In this document: positions 1 through 64,000 of the stretch, piece by piece | Numbering within the stretch: position 1 is the first letter of the stretch | Layout of the letters: each line of letters opens with the position of its first letter | Origin: Gemmatimonadota bacterium | Lineage (GTDB): Bacteria; Gemmatimonadota; Gemmatimonadetes; Gemmatimonadales; GWC2-71-9 | Reading direction: 5' to 3' | Length of the DNA: 64,000 nucleotides | NCBI GenBank assembly: GCA_039586815.1 | Contig: JBDHJR010000007.1 | Location: 1,844-65,843, forward strand | Notes under the pieces: model-generated | Seen by the model: the letters and a program-made list of their open reading frames with translations, nothing else | Databases searched by the model: none | What the model was told of the DNA's origin: nothing | Made by a program: the position numbers and the translations under genes

Positions 1-259
1 GGAGCGCAACTCCAGCCGCCGCGGCAGCCTTGATCGTGCGATCGTCCACGTCGGTGAGATTCATGATCTGGAACACCTCGTATTCGAGGTACTCCAGGTA
101 GCGCCGCAGCAGGTCCCCCAACACGAAGGTGCGGAAGTTCCCGATGTGCGCGTAGCTGTATACCGTGGGCCCGCACACGTACATCGTCACGCGCGGCGGT
201 GCGAGCGGCTCGAAGGGGTCGAGCCGGCGCGTTAGCGTGTTGTAGATCCGCAGCGTCAT
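1..259 (-). CDS. cysS: Cysteinyl-tRNA synthetase, N-terminal fragment (gene runs off the left edge)
   Basis: Manual reverse translation from ATG (259-257) gives MTLRIYNTLTRRLDPFEPLAPPRVTMYVCGPTVYSYAHIGNFRTFVLGDLLRRYLEYLEYEVFQIMNLTDVDDRTIKAA. It has the class-I HIGH-type motif (HIGN) and the N-terminal block layout typical of CysS. It is absent from the ORF track because the window edge truncates it. Confidence 0.8.
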   Translation of the reverse strand, partial: MTLRIYNTLTRRLDPFEPLAPPRVTMYVCGPTVYSYAHIGNFRTFVLGDLLRRYLEYLEYEVFQIMNLTDVDDRTIKAAAAAGVAL

Positions 260-343
260 GAGGTCTCTAACTCGGGCAACCGCAAGGAGTTTGGCCGACG
301 TAAGCTAGGGGCGAGCGTCCCGGGCCGTCAACGACCCGACCGC

Positions 344-1060
344 TCAGCTCCGCCCCAGGATGGCCGGAACCACCAGCGGTCCGAGGATCCACGTCACCAC
401 CGCCCCTCCCAGCACGCAAGCGAGCGGCAGACCCACGTGCCAGCCGCACAGCCTGCGGCCCTCCAGCTCGCGCAGCCCCATGCTCCAGAGCGCCACCGTC
501 CAGAGCACGATGAGGTTGGCTCGCGGCTCCAACAGCTCGAGCCAGGCCGGCGCCCGCGAGGCTGAGCGCCACAACAATAGTGGACCCGTGCGAAACCCGT
601 GAGGCGCCAGCACGGCGTCTCCGGCAGTCAGCTGGCTGGCCAGAGGCAGGAGGTAGGTGACGGCGAGCTCGCCGGCGCGATCCACTATGAGTGGCGCAAG
701 ACCGAGCACAGCGACCTGGACGATTGCCTTGCGTCGCTCCTGGGCCAGCATCAACACGGGCTCGGCCAGCACCACCAGCAGCACTGCGGCCACGAGCAGC
801 GCCGGGGACGGTACCAGGCGGTCCGCCACGATGAGACGCAACAGGCCGGCACGCAGGAGCTCGTGGTACATGTTCTCGGCAGGATCGCCACTGGGTGCCA
901 GCACGCGGTTCAGGATCTCGACCTGCCGAGGGAGGGTGGCGAGCCCGAGAGCCAGGGCGGCGCTTCCGAGGGCGGCCGCGGTGCGCAGCGGCCGCGGGTC
1001 CAGCACGGCACGGCGCAGCGCCTCGGGGGGGTCGATCATGACGCGGAGCAGGCTCCTCAT
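344..1060 (-). CDS. Integral membrane protein, unknown family (last gene of the ABC-type operon)
   Basis: 238-aa ORF with several hydrophobic helices (LVAAVLLVVLAEPVLML, VQVAVLGLAPLIV, IVLWTVALWSMGL, LACVLGGAVVTWILGPLVVPAIL). Its start overlaps the stop of the upstream ABC ATPase gene by 4 nt (1057-1060). Confidence 0.55.
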   Translation of the reverse strand: MRSLLRVMIDPPEALRRAVLDPRPLRTAAALGSAALALGLATLPRQVEILNRVLAPSGDPAENMYHELLRAGLLRLIVADRLVPSPALLVAAVLLVVLAEPVLMLAQERRKAIVQVAVLGLAPLIVDRAGELAVTYLLPLASQLTAGDAVLAPHGFRTGPLLLWRSASRAPAWLELLEPRANLIVLWTVALWSMGLRELEGRRLCGWHVGLPLACVLGGAVVTWILGPLVVPAILGRS

Positions 1061-1983
1061 CGCCCCGCCTGCACCGCCGCAGCCCGAACCAGGATGTCCT
1101 CCAGCGCCCGGTAGCGCACTCGCGACCCCGTCACCGCAAGGCGCTCGTCGCGGGCGGACGCCAGAATCTCCTCCACAGAGATGCCGCCGAGGAGGGGGAT
1201 CGCCACCCCTTGCCCAGTCCGCACCCCCGCCGGGTAGCGTTCAAGCAGCCGCTGGGCACGGGCGAGACCAGAGCTGCCGAGCGTGAGCTCCGCCACCCGC
1301 TCCCGCATCAGCTCGGCCGTGTAGACGTCGGCGAGAACTTGCCCTTCCCACAGCACCACTACGCGCGTGGCAAGCCGCTCCAATGCGGCCAGGTCGTGCG
1401 ATGCGATCACCACGCACACGCCGCCGCGAGCGAGGCTCGCGACCTGAGCGCGCAGGTGCCGCTGTACGAGGGGATCCACACCCGCCAGGACCTCGTCGAG
1501 CACCAGGACCCCTGCCTGGAGCACGGCCGCCGCCGCCAGGGCCAGGCGCTGCACCATACCCCGCGAGTAGGTCGCGATTCGCCTTCCCACGAAGGACTGG
1601 AGCTCGCCGATCTCCACAGCCCACCCGATGCGTCGCAGCCGTTCCTGCGGGGAGCGGCTTCGCTGGCCGGCCAAATAAGTGAGCCACTCGGCGCCACTCA
1701 GCTCGGGTGGCGCCACCGGCGGGTCCGAGACAAAGCCCACCATGCGGCGGGCAGGACGTGTGCCCGCGCGGTGGGATCCCACCACCACCTCACCCGAGGT
1801 GGCGGCCAGCTCCCCCGCAATGAGACGCAGCAGGGTCGTCTTGCCCGCACCGTTTGGCCCAACGACTCCGACGATCTCACCCTGCCCCGCGTCGAAGCAG
1901 CAGCGGTCGAGCGCGATGCGCCGGCGGCGTCCGTTGCCGAAGGCTCTGGTCACCGCCCGGCAGGCGACCAGCATCACGACCAC
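1057..1983 (-). CDS. ABC transporter ATP-binding protein
   Basis: Walker A GPNGAGKTTLLRLIAG, signature-like YSRGMVQRLALA and Walker B VLVLDEVLAGVDP, followed by H-loop ASHD. Confidence 0.85.
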   Translation of the reverse strand: MVVMLVACRAVTRAFGNGRRRRIALDRCCFDAGQGEIVGVVGPNGAGKTTLLRLIAGELAATSGEVVVGSHRAGTRPARRMVGFVSDPPVAPPELSGAEWLTYLAGQRSRSPQERLRRIGWAVEIGELQSFVGRRIATYSRGMVQRLALAAAAVLQAGVLVLDEVLAGVDPLVQRHLRAQVASLARGGVCVVIASHDLAALERLATRVVVLWEGQVLADVYTAELMRERVAELTLGSSGLARAQRLLERYPAGVRTGQGVAIPLLGGISVEEILASARDERLAVTGSRVRYRALEDILVRAAAVQAGR

Positions 1984-2780
1984 CCTGCGGCTCGCGCGTC
2001 CCCACCGTCCCCCAGGGCGACGGCCCAGGCCGCGACGGCCGCCCCCACCACCACCCAGGCCCCTAGCACCACCACGTCGGGCAGCGTGGCATCACGCAGC
2101 CAACGAGCCGCGCGCCAACTCAAGGGGAGGACGTTCCAGGCCGTGACGGCCACGCGCTGCACGAAGGGCCATCCGGCAAACATCTCGAGCACCTCTGAGG
2201 GTCGCAGGGCGCCGAAGAGCGCCCCGACGAGCCCCAGCATCCCTGCCGCCGAGGCCCCGAAAGTGGGCGCCAGGGCCAGGGTGAGTGCGCCGAGTGCCGC
2301 CGCATGCAGTAGGGCGGCCAGTCCCAGCGCCGTGAACCGCGGCTCTCCCCCACCTGCCGCGCTGAGCGCCGCGGCCGCGACCACCAGGACGGGGGCGAGT
2401 AGCAGCAGCAATCCCACCAGGCGTCCGGCGGGAGCGAGCCACCAGGGTCCCGCCGCCCGTCTGGCGGAGATGAGGGCGGCGCCGGGCGCCAGAAGACGTG
2501 ACCCCGCCACCGCAGCGAGGCATCCACCCACCGCGAACAGTGTAGGGGGAGAGGCCGCACCACCCTGAGCCAGCGCCAGCACCAGGATCAGCAGCGACAG
2601 CAGCGCCGTGAGCCGCACGGCTCGGTGACGCAGCGCCAGCAGGGCACCCAGGACGGCTTCACCCTTCACGGCGAGCAACGGGAGCGGGCGGAGCGCCAGG
2701 CGGCGGGGAGCCACCGGCTCCCCGCCGGCACCCGACCGGCCTCTTGGTTGAAGTGATCCCTCGGGATCGACTATCGTCAC
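1974..2780 (-). CDS. Polytopic membrane protein (putative permease partner of the ABC ATPase)
   Basis: Hydrophobic, Ala/Leu-rich ORF whose stop overlaps the ABC ATPase start. The track ORF extends to 2918, but that overlaps the well-supported small ORF 2786-2992. An in-frame GTG at 2780 lies 5 nt downstream of that ORF's stop, so I chose it as the start. The start is uncertain. Confidence 0.5.
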   Translation of the reverse strand: MTIVDPEGSLQPRGRSGAGGEPVAPRRLALRPLPLLAVKGEAVLGALLALRHRAVRLTALLSLLILVLALAQGGAASPPTLFAVGGCLAAVAGSRLLAPGAALISARRAAGPWWLAPAGRLVGLLLLLAPVLVVAAAALSAAGGGEPRFTALGLAALLHAAALGALTLALAPTFGASAAGMLGLVGALFGALRPSEVLEMFAGWPFVQRVAVTAWNVLPLSWRAARWLRDATLPDVVVLGAWVVVGAAVAAWAVALGDGGDARAAGWS

Positions 2781-2785
2781 TGTGC

Positions 2786-2992
2786 CTAGAAGATCCGGCA
2801 GACCGCCGTACGGATCATGTAGCAGTAACCGCGCGCGGCGGCGAGATAGACGTCCCTCGTCGGGAAGTCGCGGTCGCACGACTCGAGCGAACCCAGCATG
2901 CATGCCACCGTATGCCACGCGTCGGCGGGTCTCGGATTGGGTAACATCCCCAGGGTACCTGCCAGCAGTACTGCAAAGATCAGTCGTTTCAT
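2786..2992 (-). CDS. Small secreted cysteine-containing protein (68 aa)
   Basis: MKRLIFAVLLAGTLGMLPNPRPADA... is a classic signal peptide. The mature ~43 aa carry 4 Cys. A GAGGAGG Shine-Dalgarno sequence lies ~6 nt upstream of the ATG (reverse complement of 2999-3005). It is the first gene of the 2992->344 operon. Confidence 0.5.
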   Translation of the reverse strand: MKRLIFAVLLAGTLGMLPNPRPADAWHTVACMLGSLESCDRDFPTRDVYLAAARGYCYMIRTAVCRIF

Positions 2993-3179
2993 GGCTCGTC
3001 CTCCTCGCCGATCAGGCTGTGAGGACGAGTGTGGGGCTGAGCGCGCCCCCAGGTGTGATCGTTCCGTTGCCCCGACGCGCCGATGCTTGCACGGCGGAGC
3101 TCCTCGCCGGGGTGAAGCGCAAACGGGGCGACGGATCGAATCCGTCGCCCCGCAACAGAGGACCGCGCTGCGAGAAGCG

Positions 3180-4313
3180 CTACCCTTCGGGAGCAGTATC
3201 CACGGTGATCACCTTGCGCTCACCGGTAGTCTGCACCAGCACGGCGCTGGGTGCGCGGAACACGTCCTGCTCGCCGTAGATCTCGCCGAACAGGATGTGG
3301 CGCGTCACCACCATGAGCGAGGCCAGCGTTGGAACGGCCACGATCAACCCCAGCACACCCATGAGGTAGGCCATCACCAGCACGCTGCAAATGGTGAGCA
3401 CCGGGGGAAGGCTCACCCGCTTCTCGAAGATCAGCGGTGCGACCACGTTCGCCTCCACCAGGTGCACTCCGATGCCCAGCCCCAGCACCGCAACGGCGTG
3501 CGGCCAGCTGCTGATCGTGAGGATGAGGAGCGCTGGCAGAATGGTGGAGGTGATGGTGCCGAAGAACGGCACGATGACGACTACACCGGTGAACACGCCG
3601 AACGCCAGGACGTAGGGTACCTGCAGCACCCACAGCCCGATCGCGGTGAGCACTCCGAGCACCAGCATGGCGAACAGCTGCGCCCAGATCCAGGTGCGGA
3701 TGGTCTCGCCCAGATCGGCCAGCGTCGTGCGGGCCACGTGCCGGAACTGAGGCGGCACCAGCGAGATCATGCCCTCGCGGTACTCCCCGGGGTTGCGCGC
3801 CATGTAGATGGCCATGGCCATGACGCTCACCAGCTCGACCGCGAGCTTGCCCCCCGCGGTCAGGTACGGCAACAGCGATCCGCGCACGAACGTGGTCGCG
3901 TCGTCGATCAGGGTCTGCACCGCGCCGCCGCCCTCGGCACCGAGCACGGTTCCCTCGAGGACCGGATAGCGCTCGGCCCACTGGGCCATGATGCCCTCCA
4001 GGTCCTGGGCGTAGCGCGGCAGCGCGGCCACCAGGTCCTGCACCTGCTCCACCAGCGGCGGCAGGATGAGCCAGCCGGTGCCGACGGCAGCCGCGAGCGT
4101 CAGCATGATCGCCGCCGTCAGCGCCAGGGCGCGGCGCAGGCGAAAGCGACGCACCAGGAAGTCCGTGACGGCCGAGAGGTAGACGGAGAAGATCGCCGCG
4201 ATGAACAGCAGCACGACGACCTCGGAGACGCGCCCGAGGAAGAGGAAAAGAAGCGCGGCGACGAACAGAACTACGAGCGTCGCCGCGAGACCCCGCCAAC
4301 CGTCCATGCTCAT
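3180..4313 (-). CDS. AI-2E family transporter (PerM/YhhT-like, UPF0118)
   Basis: 377 aa with ~8 TM helices. The layout and sequence blocks are typical of AI-2E/PerM permeases (…FIAAIFSVYLSAVTDFLVRRF…, …GIGVHLVEANVVAPLIFEKRVSLPPVLT…). Its start codon overlaps the pspA stop at 4313. Confidence 0.8.
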   Translation of the reverse strand: MSMDGWRGLAATLVVLFVAALLFLFLGRVSEVVVLLFIAAIFSVYLSAVTDFLVRRFRLRRALALTAAIMLTLAAAVGTGWLILPPLVEQVQDLVAALPRYAQDLEGIMAQWAERYPVLEGTVLGAEGGGAVQTLIDDATTFVRGSLLPYLTAGGKLAVELVSVMAMAIYMARNPGEYREGMISLVPPQFRHVARTTLADLGETIRTWIWAQLFAMLVLGVLTAIGLWVLQVPYVLAFGVFTGVVVIVPFFGTITSTILPALLILTISSWPHAVAVLGLGIGVHLVEANVVAPLIFEKRVSLPPVLTICSVLVMAYLMGVLGLIVAVPTLASLMVVTRHILFGEIYGEQDVFRAPSAVLVQTTGERKVITVDTAPEG

Positions 4314-5089
4314 CAGCTCCCTTTGCTCACATCGTCATCCTCGACGAGCTCGGCGTCGGAAACCTCGCTGTCCTCGCCGTCGGTGAGCTGGGGACGATCC
4401 TCCGATTCGCCCGGCCCCAGCACCCCCATCTTGCGCTTGAGCTCGAGTAGCTGGTTGTCGGCGCTGCCATGGAACTCGAGTGCCTCGAACTGCGATTGCA
4501 GCGTGTCGCCCTCCAGCTCGCCAGCCAGCTCCGTTGCCGCCACCGCCTGGCGCTCCATGTCCTCGATCTTCTCTTCCATGCGCCGGAAGCTCTCGAACGC
4601 ACTCTTGTCGGACATGGCGGACATCGTCTCCTGGATCCGGCCCTGCGCCTCGACCCGCCGCTGCCGCGCCACGAGGAGGTTCTTCTTGCGCTTGGCGTCC
4701 TCGATCTTCTCGTTCAGCTCGCGCAGCGACGCCTTGAGGCTCTCCACGTCGGCCTTGTGTTTCACCCATGTGTCGTGCATCTGCTGCGCGGATTGCAGAT
4801 GCTCGTTGTGCCGCAACAGGGCCTGCTTGGCGAGATCGTCCCGCCCCTCCTGCACCGCCAGCATCGCGCGCCGCTCCCAGTCTTCGGCCGCCTTCTTCTC
4901 CTTCTCGACCTGTGCCTGGAGTTTCTTCTCATCGGCGATTGCGGCCGCGACCTCCTGCTTCGTCTTCGCGAGCTGCCCCCGCATCTCGACGAGCAGCTGA
5001 TCCAGGACCTTCTCCGGATCCTCCGCCCGCCCGATCAGAGCGTTGATGTTGGCTTTGATGACCGTTGCCAGACGCTGGAAAATGCCCAT
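4313..5089 (-). CDS. pspA: Phage shock protein A / IM30 family
   Basis: MGIFQRLATVIKANINALIGRAEDPEKVLDQLLVEMRGQLAKTKQEVAAAIADEKKL… is the canonical PspA/IM30 N-terminus with long coiled coils. The C-terminal tail is acidic. Confidence 0.9.
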   Translation of the reverse strand: MGIFQRLATVIKANINALIGRAEDPEKVLDQLLVEMRGQLAKTKQEVAAAIADEKKLQAQVEKEKKAAEDWERRAMLAVQEGRDDLAKQALLRHNEHLQSAQQMHDTWVKHKADVESLKASLRELNEKIEDAKRKKNLLVARQRRVEAQGRIQETMSAMSDKSAFESFRRMEEKIEDMERQAVAATELAGELEGDTLQSQFEALEFHGSADNQLLELKRKMGVLGPGESEDRPQLTDGEDSEVSDAELVEDDDVSKGS

Positions 5090-5269
5090 TTCGAAATCAC
5101 CCCTCCCGATACGGCGTCTATGGGAGCCGACGCAAACCGCACGCGATCACGGCGTGAAGTAAGCTAAAGATTTACGATTCGGCGCCACCGCGCCACCAGC
5201 CCTCGATACCGGCGCGGCGTCCTGCCTGTGGTACGCCTGGCGCCAGCGGAATGTTTCATTTATGAACGC

Positions 5270-5560
5270 TCAGCCGTCCCCCTGAGGCAGGCGCGGTGCG
5301 TCGCGGCCCCTCGCCATGAGCCGCTCGGCGAAGTCGAGCCGCTCCTGCACCTCGCCGAGCTCCTGCCGCAGCGCCTCGATCTCGTCGAGCAGCGCCATCT
5401 GGGAATCCTCGATCTGGCGGGCCAGGCCATCGGGCACGTGCTTCCCGGAACCCCTGATCCTGTCTGCCACGGCCTTCCCCACGGGGGATATCGCGAGCAG
5501 GAAGAGCGAACCGCCCCCGAAGATGAACGTGACCGCCACGATGTCGAGAATGCCTTCCAT
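5270..5560 (-). CDS. PspB-like single-pass membrane mini-protein, paralog 6 of 6
   Basis: MEGILDIVAVTFIFGGGSLFLLAI… (TM helix) …EIEALRQELGEVQERLDFAERLMARGRDAPRLPQGDG. Confidence 0.7.
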   Translation of the reverse strand: MEGILDIVAVTFIFGGGSLFLLAISPVGKAVADRIRGSGKHVPDGLARQIEDSQMALLDEIEALRQELGEVQERLDFAERLMARGRDAPRLPQGDG

Positions 5561-5565
5561 CTATG

Positions 5566-5841
5566 TCAGTGCCCCTTGGGAAGCTCCTCGTGCTTCTTTT
5601 GAGTGAGCACTCGCTCAGTGAAATCTAGCCGCTCCTCGACCTCCGTCAGCCGGAGATCGACTTCGTCCATCGCATCCAACCTGGCCCTGAGCTCATCGAT
5701 CTCGCCGCGCAGCGTGTCGTCTCCTCCGCGCGGCGTTCCCGCTCCCTTGCCCTCCATCCTGCGGACCGTGGCCTTTACGATTGGCAGCCCCAGCACGCAG
5801 GCGGTGATCGTCGCAGCGATGACAACCAGGTCGTAGTCCAC
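5566..5841 (-). CDS. PspB-like single-pass membrane mini-protein, paralog 5 of 6
   Basis: MDYDLVVIAATITACVLGLPIV… …EIDELRARLDAMDEVDLRLTEVEERLDFTERVLTQKKHEELPKGH. Confidence 0.7.
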   Translation of the reverse strand: MDYDLVVIAATITACVLGLPIVKATVRRMEGKGAGTPRGGDDTLRGEIDELRARLDAMDEVDLRLTEVEERLDFTERVLTQKKHEELPKGH

Positions 5842-5842
5842 G

Positions 5843-6136
5843 TCAGGCCCCCGGCGCCAAACGGTCCCGCTCGCGCTGCTGGGTCATGACCCGCTCGGCG
5901 AAATCGACCCGTTCCTCGAGCTCCTGCACGCGGCCGGCGACGTCCTCGAGCCCCGCGACACGGTCCTCCAGACGGGCCAGGTCGGCCCGCACGTCGTCCG
6001 CATTGGGCAATCCCTTGCGGCCATAATGCACATCCACCCAGTGGCGCACCGTGCGTCCCAGGGTGACCATGACCACGACACCCGTAGCCATCCCTGCGAT
6101 CGGGATGACGATGTTGGCGACGGCCCACGGATCCAT
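5843..6136 (-). CDS. PspB-like single-pass membrane mini-protein, paralog 4 of 6
   Basis: MDPWAVANIVIPIAGMATGVVVMVTLG… …LARLEDRVAGLEDVAGRVQELEERVDFAERVMTQQRERDRLAPGA. Confidence 0.7.
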   Translation of the reverse strand: MDPWAVANIVIPIAGMATGVVVMVTLGRTVRHWVDVHYGRKGLPNADDVRADLARLEDRVAGLEDVAGRVQELEERVDFAERVMTQQRERDRLAPGA

Positions 6137-6140
6137 ACCG

Positions 6141-6434
6141 CTATGTCCCGGGCGGCAGCCCGTCCCGCTCCCGCTGTTGTGTGAGCACCCGCTCGGTAAA
6201 GTCCACCCGCTCCTCCAAGTCGTGCAGCCGGTAGCTCTGCTCCTCGAGCGCTTCCACCCGCGCCCTCAACTGCTCGACCTCGGCAGAGCCGGCACCGCCG
6301 TGCAGCGCTTCGCGCTCCTGCTTGCGGTCGATCAGGCGGTTCGCGGTGCGGTAGATGCCGTACAGGACGCCCGCTCCCATTGCCATCCCGATGAGCGGGA
6401 AGACAACCTCCTGAATCCACAGCCAATCGGGCAT
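6141..6434 (-). CDS. PspB-like single-pass membrane mini-protein, paralog 3 of 6
   Basis: MPDWLWIQEVVFPLIGMAMGAGVLYGIY… …VEQLRARVEALEEQSYRLHDLEERVDFTERVLTQQRERDGLPPGT. Confidence 0.7.
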   Translation of the reverse strand: MPDWLWIQEVVFPLIGMAMGAGVLYGIYRTANRLIDRKQEREALHGGAGSAEVEQLRARVEALEEQSYRLHDLEERVDFTERVLTQQRERDGLPPGT

Positions 6435-6437
6435 ACG

Positions 6438-6707
6438 CTACTCCCCCGGGGGGAGCTGGCCTGTCTGATTGTGCCGCGCCAGCACCCGCTCGGTGAAGTC
6501 CTGCCGCTCCTCCAGCTCGGTCAGACGCCAGCGCAGATCCTCGACCTCACCCCGCAGCGCCTCCGCATCGGCGGAGTGCTCCAGCTCGCCATGCCGTCCG
6601 GCGATCCGCTCGCCGATCGCCTTGCCCAGCGGGCCACGGAAGATCAGGACGGCTCCGACGGTGAGAAACAGAGAGATGGGCACCAGGAATGGCGCGATCT
6701 CGTGCAT
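6438..6707 (-). CDS. PspB-like single-pass membrane mini-protein, paralog 2 of 6
   Basis: MHEIAPFLVPISLFLTVGAVLIF… …ALRGEVEDLRWRLTELEERQDFTERVLARHNQTGQLPPGE. Confidence 0.7.
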   Translation of the reverse strand: MHEIAPFLVPISLFLTVGAVLIFRGPLGKAIGERIAGRHGELEHSADAEALRGEVEDLRWRLTELEERQDFTERVLARHNQTGQLPPGE

Positions 6708-6710
6708 GGG

Positions 6711-6974
6711 CTACTCCCCCTCTCCCAGGCGCTGCGGGTCGCGCTGGCTGGTCAGCATGCGCTCGGTGAAGTCCACGCGCTCGTGCAGCTCCGACACCTC
6801 TGACGCGAGCTGCGTGATGGCATTCCGCAGCTCGTGTGCCTCAGCGGGCCCGAGGCTCGGCTTGGGTCTGCTCCACCGCTTGAGCAACGCGGCAGCCGTG
6901 ACACCCACTATCGTGAAGGCACCGAACGCGCCGATGACGATCGAAACGCCTATGCCTATCTCGATGGGATCCAC
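6711..6974 (-). CDS. PspB-like single-pass membrane mini-protein, paralog 1 of 6
   Basis: MDPIEIGIGVSIVIGAFGAFTIVGVTAAALL… …ELRNAITQLASEVSELHERVDFTERMLTSQRDPQRLGEGE. Confidence 0.7.
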   Translation of the reverse strand: MDPIEIGIGVSIVIGAFGAFTIVGVTAAALLKRWSRPKPSLGPAEAHELRNAITQLASEVSELHERVDFTERMLTSQRDPQRLGEGE

Positions 6975-7066
6975 GCCACCCCCGTTCGATTCCGACCCAC
7001 CGTACGGGCCGCTGTTTCAAAAAGTGTCACCTGTTCCGCAGAATTAATAGCCCTCGGCCAGGGAAG

Positions 7067-9910
7067 TCATTCGCGCAACAGCGGCCCCAGAAACTTCGCC
7101 GTGTGCGACTTCGAAACCCGGACCACCTTTTCGGGTGGACCTTCGGCCACCACCGCGCCACCGGCTTCGCCACCCTCCGGCCCCAGGTCGACGATCCAGT
7201 CGGCCGTCTTCACGACCTCCATGTTGTGCTCGATCACGATCACGGTGTTGCCTTTGTCCACCAGGCGGTGCAGCACCTCGAGCAGCAGCCGCACGTCCTC
7301 GAAATGCAGGCCGGTCGTGGGCTCGTCCAGGATGTACAGCGTACGGCCGGTATCGCGCTTGCTGAGCTCCGTGGCGAGCTTCACCCGCTGGGCCTCTCCG
7401 CCGGAGAGGGTCGTTGCGCTCTGCCCCAGGTGTATGTAGCCGAGGCCGACGTCGTTCAGCAGCTCGAGACGGTTGCGGATGCGGGGCTGCTGCTCGAAGA
7501 ACTCCAGCGCGTCGGCCACGGTCATGTCGAGCACGTCCGCGATCGACTTGCCGCGGTAGCGCACCTCCAGCGTCTCCCGGTTGTAACGCCGTCCCTTGCA
7601 CACGTCGCACGGCACGTACACGTCGGGCAGGAAGTGCATCTCGATCTTGACGAGGCCGTCCCCCTGGCACGACTCGCAGCGGCCCCCCTTCACGTTGAAC
7701 GAGAACCGACCCGGGCCATAGCCCCTCAGCTTGGACTCGGGGAGCTGGGCGTAGAGCTCGCGGATTGGCGTGAAGAGCCCCGTATACGTAGCCGGGTTCG
7801 AGCGGGGCGTGCGCCCGATCGGACTTTGATCAATGTCCAGGACCTTGTCGACGTGCTCGACTCCCTGCAGCACGTCGTGCTCGCCGGGCACCAGCTTGGC
7901 GCGGTACAGGTGCCGAGCCAGGGCATGGTACAGGATGTCGGTCACCAGGGTGGACTTTCCGGAACCGGATACGCCGGTGACCGCCACGAACAGTCCCAGG
8001 GGGAACTCCACGTCGAGGTTCTTCAGGTTGTGCTGCCGGGCGCCCACCACGCGGACGGCCCTCCCCGGAGATCCCTTGCGCCGTGCGGCGGGCACCACGA
8101 TGCGCAGCTCGCCTCGCAGATACCGCCCGGTGAGCGACGTGTCGTGGCGCAGCACGTCCTCCAGTCCGCCCTCGGCCACTACCTCCCCACCGTCGCGCCC
8201 CGCACGGGGACCGAGATCGATCACGTGATCGGCGGCCCGGACGGTGTCGGCATCGTGCTCCACGACCAGCACCGTGTTGCCCAGGTCCCGCAGGCCACGG
8301 AGTGTGCTGAGCAGCCGCCCATTGTCGCGGGGGTGGAGTCCCACCGAGGGCTCATCCAGCACGTAGAGCACGCCCACAAGGCGACTGCCGATCTGGGTGG
8401 CCAGGCGGATGCGCTGCGCCTCCCCCCCCGATAGGGACGACGCCGAGCGTCCCAGTGTGAGATAGGCCAGCCCCACGTCGCACAGGAAGCGGAGCCGCTC
8501 CGTCACCTCCTTGAGGATCGGGCCGGCGATCTCCCGCTCGACCGACTCGCTCCCGCCGTTGCCGCCCAACGAGAGCTCCTCGAAGAACCGCAGCGCGCCA
8601 TCCACCGCGAGGTCCACCACCTCACCGATCCCCTTTCCCCCCACTAGCACGCTCAGGCTCTCGGCCTTGAGCCGGTGGCCCCCGCAGCTCTCACATGCCT
8701 CGTCCACCATGAAGTCGCCGATCTGCACCCGCACCGAGTCCGACCTCGTCTGGTGGTAGCGCCGCTCCACGTTGCCGAGGATCCCCTCCCACTCCGCCTC
8801 GTAGTCCTGCCCCGTGCCGCGGGAGCCGCTAAACCGGAAGGTGCGGCCCGGCACTCCGTGGAGCAGCGCCTGCCGAGCCCGGTCGGGGAGGTCGCCCCAC
8901 GGGGCCGACAGGTCGAACTCCAGCTCCTTGGCCAACGTGGGGAGCACCACGTTCTTCAAGTAGCCCCGCGGCTCGCCCCAGGGGAGCACTACGCCCTCGA
9001 GCAGCGAGATCCGGTGGTCGCCCAGCACCAGGCCGGGGCTCACCACGCGCCGCACCCCGAGCCCGCCGCAGTCGGTGCACGCTCCGTAGGGCGAGTTGAA
9101 CGAGAACTGCCGTGGCTCGAGCTCGGCCAAGGAGTAGCCGCACTCCGGACATGCGAACCGCTCCGAGAAGAGGACGCTCTTCGACTCCTTGCCGTGCCGC
9201 ACCACTTCCACGAGACCATCGGCGGCACGCAGCGCCGTCTCGATGGAGTCGTGCAACCGCCCGCGGTCGGACTGCCGCACCGCCATGCGGTCCACCACGA
9301 GACCGATGTCGTGGTTGACGCGACGATTCAGCTTCGGTGGCGTGCTCAGGTCGTGCACCGCACCGTCCACCCGCACGCGCACGAAGCCCTGGCGACGGGC
9401 GCTCTCGAACAGGTCCTTGAACCCGCCCTTGCGGCCGCGCACCAGGGGCGCGATGAGCTCGATCTTGGTCCCCGCACGCCAACTCAGCACGGTGTCGGCT
9501 ATCTCAGAGGCGCTCTGTCGGCTGATGGGGGAGCCGTCGTTTGGACAATGGGGCGTGCCAACCCGGGCCCATAGGAGCCGCAGGTAATCGTAGATCTCGG
9601 TCACCGTGCCGACGGTGGAGCGCGGGTTGTGCCCGGGGGCCTTCTGCTCGATGGAGATTGCCGGAGAGAGCCCCTCGATGGCGTCGACGTCGGGCTTCTC
9701 CATGAGGCCGAGGAACTGGCGGGCGTAGGCGGACAGCGACTCGACGTAGCGCCGCTGTCCCTCGGCATAGATGGTGTCGAAGGCCAGCGACGACTTGCCC
9801 GATCCCGAGAGCCCCGTGATCACCGTGAGCCGGTTCCGGGGGATCTCCACGTCTATGTTCTTGAGGTTGTGTACCCGCGCGCCGCGGACCACGAGGTCTT
9901 CGTTCGGCAT
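7067..9910 (-). CDS. uvrA: Excinuclease ABC subunit A
   Basis: [66 protein letters not shown]… has two ABC modules (GLSGSGKSS and GVSGSGKST), zinc-finger Cys pairs and the LSGGEAQR signature twice. The track ORF starts 19 codons upstream at 9967. I prefer the ATG at 9910 because it matches the conserved UvrA N-terminus. Confidence 0.95.
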
Positions 9911-10028
9911 AGCCTTGGAACGTACCCGAGCCCCGGGCAGCCGGTCAATCCGCCGATTGTGACGCAAATCGCTTGCGGCCCCCTCCGGGCCATCGTAGTT
10001 TGACCCTCCCTACCTCCGGTGCGATGCC

Positions 10029-10373
10029 ATGACCGAGGCTCCCGCCATAGTGGTGCTCACCACGCTGCCCAACGCCGGCGAGGCGAAGGCATTCGTGCGG
10101 CACTTGGTGGAGGAGCGGGTGGTCGCGTGCGGGACGGTGCTGGGGGACGTCACCTCGATCTTTCGCTGGCAGGGTGCGATCGAGGAGGCGGGTGAGACCC
10201 AGGTGATTCTCAAGACACGCAGGGACCGGTGGGACGCCCTCCAAGCCGCTGTCCGGACCTCGCATCCGTACGACGTGCCGGAGCTGCTGGCGCTGCCTGT
10301 CGAATCCGGCCTGGGTGCCTATCTTGAGTGGGTGGCAGCCGAGACGACGGCCCATGAGGGGGAAGAGGCATGA
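10029..10373 (+). CDS. cutA: Divalent-cation tolerance protein CutA
   Basis: 114 aa. …VVLTTLPNAGEAKAFVRHLVEERVVACGTVLGDVTSIFRWQGAIEEAGETQVILKTRRDRW…SHPYDVPELLALPV… is the typical CutA1 core. Confidence 0.85.
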   Translation: MTEAPAIVVLTTLPNAGEAKAFVRHLVEERVVACGTVLGDVTSIFRWQGAIEEAGETQVILKTRRDRWDALQAAVRTSHPYDVPELLALPVESGLGAYLEWVAAETTAHEGEEA

Positions 10374-11239
10374 ATCGGACTCAACGCCGTCGCCGCACCC
10401 GGCGACGCATGGCAGCTGAGTTGGGGGCGCGGACACCTCACTTCCAGGGAGAGATGAACCACACTCCTCAGGACGAGCCCACACAGAATCACGAGCCGGA
10501 GCCCGAGGCGTCGGCCTCGCTCCCGTTCGAGCTGGCCGAGGAGATGGCGGCACCGATGACGCACGAACCAGAGGACGGCGCGGTGACGGAGGAGCAGCCG
10601 GAGGTCGCGCCCACGAAGCCCTCTCCGGAGGATGGACTCTACGCCGCCGCCCGTGAGGCCTCGGACGCGGGCGATGTGGAGCACGCCGTGGATCTCTACC
10701 GTAACCTGCTGCAGCAACATCCGCAGGACGTGCGAGCCCGCAACAACCTGGCGCTGCTGCTCGACCAGCAAGGCGATCACGAATCCGCCCTCGACGAGCT
10801 CGAGGGCTGCCTCACCTACGAGCCCGATAATCCGCACGTACTGGTGAACCGAGGCGCCGTGCTGGGCGCCGTGGGCCGGTTCGCCGAAGCGGAGGAGGAT
10901 CTCCGCAAGGTGCTACGCCTCGAGCCCGGCAATTCCGAGGCTCACTTCAACCTAGGCGTCGTGGTTTCCCGCAAAGGACTGTGGCGCGACGCGATCCCCT
11001 TCCTGCGGCGGGCGGTGGAGCTCGACTCGAGTCGCGCGGCCGCGTTCTACTACCTTGGTGAGGCGCTGAACCACGCAGACGACCTGGATGGGGCCCTGCA
11101 TTCCTTCCAGCGTGCCGTAGAGCTGCGACCCACCAATCCAAAGGCGCTCTACGGCCTGGGAATCGTGCTGGACCGCCTGAACCGGCCCGACGAGGCGGCG
11201 CAGATGTACCGCCGCTCGCGCGAACTGTCCGGGCAGTGA
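10370..11239 (+). CDS. TPR-repeat protein with an acidic N-terminal region
   Basis: Start ATG overlaps the cutA stop (ATGA). The C-terminal ~200 aa are consecutive 34-aa TPR units (…AVDLYRNLLQQHPQDVRARNNLALLL…, …EAHFNLGVVVSRKGLWRDAIPFLRRAVELD…, …YYLGEALNHADDLDGALHSFQRAVELRP…). Confidence 0.75.
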   Translation: MNRTQRRRRTRRRMAAELGARTPHFQGEMNHTPQDEPTQNHEPEPEASASLPFELAEEMAAPMTHEPEDGAVTEEQPEVAPTKPSPEDGLYAAAREASDAGDVEHAVDLYRNLLQQHPQDVRARNNLALLLDQQGDHESALDELEGCLTYEPDNPHVLVNRGAVLGAVGRFAEAEEDLRKVLRLEPGNSEAHFNLGVVVSRKGLWRDAIPFLRRAVELDSSRAAAFYYLGEALNHADDLDGALHSFQRAVELRPTNPKALYGLGIVLDRLNRPDEAAQMYRRSRELSGQ

Positions 11240-11742
11240 TCCACGTTGTGGTGGACGACCTCGCGTTCGTACCGGCGGACGCGGTCGTTCGCCCCGCTAC
11301 TTCCACTCTCGAGCCCGCTAGCTCGTCCGTCCGTCACCTGGAACAGGTGGGCGGCGCCGCCTTCTGGAAGCAACTGAGAGTCCAGAAGGAGTTGGACGTC
11401 GGGGCCGCTGTCGTGACCTCTTCTGGTGAGCTGGAAGCGGAGTTTGTGATCCACGCCGTGGTGCGAAGCGACACGGAAGACGTAAGCTCGGCGGGCGTGA
11501 GACGCAGCATGCTCAGCGTGCTGCAACGGGCGGCGGATTGGGAGCTGGCACGGATATCCACTCCGGTCCTCGGCACGGGCCCGGGTAACTTGAGCCTGGA
11601 GGACGCCGCAGGCGTAATGGTCGACGTTCTCGCCACCCAGCTCCGGACCGCCACCTATCCCAAGGACGTGTTCATAGTGGTGGAGTCCGACGAAGATCGG
11701 GCAATCGTAGAGGCCTGTCTCCGGAGTCGCATCCTCAAGTGA
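11236..11742 (+). CDS. Macro-domain (ADP-ribose-binding / Appr-1''-pase-like) protein
   Basis: GTG start overlaps the upstream stop. …VPADAVVRPATSTLE…LEQVGGAAFWKQL…GAAVVTSSGELEAEFVIHAVV…ISTPVLGTGPGNLSLEDAAGVMVDVL… follows the macro-domain pattern (Gly-rich loop GTGxG). Confidence 0.65.
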   Translation: MIHVVVDDLAFVPADAVVRPATSTLEPASSSVRHLEQVGGAAFWKQLRVQKELDVGAAVVTSSGELEAEFVIHAVVRSDTEDVSSAGVRRSMLSVLQRAADWELARISTPVLGTGPGNLSLEDAAGVMVDVLATQLRTATYPKDVFIVVESDEDRAIVEACLRSRILK

Positions 11743-13271
11743 ACCGACGGTATCTGGCTTTAGCCGTTCTGGCGGTCTGGCTCGCAGCGGTCGGATGGAT
11801 GGTGCGGCGCGAGTACTTCCGCCCGCGCGCCGACATGTTGGCAGACGCGGCGTTGAGGATACCACCCGGCGCCGCCTACTACCGGCTCGACCTCGGAGGG
11901 CAGCAGATCGGCTTCGCTTCGAGTCTGGTGGATACGCTGCCGGACACGCTGCGCCTGCAAGACCTCATGATCCTCGAGATACCGGCCCTCGGGACGGTAC
12001 AGCGCATCGAGGCGCGCACCGACGCCAAGCTCAGCCGCTCGCTGCGGCTGCGCACCTTCGAGGCCACGATTCGCGGTGCCGACGTCCGGTTCGGTGTGCG
12101 GGGAGAGGTGTCCGGCGACTCCCTGCTCACGCTCGAGATCGAGAGCGCGGACAGCCGGCAGCGCCAGGAGATCGATCTGGACGAGCCGATCGTGCTGCCG
12201 GGCCTGATGCCTCTCAGCCTGGTGTTCGGCGGCGAGCTCGAGGTGGGGAGGAGCTATGCCGTGCGCCTGTTCGATCCCCTGCAGCTCGGGCAGCGGGACG
12301 TAAACGTCACGGTGCTCGCCGAGTCCACGCTGTTCGTTCCCGACTCGGCGCGCTTCGAGCCGGAGACCGACTTGTGGGTGGCGGCGCGCTGGGACACGCT
12401 CCGCGCGTGGAAGGTACTGCAGGAGACCCGCGGCCTGGAGCTGGAGGCGTGGATCGACGAGATGGGCCAGATCGTGCAGGCCACCACCCCGGTCGGGTTC
12501 ACCATGGAGCGCACCGCGTTCGAGATCGCGTTCGAGAACTTCCGCCGCCACCAGGGCGTGCGCCTCACGAGTGACGTGGGTGCCGACCTCATACGCCAGA
12601 CCGCCATCGCCTCCGACGTACGACTGTCGCAGGAGGCGCTGGGCGAGTTGAGAGTGCGTCTGGGCGGGGTGGACCTCGAGGGATTCGAGCTGAGCGGCGG
12701 CCGCCAGGAGCTACGAGGCGACATGCTGGTCGTGCGGCGCGAGGCCGACTCGCTACTCGACGCCGGCTACCGCATTCCCGCCGACGACCCCGACCTGGCA
12801 CCGTTCCTGGAAGCGGAGCCGCTGGTTCACAGCGACGATCCGCGCATCGAGGCTCAGGCGCGCCAGATCGTGGGACGCACGCGCAACCCGAGGCGGGCGG
12901 TGGAGCGGCTGGTGGATTGGGTGTACGACGAGATAGACAAGCGCGTCACGGTGAGCGTGCCGAGCGCCCTCGAGGTACTCGAAACGCGCCGCGGCGACTG
13001 CAACGAGCACACCGTCCTCTTCGTGGCCCTTGCCCGCGCGGTGGGTATACCGGCGCGCACCGCTGCCGGCCTCGTGCACGTGGACGGCTCGTTCTACTAC
13101 CATGCCTGGCCCGAGGTCTACCTCAACGGCTGGGTCGCGGTGGATCCCACGTTCGGCCAGTTCCCCGCCGACGCCTCGCATCTGCGCTTCACCATCGGCG
13201 GGCTCGCACAGCAGGCGGAACTCATCCGGCTCATCGGCCGGCTCACTCTCGACGTGGTGGATACGGAATGA
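11739..13271 (+). CDS. Transglutaminase-like (cysteine protease fold) domain protein, N-terminal membrane anchor
   Basis: N-terminal TM helix (YLALAVLAVWLAAVGWMV). C-terminal core …RRGDCNEHTVLFVALARAVGIPARTAAGLVHVDGSFYYHAWPEVYLNGWVAVDPT… carries the Cys-His-Asp transglutaminase-core motif. The GTG start overlaps the upstream stop. Confidence 0.8.
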   Translation: MNRRYLALAVLAVWLAAVGWMVRREYFRPRADMLADAALRIPPGAAYYRLDLGGQQIGFASSLVDTLPDTLRLQDLMILEIPALGTVQRIEARTDAKLSRSLRLRTFEATIRGADVRFGVRGEVSGDSLLTLEIESADSRQRQEIDLDEPIVLPGLMPLSLVFGGELEVGRSYAVRLFDPLQLGQRDVNVTVLAESTLFVPDSARFEPETDLWVAARWDTLRAWKVLQETRGLELEAWIDEMGQIVQATTPVGFTMERTAFEIAFENFRRHQGVRLTSDVGADLIRQTAIASDVRLSQEALGELRVRLGGVDLEGFELSGGRQELRGDMLVVRREADSLLDAGYRIPADDPDLAPFLEAEPLVHSDDPRIEAQARQIVGRTRNPRRAVERLVDWVYDEIDKRVTVSVPSALEVLETRRGDCNEHTVLFVALARAVGIPARTAAGLVHVDGSFYYHAWPEVYLNGWVAVDPTFGQFPADASHLRFTIGGLAQQAELIRLIGRLTLDVVDTE

Positions 13272-14026
13272 TCCGGCTGGAGGAACTCACAAAGACCTAC
13301 GGCAAGTTCGTGGCGGTCGACTCGATCGACCTGCACGTACCCCGCGGACAGCTGTTCGGCTTCCTCGGACCGAACGGCGCCGGCAAGACGACCACGCTGC
13401 GGATGATCGCCGGGATCCTCCGGCCCACCCACGGGCGCATCTGGCTCGGGGGTGACGACCTCATTGCCGATCCCATGACGGCCAAGGCTAGGCTCGGCTT
13501 CATACCCGACCGGCCGTTCGTCTACGAGAAGCTCACCGGTGCCGAATTCCTCCGCTTCGTAGCGGGGCTGTACGGCGACGACGGTGCCGCCGTGGAGCGC
13601 CGCGTGGACGAGCTGTTCGAGCTTTTCGAGCTCTCGGTGTGGAAGAACGAGCTGGTGGAGTCGTACAGCCACGGGATGCGGCAGAAGCTCATAATCTCGA
13701 GCGCACTGATCCACCGCCCCGAGTGCATCGTGGTGGACGAGCCGATGGTGGGCCTCGACCCCAAGGGTGCCCGCCTGCTGAAGGACATCTTCCGCGCCTT
13801 CGTCGAGAAGGGCGGGACCGTGCTGATGAGCACGCATACTCTCGAGGTGGCACAGGCGATGTGCGACCGCATCGCAATCATCCAGGAGGGACGGATCGTT
13901 GCGCGCGGCACCATCGACGAGCTGCGCAAGCAGACCGCGGCCGGCGACGCGTCACTGGAGGAGCTGTTCCTCAGGCTGACGGGCGGCGCGGCCATCCAGG
14001 AGCTGGCGGCTCTCCTCAGCGATTGA
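13268..14026 (+). CDS. ABC transporter ATP-binding protein
   Basis: MIRLEELTKTYGKFVAVDSIDLHVPRGQLFGFLGPNGAGKTTTLRMI…YSHGMRQKLIISSALIH…IVVDEPMVGLDP… has Walker A, signature and Walker B motifs. The ATG at 13268 overlaps the upstream TGA, so the long track ORF starting at 12917 is rejected. Confidence 0.9.
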   Translation: MIRLEELTKTYGKFVAVDSIDLHVPRGQLFGFLGPNGAGKTTTLRMIAGILRPTHGRIWLGGDDLIADPMTAKARLGFIPDRPFVYEKLTGAEFLRFVAGLYGDDGAAVERRVDELFELFELSVWKNELVESYSHGMRQKLIISSALIHRPECIVVDEPMVGLDPKGARLLKDIFRAFVEKGGTVLMSTHTLEVAQAMCDRIAIIQEGRIVARGTIDELRKQTAAGDASLEELFLRLTGGAAIQELAALLSD

Positions 14027-15705
14027 TGCAGTCCCTCACCCAGATCCTGATGCCGAAGTGGCGCACCGGCTTGGCGCGGCTGCGCCAGGGTCGGGGACGC
14101 GGCGGCAAGGCGCTCGTGGTGGGCACGGTGGGGCTCATCTTCTGGACGGCGATCTTCGGCGTGCTGTACCGGGTGCTGGTCTATTTCCGCGGCGTCGAGG
14201 AGATCGGCCCCCTGCTCGCGGGGAAGCTCTTGAGCCTGGTACTGCTCTCGTTCCTCGCGATCCTGCTCCTCTCCAACGTGATCACCGCCCTCTCGTCCTT
14301 CTTCCTGGCCAAGGACCTCGATCTACTGGTGTCGGCGCCGGTGGACTGGCTCAACATCTATCTCGCCAAGCTGGGCGAGACCATGTTGCACAGTTCCTGG
14401 ATGGTGGCGCTCATGGCGGTGCCGATATTCTCGGCCTATGGCGTGATCTACGGTGGGGGATGGCTGTTCGGCCCCTTCGTGGTCGCCGTACTCCTACCGC
14501 TTATCCTGATGCCGGCCGTGATTGGCAGCGCGTTCACGCTGACCCTGGTGAACGTGTTCCCGGCACGACGCACCCGAGACCTCCTTTCCGTGATCGCCAT
14601 ACTGGCCGCGGGCGGAGTGGTCCTCTTGTTCCGCATCATCAGGCCGGAGCGCATCGCCCGCCCGGAGGGCTTCCAGAACCTGCTCGACTTCATCACCGTG
14701 CTGCGCACTCCCACGTCGCCGTTTCTCCCGAGCGAGTGGGCGACCGACGCATTGATGGGTTACCTCGTGGGACCGTTCGACTGGCTGCCGTTGTTGCTCC
14801 TGTGGAGCACGGCCGGCGCACTCGTGGTGGCGGGCTCATGGCTTCACGCGCGGCTCTACCCGTCCGGATACACGCGCGCACAGGAAGGCGCCGAGCGTTT
14901 CATCAAGGGATGGATCTGGCGCAGTGTGCTCGACCCGGTGTTCAAGCCGCTTTCGGTGGCGCGCCGCGAGTTCGTGATCAAGGACCTGAAGCTGTTCTTC
15001 CGTGACACCACGCAGTGGAGTCAGCTCATCCTGCTCGGGGTGCTCGTGGTCATCTATCTGTTCAACATTCAGGCGCTCCCGCTGTTCACGGGCGAGCGGG
15101 TCCCCTTCTTCCTTGTCACGGTCGTGTCGTTCCTGAACCTGGGTCTGGCCGGCTTCGTGCTGGCATCGATCGCGGCCCGGTTCGTGTTCCCGGCGATTTC
15201 GCTCGAAGGACAGCAGATGTGGCTACTGCGTTCGAGCCCTCTCGACCTGCGAGCGTTGCTGTGGTCCAAGTACTGGGTGGGGACCGTGCCACTGTTGGTA
15301 CTGGCGGTGCTCATCACCGTGTTCACCAATGTCATTCTCAAGGCCTCGCCATTCATGATGGTGGTGAGCACCGCTACGATCGTGCTGCTCACTTTCGCTA
15401 TCAGCGCGCTGGCTCTCGGGTTCGGCGCACTCTATCCGCAGTTCGAGACCGAGAACGCCGCTCAGATCCCGACCTCCTTCGGCGGGCTCGTCTTCATGAT
15501 GACGACGGTCGCGCTGCTCGCCGTGGTCATCATGATCGAGGCGGTGCCCGTCTACCGCTACCTGCGCGCAGGCTTCCTCGGTGAGGCAATGAGTGTGGAC
15601 GCCACGATGGTCGGAGCGTTCGCCGCAGTAGTGCTCATCTGCGTGCTGGCGACCCTGATCCCGCTCAAGGTTGGCCTCAGGAGGATGGAGGGATTCGAAT
15701 TCTGA
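14026..15705 (+). CDS. Polytopic membrane protein, putative ABC-exporter permease
   Basis: MQSLTQILMPKWRTGLARLRQGRGRGGKALVVGTVGLIFWTAIFGVLY… is followed by ~10-12 TM helices. The ATG at 14026 overlaps the ATPase stop codon. Confidence 0.7.
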   Translation: MQSLTQILMPKWRTGLARLRQGRGRGGKALVVGTVGLIFWTAIFGVLYRVLVYFRGVEEIGPLLAGKLLSLVLLSFLAILLLSNVITALSSFFLAKDLDLLVSAPVDWLNIYLAKLGETMLHSSWMVALMAVPIFSAYGVIYGGGWLFGPFVVAVLLPLILMPAVIGSAFTLTLVNVFPARRTRDLLSVIAILAAGGVVLLFRIIRPERIARPEGFQNLLDFITVLRTPTSPFLPSEWATDALMGYLVGPFDWLPLLLLWSTAGALVVAGSWLHARLYPSGYTRAQEGAERFIKGWIWRSVLDPVFKPLSVARREFVIKDLKLFFRDTTQWSQLILLGVLVVIYLFNIQALPLFTGERVPFFLVTVVSFLNLGLAGFVLASIAARFVFPAISLEGQQMWLLRSSPLDLRALLWSKYWVGTVPLLVLAVLITVFTNVILKASPFMMVVSTATIVLLTFAISALALGFGALYPQFETENAAQIPTSFGGLVFMMTTVALLAVVIMIEAVPVYRYLRAGFLGEAMSVDATMVGAFAAVVLICVLATLIPLKVGLRRMEGFEF

Positions 15706-15740
15706 CCGCGGGGAGGCGACTGCCGCTGTGGGAGCTATTC

Positions 15741-17513
15741 GTGGCACTCGCGGCGGTAGCGCTCTACGCTCGAACGATCGGGTTCGGTTGGGTGTTCGAC
15801 GACAATTTCGACGTCGTCAGCAACACGTTCGTACAGTCATTCGCATACCTGCCGCAGTGGTTCACGACCACCTCATGGACTGGAGCCGCGGGGGAGAACT
15901 TCCTCTATCGGCCACTCGCGCTGCTGACCTATGCCTTGAACTACCAGGTCTCCGCGCTCGAGCCCTGGAGCTACCACCTCGTCAACATCGCGCTGCACGC
16001 CGGCGTCTCGGTGCTAGTCGTACGAGTCGGCCGGATTTGGGGGCTCTCGACGATGGCCGCCGGTCTCGGCGGTCTCCTGTTTGCCGTGCACCCCGTTCAC
16101 GTGGAGGTCGCGGCGGCAGTGTTCGGGCGCAAGGACTCGCTCATGGCGCTGTTCACCCTCGCCATGGTACTGCTGCACCGGAGGGCACTGGCCCGAGGGG
16201 GATGGACTGCGTTGCTGCCGGTGGTCGCATACGCCTGCGCCATGCTGTCCAAGGAAGCGGGGGTGGTGAGTCTGGCCCTCGTGGCGGTGCACGACTGGTA
16301 CCTCGAGCCGGACCGTGGCAGGCTGCTCAGGAATCAGCGGGCAGCGGGACTGTACATCGCCTACCTACTCACGTTCCTGGTCTACCTGCTCGTTCGGACG
16401 ACCGTCGCCGGCGGGATCGGCGTGGCCGAAACGTCGTTCCTGGACAATCCCCTGGTCGCAGCCGGGCCGGGAGCACGCCTGGGTACGGCCATTGTCGTGG
16501 TTGGACGCGGCGTCGCACTGCTGGCGGCGCCCCTCACACTGTCACCCGACTACTCCTACGACGCGATACCCGTCGTCCAGTCGCTGTTCGACCTGCGGCT
16601 CGTGGCGACCGTCGTGGGGCTCGGCCTGCTGGGGTGGATGCTGGCGACCCGCGGGGTCCGCAGCCCGGCCGTGCCGATTGGGGTGCTGTGGTACGCCATC
16701 GCACTGTTCCCCACTTCGAACCTGCTTCTTCCGGTGGGGACGATGTTCGCGGAACGGCTGCTCTACCTACCCAGCGTGGCCGCCTGTCTCCTCGCGGCCG
16801 CAGGGATCGCATGGATGAGCCGCAGGAGCGGTCGCGTCGCTCTGGCGGCCGCGTTTGGGCTGGTGGCGGCCTTCTCAATCCAGACGGTGCGGTACTCGAG
16901 CGCTTGGCGGGACGACGTCGCGCTCTTCCGCTGGGCGGTGGCGAGCGTGCCGCAATCCACCAAGGCACACCACAAGCTGGGCGAGGAGCTATTGCGTGCC
17001 GGTGACCTGGGTCAAGGCGTGCGGGAGCTGGATCTGGCCCTCACGATCGCGCCCGAAAACGGATACGCCGCATCGACGCGGGCGGTGGCGGAGCGGCTGA
17101 TCGCCGACCGCTACTTGCAGCACGGTGAGGAGGCAGTCGACCCTCCCACCGACCCCGACCTGCTGAGCGTTCTGGCCAAGGTGAGCGGTGACCGCGGCGA
17201 TTTCGCGCAGGCCGAGCGCTACTGGCAGGCGGCGCTCTCGATCGATTCGCTGCACTCACACAGCCTGGCCGGCATGGGCCTGTTGCACCTCATCAGGTCC
17301 GACACGGCCAGCGCGATCGGGTACCTTGAGCTGGCGGTGGCGCAGGAGCCGCCGCCGGCCCCCGCGTGGTTCAACCTGGGGCGTATACACCTGGCACGCG
17401 GCGAACGCCTGCTCGCAGCGCGGGCGCTGCGCCAATTCGTGGCGTTGGCCGGTTCACGGTACCCGACCCAGGTACAGTGGGCGGAGGGCGCACTTGCCAC
17501 CCTGACACAATGA
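15741..17513 (+). CDS. Membrane protein with C-terminal TPR repeats (PMT/TMTC-like glycosyltransferase-fold candidate)
   Basis: The N-terminal ~400 aa hold ~10 TM helices starting …YARTIGFGWVFDDNFDVVSN…. The C-terminal ~180 aa are TPR units (…AHHKLGEELLRAGDLGQGVRELDLALTIAP…, …AWFNLGRIHLARGERLLAARALRQFVAL…). Confidence 0.7.
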   Translation: MALAAVALYARTIGFGWVFDDNFDVVSNTFVQSFAYLPQWFTTTSWTGAAGENFLYRPLALLTYALNYQVSALEPWSYHLVNIALHAGVSVLVVRVGRIWGLSTMAAGLGGLLFAVHPVHVEVAAAVFGRKDSLMALFTLAMVLLHRRALARGGWTALLPVVAYACAMLSKEAGVVSLALVAVHDWYLEPDRGRLLRNQRAAGLYIAYLLTFLVYLLVRTTVAGGIGVAETSFLDNPLVAAGPGARLGTAIVVVGRGVALLAAPLTLSPDYSYDAIPVVQSLFDLRLVATVVGLGLLGWMLATRGVRSPAVPIGVLWYAIALFPTSNLLLPVGTMFAERLLYLPSVAACLLAAAGIAWMSRRSGRVALAAAFGLVAAFSIQTVRYSSAWRDDVALFRWAVASVPQSTKAHHKLGEELLRAGDLGQGVRELDLALTIAPENGYAASTRAVAERLIADRYLQHGEEAVDPPTDPDLLSVLAKVSGDRGDFAQAERYWQAALSIDSLHSHSLAGMGLLHLIRSDTASAIGYLELAVAQEPPPAPAWFNLGRIHLARGERLLAARALRQFVALAGSRYPTQVQWAEGALATLTQ

Positions 17514-17537
17514 CGCCCAGCGAATTCGCTGGGCGTC
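17512..17537 (+). terminator. Perfect 26-nt palindrome (13-bp arms) at the stop codon of the TPR membrane gene; putative bidirectional terminator
   Basis: GACGCCCAGCGAA|TTCGCTGGGCGTC starts one nt into the TGA stop (17511-17513) and lies between convergent genes. It has no clear U-tract. Confidence 0.5.
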
Positions 17538-17645
17538 ATGTCTTAGCGAGGTGAGTCGCCCGGAGGCGGGACCGACGGCGGTCTGCCGGTCGGTTTAGTT
17601 CCGTCCACGCCGACGGCCTACCTCCGGGCGTATCGAGCGGGCATC

Positions 17646-18584
17646 CTACTCGATGATGTAGGGAATGCCCCAGATGTTGGCGTTGTAGTCGTCACCGTCC
17701 TGGGTGGCGAACGTGCCGGCGTCGATCGCGTCCACGGCTATCCGCTCGCGCCCACGGTGCTTCACCATCCAACTCAGCGTCCAGTATGTGTCGACGCCCG
17801 CGTCGGTCTCGCTCACCACCATCTGCATCGGCAGCCTCACCCACATCCGCATGTCCAGGCTGGCGTGGAACAGGTGGAGGTACACGAAGGTGGGCGGCGT
17901 GAAGTCCGCGTCGGAGCTGTTGTCCACCCACGCCTTCACGGTCACTTCCTGCTCGGGGCGCAGGTGCGGCACGCGGCCGTCCACTTCGAACAGCTGGCTG
18001 GGATCCTCGACCTCGAGGAACGGCTCTCCGTCCACCCAAACCTCGATGCGTGCTATATCCACGGTCTGCTTGTCCGGATCGGTCAGCACCACCTCGGCAG
18101 GCGAAACCGCTACCAGGCGCCAGCGCCGCCCTCTCTCATCGGTATTCGCAGCGTCGTTGCGCCGGAACCGGGCGTACTGCACGAGCGTCTGGTTCAGCGG
18201 CTTGCTGGTGGGGTTGAACTGATCGTCCTCTGTGATGTCGAGCAGGAACTCGCCTTCGAACACGAGCTCCTTGGTGACCTGCGCGATGCCGGCCTCGGTG
18301 TCCACGTCGATGGTGATCAAGCGTTGGACCGGCCGGCCGTGGCGTCGGCCCCAAGCTCGCGGCGCTGCGACCCCTTCCCCAGCCGCGCCTGGCGCTGCTG
18401 CCGGGCTTGCACCCTGCGCCACGCCTTCAATACCCAACTCGTCGGAGAAGAACCCCGACTCCTGCAGGATTTGGAGAATCTCCTCGCGATCCTCTTCCGA
18501 GGCGTTCCCCAGGCCGGTGGTGTCGGTACACGCCGCCAAGGCGAATGCGCCGAGCACGACGGCCGTCATGAGGTAGCGTTTCAT
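17646..18584 (-). CDS. Lipoprotein, unknown function
   Basis: MKRYLMTAVVLGAFALAAC|TD is a signal peptide with a lipobox. The 312-aa soluble domain matches no family I recognise. Confidence 0.6.
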   Translation of the reverse strand: MKRYLMTAVVLGAFALAACTDTTGLGNASEEDREEILQILQESGFFSDELGIEGVAQGASPAAAPGAAGEGVAAPRAWGRRHGRPVQRLITIDVDTEAGIAQVTKELVFEGEFLLDITEDDQFNPTSKPLNQTLVQYARFRRNDAANTDERGRRWRLVAVSPAEVVLTDPDKQTVDIARIEVWVDGEPFLEVEDPSQLFEVDGRVPHLRPEQEVTVKAWVDNSSDADFTPPTFVYLHLFHASLDMRMWVRLPMQMVVSETDAGVDTYWTLSWMVKHRGRERIAVDAIDAGTFATQDGDDYNANIWGIPYIIE

Positions 18585-18736
18585 TGGATCCCTCCCAGTG
18601 TTCGAGCCTAGTCTATCGCTTCTGGGAAGGGGGACGCAGCGACATTAGGGGGTGTTAAGCACGTGATGGGGATCACACTCGATTTCCCCGGGCGGCGGGC
18701 GCATTCGGGAATGCCTCGGGTGGCCGAGGCCGTGTC

Positions 18737-19849
18737 TCACTCGGGCACTGGGGACGATTCCCTGAGCTCCACGAAACCGTAGACGACTATTCTGTCGGGT
18801 CCTGACTGGTTGGTCACGAAGATCAGGTGCTGCAGCTCGAACTGCGGGTGCACGTACTGCCTGAAGTAATCGAGATGCCGGTAGTCCACTGCCACCTTCG
18901 CCGGGAGGGACATGAAACCGGGGCCACGGTAGGGGCCTCCGAAGAACGTGAGGAGCTTCCCCTCGCGGTCGAAGATCTGCACGTTCTCGAACCGCGCATC
19001 CACCACATAGACCCGCCCCTCCTCATCCACGGCCACGCCCTTGGGTAGCGCGAACTGCCCGAAGGCAACGCCACGGCTGCCAATCGTCCGGAGGTGGTGG
19101 CCTTCCGTTGAATACACCTCCACCTTGGCCCCCAACTGGTCGCTGACGTACACTTCGTCGCGCCACACGTAGAGGTTTGCGGGCCTCGCAAGTCCGCCCG
19201 GCTCACGCGGCTCGAGGCCGTTGGGGAAAGAGAACAGGTGTTCACCCGAGGCCCTGTCGAACACGCGCACACCCCGTACCGCGTAGTCCGAGATCCAGAT
19301 CCGGTCCTCGGTCACGAACACATCCCCAGGCTGCACCACGCTGTCGGCACCCACGCTCCCCCGGTACGTGCCGGTGCTGTCCAGCACGAGGACCTCGCCC
19401 AGGCCGAGGTCGGCAACGTAGAGATTCCCCGCGTCATCCATGTGGCAGTTCACAGGTCGTCCGATGCGCTCCGGACCCCCAGCATACACGTGTTCCAGAG
19501 TCCGCTCCTCGAGATCGAGCACCTCGAGCCCGGGAAGCCCCAGGTCGCACACGTAGATCTTGCCGCCGCCGACCGCGAGCCCGTATGGACGCACTATGAG
19601 GCTCACCGAATCGACCTCGCTCTCGCCCACCAGCCACGACAGGAACGAACGCGACTGCGCTTCCCGTAGATCCGAGGCCGACGTGATACGCGTGAGGAAC
19701 TGAATGCGAGCGGTATCGGGAGGTGGCGGGAATACCACCAGAGAGTCCGAGGGGACCGACGATGCCTGCTTCCCAGCGCACCCGCCGAGATTCAACCCGA
19801 CGGCTACCAGCACTGCGCCCTGGCGCAACCGGCGTGCAACAGACTTCAT
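18737..19849 (-). CDS. NHL-repeat / six-bladed beta-propeller lipoprotein
   Basis: Lipobox …VAVGLNLGGC|AGK. Repeated blades of the type G.F..P.G.AVD..G.IYV.D (…RPYGLAVGGGKIYVCDLG…, …RPVNCHMDDAGNLYVADLG…, …LPKGVAVDEEGRVYVVDAR…). Confidence 0.7.
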   Translation of the reverse strand: MKSVARRLRQGAVLVAVGLNLGGCAGKQASSVPSDSLVVFPPPPDTARIQFLTRITSASDLREAQSRSFLSWLVGESEVDSVSLIVRPYGLAVGGGKIYVCDLGLPGLEVLDLEERTLEHVYAGGPERIGRPVNCHMDDAGNLYVADLGLGEVLVLDSTGTYRGSVGADSVVQPGDVFVTEDRIWISDYAVRGVRVFDRASGEHLFSFPNGLEPREPGGLARPANLYVWRDEVYVSDQLGAKVEVYSTEGHHLRTIGSRGVAFGQFALPKGVAVDEEGRVYVVDARFENVQIFDREGKLLTFFGGPYRGPGFMSLPAKVAVDYRHLDYFRQYVHPQFELQHLIFVTNQSGPDRIVVYGFVELRESSPVPE

Positions 19850-19873
19850 ATCGGCAGACTCCCTTGAATGACC

Positions 19874-19903
19874 GAAGGGGATGACCGTTTGGGCATCCCC
19901 TTC
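19874..19903 (-). terminator. Intercistronic stem-loop (10-bp stem) between the tetraheme gene and the NHL propeller gene
   Basis: GAAGGGGATG-N10-CATCCCCTTC. No U-tract, so it could be a terminator, attenuator or processing/stability element. Confidence 0.35.
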
Positions 19904-19950
19904 GTACTATAGAGACCAGCGGTCCAACTCGCCACCGCTCGCCGGTTCGC

Positions 19951-20556
19951 CTACTTCGTGTGGCAATCTCCACAGAGGGAAGCCGGAGCCAAGCGCAGGA
20001 ACATGACCTGGCCCTCGCCGTGCGGATTGTGGCAGCTCGCGCACTCGACGTCACCACCCCGTAGCGGGAGAGACGTCGGGGTGCCGGCCACCAGGTCGCC
20101 GTCCGTCGAAGCCGCAGCTGCGTAGTCGATCGACACCGGATGGTCGTCACCCAGATTGGTGCCGATGTTCGCGCTGGCGTTCACCAGGCCCTGCGCATCC
20201 GCCCCGCCCCCGAAGTTGTCGACGTTCAGCGTCCCGTCATGGCATCCCAGGCACAGGCGCGATGACTCGTTCACCGTACTCGGATTGGTCTCCATCGTGA
20301 GGCTGCTATAGAGCACGGAATACGTGGCCGCGGCATTCACGGAGTGGTTCCACAAAGGACTGATAGTCGTGGCCGGGCTGTGTGGCACGTGACATGATTC
20401 GCACAGACCGGCAGCAAGCCCGTTGTAGTTAGCTGACGAGGGGTTGCCAGCCACGAAGTCGTGCGGACTGTTGTCGACCTGACTCCAAGCCTGACCCATC
20501 GCCGCGGCTGCAGGCATCAGCAGCAGCGCCGCGACAGTAAAGAGCGTCTTCTTCAT
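19951..20556 (-). CDS. Tetraheme c-type cytochrome ('doubled CXXCH' Geobacter-type family)
   Basis: Signal peptide MKKTLFTVAALLLMPAAAAMGQA. Four CxxCH motifs (CESCH, CLGCH, CASCH, CGDCH) with the pattern SPHDF…CxxCHxPH typical of paired-CXXCH cytochromes. Confidence 0.85.
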   Translation of the reverse strand: MKKTLFTVAALLLMPAAAAMGQAWSQVDNSPHDFVAGNPSSANYNGLAAGLCESCHVPHSPATTISPLWNHSVNAAATYSVLYSSLTMETNPSTVNESSRLCLGCHDGTLNVDNFGGGADAQGLVNASANIGTNLGDDHPVSIDYAAAASTDGDLVAGTPTSLPLRGGDVECASCHNPHGEGQVMFLRLAPASLCGDCHTK

Positions 20557-20811
20557 CCCACCCTCCTTCAGTCCAGCCGGACCATTGGCCCAAGGCTGAG
20601 GAGAAACTCGTGATTATCGCTGAGTACAGCTTAGGTGAGTGGGCGAATCGCTACTGTGATACTCGTCATAAACTCGCGTTCATCTTTCTTGTGATTTCAG
20701 TCATAGTGAATTGCTCCGGATTGCTGCATACATACTGCGCGTACTTCAGACGAAATTCATCGATTCTTCATTGAGGAGATCCGATTCCCGAGAAGTGATA
20801 TCGGGATTGTC
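20557..20811. promoter_or_regulatory. AT-enriched divergent intergenic region (shared promoter/operator region of the two arms of the cytochrome cluster)
   Basis: ~255 nt, markedly less GC-rich than the flanks, lying between divergent genes. It contains the inverted repeat TCCCGA(20786-20791)-N9-TCGGGA(20801-20806) just upstream of the + strand gene. I could not assign -35/-10 boxes with confidence. Confidence 0.4.
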
Positions 20812-21762
20812 TTGTCCCAAAGCATGGACTTCTCCGACTCGAAGCCCGCACGCCGGCAATCGCCGCGTCACAGGGAGATCGATCGAGTGCATAGCGGGGC
20901 GCAAAGCAGGATGGGTTGGGCGATGGTGGCAACCGCGGTCGCGTCGATCGTCGGGTGCAGTACGGCTGCGTCCGTATTCCTCGACTTGCCCGAGCAACGC
21001 GAACAACCTGCGGTGCCCATTGCCGCCACTACGAGTCTGGCCGCCCCGCCGCAAGACACCGTCAGGCCACCGATCGAATCCACCCTGAGCGCAGACAGCG
21101 CCCTAGCATTGCTCCCGAAGGACGCCGCCGGCGACGTCGATTGGGTTGCGGCACTCCGCTCGGGCGTCGTGCGACCGAGACGCGGCCTCCCTGGAGTGGC
21201 TTCCCCCAGTGGCAACTCCGACTTCGGCTATGATTTCCGACTCCGGGGCCCGAACGAGATGTTCGACGCTCTCTTCCCACACTCCTCCCACGTGGAGTGG
21301 ATGGCCTGCGACGCGTGCCACCCGTCGATCTTCCCGTATCGCGGGGCCCCGATCTCGATGAAGGAAATCAACGAGGGTGACTCCTGCGGCCGCTGTCACG
21401 GTACGGTCGCGTTCCCCGCCTCCACTTGCTCGCGATGCCACCCGGCCATGCCGGCACCCTCACCGCGCCAGACGCAGCTGAGCCACGACATTCTGCCGGC
21501 GCGTGCCGGCAGCGACAGCACCAGCCCGTCGGGCGAGTATCCCAGGGCCCGGTTCGCGCACTGGGTTCACCGCGTCCGCTACCAGTGCTCGGCGTGCCAC
21601 CCGCAGCTCTTCGACATGCGTGCCGGCTCCGACACTCTCACAATGAGCGCCATGCAGAAGGGAGAGGCATGCGGCGCGTGTCACGACGGAGACGTCGCCT
21701 TCTCGCTTCTGAACTGCACCACCTGTCACGCGACGCCTGCCGGTGGAGAGGAGGGGCCCTGA
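20812..21762 (+). CDS. Hexaheme cytochrome c with two c7-type triheme domains
   Basis: Six CxxCH motifs (CDACH, CGRCH, CSRCH / CSACH, CGACH, CTTCH) in two repeats of the c7 pattern F.H..H….C..CH…………C..CH……….C..CH. The start is uncertain: TTG 20812, ATG 20824, or ATG 20911. The last would give a lipoprotein-like signal MGWAMVATAVASIVGC. Confidence 0.8.
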   Translation: MSQSMDFSDSKPARRQSPRHREIDRVHSGAQSRMGWAMVATAVASIVGCSTAASVFLDLPEQREQPAVPIAATTSLAAPPQDTVRPPIESTLSADSALALLPKDAAGDVDWVAALRSGVVRPRRGLPGVASPSGNSDFGYDFRLRGPNEMFDALFPHSSHVEWMACDACHPSIFPYRGAPISMKEINEGDSCGRCHGTVAFPASTCSRCHPAMPAPSPRQTQLSHDILPARAGSDSTSPSGEYPRARFAHWVHRVRYQCSACHPQLFDMRAGSDTLTMSAMQKGEACGACHDGDVAFSLLNCTTCHATPAGGEEGP

Positions 21763-23696
21763 CCCGGCTGGGGACGCTGGCTGCGCTTCTCGCGCTGGCC
21801 CTGCCCCTTCAGCCAGCGCGCGGGCAGAGCCCGGTCTCGCTGACGTCGGGTCAGGGGCAGATCGGCGTCGAGTTCCTGGGGCTGTGGTCCGATTACGACG
21901 CACGACCCGGGATTCGGCAGGCCAACTTCAGGGAGTGGGCCGAGGCTCGCGTCCGTGCCACCATCGTCGATCCCCGCCTCCTCAGCTTGCGGCTGCGCAT
22001 CAGACCCGAATGGCAGCAGTCCAACTGGGGCGGCGAGACTGACGTGCCTGATCAGACGGCTGCACGGCTCGGCTGGAACGGCTCGCTGACGCTGCTGGAG
22101 GGGCGCCCGGTCTCGCTCACCATGACCACGCTGCGCTCGACCGCCACAACCCGCAGCCAGATCGGCTCCGAGACCGGAGTCACGCGCTCGGAGTTCACCT
22201 CGTCCTTGCGTGCACGTCTGCGTTATCTCCCGATGCGGATCACCTTTCGGCGCTTCACGCAGGACCACGACGTACGTTCCGGTCCGCTGCCGGTGCGCCA
22301 GTGGTTCACCAGCAGCCGTCTGCGGCTGAGCGCGAAGAACTCCAAGACGCAGCTGTCGCTGGAGCGACACTGGTACGACGACCGCCTGCAGCAGCCAAAC
22401 GATTTCACGGAGACACACGGGTGGTTCCATCACATGTTCCGCTGGGGCAAGGGCAGCAGCATCGCGTCAGACGTGGACTTCGTGGATCGAGTTGGTGGCT
22501 ACCCCTACCGCAACTTCTCCTGGTCGGAGAGGGTGCACCTGCAGCACACACGCTCCGTCAACTCCGAGTACGAGTTCCGCACGGGCTCGACACGGGCGGG
22601 CTTGGGATCGAGCAGCTTCCGCTCGCTCGGCGCCGCGGTGTCGTTTCCCATCATGGCCGCCCTGAGAGCCCGGATCGAGGGATCTTCCCTTCGGACGCGG
22701 TTCGACATCGGCCACGAGAGCATTCTGCGCGTTGGGCCCCGGCTGGAGTTCGCCACCCGACTGCCGCTCCGTTCGCGGCTCAGTGTCGGGACTGCGCTCA
22801 TGTACGAGCGGGCCTCACAGCAGCCAGTGGCCGACCAGTGGGTCCCGGTCGCCGGTGAGCGACATATAGTGGACGTCCAGCGCAGCTTCTTCCTCGATCG
22901 GGCCGCGGTCGACCTCGCCTCGATTCGCGTGCTTCGCAACGATCGAACACTCGTTTACCAGTCGGCTTTCGACTATGAACTCGTCGAATCGGGGCCATTC
23001 ATTCAGGTAGTGGTACTCCCGGCCGGCCTGATTCAGGTCGGTGACACGCTCCTCGTGGACTACCGGCACCACGTCGTCCCACAGGCAAGTAAGGAGCAGT
23101 TGGTCGCCACCTTGAACGTGACCATCTCCAGCGGACCTGTCCTGGCGTACTCTCACTCTCGATTGACCGGCGGACTGACGGCGGACGACCCACCTCCACT
23201 GCCGGTGCCGACAGGTAGTGCAGTCACCAGTCTGCGTGACCTCGACGAGATCGTCTTCGGACTGCGCGTGCGCGGCAGAATCCCGATCGGCCAGGGTGAT
23301 GCCGGTATCGAGCGGTCCATCCGCAGGGCGGACGCCTACCGTATCGAGACGCTCGAACTGAGGGCGATCTGGAGCTTCACCGTCGGCCCGGGCATTCTCG
23401 GTTCGGTGCAGGGAGCCTTGGCACGGACGGATGGGAGCGACGGTCCTTCACGCACGCTCTCCGGCAGCGCCTCCGTTGTGTGGTGGGCGCACCGCTCGCT
23501 CTCACTCCGCGCAACGCTGGGTTCATGGCAGCGCAGTGTCGAAGACAGCGACGCATCCTTCCTTGGTGGCGGAGTGGGTGCCGAGTGGCGGCGCGGCAAG
23601 TTCCTAGCCGCGTTGCGCTACGATCACTCGCAGTGGGACGAGTTCAGCCCCCGACTGGACGACCGGGTTTCCGCGATTCTCGTGCGCGAGTTCTGA
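21669..23696 (+). CDS. Putative outer-membrane beta-barrel protein (porin component of a porin-cytochrome module)
   Basis: Signal-like …LGTLAALLALALPLQPARGQ. The long body has alternating-hydrophobicity, Arg/Ser/Thr/Gly-rich segments with no TM helices or Cys, and it ends …RVSAILVREF (C-terminal aromatic, OMP hallmark). The start is uncertain: the ATG at 21669 overlaps the upstream gene by 94 nt, and a non-ATG start near 21760 is possible. Confidence 0.55.
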   Translation: MRRVSRRRRRLLASELHHLSRDACRWRGGALTRLGTLAALLALALPLQPARGQSPVSLTSGQGQIGVEFLGLWSDYDARPGIRQANFREWAEARVRATIVDPRLLSLRLRIRPEWQQSNWGGETDVPDQTAARLGWNGSLTLLEGRPVSLTMTTLRSTATTRSQIGSETGVTRSEFTSSLRARLRYLPMRITFRRFTQDHDVRSGPLPVRQWFTSSRLRLSAKNSKTQLSLERHWYDDRLQQPNDFTETHGWFHHMFRWGKGSSIASDVDFVDRVGGYPYRNFSWSERVHLQHTRSVNSEYEFRTGSTRAGLGSSSFRSLGAAVSFPIMAALRARIEGSSLRTRFDIGHESILRVGPRLEFATRLPLRSRLSVGTALMYERASQQPVADQWVPVAGERHIVDVQRSFFLDRAAVDLASIRVLRNDRTLVYQSAFDYELVESGPFIQVVVLPAGLIQVGDTLLVDYRHHVVPQASKEQLVATLNVTISSGPVLAYSHSRLTGGLTADDPPPLPVPTGSAVTSLRDLDEIVFGLRVRGRIPIGQGDAGIERSIRRADAYRIETLELRAIWSFTVGPGILGSVQGALARTDGSDGPSRTLSGSASVVWWAHRSLSLRATLGSWQRSVEDSDASFLGGGVGAEWRRGKFLAALRYDHSQWDEFSPRLDDRVSAILVREF

Positions 23697-23698
23697 AG

Positions 23699-24514
23699 GT
23701 GCGGACCGTCATCTCATTCGCCGTGATCTGCCTGGTCGCCTTTCCCGGGTACACGTACGCTCAGCACGCTGCGCTCGGAGGATCGCTCGAGTCGGGGAAC
23801 AGCTGCTCGGTATGCCACACCTCCCATCCCGAACGCAGCACCACGCGCAGCCTTATTCAGGATCGTGATTTGTCGGATAGAGCCGCGTGGCTGCGCCACC
23901 AGGCAACCGGCGTCTCGGCCGTGTCCCTCAGCTGTCTCCGGTGCCACGCCGACGCCAGCGTACGTCAGCGCCAGCCGGAGTTCGCCAGGCGCGCGGTCTT
24001 GGCACCCGAACGAGCGTTTCTCGGCTTCGACCTGGGCGACGATCACATGCTGGGAACCTTCGATCCCCTGATCGACGACTACTCGCACCGCATCCGTGGT
24101 CAGGCCGATCCTCGGACCGAGCAGCGGAGGCCGACGATCCTCGGTGACACCACCATCGTGATCGAGTGCACGACCTGCCACGATCCACACGACCGCGTCT
24201 CCGCCATTCCGAATGTCGCCAGACAGCACATGGTATGCGGCACGTGCCACGACCTCGCTACGTACCTCACCAGGCATCACTCAGGGCAGGCCTGCTCGGA
24301 CTGCCACGCAGTGCACGGGAGCGCACAGGCAGGATTGCTCATGGGTCGGGGGCCGGAGGAGACCTGCGGTCGCTGCCACGGGGGCCTGGGCGTGCAGTCC
24401 GACGACGGTCGATTGGGCATGATGGCGGCGGCCCGGGGCCCGCAGATTCCACTCAGCGATGATCACCAGCTGGGCTCGAACTGCATCGACTGCCACGGGG
24501 CGCATCGGCGCTAG
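23699..24514 (+). CDS. Heptaheme c-type cytochrome
   Basis: The GTG at 23699 lies 2 nt after the upstream stop. Signal VRTVISFAVICLVAFPGYTYAQ. Seven CxxCH motifs (CSVCH, CLRCH, CTTCH, CGTCH, CSDCH, CGRCH, CIDCH). I rejected the 5' extension of the track ORF to 23480 because it overlaps the barrel gene. Confidence 0.8.
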   Translation: MRTVISFAVICLVAFPGYTYAQHAALGGSLESGNSCSVCHTSHPERSTTRSLIQDRDLSDRAAWLRHQATGVSAVSLSCLRCHADASVRQRQPEFARRAVLAPERAFLGFDLGDDHMLGTFDPLIDDYSHRIRGQADPRTEQRRPTILGDTTIVIECTTCHDPHDRVSAIPNVARQHMVCGTCHDLATYLTRHHSGQACSDCHAVHGSAQAGLLMGRGPEETCGRCHGGLGVQSDDGRLGMMAAARGPQIPLSDDHQLGSNCIDCHGAHRR

Positions 24515-24517
24515 ACG

Positions 24518-26383
24518 CTAGAACCTCCCCCCGTCACCGTGTCGGTGACAGCCGTAGCAGTTGTCCTTCGTCACCATCGCCGTGCGGTTGTGGCACGTGT
24601 TGCACCACGCTCCGGCATCGCTCACCGGATCGGCACTGCTCGCATTGGTGACCACCCCATAGTCGAAAGTCTGCAGCCAGTTGCCCCCCTGCTTCGCATA
24701 GTAACCGTCCAGCGGCACACCGGTCCTGCTCTTGACCGTGTCCACCAGCATGAAGTGCGACGTCGTATCGCGACTCACATCGACGTTGGGATGTGCGCGG
24801 TGGCAGACTGAGCAGGTCAAGATGGAGCCGGGCCCCCACCCGTCATCACCCTCCAGGTCGAGTCCGGCGGCTGACTGGCTCCGACCACCCATGCCGTCAC
24901 TGGCCCACGTGCTCTGAATGTTCACGATCGTCGGCGCCGCGTGGTCCTGGACACCGGACGGGAAGGTGCCGTCGTGGCAGTCGAGACAGAACTCGCTCAA
25001 CGTATCCGCATAGCTCGTGTAGGCGTAGTAATACGAGTCGGTACCCACGACGTGACCGTCCGCCACCGTCGGATCTGGATCCAGAATGAACGGCAGTGCA
25101 GTCGTGGCCGTGTGCGGATCATGGCAGTCGACACACTCGATCTTGGCACCGCTCCGCGCCTGCGCCGTTTGCTGGACGTCGTGACGGTCATTCAGGTTCG
25201 GGTTGCTGTTGAGGCCGGTGGCCTGCTGCACCCAATTGATCGCCCGGCTGAAGGCGGAGTTCAGGTCTATGCTGGATGGGCCACCGGCGTCGTGGCAATT
25301 GAGGCAGAATCCTTCCTCCTGCTCCGCGTTGGCGGGCGCCGTGGCCGGCACGCCGGCCGGAGCGAGCAGCTTGAGCTTGTCCGAGCCGTGGCCGCTGGCA
25401 TGGCAGCCGAAGTCACCGTCGCCGTAACACGACACGGACGGCGACGTGGAGTTGTGAGACGCCAGGGCCCACGCGGCACCGTCGATCTGCGGGACAGCCA
25501 CGTTGTCGGTGAACGGCGTCGTATCACCGTTGGCGCCGTCGGCGTCGTGGCAAGCCAGGCAGAACGAGTTCAGCGAGACCGCTTCGGGGGCTGACGCGTT
25601 GGGATCTCCCGTCAGCACGATCGCCGCAGCCGTATTGCCGGGGTCGTCCACATTCCACAGGCGCACGCTGCCCTGCTGGTGCTCGCTCTGGTCGTGACAA
25701 ACCACGCAGTCCAGCGTATCGGCGGGTGTGGCCGCGTGGTGACTGAGCCGATCGAATTCCGCGACGACCGCGCGGCGGCTGCCCTTTACGGACGCGTGAC
25801 AGTCGGTACAGGCTCCTCCGGCCGCTGCGAACCCGCTGGCATGGGTGTGACAGGCTGGGCAGTCCTTCTGGTTGTTGTGTGCCGGCATGCCGCCGCTCTG
25901 GCGGTGGTAGTCGGTGGCCGTGTGGCATACCTCGCACACGCCGTCGTAGGTGCCGTCGCCGTCGGCGAAGTCGGTCGTGTCCATGAACACTACCGCTCGA
26001 GCTCCGCCGGTATAGCGGTTGTCGAGCGCAACGGGGATCAGCGCCAGGTTGGTGCCCGTTTCGCCCTCGTGGTCGTGACAGTCCCGGCAGCTTGTCGAGT
26101 CGGGTGGCGTATGCTTGCCGCCCGCGTGAACGGCCACGCCCTTAGGCACCGTCTCCCCATTGTACGTGGCAGGCGCACCGTCCGCGTGGCACGACATGCA
26201 GAGATCCTCGGCGCGCTGGTAGTCCATCAGCTGCGCCTCGGCAGCACCGTGCAGATTGTGGCAATAGTCACAGGTGTCGTGTTTCACCTGTGCGCGGGCC
26301 GTTTCGGCGCTCCCACCCAGGACGCCCAGCACGACCACGACAGCCGTGACGACCTGCGCTGCCGCGAACCGAGCGCAGCTCAT
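24518..26383 (-). CDS. Large multiheme c-type cytochrome (14 CxxCH plus one CX7CH candidate)
   Basis: Signal …VVVVLGVLGGSAETARAQ. Motifs: CDYCH, CMSCH, CRDCH, CEVCH, CPACH, CTDCH, CVVCH, CLACH, CLNCH, CVDCH, CLDCH, CSVCH, CNTCH, CYGCH, plus CYGDGDFGCH. The long heme-poor spacers suggest a surface-exposed or extracellular cytochrome. Confidence 0.85.
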   Translation of the reverse strand: MSCARFAAAQVVTAVVVVLGVLGGSAETARAQVKHDTCDYCHNLHGAAEAQLMDYQRAEDLCMSCHADGAPATYNGETVPKGVAVHAGGKHTPPDSTSCRDCHDHEGETGTNLALIPVALDNRYTGGARAVVFMDTTDFADGDGTYDGVCEVCHTATDYHRQSGGMPAHNNQKDCPACHTHASGFAAAGGACTDCHASVKGSRRAVVAEFDRLSHHAATPADTLDCVVCHDQSEHQQGSVRLWNVDDPGNTAAAIVLTGDPNASAPEAVSLNSFCLACHDADGANGDTTPFTDNVAVPQIDGAAWALASHNSTSPSVSCYGDGDFGCHASGHGSDKLKLLAPAGVPATAPANAEQEEGFCLNCHDAGGPSSIDLNSAFSRAINWVQQATGLNSNPNLNDRHDVQQTAQARSGAKIECVDCHDPHTATTALPFILDPDPTVADGHVVGTDSYYYAYTSYADTLSEFCLDCHDGTFPSGVQDHAAPTIVNIQSTWASDGMGGRSQSAAGLDLEGDDGWGPGSILTCSVCHRAHPNVDVSRDTTSHFMLVDTVKSRTGVPLDGYYAKQGGNWLQTFDYGVVTNASSADPVSDAGAWCNTCHNRTAMVTKDNCYGCHRHGDGGRF

Positions 26384-27360
26384 GGGACCCGCTCTATGCT
26401 GGCGGTTCCGTTGCTTACGACGATGAGTCGTCCGTCCTCGCCCAGCACCACGTCGAGGGGCACGCGCAGCCTGCCTCCGTCGGCAACGTGGGCGCCCACG
26501 TGTGGCAGCGGCTGGCCGGTGGCGCGGTCGAACACGAGAACCTGCCCCAGCAGCGCGTCAGCCACGTAGATCCTGCCTTCGCCGTCGACGGCGATGCCTT
26601 GCGGCCGGGAGAAGCCGTCCGAGCACCCGAGCATGCCGCAGGTACCATCGCCCGAGATCTCGGCCAGGAAGTTGCCGTCGTAGTCAAAGATCTTGACGGC
26701 CGCCGCGACACCCGGCTCGCCGTAATCGCTGACGAGCACCTCCCGGCGGTTCTCGTCCACGGCGATACCCGTGGGCGCGCGGAGCCCCGCCCGGTCCGGG
26801 CTGGGACCGGCCAGCGTCCCTCGAGCCTCGCCATCGAGAGTGAATGTCTTCACCTCACGTGTCCCGCCGGCGACGACGAACACGAGGCCCATCCGATGAT
26901 CAATGGCGAGGTCACTGGGATACGGGGCCGCACCGCGCCCGAAGGAGTACTTCCAGGTCCCGTCGGGACCGAACACGTCCACGGTACCTGCGTCGGCGTT
27001 TCCCACAAACACCCGGCCGCCCCACAAGCCCACCCCCAGGGGCTTTCCGTCAACCTGAAGTGCCTGATCCGGCTGGAGGGTCGCCGCGTTGACTCGGAGC
27101 ACAACTTGAGATCGCGAGTCCGACACGAGCAACCCGCCGCTCGGGGTCAGGACCATTCGAACGGGGGACTGCAGCCGGAGGAGTGAGGTATCGAACGGCC
27201 GCGAGAAGTTGGGCTCGACCGGGTCTTCCGGTCCGGCCAGTGGCTCCTCGTGCTGGCCGACGGTTGGACGGTCGACGCACGCCGCCGCGAGCAGGGCTCC
27301 GCCCAGCACGGCGAGTTTGACCGCAGAGTTCCGTCGATACAGGCTACGCATCGTGATCAA
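26380..27360 (-). CDS. NHL-repeat / beta-propeller lipoprotein
   Basis: Lipobox …LGGALLAAAC|VD. Blades include …PVRMVLTPSGGLLVSDSR…, …PSDLAIDHRMGLVFVVAG…, …PTGIAVDENRREVLVSDYG…, …PQGIAVDGEGRIYVADAL…, …PLDVVLGEDGRLIVVSNG…. Its stop overlaps the start of the 14-heme gene (26380-26383). Confidence 0.7.
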   Translation of the reverse strand: MITMRSLYRRNSAVKLAVLGGALLAAACVDRPTVGQHEEPLAGPEDPVEPNFSRPFDTSLLRLQSPVRMVLTPSGGLLVSDSRSQVVLRVNAATLQPDQALQVDGKPLGVGLWGGRVFVGNADAGTVDVFGPDGTWKYSFGRGAAPYPSDLAIDHRMGLVFVVAGGTREVKTFTLDGEARGTLAGPSPDRAGLRAPTGIAVDENRREVLVSDYGEPGVAAAVKIFDYDGNFLAEISGDGTCGMLGCSDGFSRPQGIAVDGEGRIYVADALLGQVLVFDRATGQPLPHVGAHVADGGRLRVPLDVVLGEDGRLIVVSNGTASIERVP

Positions 27361-27519
27361 CCGTCCCCCTATCCACCCAACTGCTTGTAGATAAAGCCTT
27401 TACGGCACACGACGCCGGAGTGCTCAGGCACCGCTCCGCCGCACGACCTTTGTCGAGCGATTCTCTAGGGATGTTGTAGGGAACAGGGGTGCCGTGCCGT
27501 GACACCCCTCACGATGGGC

Positions 27520-28056
27520 TTATACGTGTGCGATGGTCTTCGCGCCGCATTCCGCGCAGAACTTCGCGCCGGCCGGCAACTCCTTGCCGCACTCTGAGCA
27601 GAACGACCCACTTTCAGAGACCGCCGCGGAGAGCTTGCCGCCGCAGTTGGAACAGAACGTCGCGTCCACCTCGGGCCGCGGTCCGCAAGACGGGCACACG
27701 GCGCCGCGCCCGGCCGCCGCTCGCTTGATCAACTCCTCGGCCACGTCCTCCGCAGCCATGTCCAGCTCCTCCGCCTCCTCGGCCTCGATCGCCGCGATCG
27801 CCACCTTGGAGTACTTCGCCTTGAGCGCTGCGTAATCATCATCGGACAGCTTGCCCGTGGCGCGGTCGAACTCGATCTCCTTCAAGGCCAGCAACGCCTG
27901 GACCTTGGCCGAGTCGGACTCTTCGATGTCGGTGAAGTCGATCTCGTCGGCGGGGGATGTCGCCTGCTCGTCGGCCCCTCGGGCCGAGAACAGGGGCTCG
28001 AGCACGAGCGCCACCGCGACGAAGGCTACGATGACACCCGCTATCAACTCCAGCAT
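27520..28056 (-). CDS. Membrane-anchored double zinc-ribbon protein (possible CcmI-like accessory factor)
   Basis: N-terminal TM helix MLELIAGVIVAFVAVALVLEPLF, which resembles the CcmI N-terminus. An acidic coiled region follows, then two CxxC…CxxC ribbons (CPSCG…CSNCG, CSECG…CAECG). It lies 6 nt downstream of the ccmH-like gene. Confidence 0.55.
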   Translation of the reverse strand: MLELIAGVIVAFVAVALVLEPLFSARGADEQATSPADEIDFTDIEESDSAKVQALLALKEIEFDRATGKLSDDDYAALKAKYSKVAIAAIEAEEAEELDMAAEDVAEELIKRAAAGRGAVCPSCGPRPEVDATFCSNCGGKLSAAVSESGSFCSECGKELPAGAKFCAECGAKTIAHV

Positions 28057-28062
28057 GAATCG

Positions 28063-28644
28063 CTACTCCAGCTTTTCCAGCTCGGACTCGAGCTTGGCTC
28101 GTTCGTCAAGACTGAGGTCGGTCGGCAGGTCCGCCGCACCGGCCAGCTCCACCCCGTCCGCCGAGCGACGAGAGAAGACCCAGAGGAGCGCGGATCCGAC
28201 CGCTATTATCGCCGCACCAGGAACGAAGTATGCCGCGAGATTGAACCCTTCCTTCTTCGGCGCCATCAGCACGGTCTCGCCGTGCTTCGCCACGAACGCA
28301 TCGAGTATCTCCTCACCGGTCATCCCCTCCTCCACCATGCCCACCAGCTCCCGGTGGATCGCGGGAGAGGTTCCGCAGGTGAAGTCGGTAGTGCGGCACG
28401 TGTAAACATCCAGATTGCACCCGCAGGTGCAGCGCATCTGGCTCTCGATGCCGACGATGAAGGGATCGTTCTCGTAGTCGGTGATGCGGCCGCGTGGGCG
28501 ACCGGCGAGATCCGGTCGCAGTAGCTGCCCCACCGCTGTGTCACCCTGCGCCTGCGGATCGCCCTGCAGCAGCGCACCTGGCAAGAGGGCCGCTCCCGAC
28601 AGCTTCAGGGCATCGCGCCGCGAGTAGCGTCGCTCAACTAGCAC
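28063..28644 (-). CDS. CcmH/NrfF-like cytochrome c maturation protein with an atypical Cys motif
   Basis: Tat-like leader RRYSRRDALKLSGAALL. Core …QMRCTCGCNLDVYTCRTTDFTCGTSPAIHRELVGMVEEGMTGEEILDAFVAKHGETVLMAPKKEG… is followed by a TM helix, which is the CcmH topology. The canonical LRCxxC box is replaced by RC-T-C-G-C. Its start overlaps the ccmF stop. Confidence 0.5.
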   Translation of the reverse strand: MLVERRYSRRDALKLSGAALLPGALLQGDPQAQGDTAVGQLLRPDLAGRPRGRITDYENDPFIVGIESQMRCTCGCNLDVYTCRTTDFTCGTSPAIHRELVGMVEEGMTGEEILDAFVAKHGETVLMAPKKEGFNLAAYFVPGAAIIAVGSALLWVFSRRSADGVELAGAADLPTDLSLDERAKLESELEKLE

Positions 28645-30670
28645 CGGCTGAGCTCCCCTCCAGCGTCGCCGCGTAGCCCGCCATGGCGCGGCGTCGATCC
28701 GCTCCGGTGCTGCTTCCGGGCCACAGGGTCACCACACCTCCGGCCACCAACACGATGCCGCCGAACCAGAGCCACCACACCAGCGGATTGAGCGTGAAGC
28801 GGTACACCGCCTCCTCGGTGCCGGCCACCGATCCGGCGTACACGATGTAGATGTCCTCGCGCAGGTCGCTGCGGATTCCCGCCTCGGTGGACGGCTCGAA
28901 GGTCGCCCGTCCGAAGGAATCCACGTGCTGCCGCTTTTCGCTCTTCATGACGCCCACCCGCTCGCCGTCTCGAGCGACTTCGACGCTCGCCGCGGTCGTG
29001 AAGCGGTTGAGTTCCTCGTACTGCGAGACGCCCAGGTGGGTGAACGTATAGGTGTAGCCCCAGGGGGACCGCAGATCCGCCGACTGTCCGGGCTTCAGGG
29101 AGGCCTCGATGTCCGTCTTGAACGCCTGCCCAGCGAACGCCACGAAGTACAGCACGATGCCGAGATGAACGACATAGCCGCCGTAGCGCCGCCGATTGCG
29201 ACCCACCAGGCGCGCAAAGGCCTGCGGATAGCTCTCACCGTGCAGCCGGTGCCGTGCCCCGACGCCGCGCACGAACTCCTGCGTGACGGTTCCGACCACG
29301 AACGCGGCGAGGGCGAACGTCATTATGGCGTACAGGTTCCGCATGCCCAGTGCCAGCAGCAACACCGCCACGATGGCGCCGGCGCTCATCGGCACGGCAA
29401 ACTGGCGGTTCAGGTGTCCCGGGCTCGCCCGACGCCACGCGATGAGCGGCCCGATGCCGGTGAGCGCCAGCAGCCCCAAACCGATCGGGATGTTCACCTG
29501 GTTGAAGAACGGCGGACCCACTGTGACCTGGGTACCGCGGATCAGCTCGGAGATCATGGGGAACATGGTGCCCCAGAGCACGGAGAACGCGATCCCCACC
29601 AGCAGCAGGTTGTTGAACAGGAAGCTGGCTTCGCGGGAGACCATGCTCTCCAGGTGCGACTCCGCCTCGAGCATCGGAAGCCGCTTCCAAATCACCCATG
29701 CCGTCGCCACGATGATGAAGATCAGGTAGAACCCGAAGTACATCCCGATCGGCGACTGCGAGAAGGAGTGGACGCTGGAGATGATCCCCGAGCGCGTGAT
29801 GAACGTGCCGAAGATCGACAGCAGGAACGACAGCGAGATGAGCACCATGTTCCACTTCTTCAGCATCCCGCGCTTCTCCTGGATCATCACCGAGTGGAGG
29901 AACGCGGTCATCGTGAGCCACGGCAGGAAGCTGGCGTTCTCAACCGGATCCCACGCCCAGTAGCCGCCCCAGCCCAGCTCGACGTACGCCCACCACATCC
30001 CGAGCGTGATGCCGATGGACAGGAACAGCCACGAAATGATGGTCCACTTCCGAATGGCGTGCAGCCATCCCGTATCGAGCCGCTTGGAGAAGAGCGCGGC
30101 CATCGCGAACGCGAATGGGATCGTGATGCTGATGTACCCCAGGTACAGCATCGGTGGATGGATCACCATCCCGGGGTTCTGCAGCTGCGGGTTGAGTCCG
30201 TTGCCGTCCGCCGGCGTGAACGCCAGCCGCTCGAACGGATTGGCCGCGAACAGCGTCACCACCACGAAGAAGAAGACGATGGATGCCGTCACCGCTCCGG
30301 CGTACGGCATCAGGTCCTCGTAACGCCGGCCCGTGAGCCACTGCGCCAGGGCTCCGAAGATGGCGAGCACCACCGCCCAGAAGAGCAGGCTGCCGGCCTG
30401 CCCACCGTAGAAGGCGGACAGCGTGTACACCAGCGGGAGATTGCGGCTGGTGTAGCTCGCCACGTAGGCAACGTTGAAGTCGTGCTTGACGAGCGCGACG
30501 ATGAGCGCAAAGGACGCCACCACCAGGACGCCGGCCAGGGCGTAGGTGGCGCGCCGCGCACTGCGAACGAGATCCGGGCGCTGCTTGGCACCGCCCACGA
30601 AACCCACAATGGTGGCCCAGGCGCTGAGCAGCAGTGCCAACCACAGCGCTAGCTGTCCGAGAATCGTCAT
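28634..30670 (-). CDS. ccmF: Cytochrome c heme lyase / maturation protein CcmF
   Basis: MTILGQLALWLALLLSAWATIVG… with ~15 TM helices. It has the WGGYWAWDPVENASFLPW tryptophan-rich (WWD) heme-handling motif and a conserved CcmF C-terminal domain. I prefer the ATG at 30670 (4 nt after the ccmE stop) over the track start at 30718. Confidence 0.9.
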   Translation of the reverse strand: MTILGQLALWLALLLSAWATIVGFVGGAKQRPDLVRSARRATYALAGVLVVASFALIVALVKHDFNVAYVASYTSRNLPLVYTLSAFYGGQAGSLLFWAVVLAIFGALAQWLTGRRYEDLMPYAGAVTASIVFFFVVVTLFAANPFERLAFTPADGNGLNPQLQNPGMVIHPPMLYLGYISITIPFAFAMAALFSKRLDTGWLHAIRKWTIISWLFLSIGITLGMWWAYVELGWGGYWAWDPVENASFLPWLTMTAFLHSVMIQEKRGMLKKWNMVLISLSFLLSIFGTFITRSGIISSVHSFSQSPIGMYFGFYLIFIIVATAWVIWKRLPMLEAESHLESMVSREASFLFNNLLLVGIAFSVLWGTMFPMISELIRGTQVTVGPPFFNQVNIPIGLGLLALTGIGPLIAWRRASPGHLNRQFAVPMSAGAIVAVLLLALGMRNLYAIMTFALAAFVVGTVTQEFVRGVGARHRLHGESYPQAFARLVGRNRRRYGGYVVHLGIVLYFVAFAGQAFKTDIEASLKPGQSADLRSPWGYTYTFTHLGVSQYEELNRFTTAASVEVARDGERVGVMKSEKRQHVDSFGRATFEPSTEAGIRSDLREDIYIVYAGSVAGTEEAVYRFTLNPLVWWLWFGGIVLVAGGVVTLWPGSSTGADRRRAMAGYAATLEGSSAGAS

Positions 30671-30674
30671 GTGA

Positions 30675-31079
30675 TCAGGCGGAAGGTTCCGATTCGTACC
30701 GCGAGCCGCACTTGGCAAGCAGACTGGTTGCGTGGAACGTCCCGTCAGGCGCCAGTCGTCCCTCGACCACCACGTCCACGTCGTCGGTGAACGTGTCGGG
30801 CGCGATTCCTCGATAGACCACCGGGTACGTCTGCTCGCCGTCCGTCACCTCGAAGTTGATCGTCTGCGAGGCGACGTCGCGCTCGATGGTGCCGTGCACC
30901 ACCCGCGCTCCCATCTTGACACCGACGTCGTGGAAGGTGGGATCGGCCTGGACCCTGTCGGCCAGCTCCGACGGGGTGAGGAAGTACACCCCCGTCTCCT
31001 TGATGCCCGAGGTCATGAGGAAGCCAACCGTCGTGAGGACCAGCCCGGCTCCGATGATGAACTTAGTGCGTGGTTTCAT
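30675..31079 (-). CDS. ccmE: Heme chaperone CcmE, Cys-variant (CxxxY instead of HxxxY)
   Basis: N-terminal anchor KFIIGAGLVLTTVGFLM, then an OB-fold core …VKMGARVVHGTIERD…INFEVTDGEQTYPVVYRGIAPDTFTDDVDVVVEGRLAPDGTFHATSLLAKCGSRYE. The canonical LAKHDxxY heme-binding His is a Cys here. Confidence 0.85.
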   Translation of the reverse strand: MKPRTKFIIGAGLVLTTVGFLMTSGIKETGVYFLTPSELADRVQADPTFHDVGVKMGARVVHGTIERDVASQTINFEVTDGEQTYPVVYRGIAPDTFTDDVDVVVEGRLAPDGTFHATSLLAKCGSRYESEPSA

Positions 31080-31142
31080 GGCTCGAAATATATCCTACGT
31101 TTACACTCAGGAAAAGCTCTCCGGAACCCCTCTAAAGAACCC

Positions 31143-32654
31143 TTAACCGCCTATTACATCGGGTTTTTCGGCCCTCGCCCAGTGGAGCGTCGCCTGTACG
31201 GCGCGGCGCCAGGCCCCGTGGCCCCCGGCCGGCTGGGGGCCGGGCTCGAACCAGCTGTAGCTACGGCACTGCATGAAGGCCTCGGAGCTGCTCCACACCC
31301 CCGTGGCCAGCCCAGCGAGGCCCGCGGCTCCCAGGGCCGTGGTCTCCACCACGTCCGGCCGCGCCACCGGGACCCCCAGCGCGTCGGCCTGGAACTGCAT
31401 CAGCCAGTCGTTGGCGGCGGCCCCGCCATCCGCCTTGAGCTCCGCGAGCGCCACCCCGGACGCCTCGGCCATGCTCTCGACCACGTCCTGCGTCGAGTAG
31501 GCCATGGCCTCGAGCGCTGCCCGCACCAGGTGCGCGCGGGTCACCCCGCGGGTGAGCCCCACGATCGTTCCCCTGGCTTCCGCCTCCCAATGCGGCGCCC
31601 CCAAGCCCACGAACGCCGGCACGAACGATACTCCCGCCGTATCCGGTACCGAACGCGCCAGGGCCTCAGTCTCCGCGGCATGCTCGATGAGCTGGAGACC
31701 ATCCCGCAGCCACTGCACGGCGGCACCGGCGATGAAGATCGAGCCCTCCAGGGCGTAGCCGGGTCCACCAGTGGCGTCGCACGACACCGTGGTGAGCACC
31801 CCTGTGCCCGACCTGCTGCCGGGGAGCTCCGCGCCCACGCTCATGAGCAGGAACGCCCCCGTGCCATATGTGCATTTCGCCTGTCCCGGCTGCCAGCATC
31901 CCTGGCCGAACAGAGCTGCCTGCTGGTCGCCCGCGATGCCCGCGATGGGGATCTCCGCGCCCAGGTGCTCGGCCGCTGCGGTACCGACGATCGCGCTCGA
32001 CCGCCCGATCTCCGGCAGGCTCACCCGCGGCACCCCGAACAGCTCCAGCAGCTCCTCGTCCCAGTCCTGCCGCTCCAGGTTGTAGAGCAGGGTGCGCGAG
32101 GCGTTGGTGTGGTCGGTCACGAAAGCTCGTCCACCGGTGAGCCGGAAGATGAGCCACGCGTCGATGGTGCCGAACAATGCATCGCCCGCCGCCGCGCGGG
32201 CCCGCAGGTCGGGGACCTCGCTCAGCAGCCACTCGATCTTGGTGGCGGAGAAGTAGGGATCCCACACGAGGCCCGTGCGCTGGGCCACCCAATCCGGGCC
32301 CAGCTCGTTGTGGAGCGCACGACAGCGGGCGGCGGTACGGCGATCCTGCCACACCAACGCATGGTGCAGCGGGGCTCCGCTGGCTCGATCCCACGCGACG
32401 ACCGTCTCCCGCTGGTTCGTGATCCCGATGGCGGCCGGTTCGTCGCCGGCCTGCTGTACCGCTTCTCTCGCGGTTTCGAGCGTGACGCGCCAGATCTCCT
32501 CGGCGTCGTGCTCGACCATGCCGGGTGCGGGAAAGTGCTGGGTGAACTCGCGGTAGGCGCGGGAGACGACGTTACCGTCGGCGCCGATCACGAGGGCCGT
32601 GGACCCGGTGGTGCCCTGGTCGAGTGCGAGAATCGTGGGCATGGATCGAAACAC
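31143..32654 (-). CDS. glpK: Glycerol kinase
   Basis: …ILALDQGTTGSTALV…, …ITNQRETVVAWD…, …GTIDAWLIFRLTGG…FVTDHTNASRTLLYNL…, …IAGIAGDQQAALFGQ…GQAKCTYGTGAFLL… is the FGGY kinase/GlpK signature. The start is 32654 or 32642. Confidence 0.9.
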   Translation of the reverse strand: MFRSMPTILALDQGTTGSTALVIGADGNVVSRAYREFTQHFPAPGMVEHDAEEIWRVTLETAREAVQQAGDEPAAIGITNQRETVVAWDRASGAPLHHALVWQDRRTAARCRALHNELGPDWVAQRTGLVWDPYFSATKIEWLLSEVPDLRARAAAGDALFGTIDAWLIFRLTGGRAFVTDHTNASRTLLYNLERQDWDEELLELFGVPRVSLPEIGRSSAIVGTAAAEHLGAEIPIAGIAGDQQAALFGQGCWQPGQAKCTYGTGAFLLMSVGAELPGSRSGTGVLTTVSCDATGGPGYALEGSIFIAGAAVQWLRDGLQLIEHAAETEALARSVPDTAGVSFVPAFVGLGAPHWEAEARGTIVGLTRGVTRAHLVRAALEAMAYSTQDVVESMAEASGVALAELKADGGAAANDWLMQFQADALGVPVARPDVVETTALGAAGLAGLATGVWSSSEAFMQCRSYSWFEPGPQPAGGHGAWRRAVQATLHWARAEKPDVIGG

Positions 32655-32755
32655 AACCGGCGCGGCTCGGCACTGTCAACCCGCGTCACCCCCGCTTCAT
32701 CCTTTCTTCATCCCGCGCCGGGTACGGTACACGCGGGACCGCGAAGGAGGGATGC

Positions 32756-33427
32756 ATGGGCGTGCGGACCATCGAGGCACGCGAACGCGTCATGGAGAAG
32801 AACAACGAGCTGGCCGCAGAGGTGCGCCGGCGGCTCGAGGAGCACCGCGTCTGCGCGTTCAACCTGGTGTCGTCACCGGGATCGGGAAAGACGCTCCTGC
32901 TGGAGCGGACGCTCGAGCGACTGGGGGACCGTCTCGAGATCGCCGTGATAACGGGCGACGTGCAGACCCAGAACGACGCCGACCGGCTGGCGCGCTACAC
33001 CAACAAGCTGGTGCAGGCAGTGGTGACTGGAGGAGCGTGTCACCTCGACGCCCGCCAGATCTCGACGGCGCTCGACGCGATCGACCTGTCACGCACCGAC
33101 CTCGTGTTCATCGAGAACGTCGGAAACCTGGTCTGCCCCGCCGGCTGGGACCTCGGCGAGGAGGCCAAGGTAGTGCTGTTCTCGGTCACCGAGGGTGAGG
33201 ACAAGCCGGTCAAGTACCCGGCCATGTTCCAGCGCGCCGAGTACGCGGTGCTCAACAAGATAGACCTCCTGCCCCACCTCGACTTCGACGGCGAGCGCGC
33301 GATCGCCTGCGCCCACGAGGTGAATCCGAACCTGCGGTTCTTCCAGACCTCTGCGCTGACCGGGGAGGGGGTCGAGCAGTGGTGCACCTTCATCGAAGCG
33401 CACGTGCGGGACGCGGTGGTAGCTTAG
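32756..33427 (+). CDS. hypB: Hydrogenase/urease-type nickel-insertion GTPase HypB
   Basis: GAAGGAGG Shine-Dalgarno sequence 7 nt upstream of the ATG at 32756. …AFNLVSSPGSGKTLLLERT… (P-loop), …ITGDVQTQNDADRL…, …CHLDA…, …DLVFIENVGNLVCPA…, …VLNKIDLLP… are G3E-family HypB motifs. Confidence 0.85.
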   Translation: MGVRTIEARERVMEKNNELAAEVRRRLEEHRVCAFNLVSSPGSGKTLLLERTLERLGDRLEIAVITGDVQTQNDADRLARYTNKLVQAVVTGGACHLDARQISTALDAIDLSRTDLVFIENVGNLVCPAGWDLGEEAKVVLFSVTEGEDKPVKYPAMFQRAEYAVLNKIDLLPHLDFDGERAIACAHEVNPNLRFFQTSALTGEGVEQWCTFIEAHVRDAVVA

Positions 33428-33436
33428 CGCTCGGCC

Positions 33437-34462
<1,026 letters not shown>

Positions 34463-34504
34463 GGTCGGTCCCTCCCCTCAGCGTCGTGTGAGTGCCCGGA
34501 TGAG

Positions 34505-36130
34505 CTAGCGGTGCCCCGACGAGCGAGCGGCGCCGTCGCGCCGTGGGTCGGCGGCGCCGCGCCATGTGCCGCCACGTCGCGCCACAGCGTGGACGCCGCC
34601 GAAGTACGCGTTACGCCCCTGGAGATCCCACGAGGCGCGCGGCTCACTGAGCACAAAGCCTCGCTGCTCCATCAACATGAGAACCGAGTCCGGCGCTTCG
34701 CGCCATTCCACGAACAGGGCGCTGTCCGGAATCACGTGCAGCCTGGGGGCGGCGACCGCCGTCTCGATGTCCAGTCCATCGTCCACCCAGAGCTGCGCCA
34801 CCTGTACCACGGCAGAGATGATCCGGGCGCTTCCGGGGCTCCCCAGCGCCAGCACGGGCTCGCCTTCCCGTGCCAGGATGGTCGGACTCATCGAGGAGTA
34901 CGGCATCGCATTGGGTCGCAGCGCAAACGGGTGCCCGGGATCGCCTAGCACGAACTCGCGCATGTAGTCGTTGTACAGGAACCCCAGCGAGGAATCGGCG
35001 GCTTTGGCTCCGAACGCAAAGTTGATGCTGGCGGTGACCGCGACAGCCATGCCGTCGCCGTCCGCCACGGAGAAGTGCGTCGTCTCGCCGGCCCCCACCT
35101 CCAGCAGCTCCCGTGCGCGCGCCTTGTCGATCTTCTCGGCCACGTCGGCGCCGTAATCCACCAGGTCCCTCACCGGCGTATCACGCCTCGTGCGATGGCC
35201 AATGCGCAGCGCCTGACCGAGCAGCGGAATCCGACCAGGCGAGTCCGACGCCAATGCCTCGGATGGCGACTGCTCCAGCAAGTTGAGCATCTGCAGAACG
35301 ACCCATCCCCCACCCGGTGGCGGGAGCGTGTACACGTCCCACCCGCGGTATGATCCTCTCAGAGGATGCAGCTCTGCCGGCTGCGGCAACTGCTCCAGGT
35401 CTTGCAGCGACAGCCAGCCGCCGTTGGCTGCCATGTCACTGGCAATTGCGCGCGCGATCTCCCCTGTGTAGAAGTCCTCCGCTCCATGCTGCGCGAGCCG
35501 GCGCAGCGTGCGCGCCAGCTGCGGTTGGCGAAACACGCTGCCCTCCGCAGGGGCCACTCCCTCACCGGTGAGGAACAGTCTCCCGGCCGCCGGATTGGCG
35601 CGCAGCGCTTCCTCCGCGTTCACCCACACGCGGTGCCGGAAGGGACCCACTACGAACCCCTCCTCTGCATAGCGTATCGCCGGTTCGAGCAGCTGCGCCC
35701 ACTGAATTCGGCCGCTTCCGTGGTGCTGCCAAGCGTACTCCAAGACTCGAACCGTCGTGGGGACGGTCGTGGCCCGGTACGTGACGATATCGGCAGGGCC
35801 CGCGTCGAGAGGCGTTGCGCGCGGCGCATAGGAGGTGCCGTTGATGACCAGGGGAGGCTCGCCTGGCGGGTGAAGCAGTATTTGCGTCTGCCCTCCCAGC
35901 CCCGACATGGCGGGCTCGGTCACGGCCAGGGCGAAGGACACGGCGACAGCCGCATCGACTGCGTTGCCGCCGGCTCGCAGGATCGCTGCTCCGGCCTCGG
36001 CCGCCTCCGGGCTGGCGGCGACGGCGACGCCGGCTCGCTCACTGCCGGGCTCACAGGCTGCCAGCGTGAGCGCATTCCACAACGCCATGCCCAGCGCGGC
36101 TCTTCTGACGATACTCCCCTGCATCGGCAT
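34505..36130 (-). CDS. ggt: Gamma-glutamyltranspeptidase
   Basis: Signal or lipoprotein-like N-terminus (…NALTLAAC). …AGAAILRAGGNAVDAAVAVSFALAVTEPAMSGLGG… and the autoprocessing site …GETTHFSVADGDGMAVAVTASIN…. Confidence 0.9.
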   Translation of the reverse strand: MPMQGSIVRRAALGMALWNALTLAACEPGSERAGVAVAASPEAAEAGAAILRAGGNAVDAAVAVSFALAVTEPAMSGLGGQTQILLHPPGEPPLVINGTSYAPRATPLDAGPADIVTYRATTVPTTVRVLEYAWQHHGSGRIQWAQLLEPAIRYAEEGFVVGPFRHRVWVNAEEALRANPAAGRLFLTGEGVAPAEGSVFRQPQLARTLRRLAQHGAEDFYTGEIARAIASDMAANGGWLSLQDLEQLPQPAELHPLRGSYRGWDVYTLPPPGGGWVVLQMLNLLEQSPSEALASDSPGRIPLLGQALRIGHRTRRDTPVRDLVDYGADVAEKIDKARARELLEVGAGETTHFSVADGDGMAVAVTASINFAFGAKAADSSLGFLYNDYMREFVLGDPGHPFALRPNAMPYSSMSPTILAREGEPVLALGSPGSARIISAVVQVAQLWVDDGLDIETAVAAPRLHVIPDSALFVEWREAPDSVLMLMEQRGFVLSEPRASWDLQGRNAYFGGVHAVARRGGTWRGAADPRRDGAARSSGHR

Positions 36131-36156
36131 GCTTGCTCTCCCTCTGCTGGCGTCGC

Positions 36157-36699
36157 CTAGATCATCCCCACGTACCGCTCTCGCAACACCTGCGCATGAT
36201 GCCGCTCGTGCCCGGCCAGGATGTAAGGCACCGAGCGCACCGTGAACGCCATCTCATTGGCCACCCCGGAGCGCTGCGCGAGCTCCGAGTTCAACGAGCG
36301 GAAGAACGTGAGGCTCGCGGCCCTCACGCTGCGGAACTCGTCCAGCACGTCGCCGAACGGGCGCTCGTCGAAGTTGGCGCCCGCCACGAAATCGTTCTCC
36401 TCGAACCCCGGCAGGGCGGTGGCGTCGTTCCGGCTGAAACGGAGCGCCCGATAGGTGAACACCCGCTCCGTATCGCTCAGGTGCCCGATCACCTGCTTCA
36501 CGCTCCACTTCTCGGGAGCGTAGCGAAACAGGGCCTGTTCCTCGCTCAGCCCCGACACCGACGCCAGCGTCTCGCCACACTGCCGCTCGAGCAGCTCAAG
36601 GACATCTTCCTCGGGCACCAAGCTCGTATAGCGGCGGAAGTATTCCGGATATTCGGACGGTTCGGGTCTGGCGATCTGCGGGACTGCCATCTGCGGCAT
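36157..36699 (-). CDS. DinB-family (four-helix-bundle metalloprotein) protein
   Basis: …YAPEKWSVKQVIGHLSDTERVFTYRALRF…LAGHERHHAQVLRERY… shows the DinB/YfiT-type His triad spacing. I chose the ATG at 36699; the track ORF starts at 36801. Confidence 0.7.
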   Translation of the reverse strand: MPQMAVPQIARPEPSEYPEYFRRYTSLVPEEDVLELLERQCGETLASVSGLSEEQALFRYAPEKWSVKQVIGHLSDTERVFTYRALRFSRNDATALPGFEENDFVAGANFDERPFGDVLDEFRSVRAASLTFFRSLNSELAQRSGVANEMAFTVRSVPYILAGHERHHAQVLRERYVGMI

Positions 36700-36839
36700 G
36701 CTCCAGGTGGATTGGGACCTTGAAATGAAACGCCGGGCGCGTGACGGGGCCAGATGGCAAGTGGCCCGACCACACGCGCCGCCAAACCTGCCAGCGGGCA
36801 TGCAGCCGGGCCGGGGGGGTCCTGTCGGGACCCAGCGTC

Positions 36840-37352
36840 TTACGTGAAGACGATCTGGCCCCCTGCTGCCATCTCGTAGAACTCACCCACCGTGATGATG
36901 TCCGTGATGTGCGGTACGAAGTCGTCCTTACTGAGGTCGAACATGTCCACCGACGCCTTGCAGGCGTACATGCCCGCTCCCGTGTCGGCGATCATCTCGA
37001 CGAACTCGGGGATCGGCGGAATGTCCAGCTCCTCCATCTTCTTCTGCATCATCTTGGTGACCATGGCGGACATTCCGGGGAAGCCGCCCAGCCAGGTCGC
37101 CATGTGGAGGCCGGGGTTCCCCACGGTCGCCACCTTGATCCGCTCTTGCTTCTTCTTCGTGATGGCGTCCATCCCGAAGAAGGTGAAGAACACGTTCGCC
37201 TCGATCCCTTCCATCCGGGCGCCGTTGGCCATGATGAGGCCGGGGTACACACCCTCGAGCGAGCCCTTCGAGATGATGATCGAGACCTTCTTGATCGTCT
37301 CCGGCACGGCCACGTCCGCCGTGGCCTGCTCGGGCATTGTTGCATTCGTCAT
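36840..37352 (-). CDS. DsrE/DsrF-like sulfur-relay family protein
   Basis: …KVSIIISKGSLEGVYPGLIMANGARMEGIEANVFFTFFGMDAI… and …GAGMYACKASVDMFDL… carry the conserved DsrE-type Cys. I chose the ATG at 37352; the upstream extension is Arg/Gly-rich with no support. Confidence 0.75.
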   Translation of the reverse strand: MTNATMPEQATADVAVPETIKKVSIIISKGSLEGVYPGLIMANGARMEGIEANVFFTFFGMDAITKKKQERIKVATVGNPGLHMATWLGGFPGMSAMVTKMMQKKMEELDIPPIPEFVEMIADTGAGMYACKASVDMFDLSKDDFVPHITDIITVGEFYEMAAGGQIVFT

Positions 37353-37381
37353 GGTCGCGTTCCCTCTCTTTGACTCGCCGA

Positions 37382-37696
37382 TCAGATGCAGCCGCGAGGC
37401 TTGGGAATCCCGCCGATCTTGGCGGCCAGCTTCGCGGGTCCCTTGGGGAAGAGCTTGTACAACTCCTTGATCGGCACGCCCGACTCCTTGCCCAGCGCGC
37501 GGATGGAGGGGGCGTTGCCCGTCTCCAGGTACTGGTTGCGCATGAACTCCACGACCTGCCAATGCCGGTCGGTCATCTCGGCGATGCCGGAGTCACGCGC
37601 GATTTCCTGCCCGACGTCCCTGCTCCACTGCTCCGGCTTCTGCATGAAGCCCTCTGCGTCTACTTCGATCGTCAGCCCTGCAATCGTTGCCGTCAT
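37382..37696 (-). CDS. TusE/DsrC/DsvC-family sulfur carrier (single C-terminal Cys, TusE-like)
   Basis: 104 aa. …EVDAEGFMQKPEQWSRDVGQEIA…EMTDRHWQVVEFMRNQYLETGNAPSIRAL…KELYKLFPKGPAKLAAKIGGIPKPRGCI. The C-terminal arm has the penultimate Cys but not the second Cys found 10 residues upstream in DsrC. Confidence 0.8.
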   Translation of the reverse strand: MTATIAGLTIEVDAEGFMQKPEQWSRDVGQEIARDSGIAEMTDRHWQVVEFMRNQYLETGNAPSIRALGKESGVPIKELYKLFPKGPAKLAAKIGGIPKPRGCI

Positions 37697-37715
37697 GGTG
37701 TTTCCCCCCTATGGC

Positions 37716-39050
37716 TCAAGCGACTCTCGCGGAGTCGTCCTCAGTTACCATCGAGTTGCGCGCCCCTCCCTGCACCGCGTGACGCTCCGGCGGGGGAAGG
37801 TCAACCCGTTGCTTGCCGCGCAGCGACATGCGCGCGGGCACACCGGGCATGTTCCGCCCGGGAAGCAGCATGTGCCAGTACACCCAGCGGAACCACATCT
37901 TGCCGATGTGGTTCATGCGCGTCTCCTTCAGCAGGGAGAGCGGGCCTACACCGGCGAACGGGAACTTCCCGGGCAGCGGCTGGATGTCGTAGTTGAAGTC
38001 GATGAGCACGGCCTTGTTGAAGCCGGTCTCGATGAAGCAGTTGGCGTGGCCGTCGAACCCCTCCTCGAGCGGCTCCGACGCCAGGTACCGCCGGATGTTC
38101 TCCTCCAGCACCTCGGCCTCGAAGTGCGCCACCGATCCCGCCTTGGAGGTCGGGAGGTTGGTGGCGTCTCCCAGCGCAAAGATGTTCTCCTTCACCTTCG
38201 CCTGGAGCGTGGCCTGGTCGGTGAAGATGAAGTTCATGTCGTCGCCGAGGCCGGGTGAGCGGCTGACGAAGTCAGCGCCCATGTGGAGCGGGATGCTTAC
38301 CAGCAAGTCGAAGCCCTCGACCCGCTCGTCCCACGACTTCAGCTCGCCCTTCTCCCCATCGACCTCACCGGCGTTGAAATCGGTGATGAGCTCGATTCCC
38401 TTCTTCTCCAGCAGATCCCCCAGCGCCTTGGCGGCTAGCGGCCGGGTGAACGCTCCATCCAGCGGCGTGGCCAGCGCGATCTCGACCTTGTCGCGCATGC
38501 CCTTCTCCTGGAAGTACCAGTCGGCCAGGAACACGAACTCCAGTGGCGCGATGGGGCACTTGATGGGCATCTCCACGATGTTCACGACCAGACGCCCGCC
38601 CTCCCACCGCTCGAGCGCCTGGTGCAGCTTGGTTGCGCCATCGAGTGTGTAGAACTCGTGCATCGTGTCGCCCCACCCGGCTCCGGTCAGCCCTTCCGTC
38701 TCCTGGGGGGCAATGCCCGTGCCGCTGGCCACGATGAGTACGTCGTAGTCGAGCGTCTTGCCGCCCTCCAGGTAGACGCGGTCCTCCTCGGGCTCGACTC
38801 TATCGATGGCCGCCTGGACGTACTCCACACCCTTCCCGACCTGGGGGCGGCGCGGCTTGACCGTGTCTTCCGGTGTGTAGATCCCGAAGGGAACGAACAG
38901 CAGACCGGGCTGGTAGACGTGCTGATTGTCCTGATCGACAATCGCAATCTGCAGCTCGCCGGACCTGTAGTCGGACCCGTACAGTTTGCGCAAACGGTTG
39001 GCCATGATGGTGCCGGCCGTACCTGCGCCCAGGATCACGATGCGCTTCAT
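37716..39050 (-). CDS. sqr: Sulfide:quinone oxidoreductase-like flavoprotein (FAD-dependent pyridine nucleotide-disulfide oxidoreductase)
   Basis: MKRIVILGAGTAGTIMANRL (FAD GxGxxG motif), …QHVYQPGLLFVPFG…, …YDVLIVASG…, …IFALGDATNLPTSKAGSVAHFEA…. Its position next to DsrE and TusE/DsrC-like genes supports a sulfide-oxidation role. I chose the ATG at 39050. Confidence 0.75.
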   Translation of the reverse strand: MKRIVILGAGTAGTIMANRLRKLYGSDYRSGELQIAIVDQDNQHVYQPGLLFVPFGIYTPEDTVKPRRPQVGKGVEYVQAAIDRVEPEEDRVYLEGGKTLDYDVLIVASGTGIAPQETEGLTGAGWGDTMHEFYTLDGATKLHQALERWEGGRLVVNIVEMPIKCPIAPLEFVFLADWYFQEKGMRDKVEIALATPLDGAFTRPLAAKALGDLLEKKGIELITDFNAGEVDGEKGELKSWDERVEGFDLLVSIPLHMGADFVSRSPGLGDDMNFIFTDQATLQAKVKENIFALGDATNLPTSKAGSVAHFEAEVLEENIRRYLASEPLEEGFDGHANCFIETGFNKAVLIDFNYDIQPLPGKFPFAGVGPLSLLKETRMNHIGKMWFRWVYWHMLLPGRNMPGVPARMSLRGKQRVDLPPPERHAVQGGARNSMVTEDDSARVA

Positions 39051-39249
39051 GGGTTTCCCCCCCTTGTCCTCGTGTATCCCAGCTCCGGGGCGCGGCGCTC
39101 GGGCCGCGGGCCGCCGGTTTCCTTGCATCACCCAGGCGTAAGAATATAACATATCTATATGGCTATTATCAAATTACAATGAAGGGCCCTTCAGATTACC
39201 CGCTATAGGGATAATGTGTTATCGAGCAACGACTTAGCCATCCTGCCGC
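39051..39249 (-). promoter_or_regulatory. AT-rich leader/promoter region upstream of the SQR sulfur operon
   Basis: It contains a ~70-nt stretch that is strikingly AT-rich for this genome (…AAGAATATAACATATCTATATGGCTATTATCAAATTACAATGAAGG…, ~39141-39186). Exact promoter elements are not assigned. Confidence 0.35.
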
Positions 39250-39918
39250 CTACACGAACGTGGTGATCTCCTCCAGCCGCTTGCGGGAGATGTCGGGGAC
39301 GACCGCATCTTCCGCGGGGTAGCCCACGACTAGCAGCAGGAACGGGCGCTCGTTGGCGGGACGCCCCAGCACCTCGTTGAGGAAGCCCATGGGGCTCGGG
39401 GTGTGGGTGAGGGTCGCCAGGCCCGCGTGATGCAGTGCCGTGATGAGTAGCCCGGTCGCCAGCCCGACCGACTCGGTCACGTAGTAGTTCTGCATGCGCC
39501 TCCCGTCGGGAGCCACTCCGTAGCGTTCCGCGAATACGGCAATGAGGTAGGGCGCGGTCTCGAGGAAGGGCTTGTTCTCGTCGGTTCCGAGGGGGGCCAG
39601 CGCTTCGAGCCAGTCACTCGGCGCCCGGTGGCGGTAGAACTCTCGTTCCTCCTGCTCAGCACCCTCGCGGATGCCGCGCTTGATCTCGGGGTCCGCCACG
39701 ACCACGAAATGCCACGGCTGCCGGTTGGCACCGCTCGGTGCGGTGCCGGCGGCACGCAGGCAGTCCTCTATTACGGCGCGTGGGACCGGTCGGTCCGAGT
39801 AGTGCCGCACCGTGCGGCGGCGGCGCACTTCCGCGTAGAACTCGGAAGCACGCCGCTCCATCTCCGCCACCGGGTACTCCCGATAGGCGGGCAGGGAAAC
39901 AAAGTGGGGCTCCGTCAT
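39250..39918 (-). CDS. Nitroreductase-family flavoprotein (iodotyrosine-dehalogenase-like subgroup)
   Basis: …[43 protein letters not shown]…, …[31 protein letters not shown]…. Confidence 0.8.
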
Positions 39919-40397
39919 GCCCGCTTGGCCGAGCGAATCACGACGGGCTCGAGCGGCACGTCCTGGTGGCCGCCCTTACCGCCCGTGGGGACCCCCACGA
40001 TGTCGTCCACCACATCCATTCCGTCGGCCACCTTACCGAACACCGCGTAGCCGAAGTCACGCCCCCCGTGATCGAGGAAGGCGTTGTCGGCCACGTTGAT
40101 AAAGAACTGGGAGGTGGCGCTGTGGATGTCGGAGGTGCGCGCCATGGCCAGGGTGCCGCGCTCGTTCTTCAGCCCGTTGTCCGCCTCGTTCTTGATCGGA
40201 TCCCGGGTGGGCTTCTGCTGCATGTCCTCGGTGAAGCCGCCGCCCTGGACCATGAACCCCGGGATCACCCGGTGGAAGATGGTGCCGTCGAAGTGGCCTT
40301 CATCCACGTACGCCAGGAAGTTCTCCACGGAAGCGGGGGCCTGCTCCACGAAGAGTTCGATGCTGACGTTCCCCTTGGTCGTCTCCAATACGACCAT
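39915..40397 (-). CDS. ppiB: Peptidyl-prolyl cis-trans isomerase, cyclophilin type
   Basis: …[20 protein letters not shown]…NE…[10 protein letters not shown]…..[15 protein letters not shown]…YAVFGKV..GMDVVD.I…. Confidence 0.9.
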
Positions 40398-40418
40398 CGG
40401 CTCCTCCAGTGTGAATGG

Positions 40419-40742
40419 TCAGATTGTGGGGGGCCGCCACGCGAAGCGCGACAGTGCGACCCGCTGCCGGCCGTCGAAGCATATGCCCTCGGCTTCGAGA
40501 AGTGAACGCTGCACTCCTTCCCACCCCGGCTCCGCGCGGCGGCTGATCTCGCCGCGGGCATTGATCACGCGGTGCCACGGAACGTCGGAGCCGTCGGGGA
40601 GGGCGTGCAGCGCGTATCCCACCTGGCGGGCGTGTCCGGGCAGACCCGCCAGCTGCGCCACCTGGCCGTAGGTGGCTACCCGACCCCGCGGCACCCGCCG
40701 CACCACACGGTAGATGCGCTCGTACGTGTCAGCGCGACACAT
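40419..40742 (-). CDS. MGMT-family DNA-binding protein, alkyltransferase-like (ATL; no acceptor Cys)
   Basis: …VPRGRVATYGQVAQLAG.PG.ARQVG.AL…..VPWHRVIN..G.IS. The PCHRV active-site Cys is replaced by Trp (PWHRV), as in ATL proteins. Confidence 0.75.
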   Translation of the reverse strand: MCRADTYERIYRVVRRVPRGRVATYGQVAQLAGLPGHARQVGYALHALPDGSDVPWHRVINARGEISRRAEPGWEGVQRSLLEAEGICFDGRQRVALSRFAWRPPTI

Positions 40743-40819
40743 CCGGAAGCCCCTAAACGAAGCGGCCCCCGGGTCGCGGTGACCCAGGGACCGTTACGCC
40801 TCGAATTCCGTACCGTCCG

Positions 40820-41215
40820 TCAGCCGGTGTGGCACAGGGTGCAGTACTTCACATCCCTGCCCTCGTGGCTGGCCGGAGCGTCGGGAATGGCCTCCATGGC
40901 ACCGGGCGTGTGGCACATCATGCACTGCTCCCTGCCCTGCACGCCGTGGGAGACCGCCTTCGGGCTCATCGTCTGCATCGGCGAGTCTGTCGCGTGGCAC
41001 CACATGCACGTCTCGATGCCCCGTCCCTCGTGGGTCGCGGGCGCATCGGGCACCGCCTCCATGGCACCAGCGGTGTGGCACATCAGGCAGTTGTCCCGCC
41101 CCTGCACGTCGTGGCTCACCGGTGGCGGCATCGTCTCCTGCCCGAACGCCGGCACCGCAAGCACGCTGGCCACTAGCAACACACCCATGGCACTCGCGAA
41201 TCTCGCATGGCTCAT
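40820..41215 (-). CDS. Tetraheme c-type cytochrome built from an internal tandem duplication
   Basis: Signal MSHARFASAMGVLLVASVLAVPAFGQ. Two ~50-aa repeats: VSHDVQGRDNCLMCHTAGAMEAVPDAPATHEGRGIETCMWCH and VSHGVQGREQCMMCHTPGAMEAIPDAPASHEGRDVKYCTLCH. That gives 4 CxxCH motifs. Confidence 0.8.
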   Translation of the reverse strand: MSHARFASAMGVLLVASVLAVPAFGQETMPPPVSHDVQGRDNCLMCHTAGAMEAVPDAPATHEGRGIETCMWCHATDSPMQTMSPKAVSHGVQGREQCMMCHTPGAMEAIPDAPASHEGRDVKYCTLCHTG

Positions 41216-41244
41216 GAATCCCCTCCCCTGTTGATGTCAGCCAA

Positions 41245-41265
41245 AGGGCGGCCCCCCGCCGCCCT
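41245..41265 (-). terminator. Short GC stem-loop after the dodecaheme gene
   Basis: AGGGCGGC-CCCCC-GCCGCCCT (8-bp stem). It lies in the 108-nt gap before the tetraheme gene and has no U-tract. Confidence 0.3.
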
Positions 41266-41323
41266 CGGACAGATACTTCCCTGCTGTCTTATACACCGCC
41301 AAGCCGCGGCGGTCCACCCACGG

Positions 41324-42277
41324 CTACGGTGATCCCGGAATGGACGTCCCGTGACACACCGTGCACGCCTGCGGGTTGCTCTTCCGCAGACTCTCCGCGT
41401 TGAAGTTGGGCCCGTGTGGACTGACGCCCCGGTGGCAACTGATGCAGGAGCTCTCGGTGTGGCACGCCACACAGCTCTCGAGGCTCTGCCGCGCGGCTTG
41501 TCCATGACCCGCGCCGAAGCCCTGCTGGCCGTCGTGATATCCCGTGCCCTGAATGTTGTCGACAGTGAGCCGGGCCGTCTGGTGACAGTCCTGGCAGAAC
41601 TGCCCTGGATTGTGGCACGAGCTGCACTCGGCGAGCTGGGAATACGCCTCCGCCGGGTGCGCCGACAAGTAGTCGGCCTGGTGGTACCCCGGCGCGGGAT
41701 CCGCGGCCCCGGGCCGATGGCACGACAGGCAATCGGAGCGCACGTGGCAGTTGGCACACGTCTCCGGAGCCGATGTGGCCGGTCCGCGGTGCTCCTCGAC
41801 CCAGGCACCTATGTGGGACGCCGGCTGCGGCGCCTGCGCGTGGCACAGGCTGCAGGGCGACTCCGGCGCGGACTGGTGCGGCGCTTCGATGCCGTGGCAA
41901 CTGAGACAGTTGTCCACTACCGCGCGCTCGACCGCCATCGCGGGGGCGCCCGCCGCCTGGTGGCACGAAGCGCAGTCGATCGGCGGGTGCGTCTCGTGGC
42001 TGAAGTTGTCCGCTGCATAGGCGCCCGCCGTCGGCGGCTGGTACTCTACCACGGGCTGAATCTGCCCGTTGTGGCAGCCGGCACAGAAGGAGGCATCCGG
42101 GTAGACGGCTCCCTCACCGGCCACGCCGGAGTGACACATGGTGCAAGACGTGAACAGGGCAGCGTGTCGCTCGTGCGGGAATTGCCCTTGGGACCCTGGC
42201 TCCGGAGCCGGCGCCGGACCCGTTCCCGCAGCGGCGGCGATGACCACCCCCGCGGCCAGCGTCATCATGGTCTTCAT
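41324..42277 (-). CDS. Dodecaheme c-type cytochrome (c7/c3-type polymer, GSU1996-like architecture)
   Basis: ATG at 42277 (MKTMMTLAAGVVIAAAAG…). 12 CxxCH motifs in ~318 aa: CTMCH, CAGCH, CASCH, CLSCH, CSLCH, CANCH, CLSCH, CSSCH, CQDCH, CVACH, CISCH, CTVCH. c7-type leader motif FPHERHAALFTSCTMCH. Its start overlaps the stop of the barrel gene (ATGA at 42274-42277). Confidence 0.85.
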   Translation of the reverse strand: MKTMMTLAAGVVIAAAAGTGPAPAPEPGSQGQFPHERHAALFTSCTMCHSGVAGEGAVYPDASFCAGCHNGQIQPVVEYQPPTAGAYAADNFSHETHPPIDCASCHQAAGAPAMAVERAVVDNCLSCHGIEAPHQSAPESPCSLCHAQAPQPASHIGAWVEEHRGPATSAPETCANCHVRSDCLSCHRPGAADPAPGYHQADYLSAHPAEAYSQLAECSSCHNPGQFCQDCHQTARLTVDNIQGTGYHDGQQGFGAGHGQAARQSLESCVACHTESSCISCHRGVSPHGPNFNAESLRKSNPQACTVCHGTSIPGSP

Positions 42278-43797
42278 TTCGCGCTCCGCGCTTCGGGAAT
42301 CAGGAGGATCGACGGGTGCAGCGTCGGCGCGTCCGGGGTCGAGCCAAAGTAGAGCGTCAGACCCAGGTTGAAGCGCCACTGATCCCACTTGAACGCCGCA
42401 GCGTCGGGCCGCCGACGGTCTTCCGTGTAGTAGCGGGCCTCACCCATCACCCGCACGTCCGGAACCGGCAGGTAGTCGATCCGCAGCGCGCCGTTCCACC
42501 CCTTCACGTCGTTGAAGCGGTACTCCAGCGGCCGCGAGAGGTATCCGCCGTGCCCCGTGATCGTCAGGTTGTCGACCGGCGCCTCCCAGGTGACGCGGAG
42601 GTCGGCGCCGAGCTGCGTCGCGCCCGTTCCCTTCTCGGCCCAGTAGTTGCCGCCGATGCGCCACCGGTCGAACCCCGAGTAGGTGACGCCGAACAGGCCG
42701 CGCCACCCGTCGTTGGCGACGGTCCCGAAGCGGTCGGTGGCCTCGGTGTCCTCGTACTTGAAGATCTCACCGACGCCGCGCAGCTCCAGCCCCCTGATCG
42801 GGTACCAGTAGACGTTGCCGAACCCGGCGTTGTAGCCGACCGGGCTGAAGGAATTCCAGATCTGCCACAGCGGGAAGTTGGGGCGATAGCGCCGCCAGCC
42901 CACGTTGGCCCTGATGTTGCGCTTGGGGGTCGTGTACCCCACGGCCACATCAGCCGTCCCGACCACCCTCTGCGCGATGTCCCACTGCACGCCGCCGGTG
43001 ACCGAGAAGCCGCGCGAGGGGTACCAGGCCAAATCGAGGGTCGTCTGCTCGGCGAACAGGTAGTTGGCGGAGGAGGCCGCGTCGATCTCGCGGTGGTACA
43101 GCCAGCGCCCCTCGAACCCCTTGAGACGCCAACCGAGTCCGCCTCCAATCACGTACTGCCGCTGGGACGGCTGGTATTGGTCAAGCGGATTCACGTACTG
43201 GCTGGAAACCAGCACGGGAGTCCCGCGGGCCAACCCCCATCCGCCGTAGCCGAAGACCTCGAGCCTGCGGTCGAGTAGGAAGAGGTTGAGCTTGGCGCCG
43301 TCCACACCGATGTATCCCAGACGGTTGGTCTCGTGGAACCGGCCCAGCACTGCGGTGAGAAGACTGATCTTGTACTCCCCGTAGGCCTCGAGCAGCTGCA
43401 CGTCCGGCTTCACGGCGGGCCACACGTCGGGGTTCGCCAGATCGGTGCCGGCCCGGGCCTTCACGCGGAAGCTCAGGCCCCTGACGCCGAGCCCAAACAG
43501 CGCCGCATCGAGCGTGCTCACCAGCGGCGCACCCTGCCGCGCCGCTCCCTCTTTGTGGTAGTAGCAGGTCGACGTCGTGCCCTCGCCGCACGTCACGGCG
43601 AAGCCGTTCCACTCGTAGCCCCCGGTGGCGCCGGTCGTCACATCGGCGAATGGAACGCTGTCCAGATCCCAGCCCTTGTAGGCGACGGACTGGAACCAGG
43701 TGTCGAGTCGGACCTGGTATCCTTGGGCGAGAACCGGTGCCGTCCAGAAGACCAGTGCTGCGGCGGCAACCATCACGCGGACGAAGGACCGCTTCAT
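42274..43797 (-). CDS. Putative outer-membrane beta-barrel protein (porin partner of the dodecaheme)
   Basis: ATG at 43797. Signal MKRSFVRVMVAAAALVFWTAPVLAQ. It is Cys-free and rich in Gly/Tyr/Trp/Arg, with alternating-hydrophobic strands (…GLSFRVKARAG…, …LDLAWYPSRGFSVTGGVQWD…, …WRFNLGLTLYF…). I rejected the 95-codon 5' extension in the track. Confidence 0.6.
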   Translation of the reverse strand: MKRSFVRVMVAAAALVFWTAPVLAQGYQVRLDTWFQSVAYKGWDLDSVPFADVTTGATGGYEWNGFAVTCGEGTTSTCYYHKEGAARQGAPLVSTLDAALFGLGVRGLSFRVKARAGTDLANPDVWPAVKPDVQLLEAYGEYKISLLTAVLGRFHETNRLGYIGVDGAKLNLFLLDRRLEVFGYGGWGLARGTPVLVSSQYVNPLDQYQPSQRQYVIGGGLGWRLKGFEGRWLYHREIDAASSANYLFAEQTTLDLAWYPSRGFSVTGGVQWDIAQRVVGTADVAVGYTTPKRNIRANVGWRRYRPNFPLWQIWNSFSPVGYNAGFGNVYWYPIRGLELRGVGEIFKYEDTEATDRFGTVANDGWRGLFGVTYSGFDRWRIGGNYWAEKGTGATQLGADLRVTWEAPVDNLTITGHGGYLSRPLEYRFNDVKGWNGALRIDYLPVPDVRVMGEARYYTEDRRRPDAAAFKWDQWRFNLGLTLYFGSTPDAPTLHPSILLIPEARSAK

Positions 43798-43955
43798 ATA
43801 CCCCTCCCCCAACGGACCGTGTGCGACTATAGTAGGGTCCGGCCGGGAACGCGTCCAGCCCCGAACGCTCCTATCCCCTTTGATTTCTCTTAACGTTTCT
43901 TCATCCAACGGTAGGCCGTCCACTCGGGGTGCGTCGGCCTGCCGGGTTGCCGCCT

Positions 43956-46814
43956 TTACTGGTACCCGAAGAGCATGGAGTACACGATCAGCGCAATCAA
44001 CGTGAGCCCGACTCCGAGCGCCGCAAAAGCGAAGATCCGGAACCCCAGCTCCACCCGCTTGGGGTAGGGCTCGACCAGCCACTCCTCCAGCTTACCCTCC
44101 GCCACCAACTCCTCGTACTCTCCGGGCTTGTCAGCCTTCAGCTCCTCGATGGGCACTCGACCCGTGAAGATCACCGGGTCCATCGGGAATTTGTCGGGCC
44201 GGAAGTGCGTGTTGAAGAAGTGCACGGTGAAGATGAACGCCACCGCCAGCAGCTTCACCGACCACCCGGGCATGATGATCGTGAACAGCTCCGGGAACCA
44301 GAGCAGCAGGCCCGTCGAGCCGATGATGAACATCCCCCAGAAGACCGCGAAGTAATCGAACTTCTCCCAGTAGGTGTACCGCCCGTACTTGGGCCGCGGA
44401 CCACGGCCGAAGAACCACCTGATCGACTGCCCGAACTCCCGGAGGTCACGGGAACCGAAGATGATGGAATCCCGCGAGGTGATGTACTGCCACCACGTCA
44501 GTCCAGCGCTCTTCTTCTGCTTGCGCACGTCCCACAGGTGCACCAGGAACGTCGCGATGAGCGCCACTGCGCCGACACGGTGCAGCACCCCCGTTGTCTG
44601 GAACCCACCGGCCAGCCGCGCGGAAACCTGCGCCCACCCCATGTACGAGAACTTCAGCACCATCCCCGTGAGGGCCAGTATGAAGAAGCTGAGCAGCATC
44701 ACACCGTGCAGCGATCGCTGGAACACGGTGAACCGGCGGTACAGCGGCTCCCCGGGCTTCGCGTGGTGCCGCTTTCGCGCCTCCGGCGTGCGCACCAGCC
44801 GGAACAGCCACGCCAGGGTGTGCAGCGTGGCGAAGGTCAGAGTACCGACCAGCAGTGCCGTCATGCCCCAGAAGGTCCAGAACAGGAACGGGTATTTCTC
44901 CGGATCGTGGTGCGTGGCGTGTGTGAGATACCCCGTGAAGCGGATGTTGGCGCCAGCGTGGCACCGTGAGCAGGTCTCCACCACGTTGCGGCGGCTCAGC
45001 AGCGAGGTCGGCTCGCTGGTGGGCAGGATGTTGTGGGTCCCGTGGCAGTCGTAGCACTTGGCGGCCGCCTCGTCCCCCAAGCGCGAGACCTTGCCGTGGA
45101 ACGTGTCGAAGAAGGTCTTTGCCTCGTCCTCGTGACACCGGCCGCACTGGTTCATCATGAGCAGCCGGAAGTCGCCCCGGTCTACCCGCCTGATGGTGTG
45201 CGACGTGTGGCAGTCCTCGCAGGTGGGGAGCGAGCGGTGGTCGTCGGGCTCTCCCACGTCCGGCGAGTGGATGCTGGTGTTGAAGATCTCCTCGATGCCG
45301 TGATGGCACGTACCGCAAGTCCCGGCGAGGTTGTCGGGGTGCACACTCGAGTTGGGGTCGTCCGCTGGCAGCTCGCGGTGCGCCGTGTGGCAATTGCTGC
45401 ATGTGGCGGTCACAACCAGTCCGCTCTCGAACAGCCCCTTGCCGTGGATGCTCATCTCGTAGCTCTCCACGGGGGGCGGGATGTCCATTGTGCGCGCCAG
45501 GGCTTCGAGCGGCTCCGGTCCAGCGGCTTCGATGTCCTCCATTAGGTGCGCCGACTCGATGCGCACCGCAGCGGTCTGGCCCGTGCGGTGGCACTGCGCG
45601 CACAGCGCCGGCACGTTGCGGGCGAAAGTCGGCGAGGCCGGGATCCGCTTGCCCAGGGTAGCGTGCTGGTCGTGGCAGTCGAGACACACCGGTGCGTCAG
45701 GATCACCTTCGGCGGCCAGCCGGCCATGCATGCCGGCCGTGTACTCCCCGACCTCGTCCTCGTGGCACGCGGCGCAGTCCACCCGCTGGGTGATCGCCGC
45801 GCAGGGTCGCGATAGCCTGGGGCTCACCTCAGCGTGGCACTGGGCACACGGTGTCTCCGCGTGGCTCGAGGTGAAGTACGCTTCCTCGTTCACGTAGAGC
45901 GACACCGTGTCGCCCCGCGCCACTCCCACGAGCTCCTCGTCACCGTGGCATCGCAGGCAGTTGGCGTTGGCCGAGCCAGCCTCGTAGAACACCCTGCGAA
46001 TACGGTGCGGCGCATGGCAGTCCACACAGGCGGGGATCTGGTGAGGCTCCTCCTCCCATAGCCGCCCCTCGATGACCTGCACGTGCACCTGCTCGATCTG
46101 CGCGTGGCACTGCGTGCAGGTTTCCGCGACGTTGTCGTGGTGGATGCTCGAGCGGGCGTCGGTGTGCGGTAGGATGAAGTGCGACGTATGGCACGAGGTG
46201 CACACCGCCGTCACGGTGAGCCCCTGCTCGTACAGCCCCGAGCCGTGGATCGACTGGGAGTAGTTCTCGAGGATGCTGTCCTGGGGAATCTGCAACCGCC
46301 GCGAGACTGGCGTGCCCTCCTGGTGGCACTCCCCGCACAGGAACGGGATGTTCATCACCCGCGTGGGCGAGCGGGGGTCGCGGTGGGAGCGTATGTCGTG
46401 CGTGCCGTGACAGTCGACGCAGCTGGGGGCAAGCGGGTCGGCACGGGCTGCCGCCTGCCCGTGCAGTGAAGCGTCGTGCTCCTCCGCCTGCTGGCGGTGG
46501 CACAGGCTGCAGTCGACCGCCGGCACATCGTCGGGATGCGGGAAGCTCAGCCCGGTGTGGCACATGACGCAGAGCATCCCGGTCTGCCCGTGCGCGGATC
46601 CGCCGAACTCTTGCTCGTCCACGACGAGCTGCGCAGCGTCGGGGCGCCCCTCGAACAGCGCGGGGTTGGTGTGGCACATCAGGCAGGGTTGATTGTCCTG
46701 TGCCACTGCGCCCGCAGCCACACAACAGAAGAAGGCGGCGAGCAGCACACCCCTCCCAACCACCCACACCCGATGGTTCCGGCTGCTCGACCGCCACCCA
46801 TGATGGCTGCGCAT
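43956..46814 (-). CDS. CbcL-like fusion: 19-heme periplasmic cytochrome c domain + C-terminal diheme b-type (HydC/FdnI-like) membrane domain
   Basis: ATG at 46814 (MRSHHGWRSSSRNHRVWVVGRGVLLAAFFCCVAAGAVAQ). I counted 19 CxxCH motifs from CLMCH to CSRCH. A 4-5 TM domain follows with conserved His residues (…FQRSLHGVMLLSFFILALTG…, …GVLHRVGAVALIATFLVHLWD…, …FIFTVHFFNTHFRPDKFPMD…). Confidence 0.85.
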   Translation of the reverse strand: MRSHHGWRSSSRNHRVWVVGRGVLLAAFFCCVAAGAVAQDNQPCLMCHTNPALFEGRPDAAQLVVDEQEFGGSAHGQTGMLCVMCHTGLSFPHPDDVPAVDCSLCHRQQAEEHDASLHGQAAARADPLAPSCVDCHGTHDIRSHRDPRSPTRVMNIPFLCGECHQEGTPVSRRLQIPQDSILENYSQSIHGSGLYEQGLTVTAVCTSCHTSHFILPHTDARSSIHHDNVAETCTQCHAQIEQVHVQVIEGRLWEEEPHQIPACVDCHAPHRIRRVFYEAGSANANCLRCHGDEELVGVARGDTVSLYVNEEAYFTSSHAETPCAQCHAEVSPRLSRPCAAITQRVDCAACHEDEVGEYTAGMHGRLAAEGDPDAPVCLDCHDQHATLGKRIPASPTFARNVPALCAQCHRTGQTAAVRIESAHLMEDIEAAGPEPLEALARTMDIPPPVESYEMSIHGKGLFESGLVVTATCSNCHTAHRELPADDPNSSVHPDNLAGTCGTCHHGIEEIFNTSIHSPDVGEPDDHRSLPTCEDCHTSHTIRRVDRGDFRLLMMNQCGRCHEDEAKTFFDTFHGKVSRLGDEAAAKCYDCHGTHNILPTSEPTSLLSRRNVVETCSRCHAGANIRFTGYLTHATHHDPEKYPFLFWTFWGMTALLVGTLTFATLHTLAWLFRLVRTPEARKRHHAKPGEPLYRRFTVFQRSLHGVMLLSFFILALTGMVLKFSYMGWAQVSARLAGGFQTTGVLHRVGAVALIATFLVHLWDVRKQKKSAGLTWWQYITSRDSIIFGSRDLREFGQSIRWFFGRGPRPKYGRYTYWEKFDYFAVFWGMFIIGSTGLLLWFPELFTIIMPGWSVKLLAVAFIFTVHFFNTHFRPDKFPMDPVIFTGRVPIEELKADKPGEYEELVAEGKLEEWLVEPYPKRVELGFRIFAFAALGVGLTLIALIVYSMLFGYQ

Positions 46815-46958
46815 CCTCGTCACCACTCGTCCCCGCCTAGATTCGATCGAATCGTGCCCCCGCCAAGATACACTTGAATGCCGCACCGAGAGCCGGCCCG
46901 GTAGATCCTAAAGAATTCCTCACCCGAATTTGTAAGTCGGTGCCAGGTCACCCCTTAG

Positions 46959-46998
46959 GCGAGGGGCGGGAGGTACCTAGGCACCTCCCGCCCCTCGC
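46959..46998 (-). terminator. Perfect 16-bp GC-rich stem-loop between the two CbcL-like genes
   Basis: GCGAGGGGCGGGAGGT-ACCTAGGC-ACCTCCCGCCCCTCGC lies 19 nt downstream (minus strand) of the stop at 47017. There is no U-tract, so it may be a terminator, attenuator or mRNA-stability element. Confidence 0.55.
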
Positions 46999-47016
46999 TA
47001 CTCCACGTGCGCTACG

Positions 47017-49008
47017 TCAGTTCTTCGTCCGCACCGTTCCGCCTGATTCTCGCGTCGGCGTGTTCTGCGCTGCGGCGGCGTTCTCATCAACGCCTTGAGC
47101 CGAGGCCGCGGGAGCCAACTCCTCGTCATACCACTGCGCGTGGTGGTGCATCACGAAATGCTCCGGCAAGCGGCCCGTTAGCCATGCCCAGTTCATGGGG
47201 TATGCGTCGGGGTGCACGATCACGAAGAAGAGGTGCCACACCAGGATTGCAAGCGTGGCGAGCCAGGCCTCGTAGTAGTGCACCGTCTGCGACGCCGGCA
47301 CGATCCACCACGGCAGGATCTTCACCGCCGCGACCGGGAACCAGAGCACGAATCCGGTCACCACCATGACCACCGTGCCCCACACCAGCGCCCAATACTC
47401 CGCCTTCTGCGTGTAGTCGTAGCGCCCGAAGCGCGGGTGCTTCCTCGTACGCCACGTGTAGTACCGCAGGTACTGCGTCGCGTCGGTGGCGTCGCGCCAC
47501 TGCGGCAGCATCGCCTTGAACTCTTCCTTGCCCCGCCGCGTCATCATGACGTACAGCACGTGGCTCACCGCCACCGCGATGAGCACGACCGCGGCGATGC
47601 GGTGCAGGTTGGAGCGCACCGGCTCGTTCATGCCGATGGCGGTGAGCCATTGGACCCACCACGCGTCGGGGAACCGCAGCGCAAACCCCGTGACCACCAG
47701 CAGGATGAAGGCCACGGCGTTGACCATGTGTTGCGCCACCTGAGTACGATCGAGCCGCGTGATGTAGCCCACCCGCCGTTCCTCCCGGCGGCGCTCGATC
47801 AGGTAGTAGTTGAACACCACGGCGTTGTGCAGCGCCATGATCCCGATCGTCGCCGCGATGATCACGTAGTAGATGAGGCGGATCACGTTGTTGATCGGGT
47901 TGGCCGCCATGGAGGCCGTGATGTGGGTGTAGCTGGTTGCGAACTCCGTGTCGGCATCCGGATGGCACTGTCCGCAGGTGGCCGTCAGGTTGGCCGGGTG
48001 GATCGTGGAGGCCGAGTCGGACGCCGGCAGCACTGCATGGGTGGTGTGGCAGCTCACGCAGGTGGCGGCGCGCTCATAGTCGCGGGCCGTCGCCCAACCG
48101 TGGTAGCTGTCCTCGTAGGTGCCAATGACGCCACCCTGCATGCCATACTTGGCGATGATCTCCGGGTCGCCGTGGCACTCGCCGCACGTCTCGGTCGCGA
48201 GCCGGGCGTCGTAGGTCCGGGCGTGGGGGTCGTCGTGGGACAGGATCAAGTGCTCCCCGTGACAGTCCGTGCACGTGGGGCTGTCGCCCAACCCCGCCCG
48301 CAGCGCCCGCCCGTGAATCGAGGCATCGTAGAGCCGCTCAATTTCGTCGTGGCATTGGCCGCACGTGGAGGCGACGTTCAGGTGGTTGATCTTGGACTCG
48401 GGGTCCAGCGTCCCCCGCAGATCGTGCACGCCGTGGCAGTCGGTGCAGCGGGCGGCATCTCCGTCACCGTTGCGGCCGTGCACTGACTGGGCGTACGACC
48501 CGTAGATCTGGGGCAGGCGGACGGCCTCTTCGGTACGCAGGCCCGCCTCGCCGTGACAGGCGGCGCACATTATTGGGACGTTCTCGTGGTGAGTACGCGC
48601 CTCCGGATCCGAGCTGCGCCGGATGTCGTGCGCCCCATGACAGGAGGCGCAGGTCGGAGCTGCGGCAACCCCGCGCGCCAACGCGTAGCCGTGCAGGCTC
48701 TCGCTGAACTCCTGTTCCACGCCGCCGTGACACCCTCCGCAGCTCGGTGGCGGGGCGTCGGCAGGATGGGGGAACCCCGTGTAGCCCTGGTGACAGAACA
48801 CGCACTGCAAGCCAAGCGCCCCGTGCACGGAGGATGTGTACTCCTCCTCCGTGACCACCATCTGCGTCGGGTCCTCCAGCCCGGAGAACATGGCCACGTC
48901 GCCGTGGCACATGAGGCAGAGTTGGTTGTCCTGGGCCGCGGCGGGCTGTGCCGCTATGAATACGCTGGCGATCGCCAGCGAGAAGATCGTCAAGGGACTC
49001 GCGCGCAT
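47017..49008 (-). CDS. CbcL-like fusion: 11-heme cytochrome c domain + C-terminal diheme b-type membrane domain
   Basis: ATG at 49008 (MRASPLTIFSLAIASVFIAAQPAAAQ). 11 CxxCH motifs: CLMCH, CVFCH, CGGCH, CASCH, CAACH, CTDCH, CGQCH, CTDCH, CGECH, CVSCH, CGQCH. The TM domain has His residues at …VAQHMVNAVAFILLVVTG…, …LHRIAAVVLIAVAVSHVLY…, …TVHYYEAWLATLAILVWHLFFVIVHPD…. Its N-terminal 60 aa are clearly paralogous to those of 43956-46814. Confidence 0.85.
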   Translation of the reverse strand: MRASPLTIFSLAIASVFIAAQPAAAQDNQLCLMCHGDVAMFSGLEDPTQMVVTEEEYTSSVHGALGLQCVFCHQGYTGFPHPADAPPPSCGGCHGGVEQEFSESLHGYALARGVAAAPTCASCHGAHDIRRSSDPEARTHHENVPIMCAACHGEAGLRTEEAVRLPQIYGSYAQSVHGRNGDGDAARCTDCHGVHDLRGTLDPESKINHLNVASTCGQCHDEIERLYDASIHGRALRAGLGDSPTCTDCHGEHLILSHDDPHARTYDARLATETCGECHGDPEIIAKYGMQGGVIGTYEDSYHGWATARDYERAATCVSCHTTHAVLPASDSASTIHPANLTATCGQCHPDADTEFATSYTHITASMAANPINNVIRLIYYVIIAATIGIMALHNAVVFNYYLIERRREERRVGYITRLDRTQVAQHMVNAVAFILLVVTGFALRFPDAWWVQWLTAIGMNEPVRSNLHRIAAVVLIAVAVSHVLYVMMTRRGKEEFKAMLPQWRDATDATQYLRYYTWRTRKHPRFGRYDYTQKAEYWALVWGTVVMVVTGFVLWFPVAAVKILPWWIVPASQTVHYYEAWLATLAILVWHLFFVIVHPDAYPMNWAWLTGRLPEHFVMHHHAQWYDEELAPAASAQGVDENAAAAQNTPTRESGGTVRTKN

Positions 49009-49195
49009 CGTCTTCCTCCACTCCAACCCGGCCATCGTGTGGCAACCACCCATTCCCATCGCCGCTCGTCCATCTCACCGTTGGGATATATGGCCCGACG
49101 GCGCATGAAAGATAATGGGAACCACAGCTCCCGAAGGGACGAATTACCTGTTAGGAGGTCTTACCCGACCAGAGGAGTCGCGATTTCGTCGCGCC

Positions 49196-51184
49196 TTACC
49201 CACCACCCAATGGCGCGACGTCGTGACACAGGTGGCACTCCGCGGGAGCGTTGTGCTCCACCCGGTCGGCGTGGCAGATGGTGCACACCTGGCGGGACCA
49301 CTCGGTGATCCCCTGCGCCTTGTCGCCGTGGCATGTGCTGCACTGCGAGTGCCCGAAAGCGAGCGCGTGGCGGTCCTGCACCCCGCCCCGGTGGCACGAG
49401 AGGCAGTCCGCCTCGGGCTGATGGTGCATGTCGTGGCACGCCACGCAGTCTACGCCCCCACCGCTCATGTTGGGCGCGGCGTGGCACATGCTGCACGAGA
49501 GCCCGGCATCCCGGTGCGGGGCGTGCGGGAAGTCGCCGGTCTCGGTTGCCACCGGCGCCTCGGGTGCGCCACCGGGACCCGCGTGGCACTCGGCGCAGTT
49601 GCGGGATTCGATCTGCGCGTGGTGGCACCCGACGCAGTCGGAGGGCGAGCTGAGCAGCGTCTTACCGTGATCGTCGAGCGGCGAGTGGCAGCTCGCGCAG
49701 TCGAGGCCGGCATCCAGCACGTGTCGTTCATGATCGAACGCGGTGCCGCGGAACGAAAGCTCGCTGCGCTCCACCCCCAGGTGACACTGCAGGCAGACGT
49801 TCTCGCTCACCCGCGGCCCGAGGTCCACCTGTGGCACCGCGTACGGGAGGCTGCCCGCGCGCACGGCTTCTTCCACCAACTCCACGCTCGCCCGCAGCAG
49901 CTCGTCGGCGTAGGCGATGTTGTGCGCCCCCTTACCGAGCTCGACGAACTCCACGTTCTCCCGGGCGAGCTCCAGCAGCGAATCCACCTGTGTTCGGGTG
50001 CGCACCTGGGCCGACCCGGCAGCCCGCACTGCCCCCTCTACCACACGCGACGCGAGCCGCACCTTGCGGTCCATCTCCTGCTGCCATGAGGGCAGGATGT
50101 TGACGTAGCGGATACCGTGACACGACAGGCACGACGCCTCGCCGGCGAACCGTACCGACTCGTGCGCGCTCACGCCGCGGAGCAGCTCGTGGCACCCGGT
50201 GCAGGAGACCCGGGCGAGGAACATGGAGCTCGGAGTGTCGTCGGATCCGTGACCGCCGATCCCCGCATACAGTTGTTGCTGCGCCTCGTGCACCCGTCGG
50301 TGGCAGGCCTCGCAGTCGAGTTGGGCTGTCTCGTTTAGTGAGAAGAGCTGATGCACGATCTCTGTGTGGCACTGGGTGCATTCCACGTTGTGCTCGGCGA
50401 TGTGCACCCGATGAACGAGCGTCGTGTTCTCGAACTCCTCGACGCGCTCCGGCCGATTGTGGCACGTCCAGCAGCGTTGCTCGTCGGCGTCCCCCGTGCC
50501 GCGCCGCACCTCATCATGACACGATACGCAAGAGACGAGGTCCTCCACATACTGCTCGTGGTCCACGACGAACCCCGCCGGCGAAACGACGCGTGGTGGT
50601 GCCGTGTGGCACGCTACGCAGCCCGCCACCGGCTCGTCTGCCTCGGCGGCCTTGAAGTGACACAGATTGCACGTCGTCTGCGTGACCGCGAGGTGCTGTC
50701 CCTGTACTATCTGGGAGTGGCACGATGTACAGCGTAGCTGCTTGCCGCGGCGCAGCTCGCCCAGGTGCTGGGTGTGGTCGAACCGCACCCCTCGGTAGTT
50801 CACCACGCCTTCGACCTTGCGCAGCGAGTGGCACCCCGAACGCAAGCAGGCGGCGTCCTCGATCTCGGCCCACGGCTTGGTGCCATAGGCCCCCGTCACG
50901 TACCGCGCTACCTGGTTGGCCGCCTGGAACTTGCCCATCGCTTCGGCCTTCACCCCTGGCGCGTAGTGGCACTTGATGCAGGGCACGTCGTTGTGGGAGG
51001 AGGTCGCCCAGGAATCGTAGTAGGGCTGCATGATGTGGCAGTTGGTGCAGAAGCCCGGCTGGGCGCTGTACTCGATGAACCCGACCGCCCCCACCGCCGC
51101 CAGGATCACCGCGAGCACGCCGATCTGAATGCCGATCTTCAGCGGCTTCGAGAGACGCTGGAGCTGCTCCGAGGCGCGTCGCAT
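49196..51184 (-). CDS. NapC/NirT(CymA/ImcH)-headed membrane-anchored multiheme cytochrome, 21 CxxCH + one CX4CH
   Basis: N-terminal TM helix (IGIQIGVLAVILAAVGAVGFI) is followed directly by CTNCHIMQPYYDSWATSSHNDVPCIKCH, the NapC/NirT quinol-dehydrogenase head. 19 further CxxCH motifs run along 660 aa. An additional CLRSGCH is present. Confidence 0.85.
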   Translation of the reverse strand: MRRASEQLQRLSKPLKIGIQIGVLAVILAAVGAVGFIEYSAQPGFCTNCHIMQPYYDSWATSSHNDVPCIKCHYAPGVKAEAMGKFQAANQVARYVTGAYGTKPWAEIEDAACLRSGCHSLRKVEGVVNYRGVRFDHTQHLGELRRGKQLRCTSCHSQIVQGQHLAVTQTTCNLCHFKAAEADEPVAGCVACHTAPPRVVSPAGFVVDHEQYVEDLVSCVSCHDEVRRGTGDADEQRCWTCHNRPERVEEFENTTLVHRVHIAEHNVECTQCHTEIVHQLFSLNETAQLDCEACHRRVHEAQQQLYAGIGGHGSDDTPSSMFLARVSCTGCHELLRGVSAHESVRFAGEASCLSCHGIRYVNILPSWQQEMDRKVRLASRVVEGAVRAAGSAQVRTRTQVDSLLELARENVEFVELGKGAHNIAYADELLRASVELVEEAVRAGSLPYAVPQVDLGPRVSENVCLQCHLGVERSELSFRGTAFDHERHVLDAGLDCASCHSPLDDHGKTLLSSPSDCVGCHHAQIESRNCAECHAGPGGAPEAPVATETGDFPHAPHRDAGLSCSMCHAAPNMSGGGVDCVACHDMHHQPEADCLSCHRGGVQDRHALAFGHSQCSTCHGDKAQGITEWSRQVCTICHADRVEHNAPAECHLCHDVAPLGGG

Positions 51185-51185
51185 C

Positions 51186-52421
51186 CTACGGCTTGGCTTC
51201 CCGCAACTTGAACCAGGCGAGCGCGATCACCGATAGCGCCAGGAACCAGACCGGAACGAGCAGCAGCTTGTGCTCCCACTGTTCCTCCGCGTGCGCCTCC
51301 GCCGTGGCCCGGATGATCCCCGTGTTCGAACGCACACGCAGCCCAAGATCTCTCAGCTGTTCGAGGTCCAGACTGTGCTGCACCAGCGCGACCTGGTTGT
51401 ATTCTGAGACGGCACTCTGGTAGCGGAAGCGCTCATCAGCTACCTCGTGACCCATCGCCACCATCTCATCGATGGCATCGGCCGCCTGGTGGAGCTCCTC
51501 CGTGGCTCGCAGCACTTGTTCCTGGATCTCCGCGCCCATGAGTCCCGGACCACTCTCGGCATCGTGACACCTTTGACACAGCGCGGCGATCGCGTCGAAC
51601 GGCGTGCGCTCGGTACCATGGTTGCTGTGGCATCCTAAGCAGCCCTGGAGCTCCCCGCTGCGTGCCGGCCCACCGTGCGGCCCCCGGTAGAACGCTCGCC
51701 CCAGAAGCTCGTGGCACTGACTGCACACGTCGGCGATCTGGTTGACCGCGGGCGGCAACGCAGCGTGCGAGCCGTGACACCCGATGCAGGTCGGCGCCGC
51801 AAAATTGCGTTGCTCGAACACGGCGACTCCATGGGCTCCGGTGCGGTAGCGCTCGAACTGATCGGTGGGCTCCCTGTACCGGGCCATGAGCTGCGCGTCC
51901 TCATGGCAGTTCCCGCACGTGGCCGGGATGTTCGTGGGGTGGACCTCGCTGCGCGCATCCTCCGGCGGCAGGATCAGGTGCGCGTTGTGGCAGTCGGTGC
52001 ACGTGGGCGCGGCGGCGTCGCCCTGTTCGAGAAGCAGTTGGCCGTGGCGACTGGTGCGGAACTCGGCGAGCTGGTCGGCCGCCAGACCGTACTGCCGCAT
52101 CTGGTTGGGGTCGGCGTGGCAGGCACTGCACAGTTGGATGGTCCCCAGCTTGCTGGGCGTTCCAACGAATCGCCCCTGATGCGCTGCCGGGGCCTCGTAC
52201 ACCGCCGTGTTGCCTCCATGACAGTCGTGGCACTTGATACCCTGCTCCGAGTGCACTCCGAGCGTGAACGATCGCCGTTTGTCGGCGTGGCAGACGATGC
52301 AGCCGTACACGGAGTCGTCCTGTGCAGCGAGTCTCTGAGCCGGGGGCACGGGCGCCGCGGTGGCGCCATCCGGCACCGCCCCCAAGAGGAGCACCAACCC
52401 CAGGACCGAGAGGGTCCTCAT
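51186..52421 (-). CDS. Nonaheme c-type cytochrome with C-terminal membrane anchor (paralog of 57711-58994)
   Basis: The ATG at 52421 shares one nt with the cytochrome b stop. Signal MRTLSVLGLVLLLGAVPDGATA. Nine CxxCH motifs (CIVCH, CHDCH, CSACH, CTDCH, CGNCH, CIGCH, CSQCH, CLGCH, CQRCH). A helical region and a C-terminal TM helix LLLVPVWFLALSVIALAWF follow. The 196-codon 5' extension in the track overlaps cytochrome b and is rejected. Confidence 0.8.
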   Translation of the reverse strand: MRTLSVLGLVLLLGAVPDGATAAPVPPAQRLAAQDDSVYGCIVCHADKRRSFTLGVHSEQGIKCHDCHGGNTAVYEAPAAHQGRFVGTPSKLGTIQLCSACHADPNQMRQYGLAADQLAEFRTSRHGQLLLEQGDAAAPTCTDCHNAHLILPPEDARSEVHPTNIPATCGNCHEDAQLMARYREPTDQFERYRTGAHGVAVFEQRNFAAPTCIGCHGSHAALPPAVNQIADVCSQCHELLGRAFYRGPHGGPARSGELQGCLGCHSNHGTERTPFDAIAALCQRCHDAESGPGLMGAEIQEQVLRATEELHQAADAIDEMVAMGHEVADERFRYQSAVSEYNQVALVQHSLDLEQLRDLGLRVRSNTGIIRATAEAHAEEQWEHKLLLVPVWFLALSVIALAWFKLREAKP

Positions 52422-53779
52422 CACGGCCTCCCCACTCCATCCCCGACAGCGCTGTCTGCGGGAGATCCCGGCTCTACCGGCGTCGGCCCGACTCGTTCGA
52501 GCGGTGTGCTGGATCTCGCCGGCACCACCCGCTCCTGCCGCTCCACCTGCCCAATTCCCTCGGAGGGAGGCAACGAACCGATGCCCCGCCCCAGGGCCCA
52601 CAACATGACGAAGCCGCCGAAGAAGACCGCCCCGAGAGCGGCCACAACCGGGCGCTTGCGGATGTGTCGCTCCGGGCGTCGATCGAACAGGGGGAGGAGG
52701 AACAGGCTGAAACCCACCAGCGTAAAGGCCGTGAACCCCCACATCCCGAGATAGCGAAGCAACGCCAGCGACACGTCTACGGGCACCCAGGTGGAGACCA
52801 ATCGATCTGGTACCGTGAGGGGATCCGCCGGATTGCCGAACGGCCGCGGGAACAGCACGGCCAGGGTCACTACCAGCGCCAGGACCAGCACCGTCACGCT
52901 GAGTGACCTCAACAGGTGGTTGGGGAAGAAGGGCGTGCCCTGCTGCTCGGCCTCCTCCATCGCCTGCTTCAGAACTTCCTGTGTCGTTCCCACAGCACTC
53001 AGGCGCCACGGCGCCTTCTCTTCGTTTACTTCTACCGGCGGCGCGATGCCGCGGCGGCGCACGAGCGTGAAGTGGTACGAGAGCAGCGCCAGAGAGATCC
53101 AGGGAAGCACGATCACGTGTAGCGAGAAGAAACGGCTGAGCGTCGCGCCCGACACGATTACGTCACCCATGAGGGCATCAGCAATCACCCCACCGAAGAA
53201 CGGGAAGCCGGAGATCGCAACCAACACCTCGGTCACCGTCCAGTAGGCCCACTGATCCCAGGGCAGCAGGTAGCCGCTGGCGCCGAACGCCAGGACCACT
53301 CCCAGCAGGAGCAGCCCGACGGTCCAGTTGGTCTCCCGGGGGGGCTTATACGCCGCCTCGAACAGGACCCGCGCCATGTGCGCCAGAACGGCCAGAACGA
53401 TGAGGCTTGCGGACCAGACGTGGACGTGGTAGATCAGCCAGCCGAACGACACGTTCGACACGATGTGTTGCACGCTCGGGTTGGCCTCTTGCACCGACGG
53501 GCGATAATACAGCGCCAGCAACACGCCCGTGACCACCAGCATCATGAAGAGCACGTACGTGATGCCACCGAACATCTGGCGCCAGCCCACGTGGGGGTCG
53601 AGCCGGTACTTCAGAGCCTTGCGGAGTGCATCATCGATCCGCAGCCTGCGGTCGATCGGTCCGTAGATCAGCCCGAGGAACCGGGCGCCTCCCAGCAGGC
53701 CCGCATCTGCACTCGCCTTGAGGTCGTCCCACGTCTGGGAGAACCATAGGCTCGTGGCGTGCCACATCCGACGAATCAT
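52421..53779 (-). CDS. Cytochrome b (fused b6 + subunit-IV type), divergent: Qo PEWY motif absent
   Basis: …FGGITYVLFMMLVVTGVLLALYYRPS…FGWLIYHVHVWSASLIVLAVLAHMARV… has the heme His pair at H-x13-H. …TLSRFFSLHVIVLPWISLALLSYHF… has H-x14-H. In the position where the paralog 56113-57210 reads KPEWYF, this protein reads VSTWVP. Confidence 0.85.
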   Translation of the reverse strand: MIRRMWHATSLWFSQTWDDLKASADAGLLGGARFLGLIYGPIDRRLRIDDALRKALKYRLDPHVGWRQMFGGITYVLFMMLVVTGVLLALYYRPSVQEANPSVQHIVSNVSFGWLIYHVHVWSASLIVLAVLAHMARVLFEAAYKPPRETNWTVGLLLLGVVLAFGASGYLLPWDQWAYWTVTEVLVAISGFPFFGGVIADALMGDVIVSGATLSRFFSLHVIVLPWISLALLSYHFTLVRRRGIAPPVEVNEEKAPWRLSAVGTTQEVLKQAMEEAEQQGTPFFPNHLLRSLSVTVLVLALVVTLAVLFPRPFGNPADPLTVPDRLVSTWVPVDVSLALLRYLGMWGFTAFTLVGFSLFLLPLFDRRPERHIRKRPVVAALGAVFFGGFVMLWALGRGIGSLPPSEGIGQVERQERVVPARSSTPLERVGPTPVEPGSPADSAVGDGVGRP

Positions 53780-53780
53780 G

Positions 53781-54236
53781 CTATGACTCCGTCACGTAAA
53801 CTGTGCCGTCCCGTACGAACACCGAGTAGCGGGCGAGCGGTGCGGTGGAGAGGCCGGTCACGACGTAGCCGTGCAGGTCGTAGATCACGTAGGAGCAGGG
53901 CGAGAAGACGCGCGACGACTCGTCATCCCACTGGAGGATGCAACCGTCGCTGGGGGAAACGCCCTGCAAGGCAAAGTATGTGTCTTCCTCGACCCTAACG
54001 ACGAGGATCGCGCGCTCGCCCCACCGCACCAGCCGGCTTGCGCCGACCGGGAAGTCGGCCTGGCGCACCACGCGAAACGCAGGCTGCACCTGGGGGATCT
54101 CGAGGCGCTCGCCCGGTAGGACGTAGAGCCCGACACTCAGCCCGATGGTCGCGAGGATCAGGACAACGACCGCGCCGAGCAGGAGCTCGTTGAAACCGAG
54201 CCCCGAAGTCTTCTCCTCCGCACCGTCAGCGCTCAG
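53781..54236 (-). CDS. Rieske-fold protein lacking all four 2Fe-2S ligands (pseudo-Rieske subunit), probable N-terminal TM anchor
   Basis: Alignment with the canonical Rieske protein at 57212-57694:
[32 protein letters not shown]
GVSPSDGCILQWDDESSRVFSPCSYVIYDLHG
Box spacing is identical, but Cys/His/Cys/His are all Ser, while the two disulfide Cys are kept. The track ORF starts at GTG 54089. However, the frame stays open to 54329 and encodes a TM helix (LLLGAVVVLILATIGLSVGLYVL) with no ATG/GTG/TTG. I propose a CTG start at 54236, preceded by GGGAGGGGA. The 5' end is uncertain. Confidence 0.55.
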   Translation of the reverse strand: MSADGAEEKTSGLGFNELLLGAVVVLILATIGLSVGLYVLPGERLEIPQVQPAFRVVRQADFPVGASRLVRWGERAILVVRVEEDTYFALQGVSPSDGCILQWDDESSRVFSPCSYVIYDLHGYVVTGLSTAPLARYSVFVRDGTVYVTES

Positions 54237-54315
54237 CGCTCCCCTCCCTGGATATGAGCCTGGTGGCTCGTAGTCAAACCGTGCTAAGATTGGCAGACCC
54301 CTTCCGATTGTGCAA

Positions 54316-54347
54316 CCGGCCCCGCTCCCTCACGAGGGCGGGGCCGG
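54316..54347 (-). terminator. GC-rich stem-loop downstream of the nonaheme lipoprotein gene
   Basis: CCGGCCCCGC(TC)CCTC-AC-GAGGGCGGGGCCGG gives a ~14-bp stem with a 2-nt bulge. It lies 29 nt past the stop at 54376 and has no U-tract. Confidence 0.35.
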
Positions 54348-54375
54348 CGCCAACCTGTGTCTGCGGCGAATCCGT

Positions 54376-55944
54376 CTACTTCCGCACCACGCCCTCCGGC
54401 AGCACCCCCTGTAGCGGCGCCGGCAGCGGGTTGGTCACGCCGTAGTGCGCAGCTCCCTCGTTGATTGAGGCGATCATCAGGGCCCGGAGGAACTTGGGAT
54501 TGTGCACGCCGTTGCCGCTGGTGGGGTGCGAGCTGATGTGGACGACAGTGGCCGGGTTGACCCGAATGTAGAAATCCGCGAACCACGGCGCGTCATCGGT
54601 CGCCGCGAGCTGCGCATTCCACAGGACACCCTCCGCCGTGGTGAACAGCACGTCGCTCACGTCGAGGATGCTGCCCCCCTCCTGCGCGACGATGCTAACC
54701 AGGAGCCCGGTATCGCCCGCGTCCAGTGTGTCGTTGGCGTTGGCATCGTCCCACACCATCTCGAGGTAGCCGGTCAGCTCGGCCTTGAAGTTCAGGTACG
54801 CGGTCCGGGCGAAATCCTCGGAGATGTGGCACGGGAGACACGCGGTAAACCGCTGCGAGTCCACCGTGCAGTTGTGGCCCGGTACCGGGATGCCCTGAGC
54901 GTTGAGGCACGGGATGGCCTCGAACAGGTGTCCCACGCTCTCGAACACAAATTCACCGGTCGCCTGGTCGTTCACCGTGAACCGCTCCACGTGACACGTG
55001 GCACACAGTCGCTCGTTGAGGTCTTCGTCACCGTGCGTCGGTACCAAGCCGTCCTGCCAGTCGAGGCTGTCCGGCCACCACCCGATGTTCTGCGCCAGCA
55101 CCAGCGGTCCCTGCGCCGCATGCGGGCCGTGCGTAGTGGCCCCGGGTATCGTGCGGTTGTTATGGCACTTGACGCAGAGGTTGCGGTTCGAGCCGATGTC
55201 GATCGGCGATCGCAGCTGCGAGTCGTTGTCACGACTGTGCGGATCGTGACACGTGGCGCACACGATGTCGAACGCGCCTGTGCTGTCCTTCTCGACGTAA
55301 TTGGCGTTCTCGCCGAACTGGGCCAGCATGGCGATGCGGCCGTTGTGGCACTCCCCGCAGTCGCTGCGACGGGAGGCGAAGCTCGTGACGTTGCCGTGTG
55401 CCGACTGGGACCACTGTTCCACGAACGGAGTGTGGACACCCGTGTGGCAGTCGCCGCAGCCGTCACCCAGACCCACGCCGGCCTGGATCGAGGCGAGCGG
55501 CTGCGTGTTCCCGGGATTCACCATATGGTCGGCGCCGGGACCGTGGCAGTTCTCGCACTGCACGTCGTAGTAGGTGGCACGGCCCACGGTGTCGCTGGAG
55601 TCGAGCGCGTTGATCCCCGCCGGGGCCGTCAGCGCGTTACCGTTCTCGCTCACCGCGTGGCAGCCCTCACAGTAATCCGCGACGTGGCCCGAGTTCTGCA
55701 AAGATGCCCACGCGTGCGAGTGGCCCGTGCTTTCCCAGTCCTTGGTCTGATCGGCGTGGCAGTTGCCGCAGGTGGGCCAGCCGGCCTCAGCGTCGGCGTA
55801 GCCGAGGAACCCGTTCACGGAATCGGGCGGCGGGTTGAAGGGATCGCGCGTTTCCGGTGTGACCGTGTCGTCGGTACACGCGGCCATGGCGAGGAACCCC
55901 AGCGCGAACACAGCCAGGAAGGCTCTTCTTACGGAATGTGCCAT
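54376..55944 (-). CDS. Nonaheme c-type cytochrome lipoprotein
   Basis: MAHSVRRAFLAVFALGFLAMAAC|TDD contains a lipobox. Nine CxxCH motifs (CGNCH, CEGCH, CENCH, CGDCH, CGECH, CATCH, CVKCH, CATCH, CLPCH), then a ~170-aa heme-free C-terminal domain. I prefer the ATG at 55944 over the track start at 55962. Confidence 0.8.
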   Translation of the reverse strand: MAHSVRRAFLAVFALGFLAMAACTDDTVTPETRDPFNPPPDSVNGFLGYADAEAGWPTCGNCHADQTKDWESTGHSHAWASLQNSGHVADYCEGCHAVSENGNALTAPAGINALDSSDTVGRATYYDVQCENCHGPGADHMVNPGNTQPLASIQAGVGLGDGCGDCHTGVHTPFVEQWSQSAHGNVTSFASRRSDCGECHNGRIAMLAQFGENANYVEKDSTGAFDIVCATCHDPHSRDNDSQLRSPIDIGSNRNLCVKCHNNRTIPGATTHGPHAAQGPLVLAQNIGWWPDSLDWQDGLVPTHGDEDLNERLCATCHVERFTVNDQATGEFVFESVGHLFEAIPCLNAQGIPVPGHNCTVDSQRFTACLPCHISEDFARTAYLNFKAELTGYLEMVWDDANANDTLDAGDTGLLVSIVAQEGGSILDVSDVLFTTAEGVLWNAQLAATDDAPWFADFYIRVNPATVVHISSHPTSGNGVHNPKFLRALMIASINEGAAHYGVTNPLPAPLQGVLPEGVVRK

Positions 55945-56112
55945 CACGGACACCTCCCCCACATATCGTTGGCACCGACACCCCGTGCAGTTCGCGGGAC
56001 GCTGCTACTAATTAATGCGAGCAAACTAGTCGCGCAATAGAGGGCTTCCGACTAAAGAAACATTAATAGTCCGTTATACATTATCGACTTAGCCGCCCGC
56101 ACCGGCGCACCA
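55945..56112 (-). promoter_or_regulatory. AT-rich 168-nt gap inside the supercluster (candidate internal promoter/regulatory site)
   Basis: …CTACTAATTAATGCGAGCAAACTAGTCGCGCAATAGAGGGCTTCCGACTAAAGAAACATTAATAGTCCGTTATACATTATCGACTTA… (~56005-56092) is far more AT-rich than the surroundings. It separates bc module 1 from bc module 2. Confidence 0.35.
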
Positions 56113-57210
56113 TCAACTCGCAGGATCGGCCGTGTATCCGAGATAGGTCAACACGATGATGTAGACGATCATGGCAATCCCGATCCACGTATACAACCGG
56201 CTCGGCTCGCCTCGTGCGGAGCGTCGGTCGAGCAGCGGGATGAGCAGCACGAAGAGACCGGCCAGGCCGAACCCGATGATGCCTACGACCTCTCCCTCGA
56301 TTCCCAAGATGTGGGCCGGTAGGTACTTCAACGTCTGGAACGTGAACATGAAGTACCACTCCGGCTTGATGCCCGCCGGCGCAGGAGCGAACGGGTCCGC
56401 CTTGTCACCGAGATGCGCCGGGAAGTAGGCCGCCAGTGCCGCCAGCGCCGCCAGCGCCACGAGCCACCCGACCAGGTCCCGCAGCAGGAAATTGGGGACG
56501 AACGGCATTGCACCCTTGCTGCCTCCGCGCCGTTCGACGTCGAGCGGGACGCTCATCCCCTGCTTCTGCACGAGGAACAGATGAAGCCCTAGAATGGCGA
56601 CGGTGAGCAGCGGAAAGACAGCCACGTGAAACGCGTAGAACCGCGTGAGCGTGGCCCCTGTCACGTCGTCTCCCCCGCGCGCCACCCGCAGCAGGAACTC
56701 CCCGACGACCGGCACCACCCCGAGGATCTCGGTCCCCACTCGCGTCGCGAAGTATGCCAACTCGTTCCAGGGCAGCAGATACCCGGTAAACCCGAAGGCC
56801 AACGCTAGGCCCATGAGCGCCACGCCGGAGAACCAAGTTATCTCCCTCGGCCGGCGGTAGGCCTTCAAGAGCAGCACGCTGAACAGGTGAATGAACAGAG
56901 TGAAGATCATCAGGTTCGCCGCCCACGAATGGATCGAGCGGACCAACCATCCGAACTCCACTTCGGCCATCAGGAACTGCACCGACTCGTAGGCCTCCTC
57001 GGCGCTCGGTCGGTAGTAGAACAGCAACAGGATGCCCGTGGACACCTGGACGATGAACAGGAAGAGGGTCATCCCACCCAGGTAGTACCAGATCGTGTGC
57101 CGGTGGACCGGCACCTCCTTCTTCTTAGCGAGGGCTTTCAGGCCGGCCAGCCCGACACGCGCCTCGAGCCACGCCTCGCACTCCACCAACCACTTTCGCA
57201 ACCGCGCCAT
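56113..57210 (-). CDS. Cytochrome b (fused b6 + subunit-IV type), canonical
   Basis: …[28 protein letters not shown]…[25 protein letters not shown]… (H-x13-H), …[26 protein letters not shown]… (H-x14-H), and the Qo motif …[17 protein letters not shown]…. Confidence 0.9.
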
Positions 57211-57211
57211 A

Positions 57212-57694
57212 TCAGCTTTCCCTGCTCACGAAGATCTGATCGTCGCGCACGTTCACGACGTACGCCTCGAGCGGCGTCGGGGGTGGGCCCTCGATTTGCT
57301 GGCCATTGAGGTCGAAGTGCCCGTTATGGCACGCGCACCAGATATGGCCGATGTCCCCTCGATACTGCACGATGCAGCCCAGGTGCGTGCAGGCGGCCGA
57401 GAAAGCTCGAAATTCACCGGCACTGGTGCGCACCAGGATCCCCGGTCGGCTGCCAAACCTGAAGATCTGGGCCGAGTTGGGCGGGACGTCAGCGGGTGTG
57501 AACGGTAGCACTACCGAGGCCGCCGCGGACTCGCCCGCCGCGGGCGGCACGAGGTAGCGTCCCGTAGGGTAGAGTATCGCCAGTACCAGGCCGCCGACGC
57601 TGGTGCTGAGCAGCCACGTCGTCAACGTCCTGCTCAGCACCCAATCGATGAATCTCCTGCGAGAAGTCCCGCGCTCGGGGCCGTCTGCAGCCAT
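57212..57694 (-). CDS. Rieske 2Fe-2S protein (canonical ligands, Tat leader)
   Basis: Tat motif SRRRFIDW plus a TM helix. Cluster boxes CTHLGC and CACHNGHF. It lies 1 nt upstream of cytochrome b. Confidence 0.9.
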
Positions 57695-57710
57695 TCAGAG
57701 GTCCTCGGGT

Positions 57711-58994
57711 TCAGGTGGTGGGTTGTTCCCTGCTATCGAGCTCGCGGATCTTGAGCAGGAGCCCGACAATCAACATCCCGATGATGACCACCGAGATGGC
57801 CAATCCCATGCGTCGGAACTGGAGCCGCCCCGTTGCCTGTACCCCAAGCTCGTGGGCCGTCGCCGCGATCTCCAACCCCGACTCGACCTCGTCCTTCACG
57901 GCAATCACGTTGAACGAGTGCACGGCCGCTCGGGCGCTGATCAACGCGGTGCTCGCGCCGGTGAGCTCGAATTGCGCCTGGCTCACCTCCATGCCGGCGT
58001 CCTCTGCCCGCTCCAGAAGCGAGTCCGCCTCATGATGCGCCGTCGAGAGGGAGTCGATCAGGCTGCGCATCGCGCTGGCTACCTGGCCACCCGGGTCTCC
58101 GGAGGTGTGGCACCTGGCGCACACCGCTCCCTCCTCGAGCCCGAGTAGATCGTCACCGGGCCGCGTGATGTCGTGGTTGTTGTGGCACGTTGCACATCCC
58201 GGCACACCCAGCATCGCAAATGTCCGCGCGTGCCTGCTCTGCGCGAAGAGATCCGCCATCACGCTGTGGCACTGCCCGCACACGTTGCCGACCCAGGAGA
58301 TTCCGGGCGGGGCAGCGCCATGATTGCCGTGACAGTCGTTGCAGGTGGGTGCCGACAGATCGCCCCCTTCCGACATCGCCTCCCAATGGACGCTCCGCTG
58401 ATATCGCTCCAGTTGGTCGACGGGAATGCGATACGGCTCCATGTACTCGGCATCGGCATGACAGCTCGAGCAGGTCGCAGGTACGTTCAGCGGATTGACA
58501 CTCGAGAGCGGGTCCGTCGGCGGTCTGATGGAGTGCGCTGGGTGGCAGCTCACGCACGTCGCCGTCTTTGAATCGCCGAGCTCTATCAGCCGCCGACCGT
58601 GAACCGAGCTGGCAAATTCCGCCACCTGGTCAACACGAATCGACGGGTTATAGCGCCTCATGAACTCCGCGTTCGAGTGGCAGCGACCACAGAACTCGGC
58701 AACCTGCTCGCGCCCGGGCTTGGCGAGGAATCCCTTGGCCGGGTCCATGGAGGTAATCCCAGGATCCGTCGCATCGCCGCCGTGGCAGGCGACACAGCCA
58801 AATCCCCTCGCCGCATGAATGTCACTGGGAAACGCCCTCGCTGGATTGGAGAGCCGTTCGTCGCCCAGCACCAGGTGGCACGCTCGGCAGTTGTCCTCCG
58901 CGGCCTCCTGCTCTTGCGCAAGCACATCTGCCTGCGACGCGAACGTGGCAAGCAGACAGAGCGAGGCGAGCGTGCGGAGAGCCGAGCGCGACAT
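57711..58994 (-). CDS. Nonaheme c-type cytochrome with C-terminal membrane anchor (paralog of 51186-52421)
   Basis: Signal MSRSALRTLASLCLLATFASQADVLAQ. Nine CxxCH motifs (CRACH, CVACH, CGRCH, CVSCH, CSSCH, CNDCH, CGQCH, CATCH, CARCH). A helical region and the TM helix GLAISVVIIGMLIVGLLL follow. Confidence 0.85.
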   Translation of the reverse strand: MSRSALRTLASLCLLATFASQADVLAQEQEAAEDNCRACHLVLGDERLSNPARAFPSDIHAARGFGCVACHGGDATDPGITSMDPAKGFLAKPGREQVAEFCGRCHSNAEFMRRYNPSIRVDQVAEFASSVHGRRLIELGDSKTATCVSCHPAHSIRPPTDPLSSVNPLNVPATCSSCHADAEYMEPYRIPVDQLERYQRSVHWEAMSEGGDLSAPTCNDCHGNHGAAPPGISWVGNVCGQCHSVMADLFAQSRHARTFAMLGVPGCATCHNNHDITRPGDDLLGLEEGAVCARCHTSGDPGGQVASAMRSLIDSLSTAHHEADSLLERAEDAGMEVSQAQFELTGASTALISARAAVHSFNVIAVKDEVESGLEIAATAHELGVQATGRLQFRRMGLAISVVIIGMLIVGLLLKIRELDSREQPTT

Positions 58995-60250
58995 CAGTTC
59001 TCACGCCCCAGCGTCTGGAGATACGAAGACAGGTCCGCCATCTCGACGGTGCTGAACGTGGGCCAGGCCTCGCCTTCTATCATGGCTGCGTGGTTCCACA
59101 GTGCCGCCATGACCGCGGCGGGCGAGTCGAGCCCTTGAACCTGAGCCAGGTCGCCGGCCGCCGTGCCTCCTGTTCCTCCCACTGAATGACACTCCAGACA
59201 TCCCTTATCTCGCACGCGGCGCGCTCCTCGGGTCGCATTGCCTGCCTCGCCAAAGTACCGAACCGACGACAGATAGGCGACGAGATCCGCCATGTCTCCC
59301 GCGCTGAGCCGCGGGACCGAGATCCCACTCGTCTGGATCGCCTCGAGCATGGAGGGAGCCTTATTCCACATGGCCGCGGCGAAGTCGATCAGGCTCTCGT
59401 GCCGTCCCATTCTACCCAGGTCCGGTGCCAACATGCCAGTCTCACCATCGTCGCCGTGGCATTGGCTGCAGCCACGGTCCACGAAACGCTGGCGGCCCTC
59501 CACCGGACGCCCCGGGAGCACGTACAGCGGTGCAGTCGGCATCGCCGGAGACCACGACTCCAGGAAGGCGATGACATCCGTCAGCTCGGAGCCAGTGAAG
59601 GAGGGACGTCTGATTCCTTGAGCCCGCATCGCTTCGGTCATTGCCGGGCCGTGGTTCCACATCGCCGTGGCGATCTGGATCGGCGATCCGTACTGGCTCA
59701 GGAAGTCGAGGTCCGGCCCGGCGACACCACCAACTCCGGCGACCTGGTGGCAGAGCACGCAGTTCTTCTCGGTGAAGAGCTGCCGACCGCGCTCGATCTC
59801 GCCGGGAGGATCGAAGTAGTCGAGCCATACCAGAAAGGCGACCAGGTCGCCGGCTTCCCACGGATCCAGGTGTGGCCGCGCGATCCCGAGCTCATCCATA
59901 CGCTGCACCATCTGCGGGAGGTGATTCCACATCGCGGCGGCAAAGCCGTAGTAGGACTGAGGCTCGGAGGACCGCCCCAAGTCGGGGCCCACCGCGCCGC
60001 CAACTCCGTCGATGGCATGGCACCCGGCGCACCCCATGGCTCCGAAGAGCCGTGCACCTGCCGGCACGCTTTGGCCAGTTCCTTCCGGTATCTGCGAAAG
60101 CAGCGGCTGGAGCGGCCAGCCGAGCACCACGAGAGCGCCACACAGCGCCCGCACCGTGGCTCCCATGCTGTGTCTGATCATTGGCCACCGTCCTTCATGC
60201 TGAAGCCCAACTCGCACTGGCAGACCAGCACTCTGCAGCAGAGCCGTCAT
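58994..60250 (-). CDS. Cytochrome c with four tandem class-I monoheme domains
   Basis: Four ~100-aa repeats of G..LF…GC..CH…G.GG..GPDL……..A.MWNH...M…….P.…E..D..A(F/Y)L. The heme motifs are CAGCH, CVLCH, CSQCH and CLECH. The start is uncertain: 60250 directly abuts the upstream stop, and an alternative ATG lies at 60181. Confidence 0.8.
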   Translation of the reverse strand: MTALLQSAGLPVRVGLQHEGRWPMIRHSMGATVRALCGALVVLGWPLQPLLSQIPEGTGQSVPAGARLFGAMGCAGCHAIDGVGGAVGPDLGRSSEPQSYYGFAAAMWNHLPQMVQRMDELGIARPHLDPWEAGDLVAFLVWLDYFDPPGEIERGRQLFTEKNCVLCHQVAGVGGVAGPDLDFLSQYGSPIQIATAMWNHGPAMTEAMRAQGIRRPSFTGSELTDVIAFLESWSPAMPTAPLYVLPGRPVEGRQRFVDRGCSQCHGDDGETGMLAPDLGRMGRHESLIDFAAAMWNKAPSMLEAIQTSGISVPRLSAGDMADLVAYLSSVRYFGEAGNATRGARRVRDKGCLECHSVGGTGGTAAGDLAQVQGLDSPAAVMAALWNHAAMIEGEAWPTFSTVEMADLSSYLQTLGREN

Positions 60251-61480
60251 TCAGTCACGCCCTCCCGGCTCCTGTGCTTCGGCGAGATTCTTGAGAAAGA
60301 CCGACAGATCCCGCATTTCGTCGCCTTCGAACAGCGGCCACTCCGCATGTTGGAGCTGCGACTGGTCGTACATGGCCGGGGCATGGTCCCACATGGCCGT
60401 GGCGAGTCCGAGCGGCGTCCGGACCGCCTGCGACTCGGATAGGTCGGGTCCGGCCGCCGACTCGCTGCCGCTGGTGTGGCAGGTCGAGCATCCTTTGCTG
60501 CCGAACAGCGCCTCGCCCCGCCGCACGTCACCCCCCATCTCATTGAACCGCAGGTAGTACAGGAACGCGATCACGTCGGCCATTTCGGTTCCTTGGAACC
60601 GCGGAAACGAAATACCCCGACCGCGCATGACCTGGGCCATCTGCGACGCGTGGTTCCACAGCGTCCCCGCGATCTCGGAAACCCGCAGCCGTTGCGTCGC
60701 CGTGCGCAGGTCCGGGCCGAATGCCGTCCCGCTACCATCCGGTCCGTGGCAGGCGACACATCCTTTCGTCGTGAACAGCCGTCGACCCGTGTTGGGGTCT
60801 GGCGGCGTGAGGAACACCAGGTCGCGTCCCCGCAGCGAAGAACGCTCTCGGATGTACGCCTGGATGTCCGCCATCTCTCGCCCGAGGAAGGTGGGCATCG
60901 GGACCCGCTCCACCGATAGCTGCGCTCGCATACTGGCCCAGTGGTTCCACATCCCCTGGGCAAGCACGATCGGTGCGACATAGCGAGCGTAGTCGTCGAG
61001 CGCAGGACCGCCATTCCCGCCTTCACCGCCCACGGCGTGACATGCTGCGCAGCGCTGTTCCCGGTACCACCGCTCGCCGAGCCCGGGGTCTCCCGGCTCG
61101 TCGAACAGCTTCACGTAATAGATGTAACTGATGATGTCAGCGAGCTCCGCCTCCGTGAAGGTGGTCCACTGGAATCCCCTCTCTCTCACGGTCTGTATCA
61201 TCCTCGGCGTGTGGTTCCAGAACACCCCCGCCAGTTGCTGCAGGCTCCGACCGGCTCCGACCAGCGCGAAGTCGGGACCCAGGTTGCCGCCATTCCCCCA
61301 GATGGCGTGGCACCGCACACAGCCCCGCTCGACGAACAGGCGCCGACCGGCAATTGGGTCGCCCGGAATCGACTCGGTTGACTGTGCATGGGTGCTCGGC
61401 GCGCCGGTCATGGTGAGCCAGGCGAGGGCTCCCACGACCCGCAACCACGGATGTTTCACACAACGAAGAGGAGGCATCAT
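60251..61480 (-). CDS. Cytochrome c with four tandem class-I monoheme domains (paralog of 58994-60250)
   Basis: Signal …VVGALAWLTMTGAPSTHAQ. Heme motifs CVRCH, CAACH, CVACH, CSTCH, each followed by GPDL…(M/F)WNH…M and …E(L/M)ADI(I/Q)(S/A)Y(I/L)…. Confidence 0.8.
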   Translation of the reverse strand: MMPPLRCVKHPWLRVVGALAWLTMTGAPSTHAQSTESIPGDPIAGRRLFVERGCVRCHAIWGNGGNLGPDFALVGAGRSLQQLAGVFWNHTPRMIQTVRERGFQWTTFTEAELADIISYIYYVKLFDEPGDPGLGERWYREQRCAACHAVGGEGGNGGPALDDYARYVAPIVLAQGMWNHWASMRAQLSVERVPMPTFLGREMADIQAYIRERSSLRGRDLVFLTPPDPNTGRRLFTTKGCVACHGPDGSGTAFGPDLRTATQRLRVSEIAGTLWNHASQMAQVMRGRGISFPRFQGTEMADVIAFLYYLRFNEMGGDVRRGEALFGSKGCSTCHTSGSESAAGPDLSESQAVRTPLGLATAMWDHAPAMYDQSQLQHAEWPLFEGDEMRDLSVFLKNLAEAQEPGGRD

Positions 61481-61496
61481 CTGTCTCTCACGACGG

Positions 61497-62843
61497 CTAG
61501 AATCCGGTCGAGCTCGAGTACCTCGCCACCCGCTCGGCCACTTCCTGCACGGCCTCTCGCCCTTCCTTAATCTCCCAGATCGAGACGATCGGCACGAACT
61601 TTGTGGCGACCATGTAGAGTAGGACGAACCCAGAGAACGTCGCGGACATGATGGAGAACTCGATCCACGACGGCAGATAGTGACCGATGGACTCGACCTC
61701 CCAGCGTGGATTGACTGACGTGGGAACCACGATGTTATACCGCTCGAGCCACATGCCGATCACCACGGCAATGCTGGCGATGAGCGTGCCGCGTGGTGTC
61801 CGGGTCGACGGCCGCGCCATGAGGGTCAGTGGGATCACGAAGCAACCCGCGACCATGAGCCAAAACGGTATGGCAAATGGGCCGGTCAGCTTCGCCCAGA
61901 AAGTGCGCATCTCGCCCGGCTCACCGCCATAGAAGGCCGTCAGATACTCCGCGAACGTGAAGTAGAACCACAGCACGCTGAACACGAGCAGCATGCGCCC
62001 GAGGTAGTCGAAGTGAATATCCTTGAAGTAGCCCTCGAGGCCGTACGCCTTTCGCAAGATCACCATCGCGATCAGGATCGCCGCGATTCCGGAGTAGATC
62101 GCCCCCATGACGAAGTAGGGTCCGAAGATGGTGCTGTGCCACATCGGTCGCAGCGTCATCGCAAAGATCCAGCCAATCACCGTGTGCACCGACACCGCGA
62201 TGGGAATCACGACGATCGACAAGACTCCGATGGTACGCTCCAGTCGCCAGCGCTGTACGGGCGTACCCCTATACCCGATGGCCAGAAACCTGTAGAGGCG
62301 CGGAGCCTTGATTCCCGAGTCACGAATGATCGCCAGGTCCGGGATCATCGGGACGTAGAGGTAGATCGTGCAGGCCGTGAAATAGAGCCCGATGCTGATC
62401 ACGTCCCACAGCAGTGGGGAACGGAGCTGGGCATGGAACAACACATTGAGCACACGGTCGGGCCGCCCCAAGTCGATGATCGGCTGGATCGCGCCGAACC
62501 CGATGACGAGCACGGTGATCAGCTCCGCCGATCGGGTGATCGCCCGTCTCCACTCCGCCTTGCTGACCCGAAGGATGGCGGAGATCAGCGTACCAGCGTG
62601 GCTGATACCGATGAAGAACACGAAGCAGATGATGTAGATGCCCCAGTAGCCTGGCCGGTTCAATCCGGTGCGGCCGAGACCGTGGCGGACCTGCAGGTAG
62701 TAGGCGAAGACGCCCCAGAGGGTGACGGCGACCAGGATGGCCGCCACGACGTAGAACCCACGCGAAGTCTCCACGAGAGGCCGCAAGAGCACGCGCTCGT
62801 CGGGCGGCAGGCCGTCCAGTTTGGCCTTCACGTCCTCACGCAT
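61497..62843 (-). CDS. NrfD/PsrC/ActC-family quinone-interacting membrane subunit
   Basis: 448 aa, ~10 TM helices. …GLNRPGYWGIYIICFVFFIGISHAGTLISAILRVSKAEWRRAITRSAELITV… is the characteristic NrfD-family N-terminal block. It lies 1 nt downstream of the FeS subunit gene. Confidence 0.85.
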   Translation of the reverse strand: MREDVKAKLDGLPPDERVLLRPLVETSRGFYVVAAILVAVTLWGVFAYYLQVRHGLGRTGLNRPGYWGIYIICFVFFIGISHAGTLISAILRVSKAEWRRAITRSAELITVLVIGFGAIQPIIDLGRPDRVLNVLFHAQLRSPLLWDVISIGLYFTACTIYLYVPMIPDLAIIRDSGIKAPRLYRFLAIGYRGTPVQRWRLERTIGVLSIVVIPIAVSVHTVIGWIFAMTLRPMWHSTIFGPYFVMGAIYSGIAAILIAMVILRKAYGLEGYFKDIHFDYLGRMLLVFSVLWFYFTFAEYLTAFYGGEPGEMRTFWAKLTGPFAIPFWLMVAGCFVIPLTLMARPSTRTPRGTLIASIAVVIGMWLERYNIVVPTSVNPRWEVESIGHYLPSWIEFSIMSATFSGFVLLYMVATKFVPIVSIWEIKEGREAVQEVAERVARYSSSTGF

Positions 62844-62844
62844 G

Positions 62845-63528
62845 TTACCCCCTCGCTCGCAGGTAGTAGACCTTGGGCTGCGTTCCCAGATCCTCCATCA
62901 ACCGCATCACACGTGGATCCTCCTTGAGCTCGGCCACCCGATGGGTCGGATCGTCGAGGTCGCCGAAGACGATGGCACCGGTGGGACAGATCTCGGCGCA
63001 CGCCGGCTGATAGTCGTCCTCCCGCAGCTCGCGCCCTTCGGCGCGGGCGTCCTCCCGTGCGTGCTGCAGCCGGTGGTGGCAGAAGGTGCACTTCTCGATG
63101 ACGCCCTTGGACCGCACCGACACGTCCGGATTGAGATGCTGGCGCTCGGATTCGGCCCACTCGGGTCCGTACCAGTTGAAGTACTTGACCAGGTAGGGGC
63201 ACGCGTTGGCACAGTAGCGGCATCCGATGCAGCGCGGATAGATCTGACCGACGACCCCCTCGTCGCTGATGTACGTCGCCTCAACCGGACACACCTTGAT
63301 GCAGGGGGGGTTGTCACAATGCATGCAGGGACGAGGGTAGAAGTGCATGGCCGTGTGGGGGAACTCTCCCTCCACATGCGCCGTCACCTTCATCCAGGCG
63401 ATGGTGCGTCCCATCTCCGCCTGCTCGGGCGAGACCGTCGGGATGTTATTCTCGCTCTTACACGCCACCTCGCACGCGGCACAGCCCGTGCAACGGTCGA
63501 GGTCGATCACCATGCCCCATCGCGTCAT
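62845..63528 (-). CDS. 4Fe-4S ferredoxin-type subunit (PsrB/NrfC/ActB2-like)
   Basis: The ATG at 63528 gives MTRWGMVIDLDRCTGCAACEVACKSEN…, …CMHCDNPPCIKVCP…, …RCIGCRYCANACPY…, …KCTFCHHRL…ACAEICPTGAIVFGD. These are four Cys clusters in the arrangement of CISM-family beta subunits. I rejected the 5' extension in the track because it overlaps the upstream gene's 3' end. Confidence 0.9.
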   Translation of the reverse strand: MTRWGMVIDLDRCTGCAACEVACKSENNIPTVSPEQAEMGRTIAWMKVTAHVEGEFPHTAMHFYPRPCMHCDNPPCIKVCPVEATYISDEGVVGQIYPRCIGCRYCANACPYLVKYFNWYGPEWAESERQHLNPDVSVRSKGVIEKCTFCHHRLQHAREDARAEGRELREDDYQPACAEICPTGAIVFGDLDDPTHRVAELKEDPRVMRLMEDLGTQPKVYYLRARG

Positions 63529-63542
63529 CGTTCCCGCACCCC

Positions 63543-64000
63543 TCACGCCCTCTCGAGGCGTATGAAGGTGGAATACCAGTTCGACAACCCCGTCAGCGAA
63601 TCGCTCGACGGCTCGAGCACCTGGAGAGGATTGGCCGACTCTCCCTCGGGGGATTGCAGCCGGTAGGGTGCACACACGTTTTCCGCGGCGGTACCCGGAA
63701 AGATCTTGAGGCGCGCACGATACCGGCCCCGTCGGGACGTCACCCACACCATCGTGCCGTCGGCCAAACCCATCGCCGCAGCTGTGGCGGGCGCAACTTC
63801 CACCCAAGGCGCCCAATGCACCTCGGGGAAGAGACCGGGCTGCTCCACGAGCCACCGCTCGAACGCCAGTGTGCCCGACGCGAGGGTCGAGACTCGGTAC
63901 GGCATGAGCCGAAGCGGGAACTGGTCCTCGGCAATCGTTGCCTCTGCCGCCACATCGATGTACGGCGTCCGGTCTCCGCCCTCCGCATCGATCGCGCGCA
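63543..64000 (-). CDS. Molybdopterin-oxidoreductase-family large subunit, C-terminal part (gene continues beyond the right edge)
   Basis: The frame is open to the window edge. …FPLRLMPYRVSTLASGT…NPWLVEQP-like…VEVAPATAAAMGLADGTMVWVTSRRGRYRARLKIFPG… is the typical C-terminal molybdopterin-dinucleotide-binding beta-barrel domain of Psr/Phs/Ttr/ActB1-type subunits. The catalytic region is outside the window. Confidence 0.7.
   Translation of the reverse strand, partial: RAIDAEGGDRTPYIDVAAEATIAEDQFPLRLMPYRVSTLASGTLAFERWLVEQPGLFPEVHWAPWVEVAPATAAAMGLADGTMVWVTSRRGRYRARLKIFPGTAAENVCAPYRLQSPEGESANPLQVLEPSSDSLTGLSNWYSTFIRLERA

Follow-up and report, generated by a model that had tools for sequence, protein, structure and literature searches.

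Does an array of multihaem cytochrome genes in an uncultured Gemmatimonadota bacterium, represented by a metagenome-assembled genome (MAG), encode a route for electrons between the inner membrane and the outside of the cell? In the window, i.e., the whole 64-kb stretch of DNA that was analysed, every credible open reading frame (ORF) between 40820 and 64000 lies on the minus strand, and coding density is 95.6%, as the single-strand block of the initial annotation implied. Its figure of about 102 CxxCH motifs in ten proteins was reproduced by our recount (102; 4+12+19+11+21+9+9+9+4+4 in gene order from 40820). One extra CxxCH in the Fe-S subunit is incidental and outside the 102. As a control, the same 23 kb has 0 CxxCH in the three plus-strand frames vs 103 on the minus strand, all in coding frames. 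The 17 genes counted initially are the complete ORFs, and a truncated gene for the Mo-pterin subunit makes 18 that touch the window. Though the block was described as a complete system, the array on the source contig runs ~7 kb past the window edge, with the rest of the Mo-pterin gene and five further genes. Including this part, it has 23 genes, ~115 haems and seven candidate quinone-handling modules in ~30 kb.

Junctions inside modules are -4 to 29 nt, in line with the short or overlapping junctions reported earlier. Longer gaps are found at 41.2 kb (108 nt), 43.9 kb (158 nt), 46.9 kb (130 nt), 49.1 kb (136 nt) and 56.0 kb (150 nt), while the gap at 54.3 kb is 139-286 nt, depending on the start codon picked for the pseudo-Rieske gene. 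A weak terminator-like site is found in the 49.1-kb gap. The only strong terminator-like hairpin of the array is at its very end, starting 27 nt past the tetrahaem stop codon, and is likely the 3' end of the transcription unit. It is followed upstream by genes for a barrel and two cytochromes:

40763..40793, minus strand: terminator-like GC-rich hairpin, 13-bp stem with 10 GC pairs (consensus scan only)
40820..41215, minus strand: small tetrahaem cytochrome with signal peptide, 4 CxxCH, internal repeat of two duplicated dihaem halves
41324..42277, minus strand: dodecahaem cytochrome, 317 aa, 12 CxxCH, ~24 residues per haem
42274..43797, minus strand: predicted outer-membrane beta-barrel of a new family, 507 aa, signal peptide (AF2 and Foldseek)

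The barrel candidate was modelled by AF2 as an all-beta protein (pLDDT 80.7, pTM 0.72) with a signal peptide and ~24 beta elements. Foldseek with this model returned exclusively outer-membrane barrels, including FimD (TMq 0.45) and MtrB (6r2q_B). The fold proposed initially is therefore upheld, and the model suggests a 22-24-strand outer-membrane barrel. No Pfam, NCBIfam or PADLOC family matches it, nor is there a sequence relationship to MtrB/PioB or any curated family; the lack of kinship to MtrB/PioB counts against reading the array as a conduit. The family has 623 cluster representatives, and every named member is 'hypothetical'. It has 384 loci in genome contigs, the 80 listed being all Gemmatimonadota, and, as far as seen, it appears confined to this phylum.

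The barrel stop codon and the 12-haem start codon overlap as ATGA, consistent with the translational coupling noted earlier. In 74 of 77 related Gemmatimonadota genome loci, the barrel stop likewise overlaps the start of a 5-16-haem cytochrome gene ([A/G]TGA), and the remaining three have a multihaem ORF within 400 nt of the barrel. All 12 CxxCH of the 12-haem family are invariant or at least 90% conserved, as are ~13 further His. The 12-haem protein is a candidate for a barrel-inserted wire; its AF2 model is too poor (pLDDT 58.8) to support a rod-like MtrA-type shape. The tetrahaem gene, correctly described as duplicated, stays behind the 12-haem gene in closer lineages.

Upstream of the barrel are three large cytochromes with membrane parts:

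43956..46886, minus strand: 19-haem::cytochrome b fusion, next gene upstream of the barrel, 19 CxxCH (Ni_hydr_CYTB 1e-8)
47017..49059, minus strand: 11-haem::cytochrome b fusion of HydC/FdnI type (Pfam Ni_hydr_CYTB 2e-19)
49196..51184, minus strand: 21-haem cytochrome, N-terminal TM helix, NrfH/NapC/NirT-type tetrahaem head, 21 CxxCH and one CxxxxCH

Profile searches against Pfam and NCBIfam supported the module domain assignments made initially, except that the Mo-pterin unit was reassigned. Both fusions match Ni_hydr_CYTB and fit the architecture of CbcL/MtrH/MtoC. The 11-haem fusion aligns with FdnI (1kqf_C, 7.5e-7) at both helix-IV His and has 5 C-terminal TM helices. The 19-haem fusion retains 64-75% identity in relatives where barrel identity has dropped to 38-46%. 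In the window its gene has a 30-nt in-frame deletion that is absent from a sister assembly (L002) and 16 relatives. Ten residues are lost, including a conserved His equivalent to FdnI His155 that, by this alignment, is a probable haem-b ligand. The missing ligand candidate in this allele also counts against a conduit. The NapC/NirT-type head of the 21-haem protein is confirmed by Cytochrom_NNT (1.3e-8, 35 bits vs GA 24) and NrfH (6.6e-13), though the protein does not have the ImcH architecture.

Four further genes encode a cytochrome b complex with an unusual Rieske subunit and a lipoprotein:

51186..52418, minus strand: second nonahaem cytochrome, 9 CxxCH, C-terminal TM anchor (TM 385-403)
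52421..53779, minus strand: second cytochrome b (Pfam Cytochrome_B 6e-46)
53781..54236, minus strand: pseudo-Rieske, a membrane-anchored Rieske fold without cluster ligands (Pfam Rieske_2 9e-7)
54376..55962, minus strand: nonahaem lipoprotein, candidate cell-surface or outer-membrane cytochrome, 9 CxxCH, lipobox-like AMAAC|T

The start of the pseudo-Rieske gene is uncertain. GTG 54089 is the choice unless the conserved N-terminal TM helix is counted; the helix is encoded in the same frame ahead of any canonical start, and translation that includes it could begin only at CTG 54236, as in the coordinates above, or at ATC 54290/54308. The extended form matches the b6f Rieske protein (7e-6). Neither Rieske His ligand is kept (C-I-L, C-S-Y-V), and the relatives compared have substitutions at these two positions as well. 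The second cytochrome b retains its four His ligands, and its Qo-site PEWY is changed to S-T-W-V, which is conserved in the aligned orthologues. A cytochrome b with STWV for PEWY, partnered in all orthologues by a Rieske fold that lacks both His, is a new detail. Among nonahaem/octahaem partner homologues (n=43), a lipobox was found in 37 by regex and in four more on inspection, i.e., 41/43, and a gene of this type is at most 10 kb from the barrel in 46 of 81 loci. The lipobox is the one feature suggesting that any cytochrome is exposed outside the cell. The lipoprotein shows modular similarity to OcwA (6i5b, E 6e-10), with matches that are not colinear. OcwA belongs with NrfA and the octahaem reductases by lineage, and soluble compounds are among its substrates.

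At the window edge are a molybdopterin-family unit and a class-I cytochrome:

60251..61480, minus strand: cytochrome (a), periplasmic, four class-I cyt c domains (Pfam Cytochrom_C 1e-30 over 4 stretches)
61497..62843, minus strand: NrfD-family integral membrane quinone-interacting subunit, 448 aa (Pfam NrfD 1.4e-37)
62845..63513, minus strand: QrcC-like 4x[4Fe-4S] subunit, 222 aa (Pfam Fer4 families; NCBIfam QrcC)
63543..64000, minus strand: 3' end of the QrcB-like molybdopterin-family subunit (Pfam Molydop_binding); the gene continues past the window

This unit had been called ACIII/Psr-like. However, its best NCBIfam matches are QrcA/B/C, a QrcA-like cytochrome is encoded directly upstream of the Mo-pterin gene, beyond the window edge, and E-D-G aligns where PsrA/ArrA have the Mo-ligand Cys. 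By these sequence criteria, the unit is Qrc-like. The full QrcB-like protein (785 aa, TAT signal) matches QrcB at 4e-94 (316 bits, cut-off 440) and, in the PDB, ArrA (4e-38) and PsrA (3e-32). The Fe-S subunit matches QrcC (1e-90, 304 bits, cut-off 400) and DsrO (1e-49); the NrfD-family subunit, with about 8 or more TM helices by TM scan, matches DsrP (5e-30) and QrcD (8e-12). ACIII was ruled out by the lack of a fused ActB and the presence of one NrfD, and a catalytic Psr by the absent Cys. Cytochrome (a) accompanies this module in relatives (L027, L090).

In the hosts where Qrc has been characterised, it reduces quinone. This raises an inward version of the same hardware, in which extracellular Fe(II), sulfide minerals, cathodes or partner cells would supply the barrel and 12-haem protein with electrons, as in MtoAB/PioAB. 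The Qrc-like complex and the haem::cyt b fusions would then reduce quinone, and the Rieske/cyt b and class-I cytochromes would feed oxidases or denitrification enzymes. The two-gene core of barrel and periplasmic multihaem protein, with no adjacent extracellular cytochrome in the lineage, does resemble MtoAB/PioAB and 'PCC4' (PMC5566968). CbcL/MtrH/MtoC homologues occur in Fe(II) oxidisers and Fe(III) reducers alike (PMC6295460), marine Gemmatimonadota have putative Fe-oxidation genes of other kinds (PMC11316326), and among the genes of the array are class-I cytochromes of high-potential type and a Rieske/cyt b pair with PEWY. However, the multihaem lipoprotein is a conserved partner, as in the outward Mtr/Pcc systems, and no carbon-fixation or Fe-oxidation marker was seen within the window. 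Direction is not readable from sequence, and we consider inward flow unlikely. The redox-potential-specific entry points suggested initially are, like the direction of electron flow, purely conjectural.

The remaining genes form a more conventional unit:

56113..57210, minus strand: cytochrome b, b6 and subunit IV fused type (Pfam Cytochrome_B 5.5e-53)
57212..57694, minus strand: genuine Rieske [2Fe-2S] subunit, TAT/TM anchor (Pfam Rieske 5.5e-13; b6f PetC 1e-17)
57711..58994, minus strand: nonahaem cytochrome, 9 CxxCH, C-terminal TM anchor (TM 396-414), multihaem Pfam families
58994..60250, minus strand: cytochrome (b), periplasmic, four class-I cyt c domains (Pfam Cytochrom_C 1.2e-29)

The Rieske subunit carries CTHLGC...CACHNGH, and the cytochrome b has four His ligands and the canonical PEWY by motif alignment, scoring 227 bits with the cyt b6 subfamily and 217 bits with ExtP. 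The nonahaem cytochrome is the c1/f analogue of this complex. The order (b)-nonahaem-Rieske-cyt b is invariant in metagenome loci, where (b) always adjoins the Rieske/cyt b unit. The four genes stand alone on many other Gemmatimonadota contigs, highly conserved (72-83% identity), and are probably a general complex III of the phylum and not the dedicated entry point that had been proposed. As this unit often lacks the other modules, at least some of the 'supercluster' may reflect mere proximity of genes and not a shared pathway.

Taken further, this becomes a view in which there is no single pathway but independent operons (a general complex III, a Qrc-like complex, Cbc-like quinol oxidases, a porin-cytochrome pair), each with its own regulation and partners, in a cytochrome island near ccm genes. 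The gaps of 108 to ~290 nt between modules and the weak terminator-like site at 49.1 kb are in its favour. Synteny points both ways. Module order and strand differ between relatives, so the array is not fixed as first thought. However, the block pseudo-Rieske/cyt b/9-haem/21-haem/(11-haem::cyt b)/19-haem::cyt b/barrel/12-haem/4-haem is co-conserved with its gene order in relatives with barrels down to ~38% identity, and the other modules stay within about 10-20 kb despite inversions and reshuffling. All genes here are also co-directional and densely packed, with one strong hairpin at the end. We regard separate operons as possible but doubtful. The closest relatives among the matches listed are Bohai Sea sediment MAGs, from coastal sediments of 0 to 62 cm depth, including layers deeper than 30 cm (PMC11316326). 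In the same window, ccmEFH (cytochrome c maturation) and a second barrel/multihaem/NHL locus are 10-23 kb downstream; in a distant relative, ccm genes also adjoin the barrel cluster.

The initial statement that no described locus combines such modules was too strong. Clusters of PCC plus petBC genes are on record from MAGs (PMC13264449), and the nearest described analogue, the Geobacter cluster extHIJKLMNOPQS, already unites porin and multihaem cytochrome genes with a Rieske/cyt b pair and is implicated in selenite/tellurite reduction (PMC5877670), which counts against a conduit. The array could by analogy be an island for periplasmic respiration of soluble or colloidal substrates (selenite/tellurite; polysulfide, thiosulfate, tetrathionate; nitrogen oxides), with the barrel as substrate channel or anchor and the multihaem proteins as periplasmic reductases, with no trans-outer-membrane wire. 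The ExtP model scores the window's cyt b proteins at 191-217 bits, though the generic cyt b6 model does about equally well, and ExtS is matched by the 4x cyt c proteins. The modules in common with OcwA fit this version as well. The Mo-pterin subunit is in the Psr/Phs/Arr/Qrc clade, but without the Mo-ligand Cys it is unlikely to be a catalytic Psr/Phs/Arr. A type III SQR-DsrC-DsrE2 set is found 1.7 kb downstream on the same strand, while the array has neither a rhodanese nor an ExtKL-type selenoprotein. Near-universal [A/G]TGA coupling of the barrel to a 9-16-haem protein with ~24 aa per haem is the signature of a stoichiometric porin-cytochrome complex and not of a diffusion porin. Soluble substrates thus seem quite improbable.

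We favour, with a probability of roughly 0.6, a porin-cytochrome type conduit between the inner-membrane quinone pool and the cell exterior. This is based on haem composition and density, domain identities, the barrel fold, coupling, co-conservation, the lipoprotein partner and the ccm and sediment context. The gene content, domain identities, modelled fold, coupling and co-conservation are directly established; localisations, partners, substrate and flow direction are what we infer. In the conduit, one or more inner-membrane modules would oxidise quinol or reduce quinone. The candidates are the two CbcL/MtrH/MtoC-type fusions, the NrfH-headed 21-haem protein and the novel complex of cluster-less Rieske subunit, STWV cytochrome b and membrane-anchored nonahaem subunit. 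Long periplasmic haem chains would carry electrons onward, and the 19-haem fusion, encoded beside the barrel, could be long enough for much of the periplasm. The 12-haem cytochrome would be made stoichiometrically with the barrel, sit inside it, receive electrons and pass them to the surface nonahaem lipoprotein and/or the small tetrahaem protein. The Qrc-like and genuine Rieske/cyt b/nonahaem/4x cyt c complexes would be general periplasm-to-quinone couplers in the island, which could permit running in either direction. Most likely, the array serves electron transfer between the cell membrane and the extracellular side, where the final acceptor may be insoluble or extracellular, e.g., Fe(III)/Mn(IV) oxides, humics or partner cells.

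The array is confined to one strand. Between 40820 and the right window edge, the minus strand is the only one with family-supported ORFs, and the coding density of this region is 95.6%. Ten proteins carry 4, 12, 19, 11, 21, 9, 9, 9, 4 and 4 CxxCH motifs, 102 in all, and an Fe-S subunit has one further, incidental CxxCH outside this count. The plus strand of the same 23 kb has none in any of its three frames. Thus, the number of motifs is far beyond chance, and the single strand and the motif counts reported in the initial annotation are borne out. Junctions within modules measure -4 to 29 nt. Gaps beyond this range (108, 158, 130, 136 and 150 nt) lie where they had been placed; for the one at 54.3 kb, the length is 139-286 nt according to which start codon is taken. 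A sigma-70 promoter scan of the array gave nothing over shuffle expectation, and terminator scans stayed at background with the sole exception of a hairpin at 40793-40763.

The array had been described as having 17 genes. Indeed, 17 of its genes are complete within the window, but a truncated one has to be added and the array continues beyond the edge. A JGI metagenome contig of 142.8 kb matches the window with 99.98-100% identity outside two in-frame indels, and on this contig the array runs about 7 kb further upstream. The additional genes, in transcription order, are:

Gene 01, beyond the window: 8-haem cytochrome
Gene 02, beyond the window: TtrB/DsrO/NrfC-like Fe-S protein
Gene 03, beyond the window: second NrfD protein
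Gene 04, beyond the window: membrane protein, 182 aa
Gene 05, beyond the window: QrcA-like 5-haem cytochrome
Gene 06, cut by the window edge: Mo-pterin subunit, 785 aa in full

With this extension, the whole island has 23 genes (01-23 in transcription order), about 115 CxxCH and seven candidate quinone-interacting modules. Its upstream bound is a divergent group of MGMT, recF-like, dciA and gyrB genes (positions 1-3329 of L003, the contig stretch past the right edge), a set typical of the neighbourhood of a replication origin. The GC skew is negative across the whole window, with no switch.

We suggest, with a probability of about 0.6, that the array encodes a trans-envelope electron conduit. 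Its exit would be formed by the product of gene 21, a 507-aa protein with a signal peptide. No family was found for this protein in Pfam, NCBIfam or PADLOC. The MtrB/PioB family (PF11854) was considered and rejected, since Pfam searches at E<=0.01 and E<=10 gave only a sub-threshold LptD fragment, and NCBIfam gave no MtrB/PioB-family match. The AlphaFold2 model of the protein, built from a 38-sequence alignment (pLDDT 80.7, pTM 0.72), is all-beta with about 24 strand elements and an N-terminal signal helix. Foldseek against the PDB returned outer-membrane barrels only, with MtrB (6r2q_B) listed among them, and the top alignment by TM-score was to the 24-strand FimD usher (0.45). The model and these matches predict an outer-membrane barrel, as the initial annotation had proposed, with at least 20 strands as in porin-cytochrome systems. 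A failure to fold in this way, which that annotation had named as a ground against its extracellular electron transfer reading, was not observed. Clustering at 50% gives 623 representatives of the family; all of its named members are "hypothetical", and homologues are assigned to Gemmatimonadales. A scan with one genome per species gave 384 loci, and the best 80 of these 384 are all from Gemmatimonadota MAGs. A profile search with the barrel alignment added a single weak match. Among the matches listed, the closest relatives (86-87% identity) come from Bohai Sea sediment (cf. PMC11316326).

The stop codon of the barrel gene overlaps the start of the 12-haem gene (gene 22) as ATGA. Among the 77 genome loci with room downstream, 74 have an [A/G]TGA overlap with an ORF of 5-16 CxxCH, and the other three have a multihaem ORF within 400 nt of the barrel. 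The downstream ORF has 16 CxxCH in 46 loci and 12 in 11 loci. A haem-dense multihaem cytochrome is thus adjacent to the barrel and co-inherited with it. This coupling is the strongest single argument that the barrel and the 12-haem protein would form a stoichiometric porin-cytochrome complex. A single frame of 317 aa, beginning at the overlap, contains all 12 CxxCH. The JGI gene call cuts the dodecahaem gene (41324-42277, minus strand) to its last 139 aa and puts a spurious 69-aa ORF opposite it. The AlphaFold2 model of the 12-haem protein (37-sequence alignment; pLDDT 58.8, pTM 0.34) was unusable for a fold search. A candidate extracellular partner is the nonahaem lipoprotein (gene 14): its nonahaem or octahaem family has a lipobox in 41 of 43 homologues and is often found beside the barrel in other lineages. 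The same cytochromes could instead serve soluble substrates, for example selenite or sulfur species, as parts of a periplasmic island; set beside the coupling in 74 of 77 loci, we regard this as quite improbable.

On the inner-membrane side, two genes upstream of the barrel encode fusions with a HydC/FdnI-type cytochrome b, carrying 11 (gene 19) and 19 (gene 20) CxxCH (Ni_hydr_CYTB 2e-19 and 1e-8, respectively). In both, an N-terminal multihaem part is joined to a C-terminal cytochrome b with 5-6 TM helices and conserved His, as in the CbcL/MtrH/MtoC family, though the window's 19-haem allele is without one conserved His. FdnI (1kqf_C) matches the 11-haem fusion (7.5e-7), and the two helix-IV His align. 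For the intact 19-haem::cytochrome b, taken from the near-identical assembly L002, the C-terminal domain by itself gave no PDB match, and we infer its relation to FdnI via the 11-haem paralogue. The CbcL/MtrH/MtoC family is reported to have 3-23 haems and one Gemmatimonadetes member, and mtrH/mtoC adjoin mtrAB/mtoAB in several bacteria (PMC6295460). The match to this family is one of architecture, an N-terminal multihaem part with a C-terminal HydC/FdnI-type dihaem cytochrome b. It differs here in that two paralogues stand in tandem and the 19-haem fusion is fixed directly upstream of a non-Mtr barrel.

Within the 19-haem::cytochrome b gene, near-identical assemblies differ by in-frame indels in the cytochrome b domain (44117-44250, minus strand). 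The window is missing 30 nt that encode NVATILHSDE; the His of this segment, which corresponds to haem ligand His155 of FdnI, is the same in all 16 relatives compared. L001, a sister assembly from the same sample, is missing 51 nt slightly further on, encoding the 17 residues PVIFTGRVPIEELKADK. Both segments are present in L002 and in all 16 relatives, and the three assemblies are otherwise near-identical. These indels may be segregating loss-of-function alleles or assembly artefacts.

The 21-haem gene (gene 18) lies one nucleotide downstream of the nonahaem gene of the second Rieske-type module. Its product has a single N-terminal TM helix and a tetrahaem head of the NapC/NirT/NrfH type, in agreement with the NapC/NirT head first proposed: Cytochrom_NNT (PF03264) scores 35.2 bits at residues 19-107 against a GA of 24.1, and NrfH (TIGR03153) reaches 6.6e-13, under the equivalog cut-off. 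Since 17 more haems are fused to this head, membership is at the domain level only. An identity as ImcH was rejected. ImcH has three TM helices at its N-terminus together with one CX3CH and six CX2CH (PMC6295460), whereas the 21-haem protein has a single TM helix and, besides its 21 CxxCH, one CxxxxCH but no CxxxCH.

The two Rieske/cytochrome b modules are of different kinds. Module a (genes 11-13, 56113-58994) has a Rieske protein with the full ligands CxH...CxxH, a b6-type cytochrome b with four haem His and PEWY, and an anchored c-type subunit. Judged by these features it is a bona fide Rieske/cytochrome b complex of the bc1/b6f type, differing in that its C-terminally anchored c subunit is an atypical nonahaem. 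Two proteins with four class-I cytochrome c domains each (genes 09 and 10) are also encoded. Around the PEWY-type cytochrome b, the unit of 4x cytochrome c, nonahaem, Rieske and cytochrome b (genes 10-13) is invariant in order, with 72-83% identity. Since it is often found alone in relatives, this unit would most simply be the complex III of Gemmatimonadota.

Module b (genes 15-17, 51186-54236) does not have the Rieske ligands and PEWY of bc1/b6f-type complexes. In its Rieske-fold subunit the membrane anchor is conserved, but other residues stand in place of the two His ligands, both in the window and, at matching positions, in each of the relatives compared. The cytochrome b (gene 16) keeps the four haem His, and S-T-W-V takes the place of PEWY in all of its orthologues. 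The second anchored nonahaem protein belongs to this module. A non-canonical start codon is required for the pseudo-Rieske gene to take in the conserved anchor. The TM helix lies in frame 5' of the first ATG/GTG/TTG (54090-54330, minus strand), and the possible starts that cover it are only CTG (54236, 54296) or ATC (54290, 54308). The public annotation calls a 102-aa form without the anchor.

Pfam and NCBIfam agree with the initial module assignments, with refinements, except for the Mo-pterin/Fe-S/NrfD unit (genes 06-08), which had been read as ACIII/Psr-like and by its best matches is Qrc-like. QrcABCD is the menaquinone reductase of sulfate reducers, and ACIII is related to it. The best NCBIfam matches are QrcA (9e-23), QrcB (4e-94) and QrcC (1e-90), with 81, 316 and 304 bits, all below the equivalog cut-offs of 180, 440 and 400 bits. 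The NrfD subunit reaches only 45 of 570 bits for QrcD, and DsrP fits it better. The A-B-C-D gene order of Qrc is present, with a 5-haem QrcA-like cytochrome, a TAT-signal Mo-pterin-like protein, a 4x[4Fe-4S] protein and an NrfD protein. As in Qrc, the Mo-ligand Cys is absent: that of PsrA (2vpw, Cys174) and ArrA aligns to E-D-G, and the N-terminal CxxCxxxC FS0 motif is retained. The label of a catalytic Psr/Phs/Arr enzyme was rejected because this conserved Cys is not present. Unlike Qrc, the unit is followed by a 4x class-I cytochrome c, and the host is no sulfate reducer as far as known. ACIII consists of a fused ActB (Mo-pterin-like plus Fe-S), the NrfD-type ActC and ActF, the pentahaem ActA and the monohaem ActE. 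Here the Mo-pterin and Fe-S genes are separate and the unit has a single NrfD gene, and we therefore do not regard it as ACIII. The ActB structures 6f0k_B and 8k9e_B match the Mo-pterin protein far more weakly than ArrA/PsrA.

The order of genes 15-16-17-18-(19)-20-21-22-23 (pseudo-Rieske, cytochrome b, 9-haem, 21-haem, (11-haem::cytochrome b), 19-haem::cytochrome b, barrel, 12-haem, 4-haem) recurs even where barrel identity is as low as about 38%. More distant lineages have an 8-haem lipoprotein and an 18-haem cytochrome before the barrel and a 16-haem cytochrome after it. The close relatives L089, L092 and L102 keep genes 09-19 colinear. In L090 the Qrc module is inverted and placed between genes 14 and 15, and in L105, L125 and L096 modules 01-03, 15-18 or 19-23 are inverted downstream of gene 13. 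From the inversions and the retained proximity, the modules appear to be shuffled yet linked. A mere row of neighbouring operons is partly true for genes 10-13; as an account of the whole array, it seems to us doubtful beside this linkage.

A second putative outer-membrane electron-conduit locus lies beside ccmE/F/H in the same window, at 17646-27351 (both strands) and 28063-31079 (minus strand). Together with ccmE/F/H it stands 10 to 23 kb downstream of the array on the same contig. Its features are:

21669-23696, plus strand: secreted protein, 675 aa, no family match, C-terminus ...VREF
23699-24514, plus strand: 7-haem cytochrome, 2 nt after the 675-aa protein gene
24518-26383, minus strand: 14-haem cytochrome, MtrC/MtrF-domain match, convergent with the 675-aa and 7-haem genes
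26380-27351, minus strand: NHL propeller, convergent with the 675-aa and 7-haem genes
19951-20556, minus strand: 4-haem cytochrome
18737-19849, minus strand: NHL lipoprotein
17646-18584, minus strand: lipoprotein, 312 aa

This multihaem and NHL make-up may correspond to the "DFE_0461-0465" FeGenie hits of marine Gemmatimonadota (PMC11316326). In a distant relative, ccm genes are also beside the barrel cluster. Distant Gemmatimonadales have sets of two multihaem proteins and a 526-aa protein of no family near the barrel locus (L005 15629-20540; others, e.g., L031), and L031 has one 34-haem ORF. The gene content suggests several paralogous conduit types per genome.

Closer to the array, 1.7 kb downstream on the same strand, are genes for a type III sulfide:quinone reductase, DsrC/TusE and DsrE2 (36840-39050, minus strand). 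The reductase scores 598 bits on NF049943, over the cut-off of 525. This set is a possible sulfide-to-quinone input into the same quinone pool. Elsewhere in the window, six tandem paralogous ORFs of 87-97 aa (5270-6974, minus strand) lie directly upstream of PspA_IM30 (4313-5089), which has an AI-2E-family transporter (3180-4313) beside it. All six carry a TM helix at the N-terminus, a coiled coil and, at the C-terminus, the conserved motif E-R-[VL]-D-F-[TA]-E-R-[VLM], and they have no Pfam family.

The initial annotation knew of no described locus that joins five or six distinct quinol-oxidising modules to a porin-cytochrome exit in one co-directional array. This is too strong, given the precedents of Ext, mtrH/mtoC and porin-cytochrome (PCC) clusters with petB/petC, the last noted in MAGs (PMC13264449). 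The extHIJKLMNOPQS cluster of Geobacter sulfurreducens (GSU2940-2930) encodes the porin-like ExtI, the Rieske protein ExtO, the cytochrome b ExtP and cytochromes of 5, 12, 10 and 4 haems (PMC5877670). Like the array, it unites a porin-like outer-membrane protein, multihaem cytochromes, Rieske, cytochrome b and a small membrane protein in one cluster (PMC5877670, PMC6148476). On the ExtP model the window's cytochrome b proteins reach 191-217 bits, about as much as on generic cytochrome b6, and the window's 4x cytochromes c match ExtS, though no Ext model reaches its cut-off. However, the barrel is unrelated to ExtI, a 45-kDa phosphate-porin-like protein; rhodanese and the ExtKL selenoprotein are absent here; and the inner-membrane module of Ext is a single one, compared with seven candidates in the array, whose host belongs to another phylum.

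The array resembles MtrCAB/MtoAB/PioAB and Geobacter Pcc (OmbB-OmaB-OmcB) in having a predicted barrel of at least 20 strands by a haem-dense periplasmic cytochrome, with a multihaem lipoprotein as candidate partner. It differs in that the barrel has no sequence homology to MtrB/PioB (no PF11854 match), comes before the cytochrome with an ATGA overlap, and is paired with 12-16 haems rather than 8-10; the lipoprotein gene is about 10 kb upstream in this lineage. The nonahaem lipoprotein shares nine haems, a length of about 526-528 aa and a proposed cell-surface role with OcwA, a terminal reductase on the cell surface of Thermincola potens (PDB 6I5B; PMC6703420), and matches it by phmmer at 6e-10. 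We do not take this similarity as a sign of orthology, since these sequence-level matches are short, non-colinear haem modules; the window's protein is, in addition, a Gram-negative lipoprotein. This cluster is not described in the study behind the closest MAGs, which gives only FeGenie hits (Cyc2, DFE_0461-0465, three MtrABC operons; PMC11316326). In the literature searched (most subscription journals lay outside the search), we found no description of this cluster, of an equivalent of module b with its cluster-less Rieske and STWV cytochrome b, of the barrel family with its universal coupling to a 12-16-haem cytochrome and its fixed 19-haem::cytochrome b neighbour, or of seven quinone-linked modules in one island. 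[quoted passage not shown]

We propose that quinol would be oxidised, or quinone reduced, at the haem::cytochrome b fusions, the NrfH-headed 21-haem protein and the PEWY-less cytochrome b complex. Long haem chains in the periplasm would carry the electrons to the 12-haem cytochrome inside the barrel. They would then reach an external acceptor through the nonahaem lipoprotein, the tetrahaem cytochrome or both. The Qrc-like and Rieske/cytochrome b units may be general couplers that permit either direction. Electron uptake could use the same conduit inward; we consider this unlikely and favour outward flow, though sequence is unable to decide the direction.

Gemmatimonadota are abundant in soils and sediments, and to our knowledge they are not known as electroactive. 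They are widespread in nature and abundant in some sediments, and their anaerobic energy metabolism is poorly understood (PMC11316326). The barrel and multihaem pair is conserved across at least 384 loci (one genome per species), and the mosaic island around it comprises up to seven modules coupled to quinone. With it, the phylum would have a concrete genetic basis for electron exchange with minerals, humics, electrodes or partner cells. Present marker sets only graze the cluster: the one survey of these MAGs returned generic hits from FeGenie alone (PMC11316326). The barrel family and the complex of cluster-less Rieske and PEWY-less cytochrome b are possible new models for EET gene discovery, and defined targets for heterologous expression and structural work. 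More tentatively, Gemmatimonadota may have a phylum-specific, hard-wired form of EET. In it, a new barrel family would house a 12-16-haem wire, the 19-haem::cytochrome b alone would bridge the quinone pool to the outer membrane, and a previously undescribed class of cytochrome b complex, without Rieske cluster or PEWY, would feed the nonahaem/21-haem chain. If this is true, Gemmatimonadota would form a major guild of metal respirers or mineral oxidisers that has so far gone unrecognised.

Follow-up and report, generated by a model that had tools for sequence, protein, structure and literature searches.

Two adjacent multiheme cytochrome genes, here called A and B, lie in the window, by which we mean the whole 64,000-nucleotide stretch of DNA analysed. 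We assign both to the CbcL/MtrH/MtoC family, the link to CbcL being drawn through the heme and transmembrane (TM) positions of the catalogued members MAF27600.1, Oter_2603 and WP_069963319.1. In the reading we prefer, to which we give a probability of roughly 65%, A and B are paralogous inner-membrane quinol:cytochrome c oxidoreductases or quinone reductases of this family, with B serving a conduit encoded by the gene unit B-H-I-J and A being a shorter paralogue. The family is one of the few known means by which bacteria couple extracellular electron transfer to the quinone pool. To our knowledge, genetic support within it is confined to the 9-heme Geobacter protein. A and B are not of a novel type, the family having been catalogued in 2018 with 11- and 19-heme members included (Zhong and Shi 2018, PMC6295460).

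Table 1. Genes and protein segments of the A/B locus, in window coordinates.
Feature	Coordinates	Strand	Description
Gene A	47017..49008	-	663 aa; 11-heme c domain fused to FdnI-type cytochrome b; assigned as A-type CbcL/MtrH/MtoC member
A periplasmic c-heme domain	47899..48936	-	residues 25-370
A membrane domain	47134..47898	-	residues 371-625; from hydropathy, FdnI alignment, His conservation and Foldseek
Gene B	43956..46814	-	952 aa; 19-heme c domain fused to FdnI-type cytochrome b; assigned as B-type family member
B first 8-heme module	45990..46694	-	residues 41-275; hemes 1-8
B second 8-heme module	45183..45968	-	residues 283-544; hemes 9-16; internal duplicate
B membrane-proximal hemes 17-19	44895..45182	-	residues 545-640
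B membrane domain	43959..44894	-	six predicted TM helices; H665 (TM1), H703, H745, H759, H865
Deletion junction codon K854 in B	44253..44255	-	30-bp in-frame deletion specific to the window; from protein alignments and DNA comparison with L001-L005
Gene H	42274..43797	-	507-aa secreted protein of an unannotated family; immediately downstream of B
Gene I	41324..42277	-	12-heme cytochrome c; MtrC/MtrF domain II/IV, 40 bits
Gene J	40820..41215	-	131-aa tetraheme cytochrome c; last gene of the unit; conserved near B-type genes
Gene C	49196..51184	-	662-aa cytochrome with NrfH/NapC-like N-terminal anchor; 21 CxxCH and 1 CxxxxCH; upstream of A
Gene D	51186..52421	-	9-heme; part of upstream bc-type module
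Gene E	52421..53779	-	fused cytochrome b6/subunit IV; part of upstream bc-type module
Gene F	53781..54089	-	Rieske-fold protein; part of upstream bc-type module
D-E-F	51186..54089	-	bc-type module

At their longest, the open reading frames of A and B extend over 47017-49059 and 43956-46886, with likely starts at 49008 (MRASPL...) and 46814 (MRSHHG...), respectively. In both, a hydrophobic signal sequence precedes the opening reported in the initial annotation (AAQDNQLCLMCH in A, VAQDNQPCLMCH in B), and the heme-motif counts given there proved exact: 11 CxxCH in A and 19 in B, with no CxxxCH or CxxCK variants in either by motif count. The motifs of A begin at residues 31, 69, 90, 120, 148, 188, 216, 246, 275, 317 and 345. 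Each protein has two features of the family, namely a signal sequence with a periplasmic multi-CxxCH domain and, on the same polypeptide, a C-terminal HydC/FdnI-like cytochrome b. The CbcL-like architecture proposed earlier, a multiheme c domain fused to a FdnI/HydC-type cytochrome b, is confirmed for both proteins.

The membrane domain of A consists of a linker helix (TM1) carrying H394, followed by a four-helix FdnI-like bundle with H427, H469, H483, H577 and H592. Hydropathy analysis in Kyte-Doolittle windows, a crude predictor, gives A a signal sequence and five TM helices, the C-terminal sixth being absent, and gives B a signal sequence and six; both numbers fall within the family range. 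These counts correct the 4-5-helix domain described in the initial annotation. Most family members are predicted to have six TM helices and a few have four or five (PMC6295460). A comparison with PF01292 (Ni_hydr_CYTB), which had been suggested with the initial annotation, gave A 70.4 and B 35.5 bits, both above the Pfam cut-off of 30.1 bits. By sequence, the top match of A is E. coli FdnI (1kqf_C, E 2.8e-7). In a Foldseek comparison, the AlphaFold2 prediction for A (pLDDT 76.9, pTM 0.60) also has this chain as its top match, with E 1.3e-4 and a TM-score of 0.76 on the target; only its b domain was recognised. The model of B is of low confidence (pLDDT 63, pTM 0.41), its heme domain lying mostly below 50-70.

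We examined the membrane-domain histidines by alignment to FdnI. In A, H427, H469, H577 and H592 align with FdnI H18, H57, H155 and H169, giving the FdnI/HydC-type pattern of a four-helix bundle in which helices 1 and 2 each supply one of the four predicted His ligands and helix 4 supplies two. The claim that the histidines are arranged as in FdnI thus holds for all four in A but for three of four in B, which keeps H703, H745 and H865 but has lost the counterpart of H155 through a 10-residue deletion discussed below. Conservation at these four positions is 100% among 36 A-type and 82 B-type proteins, which come from many phyla, and 97-100% among 136 cluster representatives. Two further TM histidines, H394/H665 in TM1 and H483/H759 in TM3, occur in 80-100% of members and have no counterpart in FdnI. 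Zhong and Shi (2018) refer to three conserved histidines in the family (PMC6295460).

Judged by alignment, B is the A architecture with an internal duplication of an 8-heme module. The second module (residues 283-544) is 38% identical to the first (E 6e-52), the first is 35% identical to hemes 1-8 of A, and A can be aligned to B residues 279-888 (E 6e-72). Exactly 19 CxxCH motifs are found in 113 of the 120 closest B homologues listed. Homologues of A share 53-84% identity with it over lengths of 603-705 aa, and 11 is the commonest heme count among the cluster representatives related to A. One representative, P0344, has nine hemes with CbcL-like spacing.

The initial annotation regarded these heme counts as expanded and the 19-heme chain as unusually long. 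This view is not supported: the catalogued family ranges from 3 to 23 motifs and from 416 to 1034 aa (PMC6295460), the 19-heme type is present in at least 591 GTDB species genomes from many phyla, and 11 is the modal count noted above. The fusion of c-heme and cytochrome b domains is itself conserved in hundreds of homologues. Table S2 of the same paper lists many 19-heme and 11-heme members, among them the Gemmatimonadetes protein MAF27600.1 (951 aa, 19 motifs) and 11-heme Verrucomicrobia proteins whose heme spacing is nearly that of A (PMC6295460). A literature search on Gemmatimonadota multiheme cytochromes and EET and on "CbcL-like" proteins returned nothing specific to A or B beyond Zhong and Shi 2018. 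We consider the find an ordinary one because the family is widespread and was already catalogued in 2018; the exception is the absence, from this 19-heme copy, of one conserved heme-binding histidine.

Unexpectedly, the copy of B in the window carries a 30-bp in-frame deletion in TM5, which takes out the motif VATI-x-HSDEA together with the His equivalent to FdnI His155, a loss that the initial annotation overlooked. The deletion is present in none of the 202 homologues examined (120 + 82), including ones 95% and 88% identical to B. All 82 B-type genes taken from L001-L005 and 80 GTDB genome loci keep the motif, and family-wide conservation of the deleted His is 99-100%. Apart from the deletion, the only indel unique to the window is a single-residue insertion at residue 436. 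Among columns that are otherwise invariant, B differs at just one more position, the junction residue K854. Such a restricted pattern of window-specific differences fits a very recent event or an artefact and not long-term decay. If the sequence is correct, this copy of B, having lost a predicted periplasmic-side heme b ligand, may be impaired. We put at about even odds the alternative that B here represents either a damaged allele or an error of sequencing or assembly, its helix shortened and its diheme b non-working, so that the functional protein would be only A or a deletion-free population variant of B. Against it, the deletion is in frame, the remainder of the 952-aa ORF is intact and conserved, and the helix of about 20 residues that is left could still cross the membrane. 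A search of JGI metagenome contigs with exact and degenerate patterns of the junction gave 0 matches, a result uninformative for either reading.

The genes around A and B bear on what the pair might do. H has a signal peptide and a mature part free of TM helices, with beta-type amphipathic windows enriched (z 2.9). Its 37 homologues are all annotated as "hypothetical", one of them with PF13505. From its composition and amphipathicity, we take H as a putative outer-membrane beta-barrel. Pfam and NCBIfam searches gave no family match, only a weak LptD match below the cut-off, profile comparison with the PDB found no match, and no similarity to MtrB/PioB was detected; membership of H in a known barrel family is not supported. 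The start codon of I overlaps the stop codon of H (ATGA). No convincing promoter or terminator was found between A and B, and no terminator-like site between A, B and H, while a strong terminator-like hairpin of 13 pairs follows J at 40763-40793.

This gene order recurs in related genomes. H follows B in 13 of the loci compared, the position of I after H is conserved, and C lies upstream in seven. The full order C-A-B-H-I-J is kept, at 69-91% identity, in four loci (L003, L004, L088 and L089), and D-E-F stand in the same order in three of these (L003, L088 and L089). In more distant Gemmatimonadota B-H-I-J is conserved. In two complete Gemmatimonadota genomes, hypothetical genes lie between the B-type gene and the H/I/J-like genes, those genes being on the other strand. 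Of 85 loci, 38 have an A-type paralogue no more than 10 kb from the B-type gene. B-H-I-J is a probable operon in this Gemmatimonadales lineage, with B as its first gene.

Given a unit that joins B to two cytochromes, with 12 and 4 hemes, and to a barrel-like secreted product, we read B-H-I-J as a conduit. A and B would be exported by the Sec signal, placing the c-heme domain of 11 or 19 hemes in the periplasm, where one linker helix would tether it to the four-helix FdnI-type bundle. Two b hemes are expected to be held by the four histidines in family members. By analogy with FdnI and CbcL, the b hemes would exchange electrons with the menaquinone pool, and the electrons would cross the membrane and enter the c-heme chain. 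B-H-I-J would connect the quinone pool with the cell surface or outer membrane, and A, the shorter paralogue, would serve other periplasmic partners. The earlier suggestion of paralogues tuned to different partners is plausible and has some support in synteny, B-type genes being found with barrel-like, 12-heme and 4-heme genes and stand-alone A-type genes with peroxidase or biogenesis genes.

The same surroundings also allow A and B to be general periplasmic electron distributors instead of parts of an extracellular route, linking the quinone pool with soluble periplasmic enzymes such as peroxidases, or with enzymes of nitrogen or sulfur redox chemistry. The order of the genes would then reflect a respiratory gene island and not a physical conduit. 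Stand-alone A-type genes in two complete Gemmatimonadota genomes (L006 and L007) are directly followed by a CCP_MauG diheme peroxidase, and another Gemmatimonadota A-type gene (L090) adjoins ResB/CcsA cytochrome c biogenesis genes. The window also holds two bc-type modules and genes for NrfD/FeS proteins, SQR, DsrC and DsrE, the last three of which make a sulfur or other periplasmic redox role possible. In many B-type loci of other phyla, moreover, H/I/J-like genes are not seen at BLAST level. What tells against such a distributor is the tight and conserved B-H-I-J order with overlapping H and I in Gemmatimonadota, together with the family precedents in which mtoC or mtrH adjoins mtoAB or mtrAB (PMC6295460). 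We consider it unlikely.

A doubtful alternative, on much the same footing, is that the pair works inwards: B or A would reduce quinone with electrons taken from a donor in the periplasm or outside the cell, as MtoC does in iron oxidisers. FdnI (PDB 1kqf) itself runs in the quinone-reducing direction, and the last-five-heme spacing of B (32, 25, 30, 28) resembles that of MtoC-type members (31, 25, 30, 28; Table S2 of PMC6295460). The family spans Fe(III) reducers and Fe(II) oxidisers, with no sequence feature separating the two directions (PMC6295460). Against inward flow, nothing in the sequence discriminates direction. Finally, the frameshift artefact fusing two separate genes that the initial annotation had raised is excluded because full-length homologues (60-95% identity) abound and both ORFs match many proteins of equal length from end to end.

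Beyond the preferred reading of A and B as CbcL/MtrH/MtoC-type oxidoreductases, there is a more speculative reading in two separate parts, which we regard as quite improbable. First, the family membrane domain could hold more than the two FdnI-type hemes, with the extra TM1 and TM3 histidines ligating a third heme or building a distinct quinone site. Second, B, H and I in Gemmatimonadota could form a new kind of envelope-spanning conduit, one without MtrA/MtrB or Geobacter Pcc homologues. In that case the c hemes of B, joined to its quinol site, would span most of the periplasm on their own, and no soluble shuttle would be needed.

For the window, the outcome is mostly a correct annotation and not a discovery, and a defect or an assembly error in the 19-heme copy has to be kept in mind. 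In Gemmatimonadota, the 19-heme genes adjoin an unannotated outer-membrane-like module. Together with this module, the breadth of the 19-heme type, its 8-heme duplication and its frequent pairing with an 11-heme paralogue recommend these proteins for structural studies and biochemistry. They may also serve to mark possible electroactivity in phyla where it is not known.

Among named systems, the Geobacter sulfurreducens protein CbcL (GSU0274) is 619 aa long, with 9 hemes and 6 predicted TM helices (PMC6295460 Table S2), and there is genetic evidence for its role with acceptors of particular redox potential (PMC6295460). A and B share with it the N-terminal periplasmic multi-CxxCH domain, the linker TM helix and the HydC/FdnI-like cytochrome b. 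The last four hemes of A are spaced 29, 42 and 28, with TM1 about 30 residues on, compared with 28, 43 and 28 in CbcL, with TM1 28 residues on. CbcL differs from A, which has 11 hemes and 5 TM helices, and from B, in which an 8-heme module is duplicated and the hemes number 19.

Close likenesses are seen with catalogued proteins of the same heme number. B agrees with the 19-heme MAF27600.1 in length and TM layout, and its heme spacing (38, 20, 30, 28, 45, 28, 30, 23, 37, 24, 30, 28, 67, 28, 32, 25, 30, 28) is near-identical to that of MAF27600.1 (37, 23, 30, 28, 45, 28, 30, 23, 36, 24, 30, 28, 45, 28, 32, 25, 30, 28). Caldithrix abyssi Cabys_319 is another catalogued 19-heme homologue (PMC6295460 Table S2). 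B departs from the catalogued 19-heme members in a loop between hemes 13 and 14 that is about 22 residues longer, a lineage-specific trait, and in its unique 10-residue TM5 deletion. For A, the heme and TM positions of the 11-heme proteins Opitutus terrae Oter_2603 and Lacunisphaera limnophila WP_069963319.1 are nearly superimposable, whereas the sixth TM helix listed for catalogued 11-heme entries is absent from A. Tandem 11 + 19 pairs are not mentioned in the catalogue (PMC6295460 Table S2).

MtoC and MtrH of Dechloromonas aromatica, Gallionella ES-2 and Rhodoferax ferrireducens belong to the same family and have 9 hemes each. Their neighbours are recognisable as MtoA/MtoB or MtrA/MtrB, whereas H, I and J match neither at curated thresholds. 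An MtrB/PioB barrel with an MtrA/DmsE decaheme, the make-up of an MtrAB/MtoAB-type conduit, was likewise not recognised in H and I, which may nevertheless work in a similar way. For B, C and D, the DmsE-family scores fall well short of the 192-bit cut-off. With FdnI, the gamma subunit of E. coli formate dehydrogenase-N (1kqf chain C), and with HyaC/HydC, the proteins share the four-helix bundle and histidines at the H18, H57, H155 and H169 positions, the third of these being the one deleted in B. FdnI is a separate subunit without a c-heme domain, whereas A and B add to this bundle a linker helix and two further conserved TM histidines.

Genes A and B are intact minus-strand open reading frames with exactly 11 and exactly 19 CxxCH motifs, respectively, and neither contains variant heme motifs. 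In both proteins a hydrophobic signal segment is followed by a near-identical opening (AAQDNQLCLMCH and VAQDNQPCLMCH), and codon-position GC (GC3 of 0.88, in a genome of 66% GC) indicates that both are real coding sequence. The initial annotation of the pair as tandem CbcL-like fusions, each joining a multiheme c domain to a membrane cytochrome b, was accurate overall but erred in the histidine set of B and in the helix counts. A frameshift or fusion artefact is ruled out by abundant relatives of the same architecture: the best 120 of more than 3,300 database relatives of B range from 787 to 1048 aa and share 60-95% identity with it, most of them coming from Gemmatimonadota MAGs.

Comparison of the two proteins suggests how the longer one arose. 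Taken over its full extent, with 11 hemes and the b domain, A matches residues 279-888 of B (30% identity, E 6e-72); a second alignment places the first eight hemes of A on the first eight of B at 35% identity. Within B, residues 41-275 and 283-544 are 38% identical (E 6e-52). By these alignments and the internal repeat, we read B as an A-type layout in which an 8-heme module has been duplicated in tandem.

We compared heme counts across homologues, as the initial annotation had proposed. Exactly 19 CxxCH motifs occur in 113 of the 120 best B relatives, while for A, which has a comparable set of relatives at 53-84% identity, counts range from 1 to 22 with a mode of 11 (60 proteins) among those 130 of its top 150 that appear complete. 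The earlier view of an unusual heme expansion is thus not upheld, since both counts are common and already catalogued. With each GTDB species represented by a single genome, at least 591 genomes were seen to encode a B-type protein, spanning Gemmatimonadota, Acidobacteriota, Woeseiaceae, Zixibacteria, Bacteroidota/Ignavibacteria, Planctomycetota, Myxococcota and others, and an exhaustive HMMER search with A retrieved 973 clusters (50% identity) at E <= 1e-30.

The proposed FdnI/HydC-type assignment of the membrane domains is borne out by PF01292 (Ni_hydr_CYTB), which A matches at 70.4 bits and B at 35.5 bits, both above Pfam's own threshold of 30.1 bits; the NCBIfam formate dehydrogenase gamma models gave sub-threshold matches only. 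By hydropathy, A has five transmembrane helices after the signal (a linker helix plus four) and B has six. A matches E. coli FdnI, the gamma subunit of formate dehydrogenase-N (1kqf_C), in sequence (E 2.8e-7), and FdnI is the sole significant structural match of its AlphaFold2 model (pLDDT 76.9, pTM 0.60; TM-score 0.76 on the target, E 1.3e-4). Histidines aligned to FdnI H18, H57, H155 and H169 are all present in window A, are 100% conserved among 36 A-type and 82 B-type proteins from the fetched loci, and are 97-100% conserved over 136 diverse cluster representatives. Between 80 and 100% of family members also share two extra histidines, one on the linker helix TM1 (H394 in A, H665 in B) and one on TM3 (H483 and H759), the latter 14 residues below the equivalent of FdnI H57. 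In contrast, FdnI lacks both and has Met71 at the TM3 position. These residues could mark an additional cofactor or a quinone-site feature.

Window B itself lacks the FdnI H155 equivalent. Homologues all read PGW-x-VN VATI-x-HSDEA LLAVAFIFTVHFF, whereas window B reads PGWSVK LLAVAFIFTVHFF, and the underlying DNA shows a clean in-frame loss of 30 bp when set against five comparison loci (L001-L005). The same deletion occurs in none of 120 + 82 homologues, one of them 95% identical, and exact-match searches of metagenome contigs returned no match to the junction. No other multi-residue indel in B is specific to the window; a single inserted residue, at position 436, is likewise window-specific, and no otherwise invariant column is changed beyond the junction residue, which points to either a very recent event or an assembly error.

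In the window, the genes run G-F-E-D-C-A-B-H-I-J in one orientation. No terminator-like hairpin lies between A, B and H, the H stop codon overlaps the I start codon, and a strong terminator-like hairpin follows J. The 37 database relatives of H are all labelled hypothetical, and a profile search against the PDB found no match; H is enriched in beta-type amphipathic windows (z 2.9), with 12% Gly, 15% aromatic residues and no transmembrane helix. Gene F has GCILQ and PCSYVIYDLH in place of the C-x-H and C-x-x-H cluster-binding motifs, and so probably carries no [2Fe-2S] cluster; it nonetheless precedes E. Its homologue in L003 is 128 aa long, suggesting that F may really begin further upstream than the listed GTG. 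C adds a third type of quinol-interacting module to the bc-type one and the two FdnI-type ones encoded next to it.

Genes and sites of the cytochrome cluster and its flanking blocks in the window
Feature	Position	Strand	Description
G		minus	9-heme cytochrome
F	53781-54089	minus	Rieske-fold protein; PF13806 at 29 bits
E		minus	fused cytochrome b6/subunit IV
D		minus	9-heme cytochrome
C	49196-51184	minus	662 aa; NrfH/NapC-type N-terminal anchor; 21 CxxCH plus one CxxxxCH (CLRSGCH, residue 113)
A	47017-49059 (longest ORF); likely start 49008 (MRASPL)	minus	663 aa from likely start
B	43956-46886 (longest ORF); likely start 46814 (MRSHHG)	minus	952 aa from likely start
Junction codon of B deletion	44253-44255		
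H		minus	secreted protein, 507 aa, without annotation
I		minus	12-heme cytochrome
J		minus	4-heme cytochrome
Sulfide:quinone-reductase (SQR)-like flavoprotein	37716-39152	minus	downstream of cytochrome cluster
DsrC	37382-37696	minus	downstream of cytochrome cluster
DsrE2	36840-37562	minus	downstream of cytochrome cluster
Cytochrome b	56113-57210	minus	second respiratory block
Canonical Rieske protein	57212-57694	minus	second respiratory block
Multiheme cytochrome	57711-58994	minus	second respiratory block
Two class-I cytochrome c proteins	58994-61480	minus	second respiratory block
NrfD-type membrane protein	61497-62843	minus	second respiratory block
4Fe-4S protein	62845-63855	minus	second respiratory block

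Downstream of the cytochrome cluster (36840-39152) lie SQR-like, DsrC and DsrE2 genes, which are also neighbours in L003 and L004; a link of the cluster to sulfur oxidation is possible. Upstream, a second respiratory block spans 56113-63855, and its NrfD-type and 4Fe-4S proteins resemble part of alternative complex III.

The window gene order recurs at 69-91% identity in four other loci (L003, L004, L088, L089), and the shorter B-H-I-J string is retained in Gemmatimonadota that are more distant. Of 85 loci with a B-type gene, 38 have an A-type paralogue no more than 10 kb away; in 16 of those 38 it sits directly upstream in the same orientation, which is the arrangement of the window. In two complete Gemmatimonadota genomes (CP070812.1, L006 11972-13030; CP070722.1, L007 11906-12967), the 11-heme A-type gene stands away from the 19-heme gene and the next gene after it encodes a CCP_MauG diheme cytochrome c peroxidase; this arrangement hints that some A-type proteins may be quinol-linked electron donors to peroxidase. 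At one further locus the A-type gene adjoins ResB/CcsA. In L001 (CP070792.1, Gemmatimonadota; 8844-9880), a 344-aa protein with only PF01292/DUF4405 matches lies upstream of the 19-heme gene and is apparently a free-standing b domain, lacking the c-heme domain, in the A-type paralogue's position. Two complete Gemmatimonadota genomes (L002 13055-18972, L005 12902-16192) carry the hydrogenase maturation genes hypA, B, C, D, E and F between the 19-heme gene and H/I/J-like genes, the latter on the opposite strand to the 19-heme gene.

Judging from homology, A and B would most likely use the FdnI-type b domain to connect the quinone pool with heme chains in the periplasm, as proposed for CbcL. On the basis of synteny, B probably passes electrons to the H-I-J module or takes them from it. 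A probably serves other partners. The predicted structure of B was too poor to measure heme chain geometry.

The CbcL/MtrH/MtoC family has been catalogued across 15 phyla; its members carry 3-23 CxxCH motifs in 416-1034 aa, most of them with six transmembrane helices (Zhong & Shi 2018, PMC6295460). Its Table S2 lists 19 motifs for Gemmatimonadetes MAF27600.1 (951 aa), Caldithrix abyssi, Ignavibacteria, Solibacteraceae, Elusimicrobia and others, and 11 for Opitutus terrae, Lacunisphaera, Planctomycetes and Lentisphaerae. In heme spacing, MAF27600.1 departs from B at essentially one loop, the Lacunisphaera protein is almost identical to A, and the last four hemes of G. sulfurreducens CbcL (GSU0274) are spaced as in A. 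Membership of A and B in this family is drawn indirectly, from the heme-spacing link and shared architecture, with CbcL compared by its published spacing; the two are additional members of a catalogued, biochemically unstudied kind.

Follow-up and report, generated by a model that had tools for sequence, protein, structure and literature searches.

A 22-haem-motif membrane cytochrome c with an NrfH-type head, encoded with a cytochrome b module in a Gemmatimonadota bacterium

To our knowledge, electrons bound for extracellular transfer have just three characterised kinds of exit from the inner membrane, namely CymA, ImcH and the Cbc proteins, each of them from Proteobacteria or Desulfuromonadia. 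CymA shares with NapC, NirT and NrfH of Desulfovibrio vulgaris (PDB 2J7A and 2VR0) a single N-terminal transmembrane (TM) helix with a CxxCHxM haem 1 right after it. The characterised NapC/NirT/NrfH proteins have four or five haems in approximately 160-390 aa, their head carries four CxxCH motifs, and members of the NrfH/NapC family are encoded with a terminal reductase. NrfH and CymA also have a conserved lysine on a membrane-surface helix, and interaction with quinol needs this residue (Lys82 in NrfH, Lys91 in CymA; PMC2762525).

ImcH of Geobacter sulfurreducens (GSU3259) is an inner-membrane cytochrome with seven haems, the first four of which are NrfH-like, and its proposed part in extracellular electron transfer is to draw electrons off menaquinol into the periplasm. 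Its defining features are three TM helices, a Cx3CH motif adjoining the membrane domain, 6-10 motifs and a length of 495-519 aa, and a few of its homologues have one TM helix (PMC6295460). In a model of ImcH, K173 and Q179 lie near haem 1 (bioRxiv 10.1101/2023.05.03.539133).

OcwA of the Gram-positive Thermincola potens (6I5B) is a soluble cell-surface cytochrome; two of its nine haems have an open site, and haems 5-9 match the NrfA core in superposition (PMC6703420). ActA, which is anchored at its N-terminus, is the pentahaem subunit of a quinol-oxidising membrane complex, Alternative Complex III (6BTM, 6F0K, 6LOD, 8K9E). For the anammox R/b complexes and the Geobacter Cbc complexes, the cytochrome b gene lies in a cluster with genes for multihaem cytochromes c that are anchored in the membrane and replace c1 or f; Rieske/cytochrome b with multihaem cytochromes is the subject of a proposal by Dibrova et al. 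(2013), as that work is cited in PMC5317091. We found no described Rieske/cytochrome b complex with an NrfH-headed subunit of 12-31 haems. In the part of the literature that we covered, the multihaem cytochromes of Gemmatimonadota are mentioned in general terms, and we found no account of the family reported here or of a Rieske module lacking its cluster.

A conserved open reading frame with 22 haem motifs

The window, that is, the whole stretch of 64,000 nucleotides that we analysed, contains an ORF at 49196..51184 on the minus strand, as are all features whose coordinates are given below. Its ATG start lies at 51184-51182 and its stop at 49198-49196, and it encodes a membrane cytochrome c of 662 aa. 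A regular-expression count yielded 21 CxxCH motifs, at residues 46, 69, 152, 172, 189, 219, 238, 269, 291, 328 and 352 (sites 1-11) and 464, 496, 517, 530, 564, 580, 594, 615, 634 and 650 (sites 12-21), together with one Cx4CH motif. All 44 cysteines of the protein fall inside these 22 haem motifs. In 20,000 composition-preserving shuffles the mean number of CxxCH motifs was 0.20; the shuffles reached four at most, and a chance origin of the motifs is therefore excluded.

The 120 listed representatives of the protein's cluster are full-length (559-733 aa, median 670 aa; 59-89% identity), and 115 of them have exactly 21 CxxCH motifs. We considered an assembly or frameshift artefact and rejected it because nearly all of the 120 listed homologues are about as long as the target. 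A spurious high-GC ORF was likewise rejected given the third-position GC content (GC3, 0.86) and the homologues; the plus-strand ORFs that overlap the region are spurious products of high GC. The gene is real and strongly conserved. In one metatranscriptome run, a few small contigs mapped to the gene cluster without listed differences, with very thin coverage of the target, and expression of the cluster as RNA is weakly supported.

The superfamily comprises at least 401 clusters of 50% identity (E ≤ 1e-30), whose members carry 11-30 CxxCH motifs or, counting the Cx4CH, chains of 12-31 haems. It occurs in metagenome-assembled genomes of Gemmatimonadota, Myxococcota and Armatimonadota, its hundreds of such clusters make it abundant among sediment metagenomes, and we know of no characterised member.

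Much of a sequence-only reading of this DNA was borne out. The 21 canonical sites in 662 aa, the CTNCH-x18-CIKCH and YYDSWATSSH strings, the single N-terminal TM helix and a NapC/NirT-type head fused to a long multihaem tail were all as it had described. It had also taken the size of the protein as exceptional. A survey of homologue sizes upheld the length, which is that of the close relatives, but not its uniqueness, as the motif numbers of the metagenomic relatives make clear. The large multihaem size is shared with relatives; the new point is the genomic context with a cytochrome b module.

An NrfH-type head on a long multihaem chain

A single TM helix at residues ~17-37 (51074..51136) was identified by hydropathy, an AlphaFold2 (AF2) model and alignment to the NrfH TM helix. 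The only hydrophobic segment in the hydropathy scan spans residues ~13-42, and the AF2 helix runs from 2 to 40. The helix is preceded by the basic residues R2, R3, R10, K13 and K16, which imply an N-in orientation and thereby a periplasmic haem domain.

The helix is followed by a tetrahaem head of the NrfH/NapC type (residues 38-160, haems 1-4; 50705..51073), delimited by HMM and PDB profile matches and by conservation. PF03264 matched residues 19-107 at 35.2 bits (cut-off 24.1; E 1.3e-8), over positions 12-106 of 174 and hence only the N-terminal half of the model. The NrfH model TIGR03153 was covered at positions 8-136 of 138, with four haem sites in the same order as in NrfH over the whole model, and the NrfH structure 2j7a was matched at E 1e-6 when the query was the single sequence and at 3.7e-14 when it was a family profile. 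On the other hand, the scores fell far short of the NCBIfam equivalog cut-offs (NrfH, 48.9 vs 134.2 bits; TorC, 26.9 vs 455 bits), and TIGR02161 gave no match at E ≤ 0.01. The head is the most conserved region of the protein, with 50% invariant columns as compared to 8-27% elsewhere.

Residues associated with quinol in the known proteins recur around haem 1. The haem-1 motif CTNCHIM (residues 46-52; 51029..51049) places M52 opposite Met49 of NrfH, and the first motif is CxxCHxM in 120/120 listed close relatives and 48/48 distant relatives. K85 aligns with Lys82 of NrfH, the residue equivalent to K91 of CymA; it is invariant in 68 close relatives and present in 43 of the 48 distant ones. K85 and Q91 are conserved six residues apart, and this Lys-x5-Gln pair is like K173/Q179 of ImcH when compared by spacing, unaligned. 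M52, K85 and Q91 may form a menaquinol site near haem 1.

The site of the third haem differs from that of the known heads, in which all four motifs are CxxCH. Here, the motif CLRSGCH (residues 113-119; 50828..50848) sits between the second and third CxxCH, at the NrfH haem-3 position. The sequence-only reading had pointed out this Cx4CH, and it proved to be a conserved site and no accident: C[LTM]R[SA]GCH occurs in 119 of the 120 listed close relatives, its Cys, Cys and His are invariant in 48/48 distant relatives (all selected as Cx4CH-bearing), and Cx4CH was found in 118 of 150 superfamily representatives overall. Cx4CH haem sites are known from cytochrome c3; in this family, Cx4CH is a fixed feature of a NapC/NrfH-type head.

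The sequence-only reading had also called the protein ImcH-like. Both are inner-membrane multihaem cytochromes with an NrfH-like first four haems. However, the protein has one TM helix and 22 motifs in 662 aa, it begins with a CxxCHxM motif (CTNCH), and a regular-expression search found no Cx3CH anywhere in it, in contrast with the three TM helices, initial Cx3CH and 6-10 motifs of ImcH and its homologues. Judged by the published features of ImcH (PMC6295460), the best reading is that it is not an ImcH homologue.

Behind the head lies a c7/c3-like segment (haems 5-7, residues 161-230; 50495..50704) that was recognised by the Pfam models Cytochrome_C7 and Cytochrom_CIII. Next is a pentahaem unit resembling OcwA and NrfA (haems 8-12, residues 231-360; 50105..50494), for which 6i5b was matched at E 1.9e-6 with the single sequence and 3.3e-25 with the family profile; the profile also matched MccA, NrfA and octahaem nitrite reductases. 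The similarity extends over residues ~209-434 (OcwA 253-492) and consists of five haem motifs and then a haem-free three-helix bundle with a G-x-H-N motif. The bundle (residues 361-450; 49835..50104) is supported by AF2 and by alignment to that of OcwA; its G-x-H-N is invariant (H421, N422), and its helices (364-387, 394-417 and 423-444) were modelled mostly with pLDDT above 90, in blocks of 83-97. Unlike OcwA, which is soluble, this unit lies inside a membrane-anchored chain of 22 haem motifs.

The alignment pairs haems 8-12 with OcwA haems 5-9, such that haem 8 corresponds to OcwA haem 5 and NrfA haem 1. A regular-expression search found no CxxCK motif in the protein, and the HH motif of the distal pocket is half conserved: the invariant H299 aligns with the first His, whereas the second is Glu here and variable across the family. 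An open coordination site at haem 8, as in OcwA haem 5, is a secondary possibility suggested by this analogy.

The remaining residues (451-662; 49199..49834) form a variable C-terminal extension with ten haems, defined by sequence and profile matches, that resembles ActA, c7 and the small tetrahaem cytochrome. The extension is missing from superfamily members of ~450 aa with 11+1 haems. Its residues ~476-573 align with the c7-like haem domain of ActA, a likeness that spans only a few haems (single-sequence E-values of 1e-5 to 1e-2); unlike for ActA, no ActB/ActC-type partners are encoded next to the gene.

An AF2 model of the whole protein, built from a 68-sequence alignment, had a pLDDT of 65.8 and a pTM of 0.40, its confident regions being confined to the helix bundle and some stretches of the tail, and Foldseek found no match to it in the PDB at E ≤ 0.001. 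Across 68 sequences of close relatives there are 23 invariant His outside the motifs. Together with M52, the expected ligand of haem 1, and the invariant M321, a possible ligand, these would be enough for axial ligation of 22 haems, and the protein is predicted to bind about that number.

The cytochrome b gene neighbourhood

The gene is the last in a module of four. Upstream of it are genes for a nine-haem cytochrome that has a signal peptide and is anchored by a C-terminal TM segment (51186..52421), a cytochrome b of the b6 plus subunit IV type (52421..53779) and a TM-anchored Rieske-fold protein with a probable CTG start (53781..54238). This order was found in 45/45 close relatives, all of which have the cytochrome b within 2 kb upstream of the target gene. 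The stop of the nine-haem gene lies 1 nt ahead of the target ATG; among the relatives the median distance is 3 nt, with values of -10 to +30 nt at 53 of 60 loci. By this spacing, the target is translationally coupled to the nine-haem gene.

Compared to a canonical Rieske/cytochrome b pair, the module of the Gemmatimonadota has lost both the cluster ligands and PEWY. In the Rieske-fold protein, all four ligands of the 2Fe-2S cluster are gone (SPSDGC...SPCS), and the same loss was seen in 20/20 relatives (SPxDGC...SPCx vs CxHxxC...CxCH). The cytochrome b keeps its four haem-ligand His; in place of the Qo-site PEWY it has STWV, as do all close relatives examined. Distant relatives also tend to have such neighbours. 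In 11 of 14, a Rieske/cytochrome b pair was present within 5 kb and was mostly canonical, while the other three had none nearby and had CbcL-like genes close by instead. The clustering is like that of the R/b and Cbc complexes and distinguishes the gene from those of the NrfH/NapC family, which accompany a terminal reductase. We know of no report of imcH beside Rieske/cytochrome b genes.

A scan for promoters and terminators around the gene gave weak consensus matches only. One of these, a weak terminator-like hairpin (49117..49132), lies 64 nt after the target stop, inside the 187-nt gap before the next gene. Further downstream in this genome are genes for two CbcL-like cytochromes, a 24-strand porin and a 12-haem cytochrome. 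The AF2 model of the barrel (pLDDT 80.7) has ~24 strands, and its Foldseek matches include porins, MtrB among them. The cluster further contains genes for class-I cytochromes c, others that are NrfCD-like, and a canonical Rieske/cytochrome b module.

The sequence-only reading had suggested that the protein may bridge directly from the quinol pool to the outer membrane. That suggestion missed the invariant module of cytochrome b, Rieske-fold and nine-haem proteins (45/45) and fits poorly with the outer-membrane porin-cytochrome genes, which are downstream in just 10 of 25 close relatives.

Possible functions of the protein

The explanation that we favour, at somewhat better than an even chance, is that the protein is the periplasm-facing wire subunit, anchored in the inner membrane and with about 22 haems, of a bc-derived menaquinol-oxidising module. 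Since the genes of the family almost always adjoin those of a cytochrome b complex, respiratory electrons probably leave the cell membrane by way of this protein. Electrons would enter it at the membrane face, either from menaquinol beside haem 1 (Met52, Lys85, Gln91), from the cytochrome b and nine-haem partners, or from both, and would then hop from haem to haem, most of these being bis-His, until they reach an acceptor in the periplasm or the outer membrane. Candidate acceptors in this genome are the two CbcL-like cytochromes and the porin with its 12-haem cytochrome. We propose that the protein may form a complex with cytochrome b and the nine-haem protein, that its head may oxidise quinol, and that electrons may flow in this direction. 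Several points count against this explanation: operon linkage is no proof of a physical complex, the role of the cytochrome b is unexplained if the head oxidises quinol alone, the Rieske proteins beside the distant relatives are mostly canonical, three of the 14 distant relatives have no Rieske/cytochrome b pair close by, the AF2 model of the protein is poor, and RNA coverage of the gene is very thin.

A possible but distinctly less probable alternative is that the protein is a stand-alone menaquinol dehydrogenase of the NapC/NirT/ImcH type, with no tie to the cytochrome b genes, whose tail wires the periplasm to the porin-cytochrome. This is consistent with the Met/Lys/Gln signature kept by the NrfH-like head and with the barrel and 12-haem cytochrome genes 5 kb downstream, and 22 haems might in principle cross much of the periplasm. 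However, those outer-membrane genes are far less constant among the close relatives than the cytochrome b module and are set apart by the hairpin and the 187-nt gap, while the nine-haem stop and the target start overlap or abut, and the protein lacks the defining features of ImcH.

Within the favoured reading of a wire in a bc-derived module, it could be speculated that the four genes encode a bc descendant independent of the Rieske cluster. Haem 1 would replace the 2Fe-2S cluster as the first acceptor of menaquinol electrons on the periplasmic side and the retained dihaem cytochrome b would pass the second electron across the membrane, making the module a quinol:wire oxidoreductase that conserves energy in the manner of a Q cycle and supplies electrons for extracellular transfer. 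We regard this scheme as rather unlikely. Because the Rieske proteins near the distant relatives are mostly canonical, the head is not a simple replacement of a lost Rieske cluster.

Unlikely too is a flow in the opposite direction, in which the wire would take electrons from outside the cell or from the periplasm (Fe(II), reduced minerals or partner cells) to the menaquinone pool or cytochrome b and would act as a quinone reductase. Multihaem chains are reversible in principle, proteins of the CymA and CbcL types are known from Fe(II) oxidisers as well as from Fe(III) reducers (PMC6295460), and class-I cytochromes c, canonical Rieske/cytochrome b and NrfCD-like genes are typical of versatile respiratory chains. 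The sequence of the protein itself, however, gives no direction, reduction of menaquinone by electrons from Fe(II) is uphill and would need energy coupling, and no Cyc2-like or other known iron-oxidase gene was present among the scanned ORFs (above ~37.7 kb of the window).

Finally, the matches of the pentahaem unit to OcwA, MccA, NrfA and octahaem nitrite reductases and the invariant H299 could indicate a natural NrfH-NrfA-type fusion that reduces a soluble substrate such as nitrite, hydroxylamine or a sulfur oxyanion at an open haem 8, but this is improbable given the missing CxxCK, the unconserved second His, the sufficiency of the invariant His and Met for full axial ligation, a gene context of electron-transfer genes only, and the nature of OcwA itself, which serves in terminal electron transfer and acts on nitrite only in traces (PMC6703420).

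The family described here combines an NrfH-type quinol head with a chain of 12-31 haems and is genetically hard-wired to cytochrome b complexes. If our favoured explanation of a wire in a bc-derived module is true, these proteins would constitute a fourth class of quinol-to-periplasm conduit, they would mark electron-exchanging metabolism in phyla about which little is known, and they would provide a natural experiment on the function of bc complexes after loss of the Rieske cluster. In the sediment bacteria that carry them, their role is probably to take respiratory electrons away from the membrane.

A membrane cytochrome with 22 haem motifs and its family

The target, a multihaem membrane cytochrome of 662 aa, is encoded at 49196-51184 on the minus strand. 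A regular-expression count found 21 CxxCH motifs and one CLRSGCH (Cx4CH; residues 113-119), and all 44 cysteines lie within these 22 haem motifs; 20,000 shuffles of the protein's own residues gave 0.2 CxxCH on average and at most 4. The N-terminus runs from a transmembrane helix to CTNCH, 18 residues that include YYDSWATSSH, and CIKCH. An earlier sequence-only reading had described this layout, and its observation is confirmed. A third-position GC of 0.86, in a window of 66% GC, indicates that the frame is a real reading frame. Only one hydrophobic segment was found (residues about 13-42); the AF2 model places a helix over it (2-40), and the five basic residues ahead of it imply an N-in signal anchor with the haem domain in the periplasm. 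The whole-target AF2 model was poor (pLDDT 65.8, pTM 0.40), and Foldseek returned nothing significant for it.

At least 1,400 homologues came up in a word-indexed search, and the best 120 cluster representatives were compared. These were 59-89% identical to the target and 559-733 aa long, and the named ones among them came from Gemmatimonadota MAGs, labelled only "NapC/NirT family cytochrome c", "cytochrome c3 family protein" or "hypothetical". Exactly 21 CxxCH motifs were present in 115 of the 120, C[LTM]R[SA]GCH was kept in 119, and the first motif was CxxCHxM in all. In an alignment of 68 sequences, every haem cysteine was invariant, as was every motif histidine except H654 (at least 90%). 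A further 23 histidines outside the motifs were also invariant, providing enough axial ligands for all haems, and haem would be carried at all 22 sites. Cx4CH sites occur in tetrahaem cytochrome c3, so ordinary maturation of the target's site is plausible.

To reach distant relatives, HMMER was run exhaustively against 1.84 billion representatives; 2,363 clusters passed E<=1e-3, and 401 passed E<=1e-30. The distant clusters are 30-45% identical to the target over residues about 20-590, mostly 430-920 aa long and mostly with 11-30 CxxCH motifs; a 30-haem member occurs in an Armatimonadota MAG and weaker relatives in Myxococcales MAGs. The Cx4CH site was kept in 118 of the 150 superfamily representatives listed. 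Among 48 distant relatives chosen from those keeping it, the invariant positions included the CxxCHxM methionine, the two cysteines and the histidine of Cx4CH, the first 11 CxxCH motifs (one Cys at least 90%) and an H-N pair of a helical domain. The common core is thus 12 haems and a helix bundle, with a variable C-terminal extension. By the relatives' lengths and motif counts, the target is of ordinary size within a large family that has no characterised member, rather than a one-off giant. The family is widespread but unstudied.

Head, middle and tail domains

Residues 19-107 matched PF03264 (NapC/NirT) with 35.2 bits against a cut-off of 24.1, and the head therefore qualifies for this Pfam family of NapC, NirT and NrfH. 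The NrfH model TIGR03153 was covered nearly in full (residues 23-159 on positions 8-136 of 138) at 48.9 bits, under the equivalog cut-off, and CTNCH, CIKCH, CLRSGCH and CTSCH fall on the four NrfH haem positions in this alignment. The best solved relative of the head was NrfH (PDB 2j7a chain C, E 1e-6; family profile 3.7e-14). The NapC/NirT head claimed from sequence is upheld by the two models; as a whole the target is an equivalog of none of NrfH, NapC, TorC and CymA. The description "ImcH-like" does not fit the published defining features of ImcH, which are three TM helices, Cx3CH as first motif, and 6-10 motifs within 495-519 aa (PMC6295460).

When the head was aligned with 2j7a, M52, K85 and Q91 corresponded to NrfH Met49, Lys82 and Asp89, and they were kept in 48, 43 and 37 of the 48 distant relatives, respectively. 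The head is by far the most conserved region in these relatives (50% invariant columns versus 8-27% elsewhere). Quinol interaction needs Lys82 in NrfH and Lys91 in CymA (PMC2762525). In a model of ImcH, haem 1 is His/Gln-ligated (Q179) and K173 lies six residues earlier (preprint 10.1101/2023.05.03.539133), the same spacing as between K85 and Q91. The quinol site of the target may function like that of ImcH.

Residues about 209-434 matched OcwA (6i5b; E 1.9e-6, profile 3.3e-25), in which haems 5-9 and a three-helix bundle are NrfA-like (PMC6703420). AF2 confidently predicted a haem-free three-helix bundle at residues 364-444. The invariant H299 (CEACH-RRV-H; residues 291-300, 50285-50314, minus strand) aligns with the first His of the OcwA HH motif. 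Further on, residues about 476-600 are similar to ActA of Alternative Complex III, cytochrome c7 and small tetrahaem cytochrome. The target combines its motif set with an NrfH-like head, in which the quinol-site residues are conserved, and an OcwA-like core.

The respiratory island and the cytochrome b module

The target lies in an island of respiratory genes, all on the minus strand. First in transcription order is an NrfC-like 4Fe-4S protein (62845-63855), which, with an NrfD/PsrC-like membrane protein (61497-62843) and two multi-domain class-I cytochromes c (60251-61480 and 58994-60250; 3-4 haem motifs or Pfam stretches each), possibly forms another quinol-interacting module. Module A, a neighbouring canonical set, comprises a 9-haem cytochrome, a canonical Rieske protein, a canonical cytochrome b with PEWY (56113-57210) and a 9-haem lipoprotein (54376-55944; lipobox LAMAAC). 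In its N-terminal part, the lipoprotein resembles the final, C-terminal stretch of the NCBIfam model "UshA-like (seleno)protein" (63.6 bits, below cut-off). Module B begins with a Rieske-fold protein and a cytochrome b (cytochrome b'); a 9-haem cytochrome anchored by a C-terminal TM segment comes next, and the target is last.

The target is followed directly by two CbcL-like fusions (47017-49008 and 43956-46886), each with a b561/FdnI-type membrane domain, carrying 11 and 19 CxxCH haems; CbcL homologues are reported with 3-23 motifs, which places the 19-haem fusion near the upper end. A predicted beta-barrel outer-membrane protein of no known family (42274-43797), followed without a gap by 12-haem (41324-42277) and 4-haem (40820-41215) cytochromes, makes up a porin-cytochrome-like set. 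The AF2 model of the barrel (pLDDT 80.7, about 24 strands) gave 326 Foldseek matches at E<=0.001, those listed being mostly outer-membrane beta-barrels, including MtrB (E 6e-7); judged by this model, the barrel itself is real. Beyond the 4-haem gene is a strong terminator-like hairpin (40793-40763) and, just past the island, a pyridine-nucleotide-disulfide oxidoreductase (37716-39053, minus strand), possibly sulfide:quinone reductase-like.

Our survey of gene neighbourhoods covered 31 loci from genomes and 80 from metagenomes. Of the close relatives (54% identity or more), 45 had 3 kb or more of sequence upstream, and in all 45 cytochrome b' lay within 2 kb upstream of the target homologue, with only the 9-haem gene between them. 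The 9-haem stop and the target start were separated by a median of 3 nt, and by -10 to +30 nt in 53 of 60 loci, many with 4- or 8-nt overlaps. The linkage of the target to cytochrome b' and the 9-haem gene is invariant and translationally coupled. Among 14 distant relatives (33-42% identity) with flanks of 4 kb or more, a cytochrome b gene lay within 5 kb in 11, and the remaining three had CbcL-like genes nearby; beside those 11 the Rieske protein is canonical, and the target-like gene is sometimes first in order. A Myxococcales MAG has a related but distinct arrangement, in which a single fusion protein of 960 aa (L030, 7106-9988, plus strand) unites cytochrome b with the 9-haem cytochrome, followed by a shorter NapC-type cytochrome (303 aa, at least 12 haems) and a lipoprotein multihaem cytochrome.

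On its 3' side, the target is separated from the next gene by a 187-nt gap, which contains a weak terminator-like hairpin (49132-49117). In a closed Gemmatimonadota MAG chromosome (CP070716.1; locus 11974-20534), about 8.5 kb separate the target homologue from the CbcL-like gene, versus that gap in the window. CbcL-like genes were found downstream in 12 of 25 close relatives and an outer-membrane barrel in only 10, against cytochrome b' upstream in 45/45, which argues against the direct bridge from the quinol pool to the outer-membrane module proposed earlier. The leading alternative, which we consider unlikely in view of the invariant upstream linkage, is that the target acts on its own as a quinol dehydrogenase wired to the outer membrane.

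The Rieske-fold protein of module B (53781-54238, minus strand) has SPxDGC...SPCx in place of the Rieske CxHxxC...CxCH, so that all 2Fe-2S ligands, both Cys and both His, are gone while the two disulfide cysteines are retained. This loss was seen in the window and in 20/20 relatives, and the Pfam Rieske_2 score was marginal. No ATG, GTG or TTG precedes the TM helix of this gene; CTG at 54236-54238, preceded by GGGAGGGGA and conserved in the three closest loci, is the probable start. Cytochrome b' (52421-53779, minus strand) keeps the four haem-ligand His and has a long C-terminal extension, but in all close relatives STWV stands where the Qo-site PEWY would be; PEWY is retained in the module A paralogue.

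The closest genome locus, in a Gemmatimonadota MAG, is 91% identical at the amino acid level and has the same gene order. Matching DNA was found in metagenomes from sediment, estuary and other aquatic sites, sludge and unspecified sources. Short contigs of one metatranscriptome, with no differences listed, matched the barrel, 11-haem CbcL-like and cytochrome b' genes, with very thin coverage of the target itself, and hint that the cluster is transcribed.

Proposed role of the target

The target is a NapC/NrfH-type membrane cytochrome, extended into a probable long wire of haems, whose gene is part of a cytochrome b module. The sequence-only interpretation is partly supported: the NapC/NrfH-type head on a long haem chain survives, whereas the likeness to ImcH does not. 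On the best-supported reading, the target serves as electron-wire subunit of, or dedicated partner to, a menaquinol-oxidising module derived from a bc complex. The four module B products would form one complex, the target head would bind menaquinol, and electrons would pass outward to the CbcL-like or porin-cytochrome components or to other acceptors.

The direction of electron flow is left unsettled by the sequence, and the same wire run in reverse, for electron uptake, seems improbable to us. In OcwA an HH motif lines the open distal pocket of haem 5, whereas the second position in the target is Glu and variable in the family, and we give still less weight to the idea that the target is an enzyme with open-site haem 8.

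Complexes of the bc type with multihaem cytochromes are a subject of earlier discussion, both in anammox bacteria and in proposals on evolution (Dibrova et al. 2013, cited in PMC5317091). Our literature search, incomplete in coverage, returned no description of an NrfH-headed giant subunit or a cluster-less Rieske partner. The target is of interest mainly on two counts: its conserved link to a bc-type complex that has lost the Rieske cluster, and the possibility that it represents a fourth class of conduit by which electrons leave the inner membrane for extracellular transfer.
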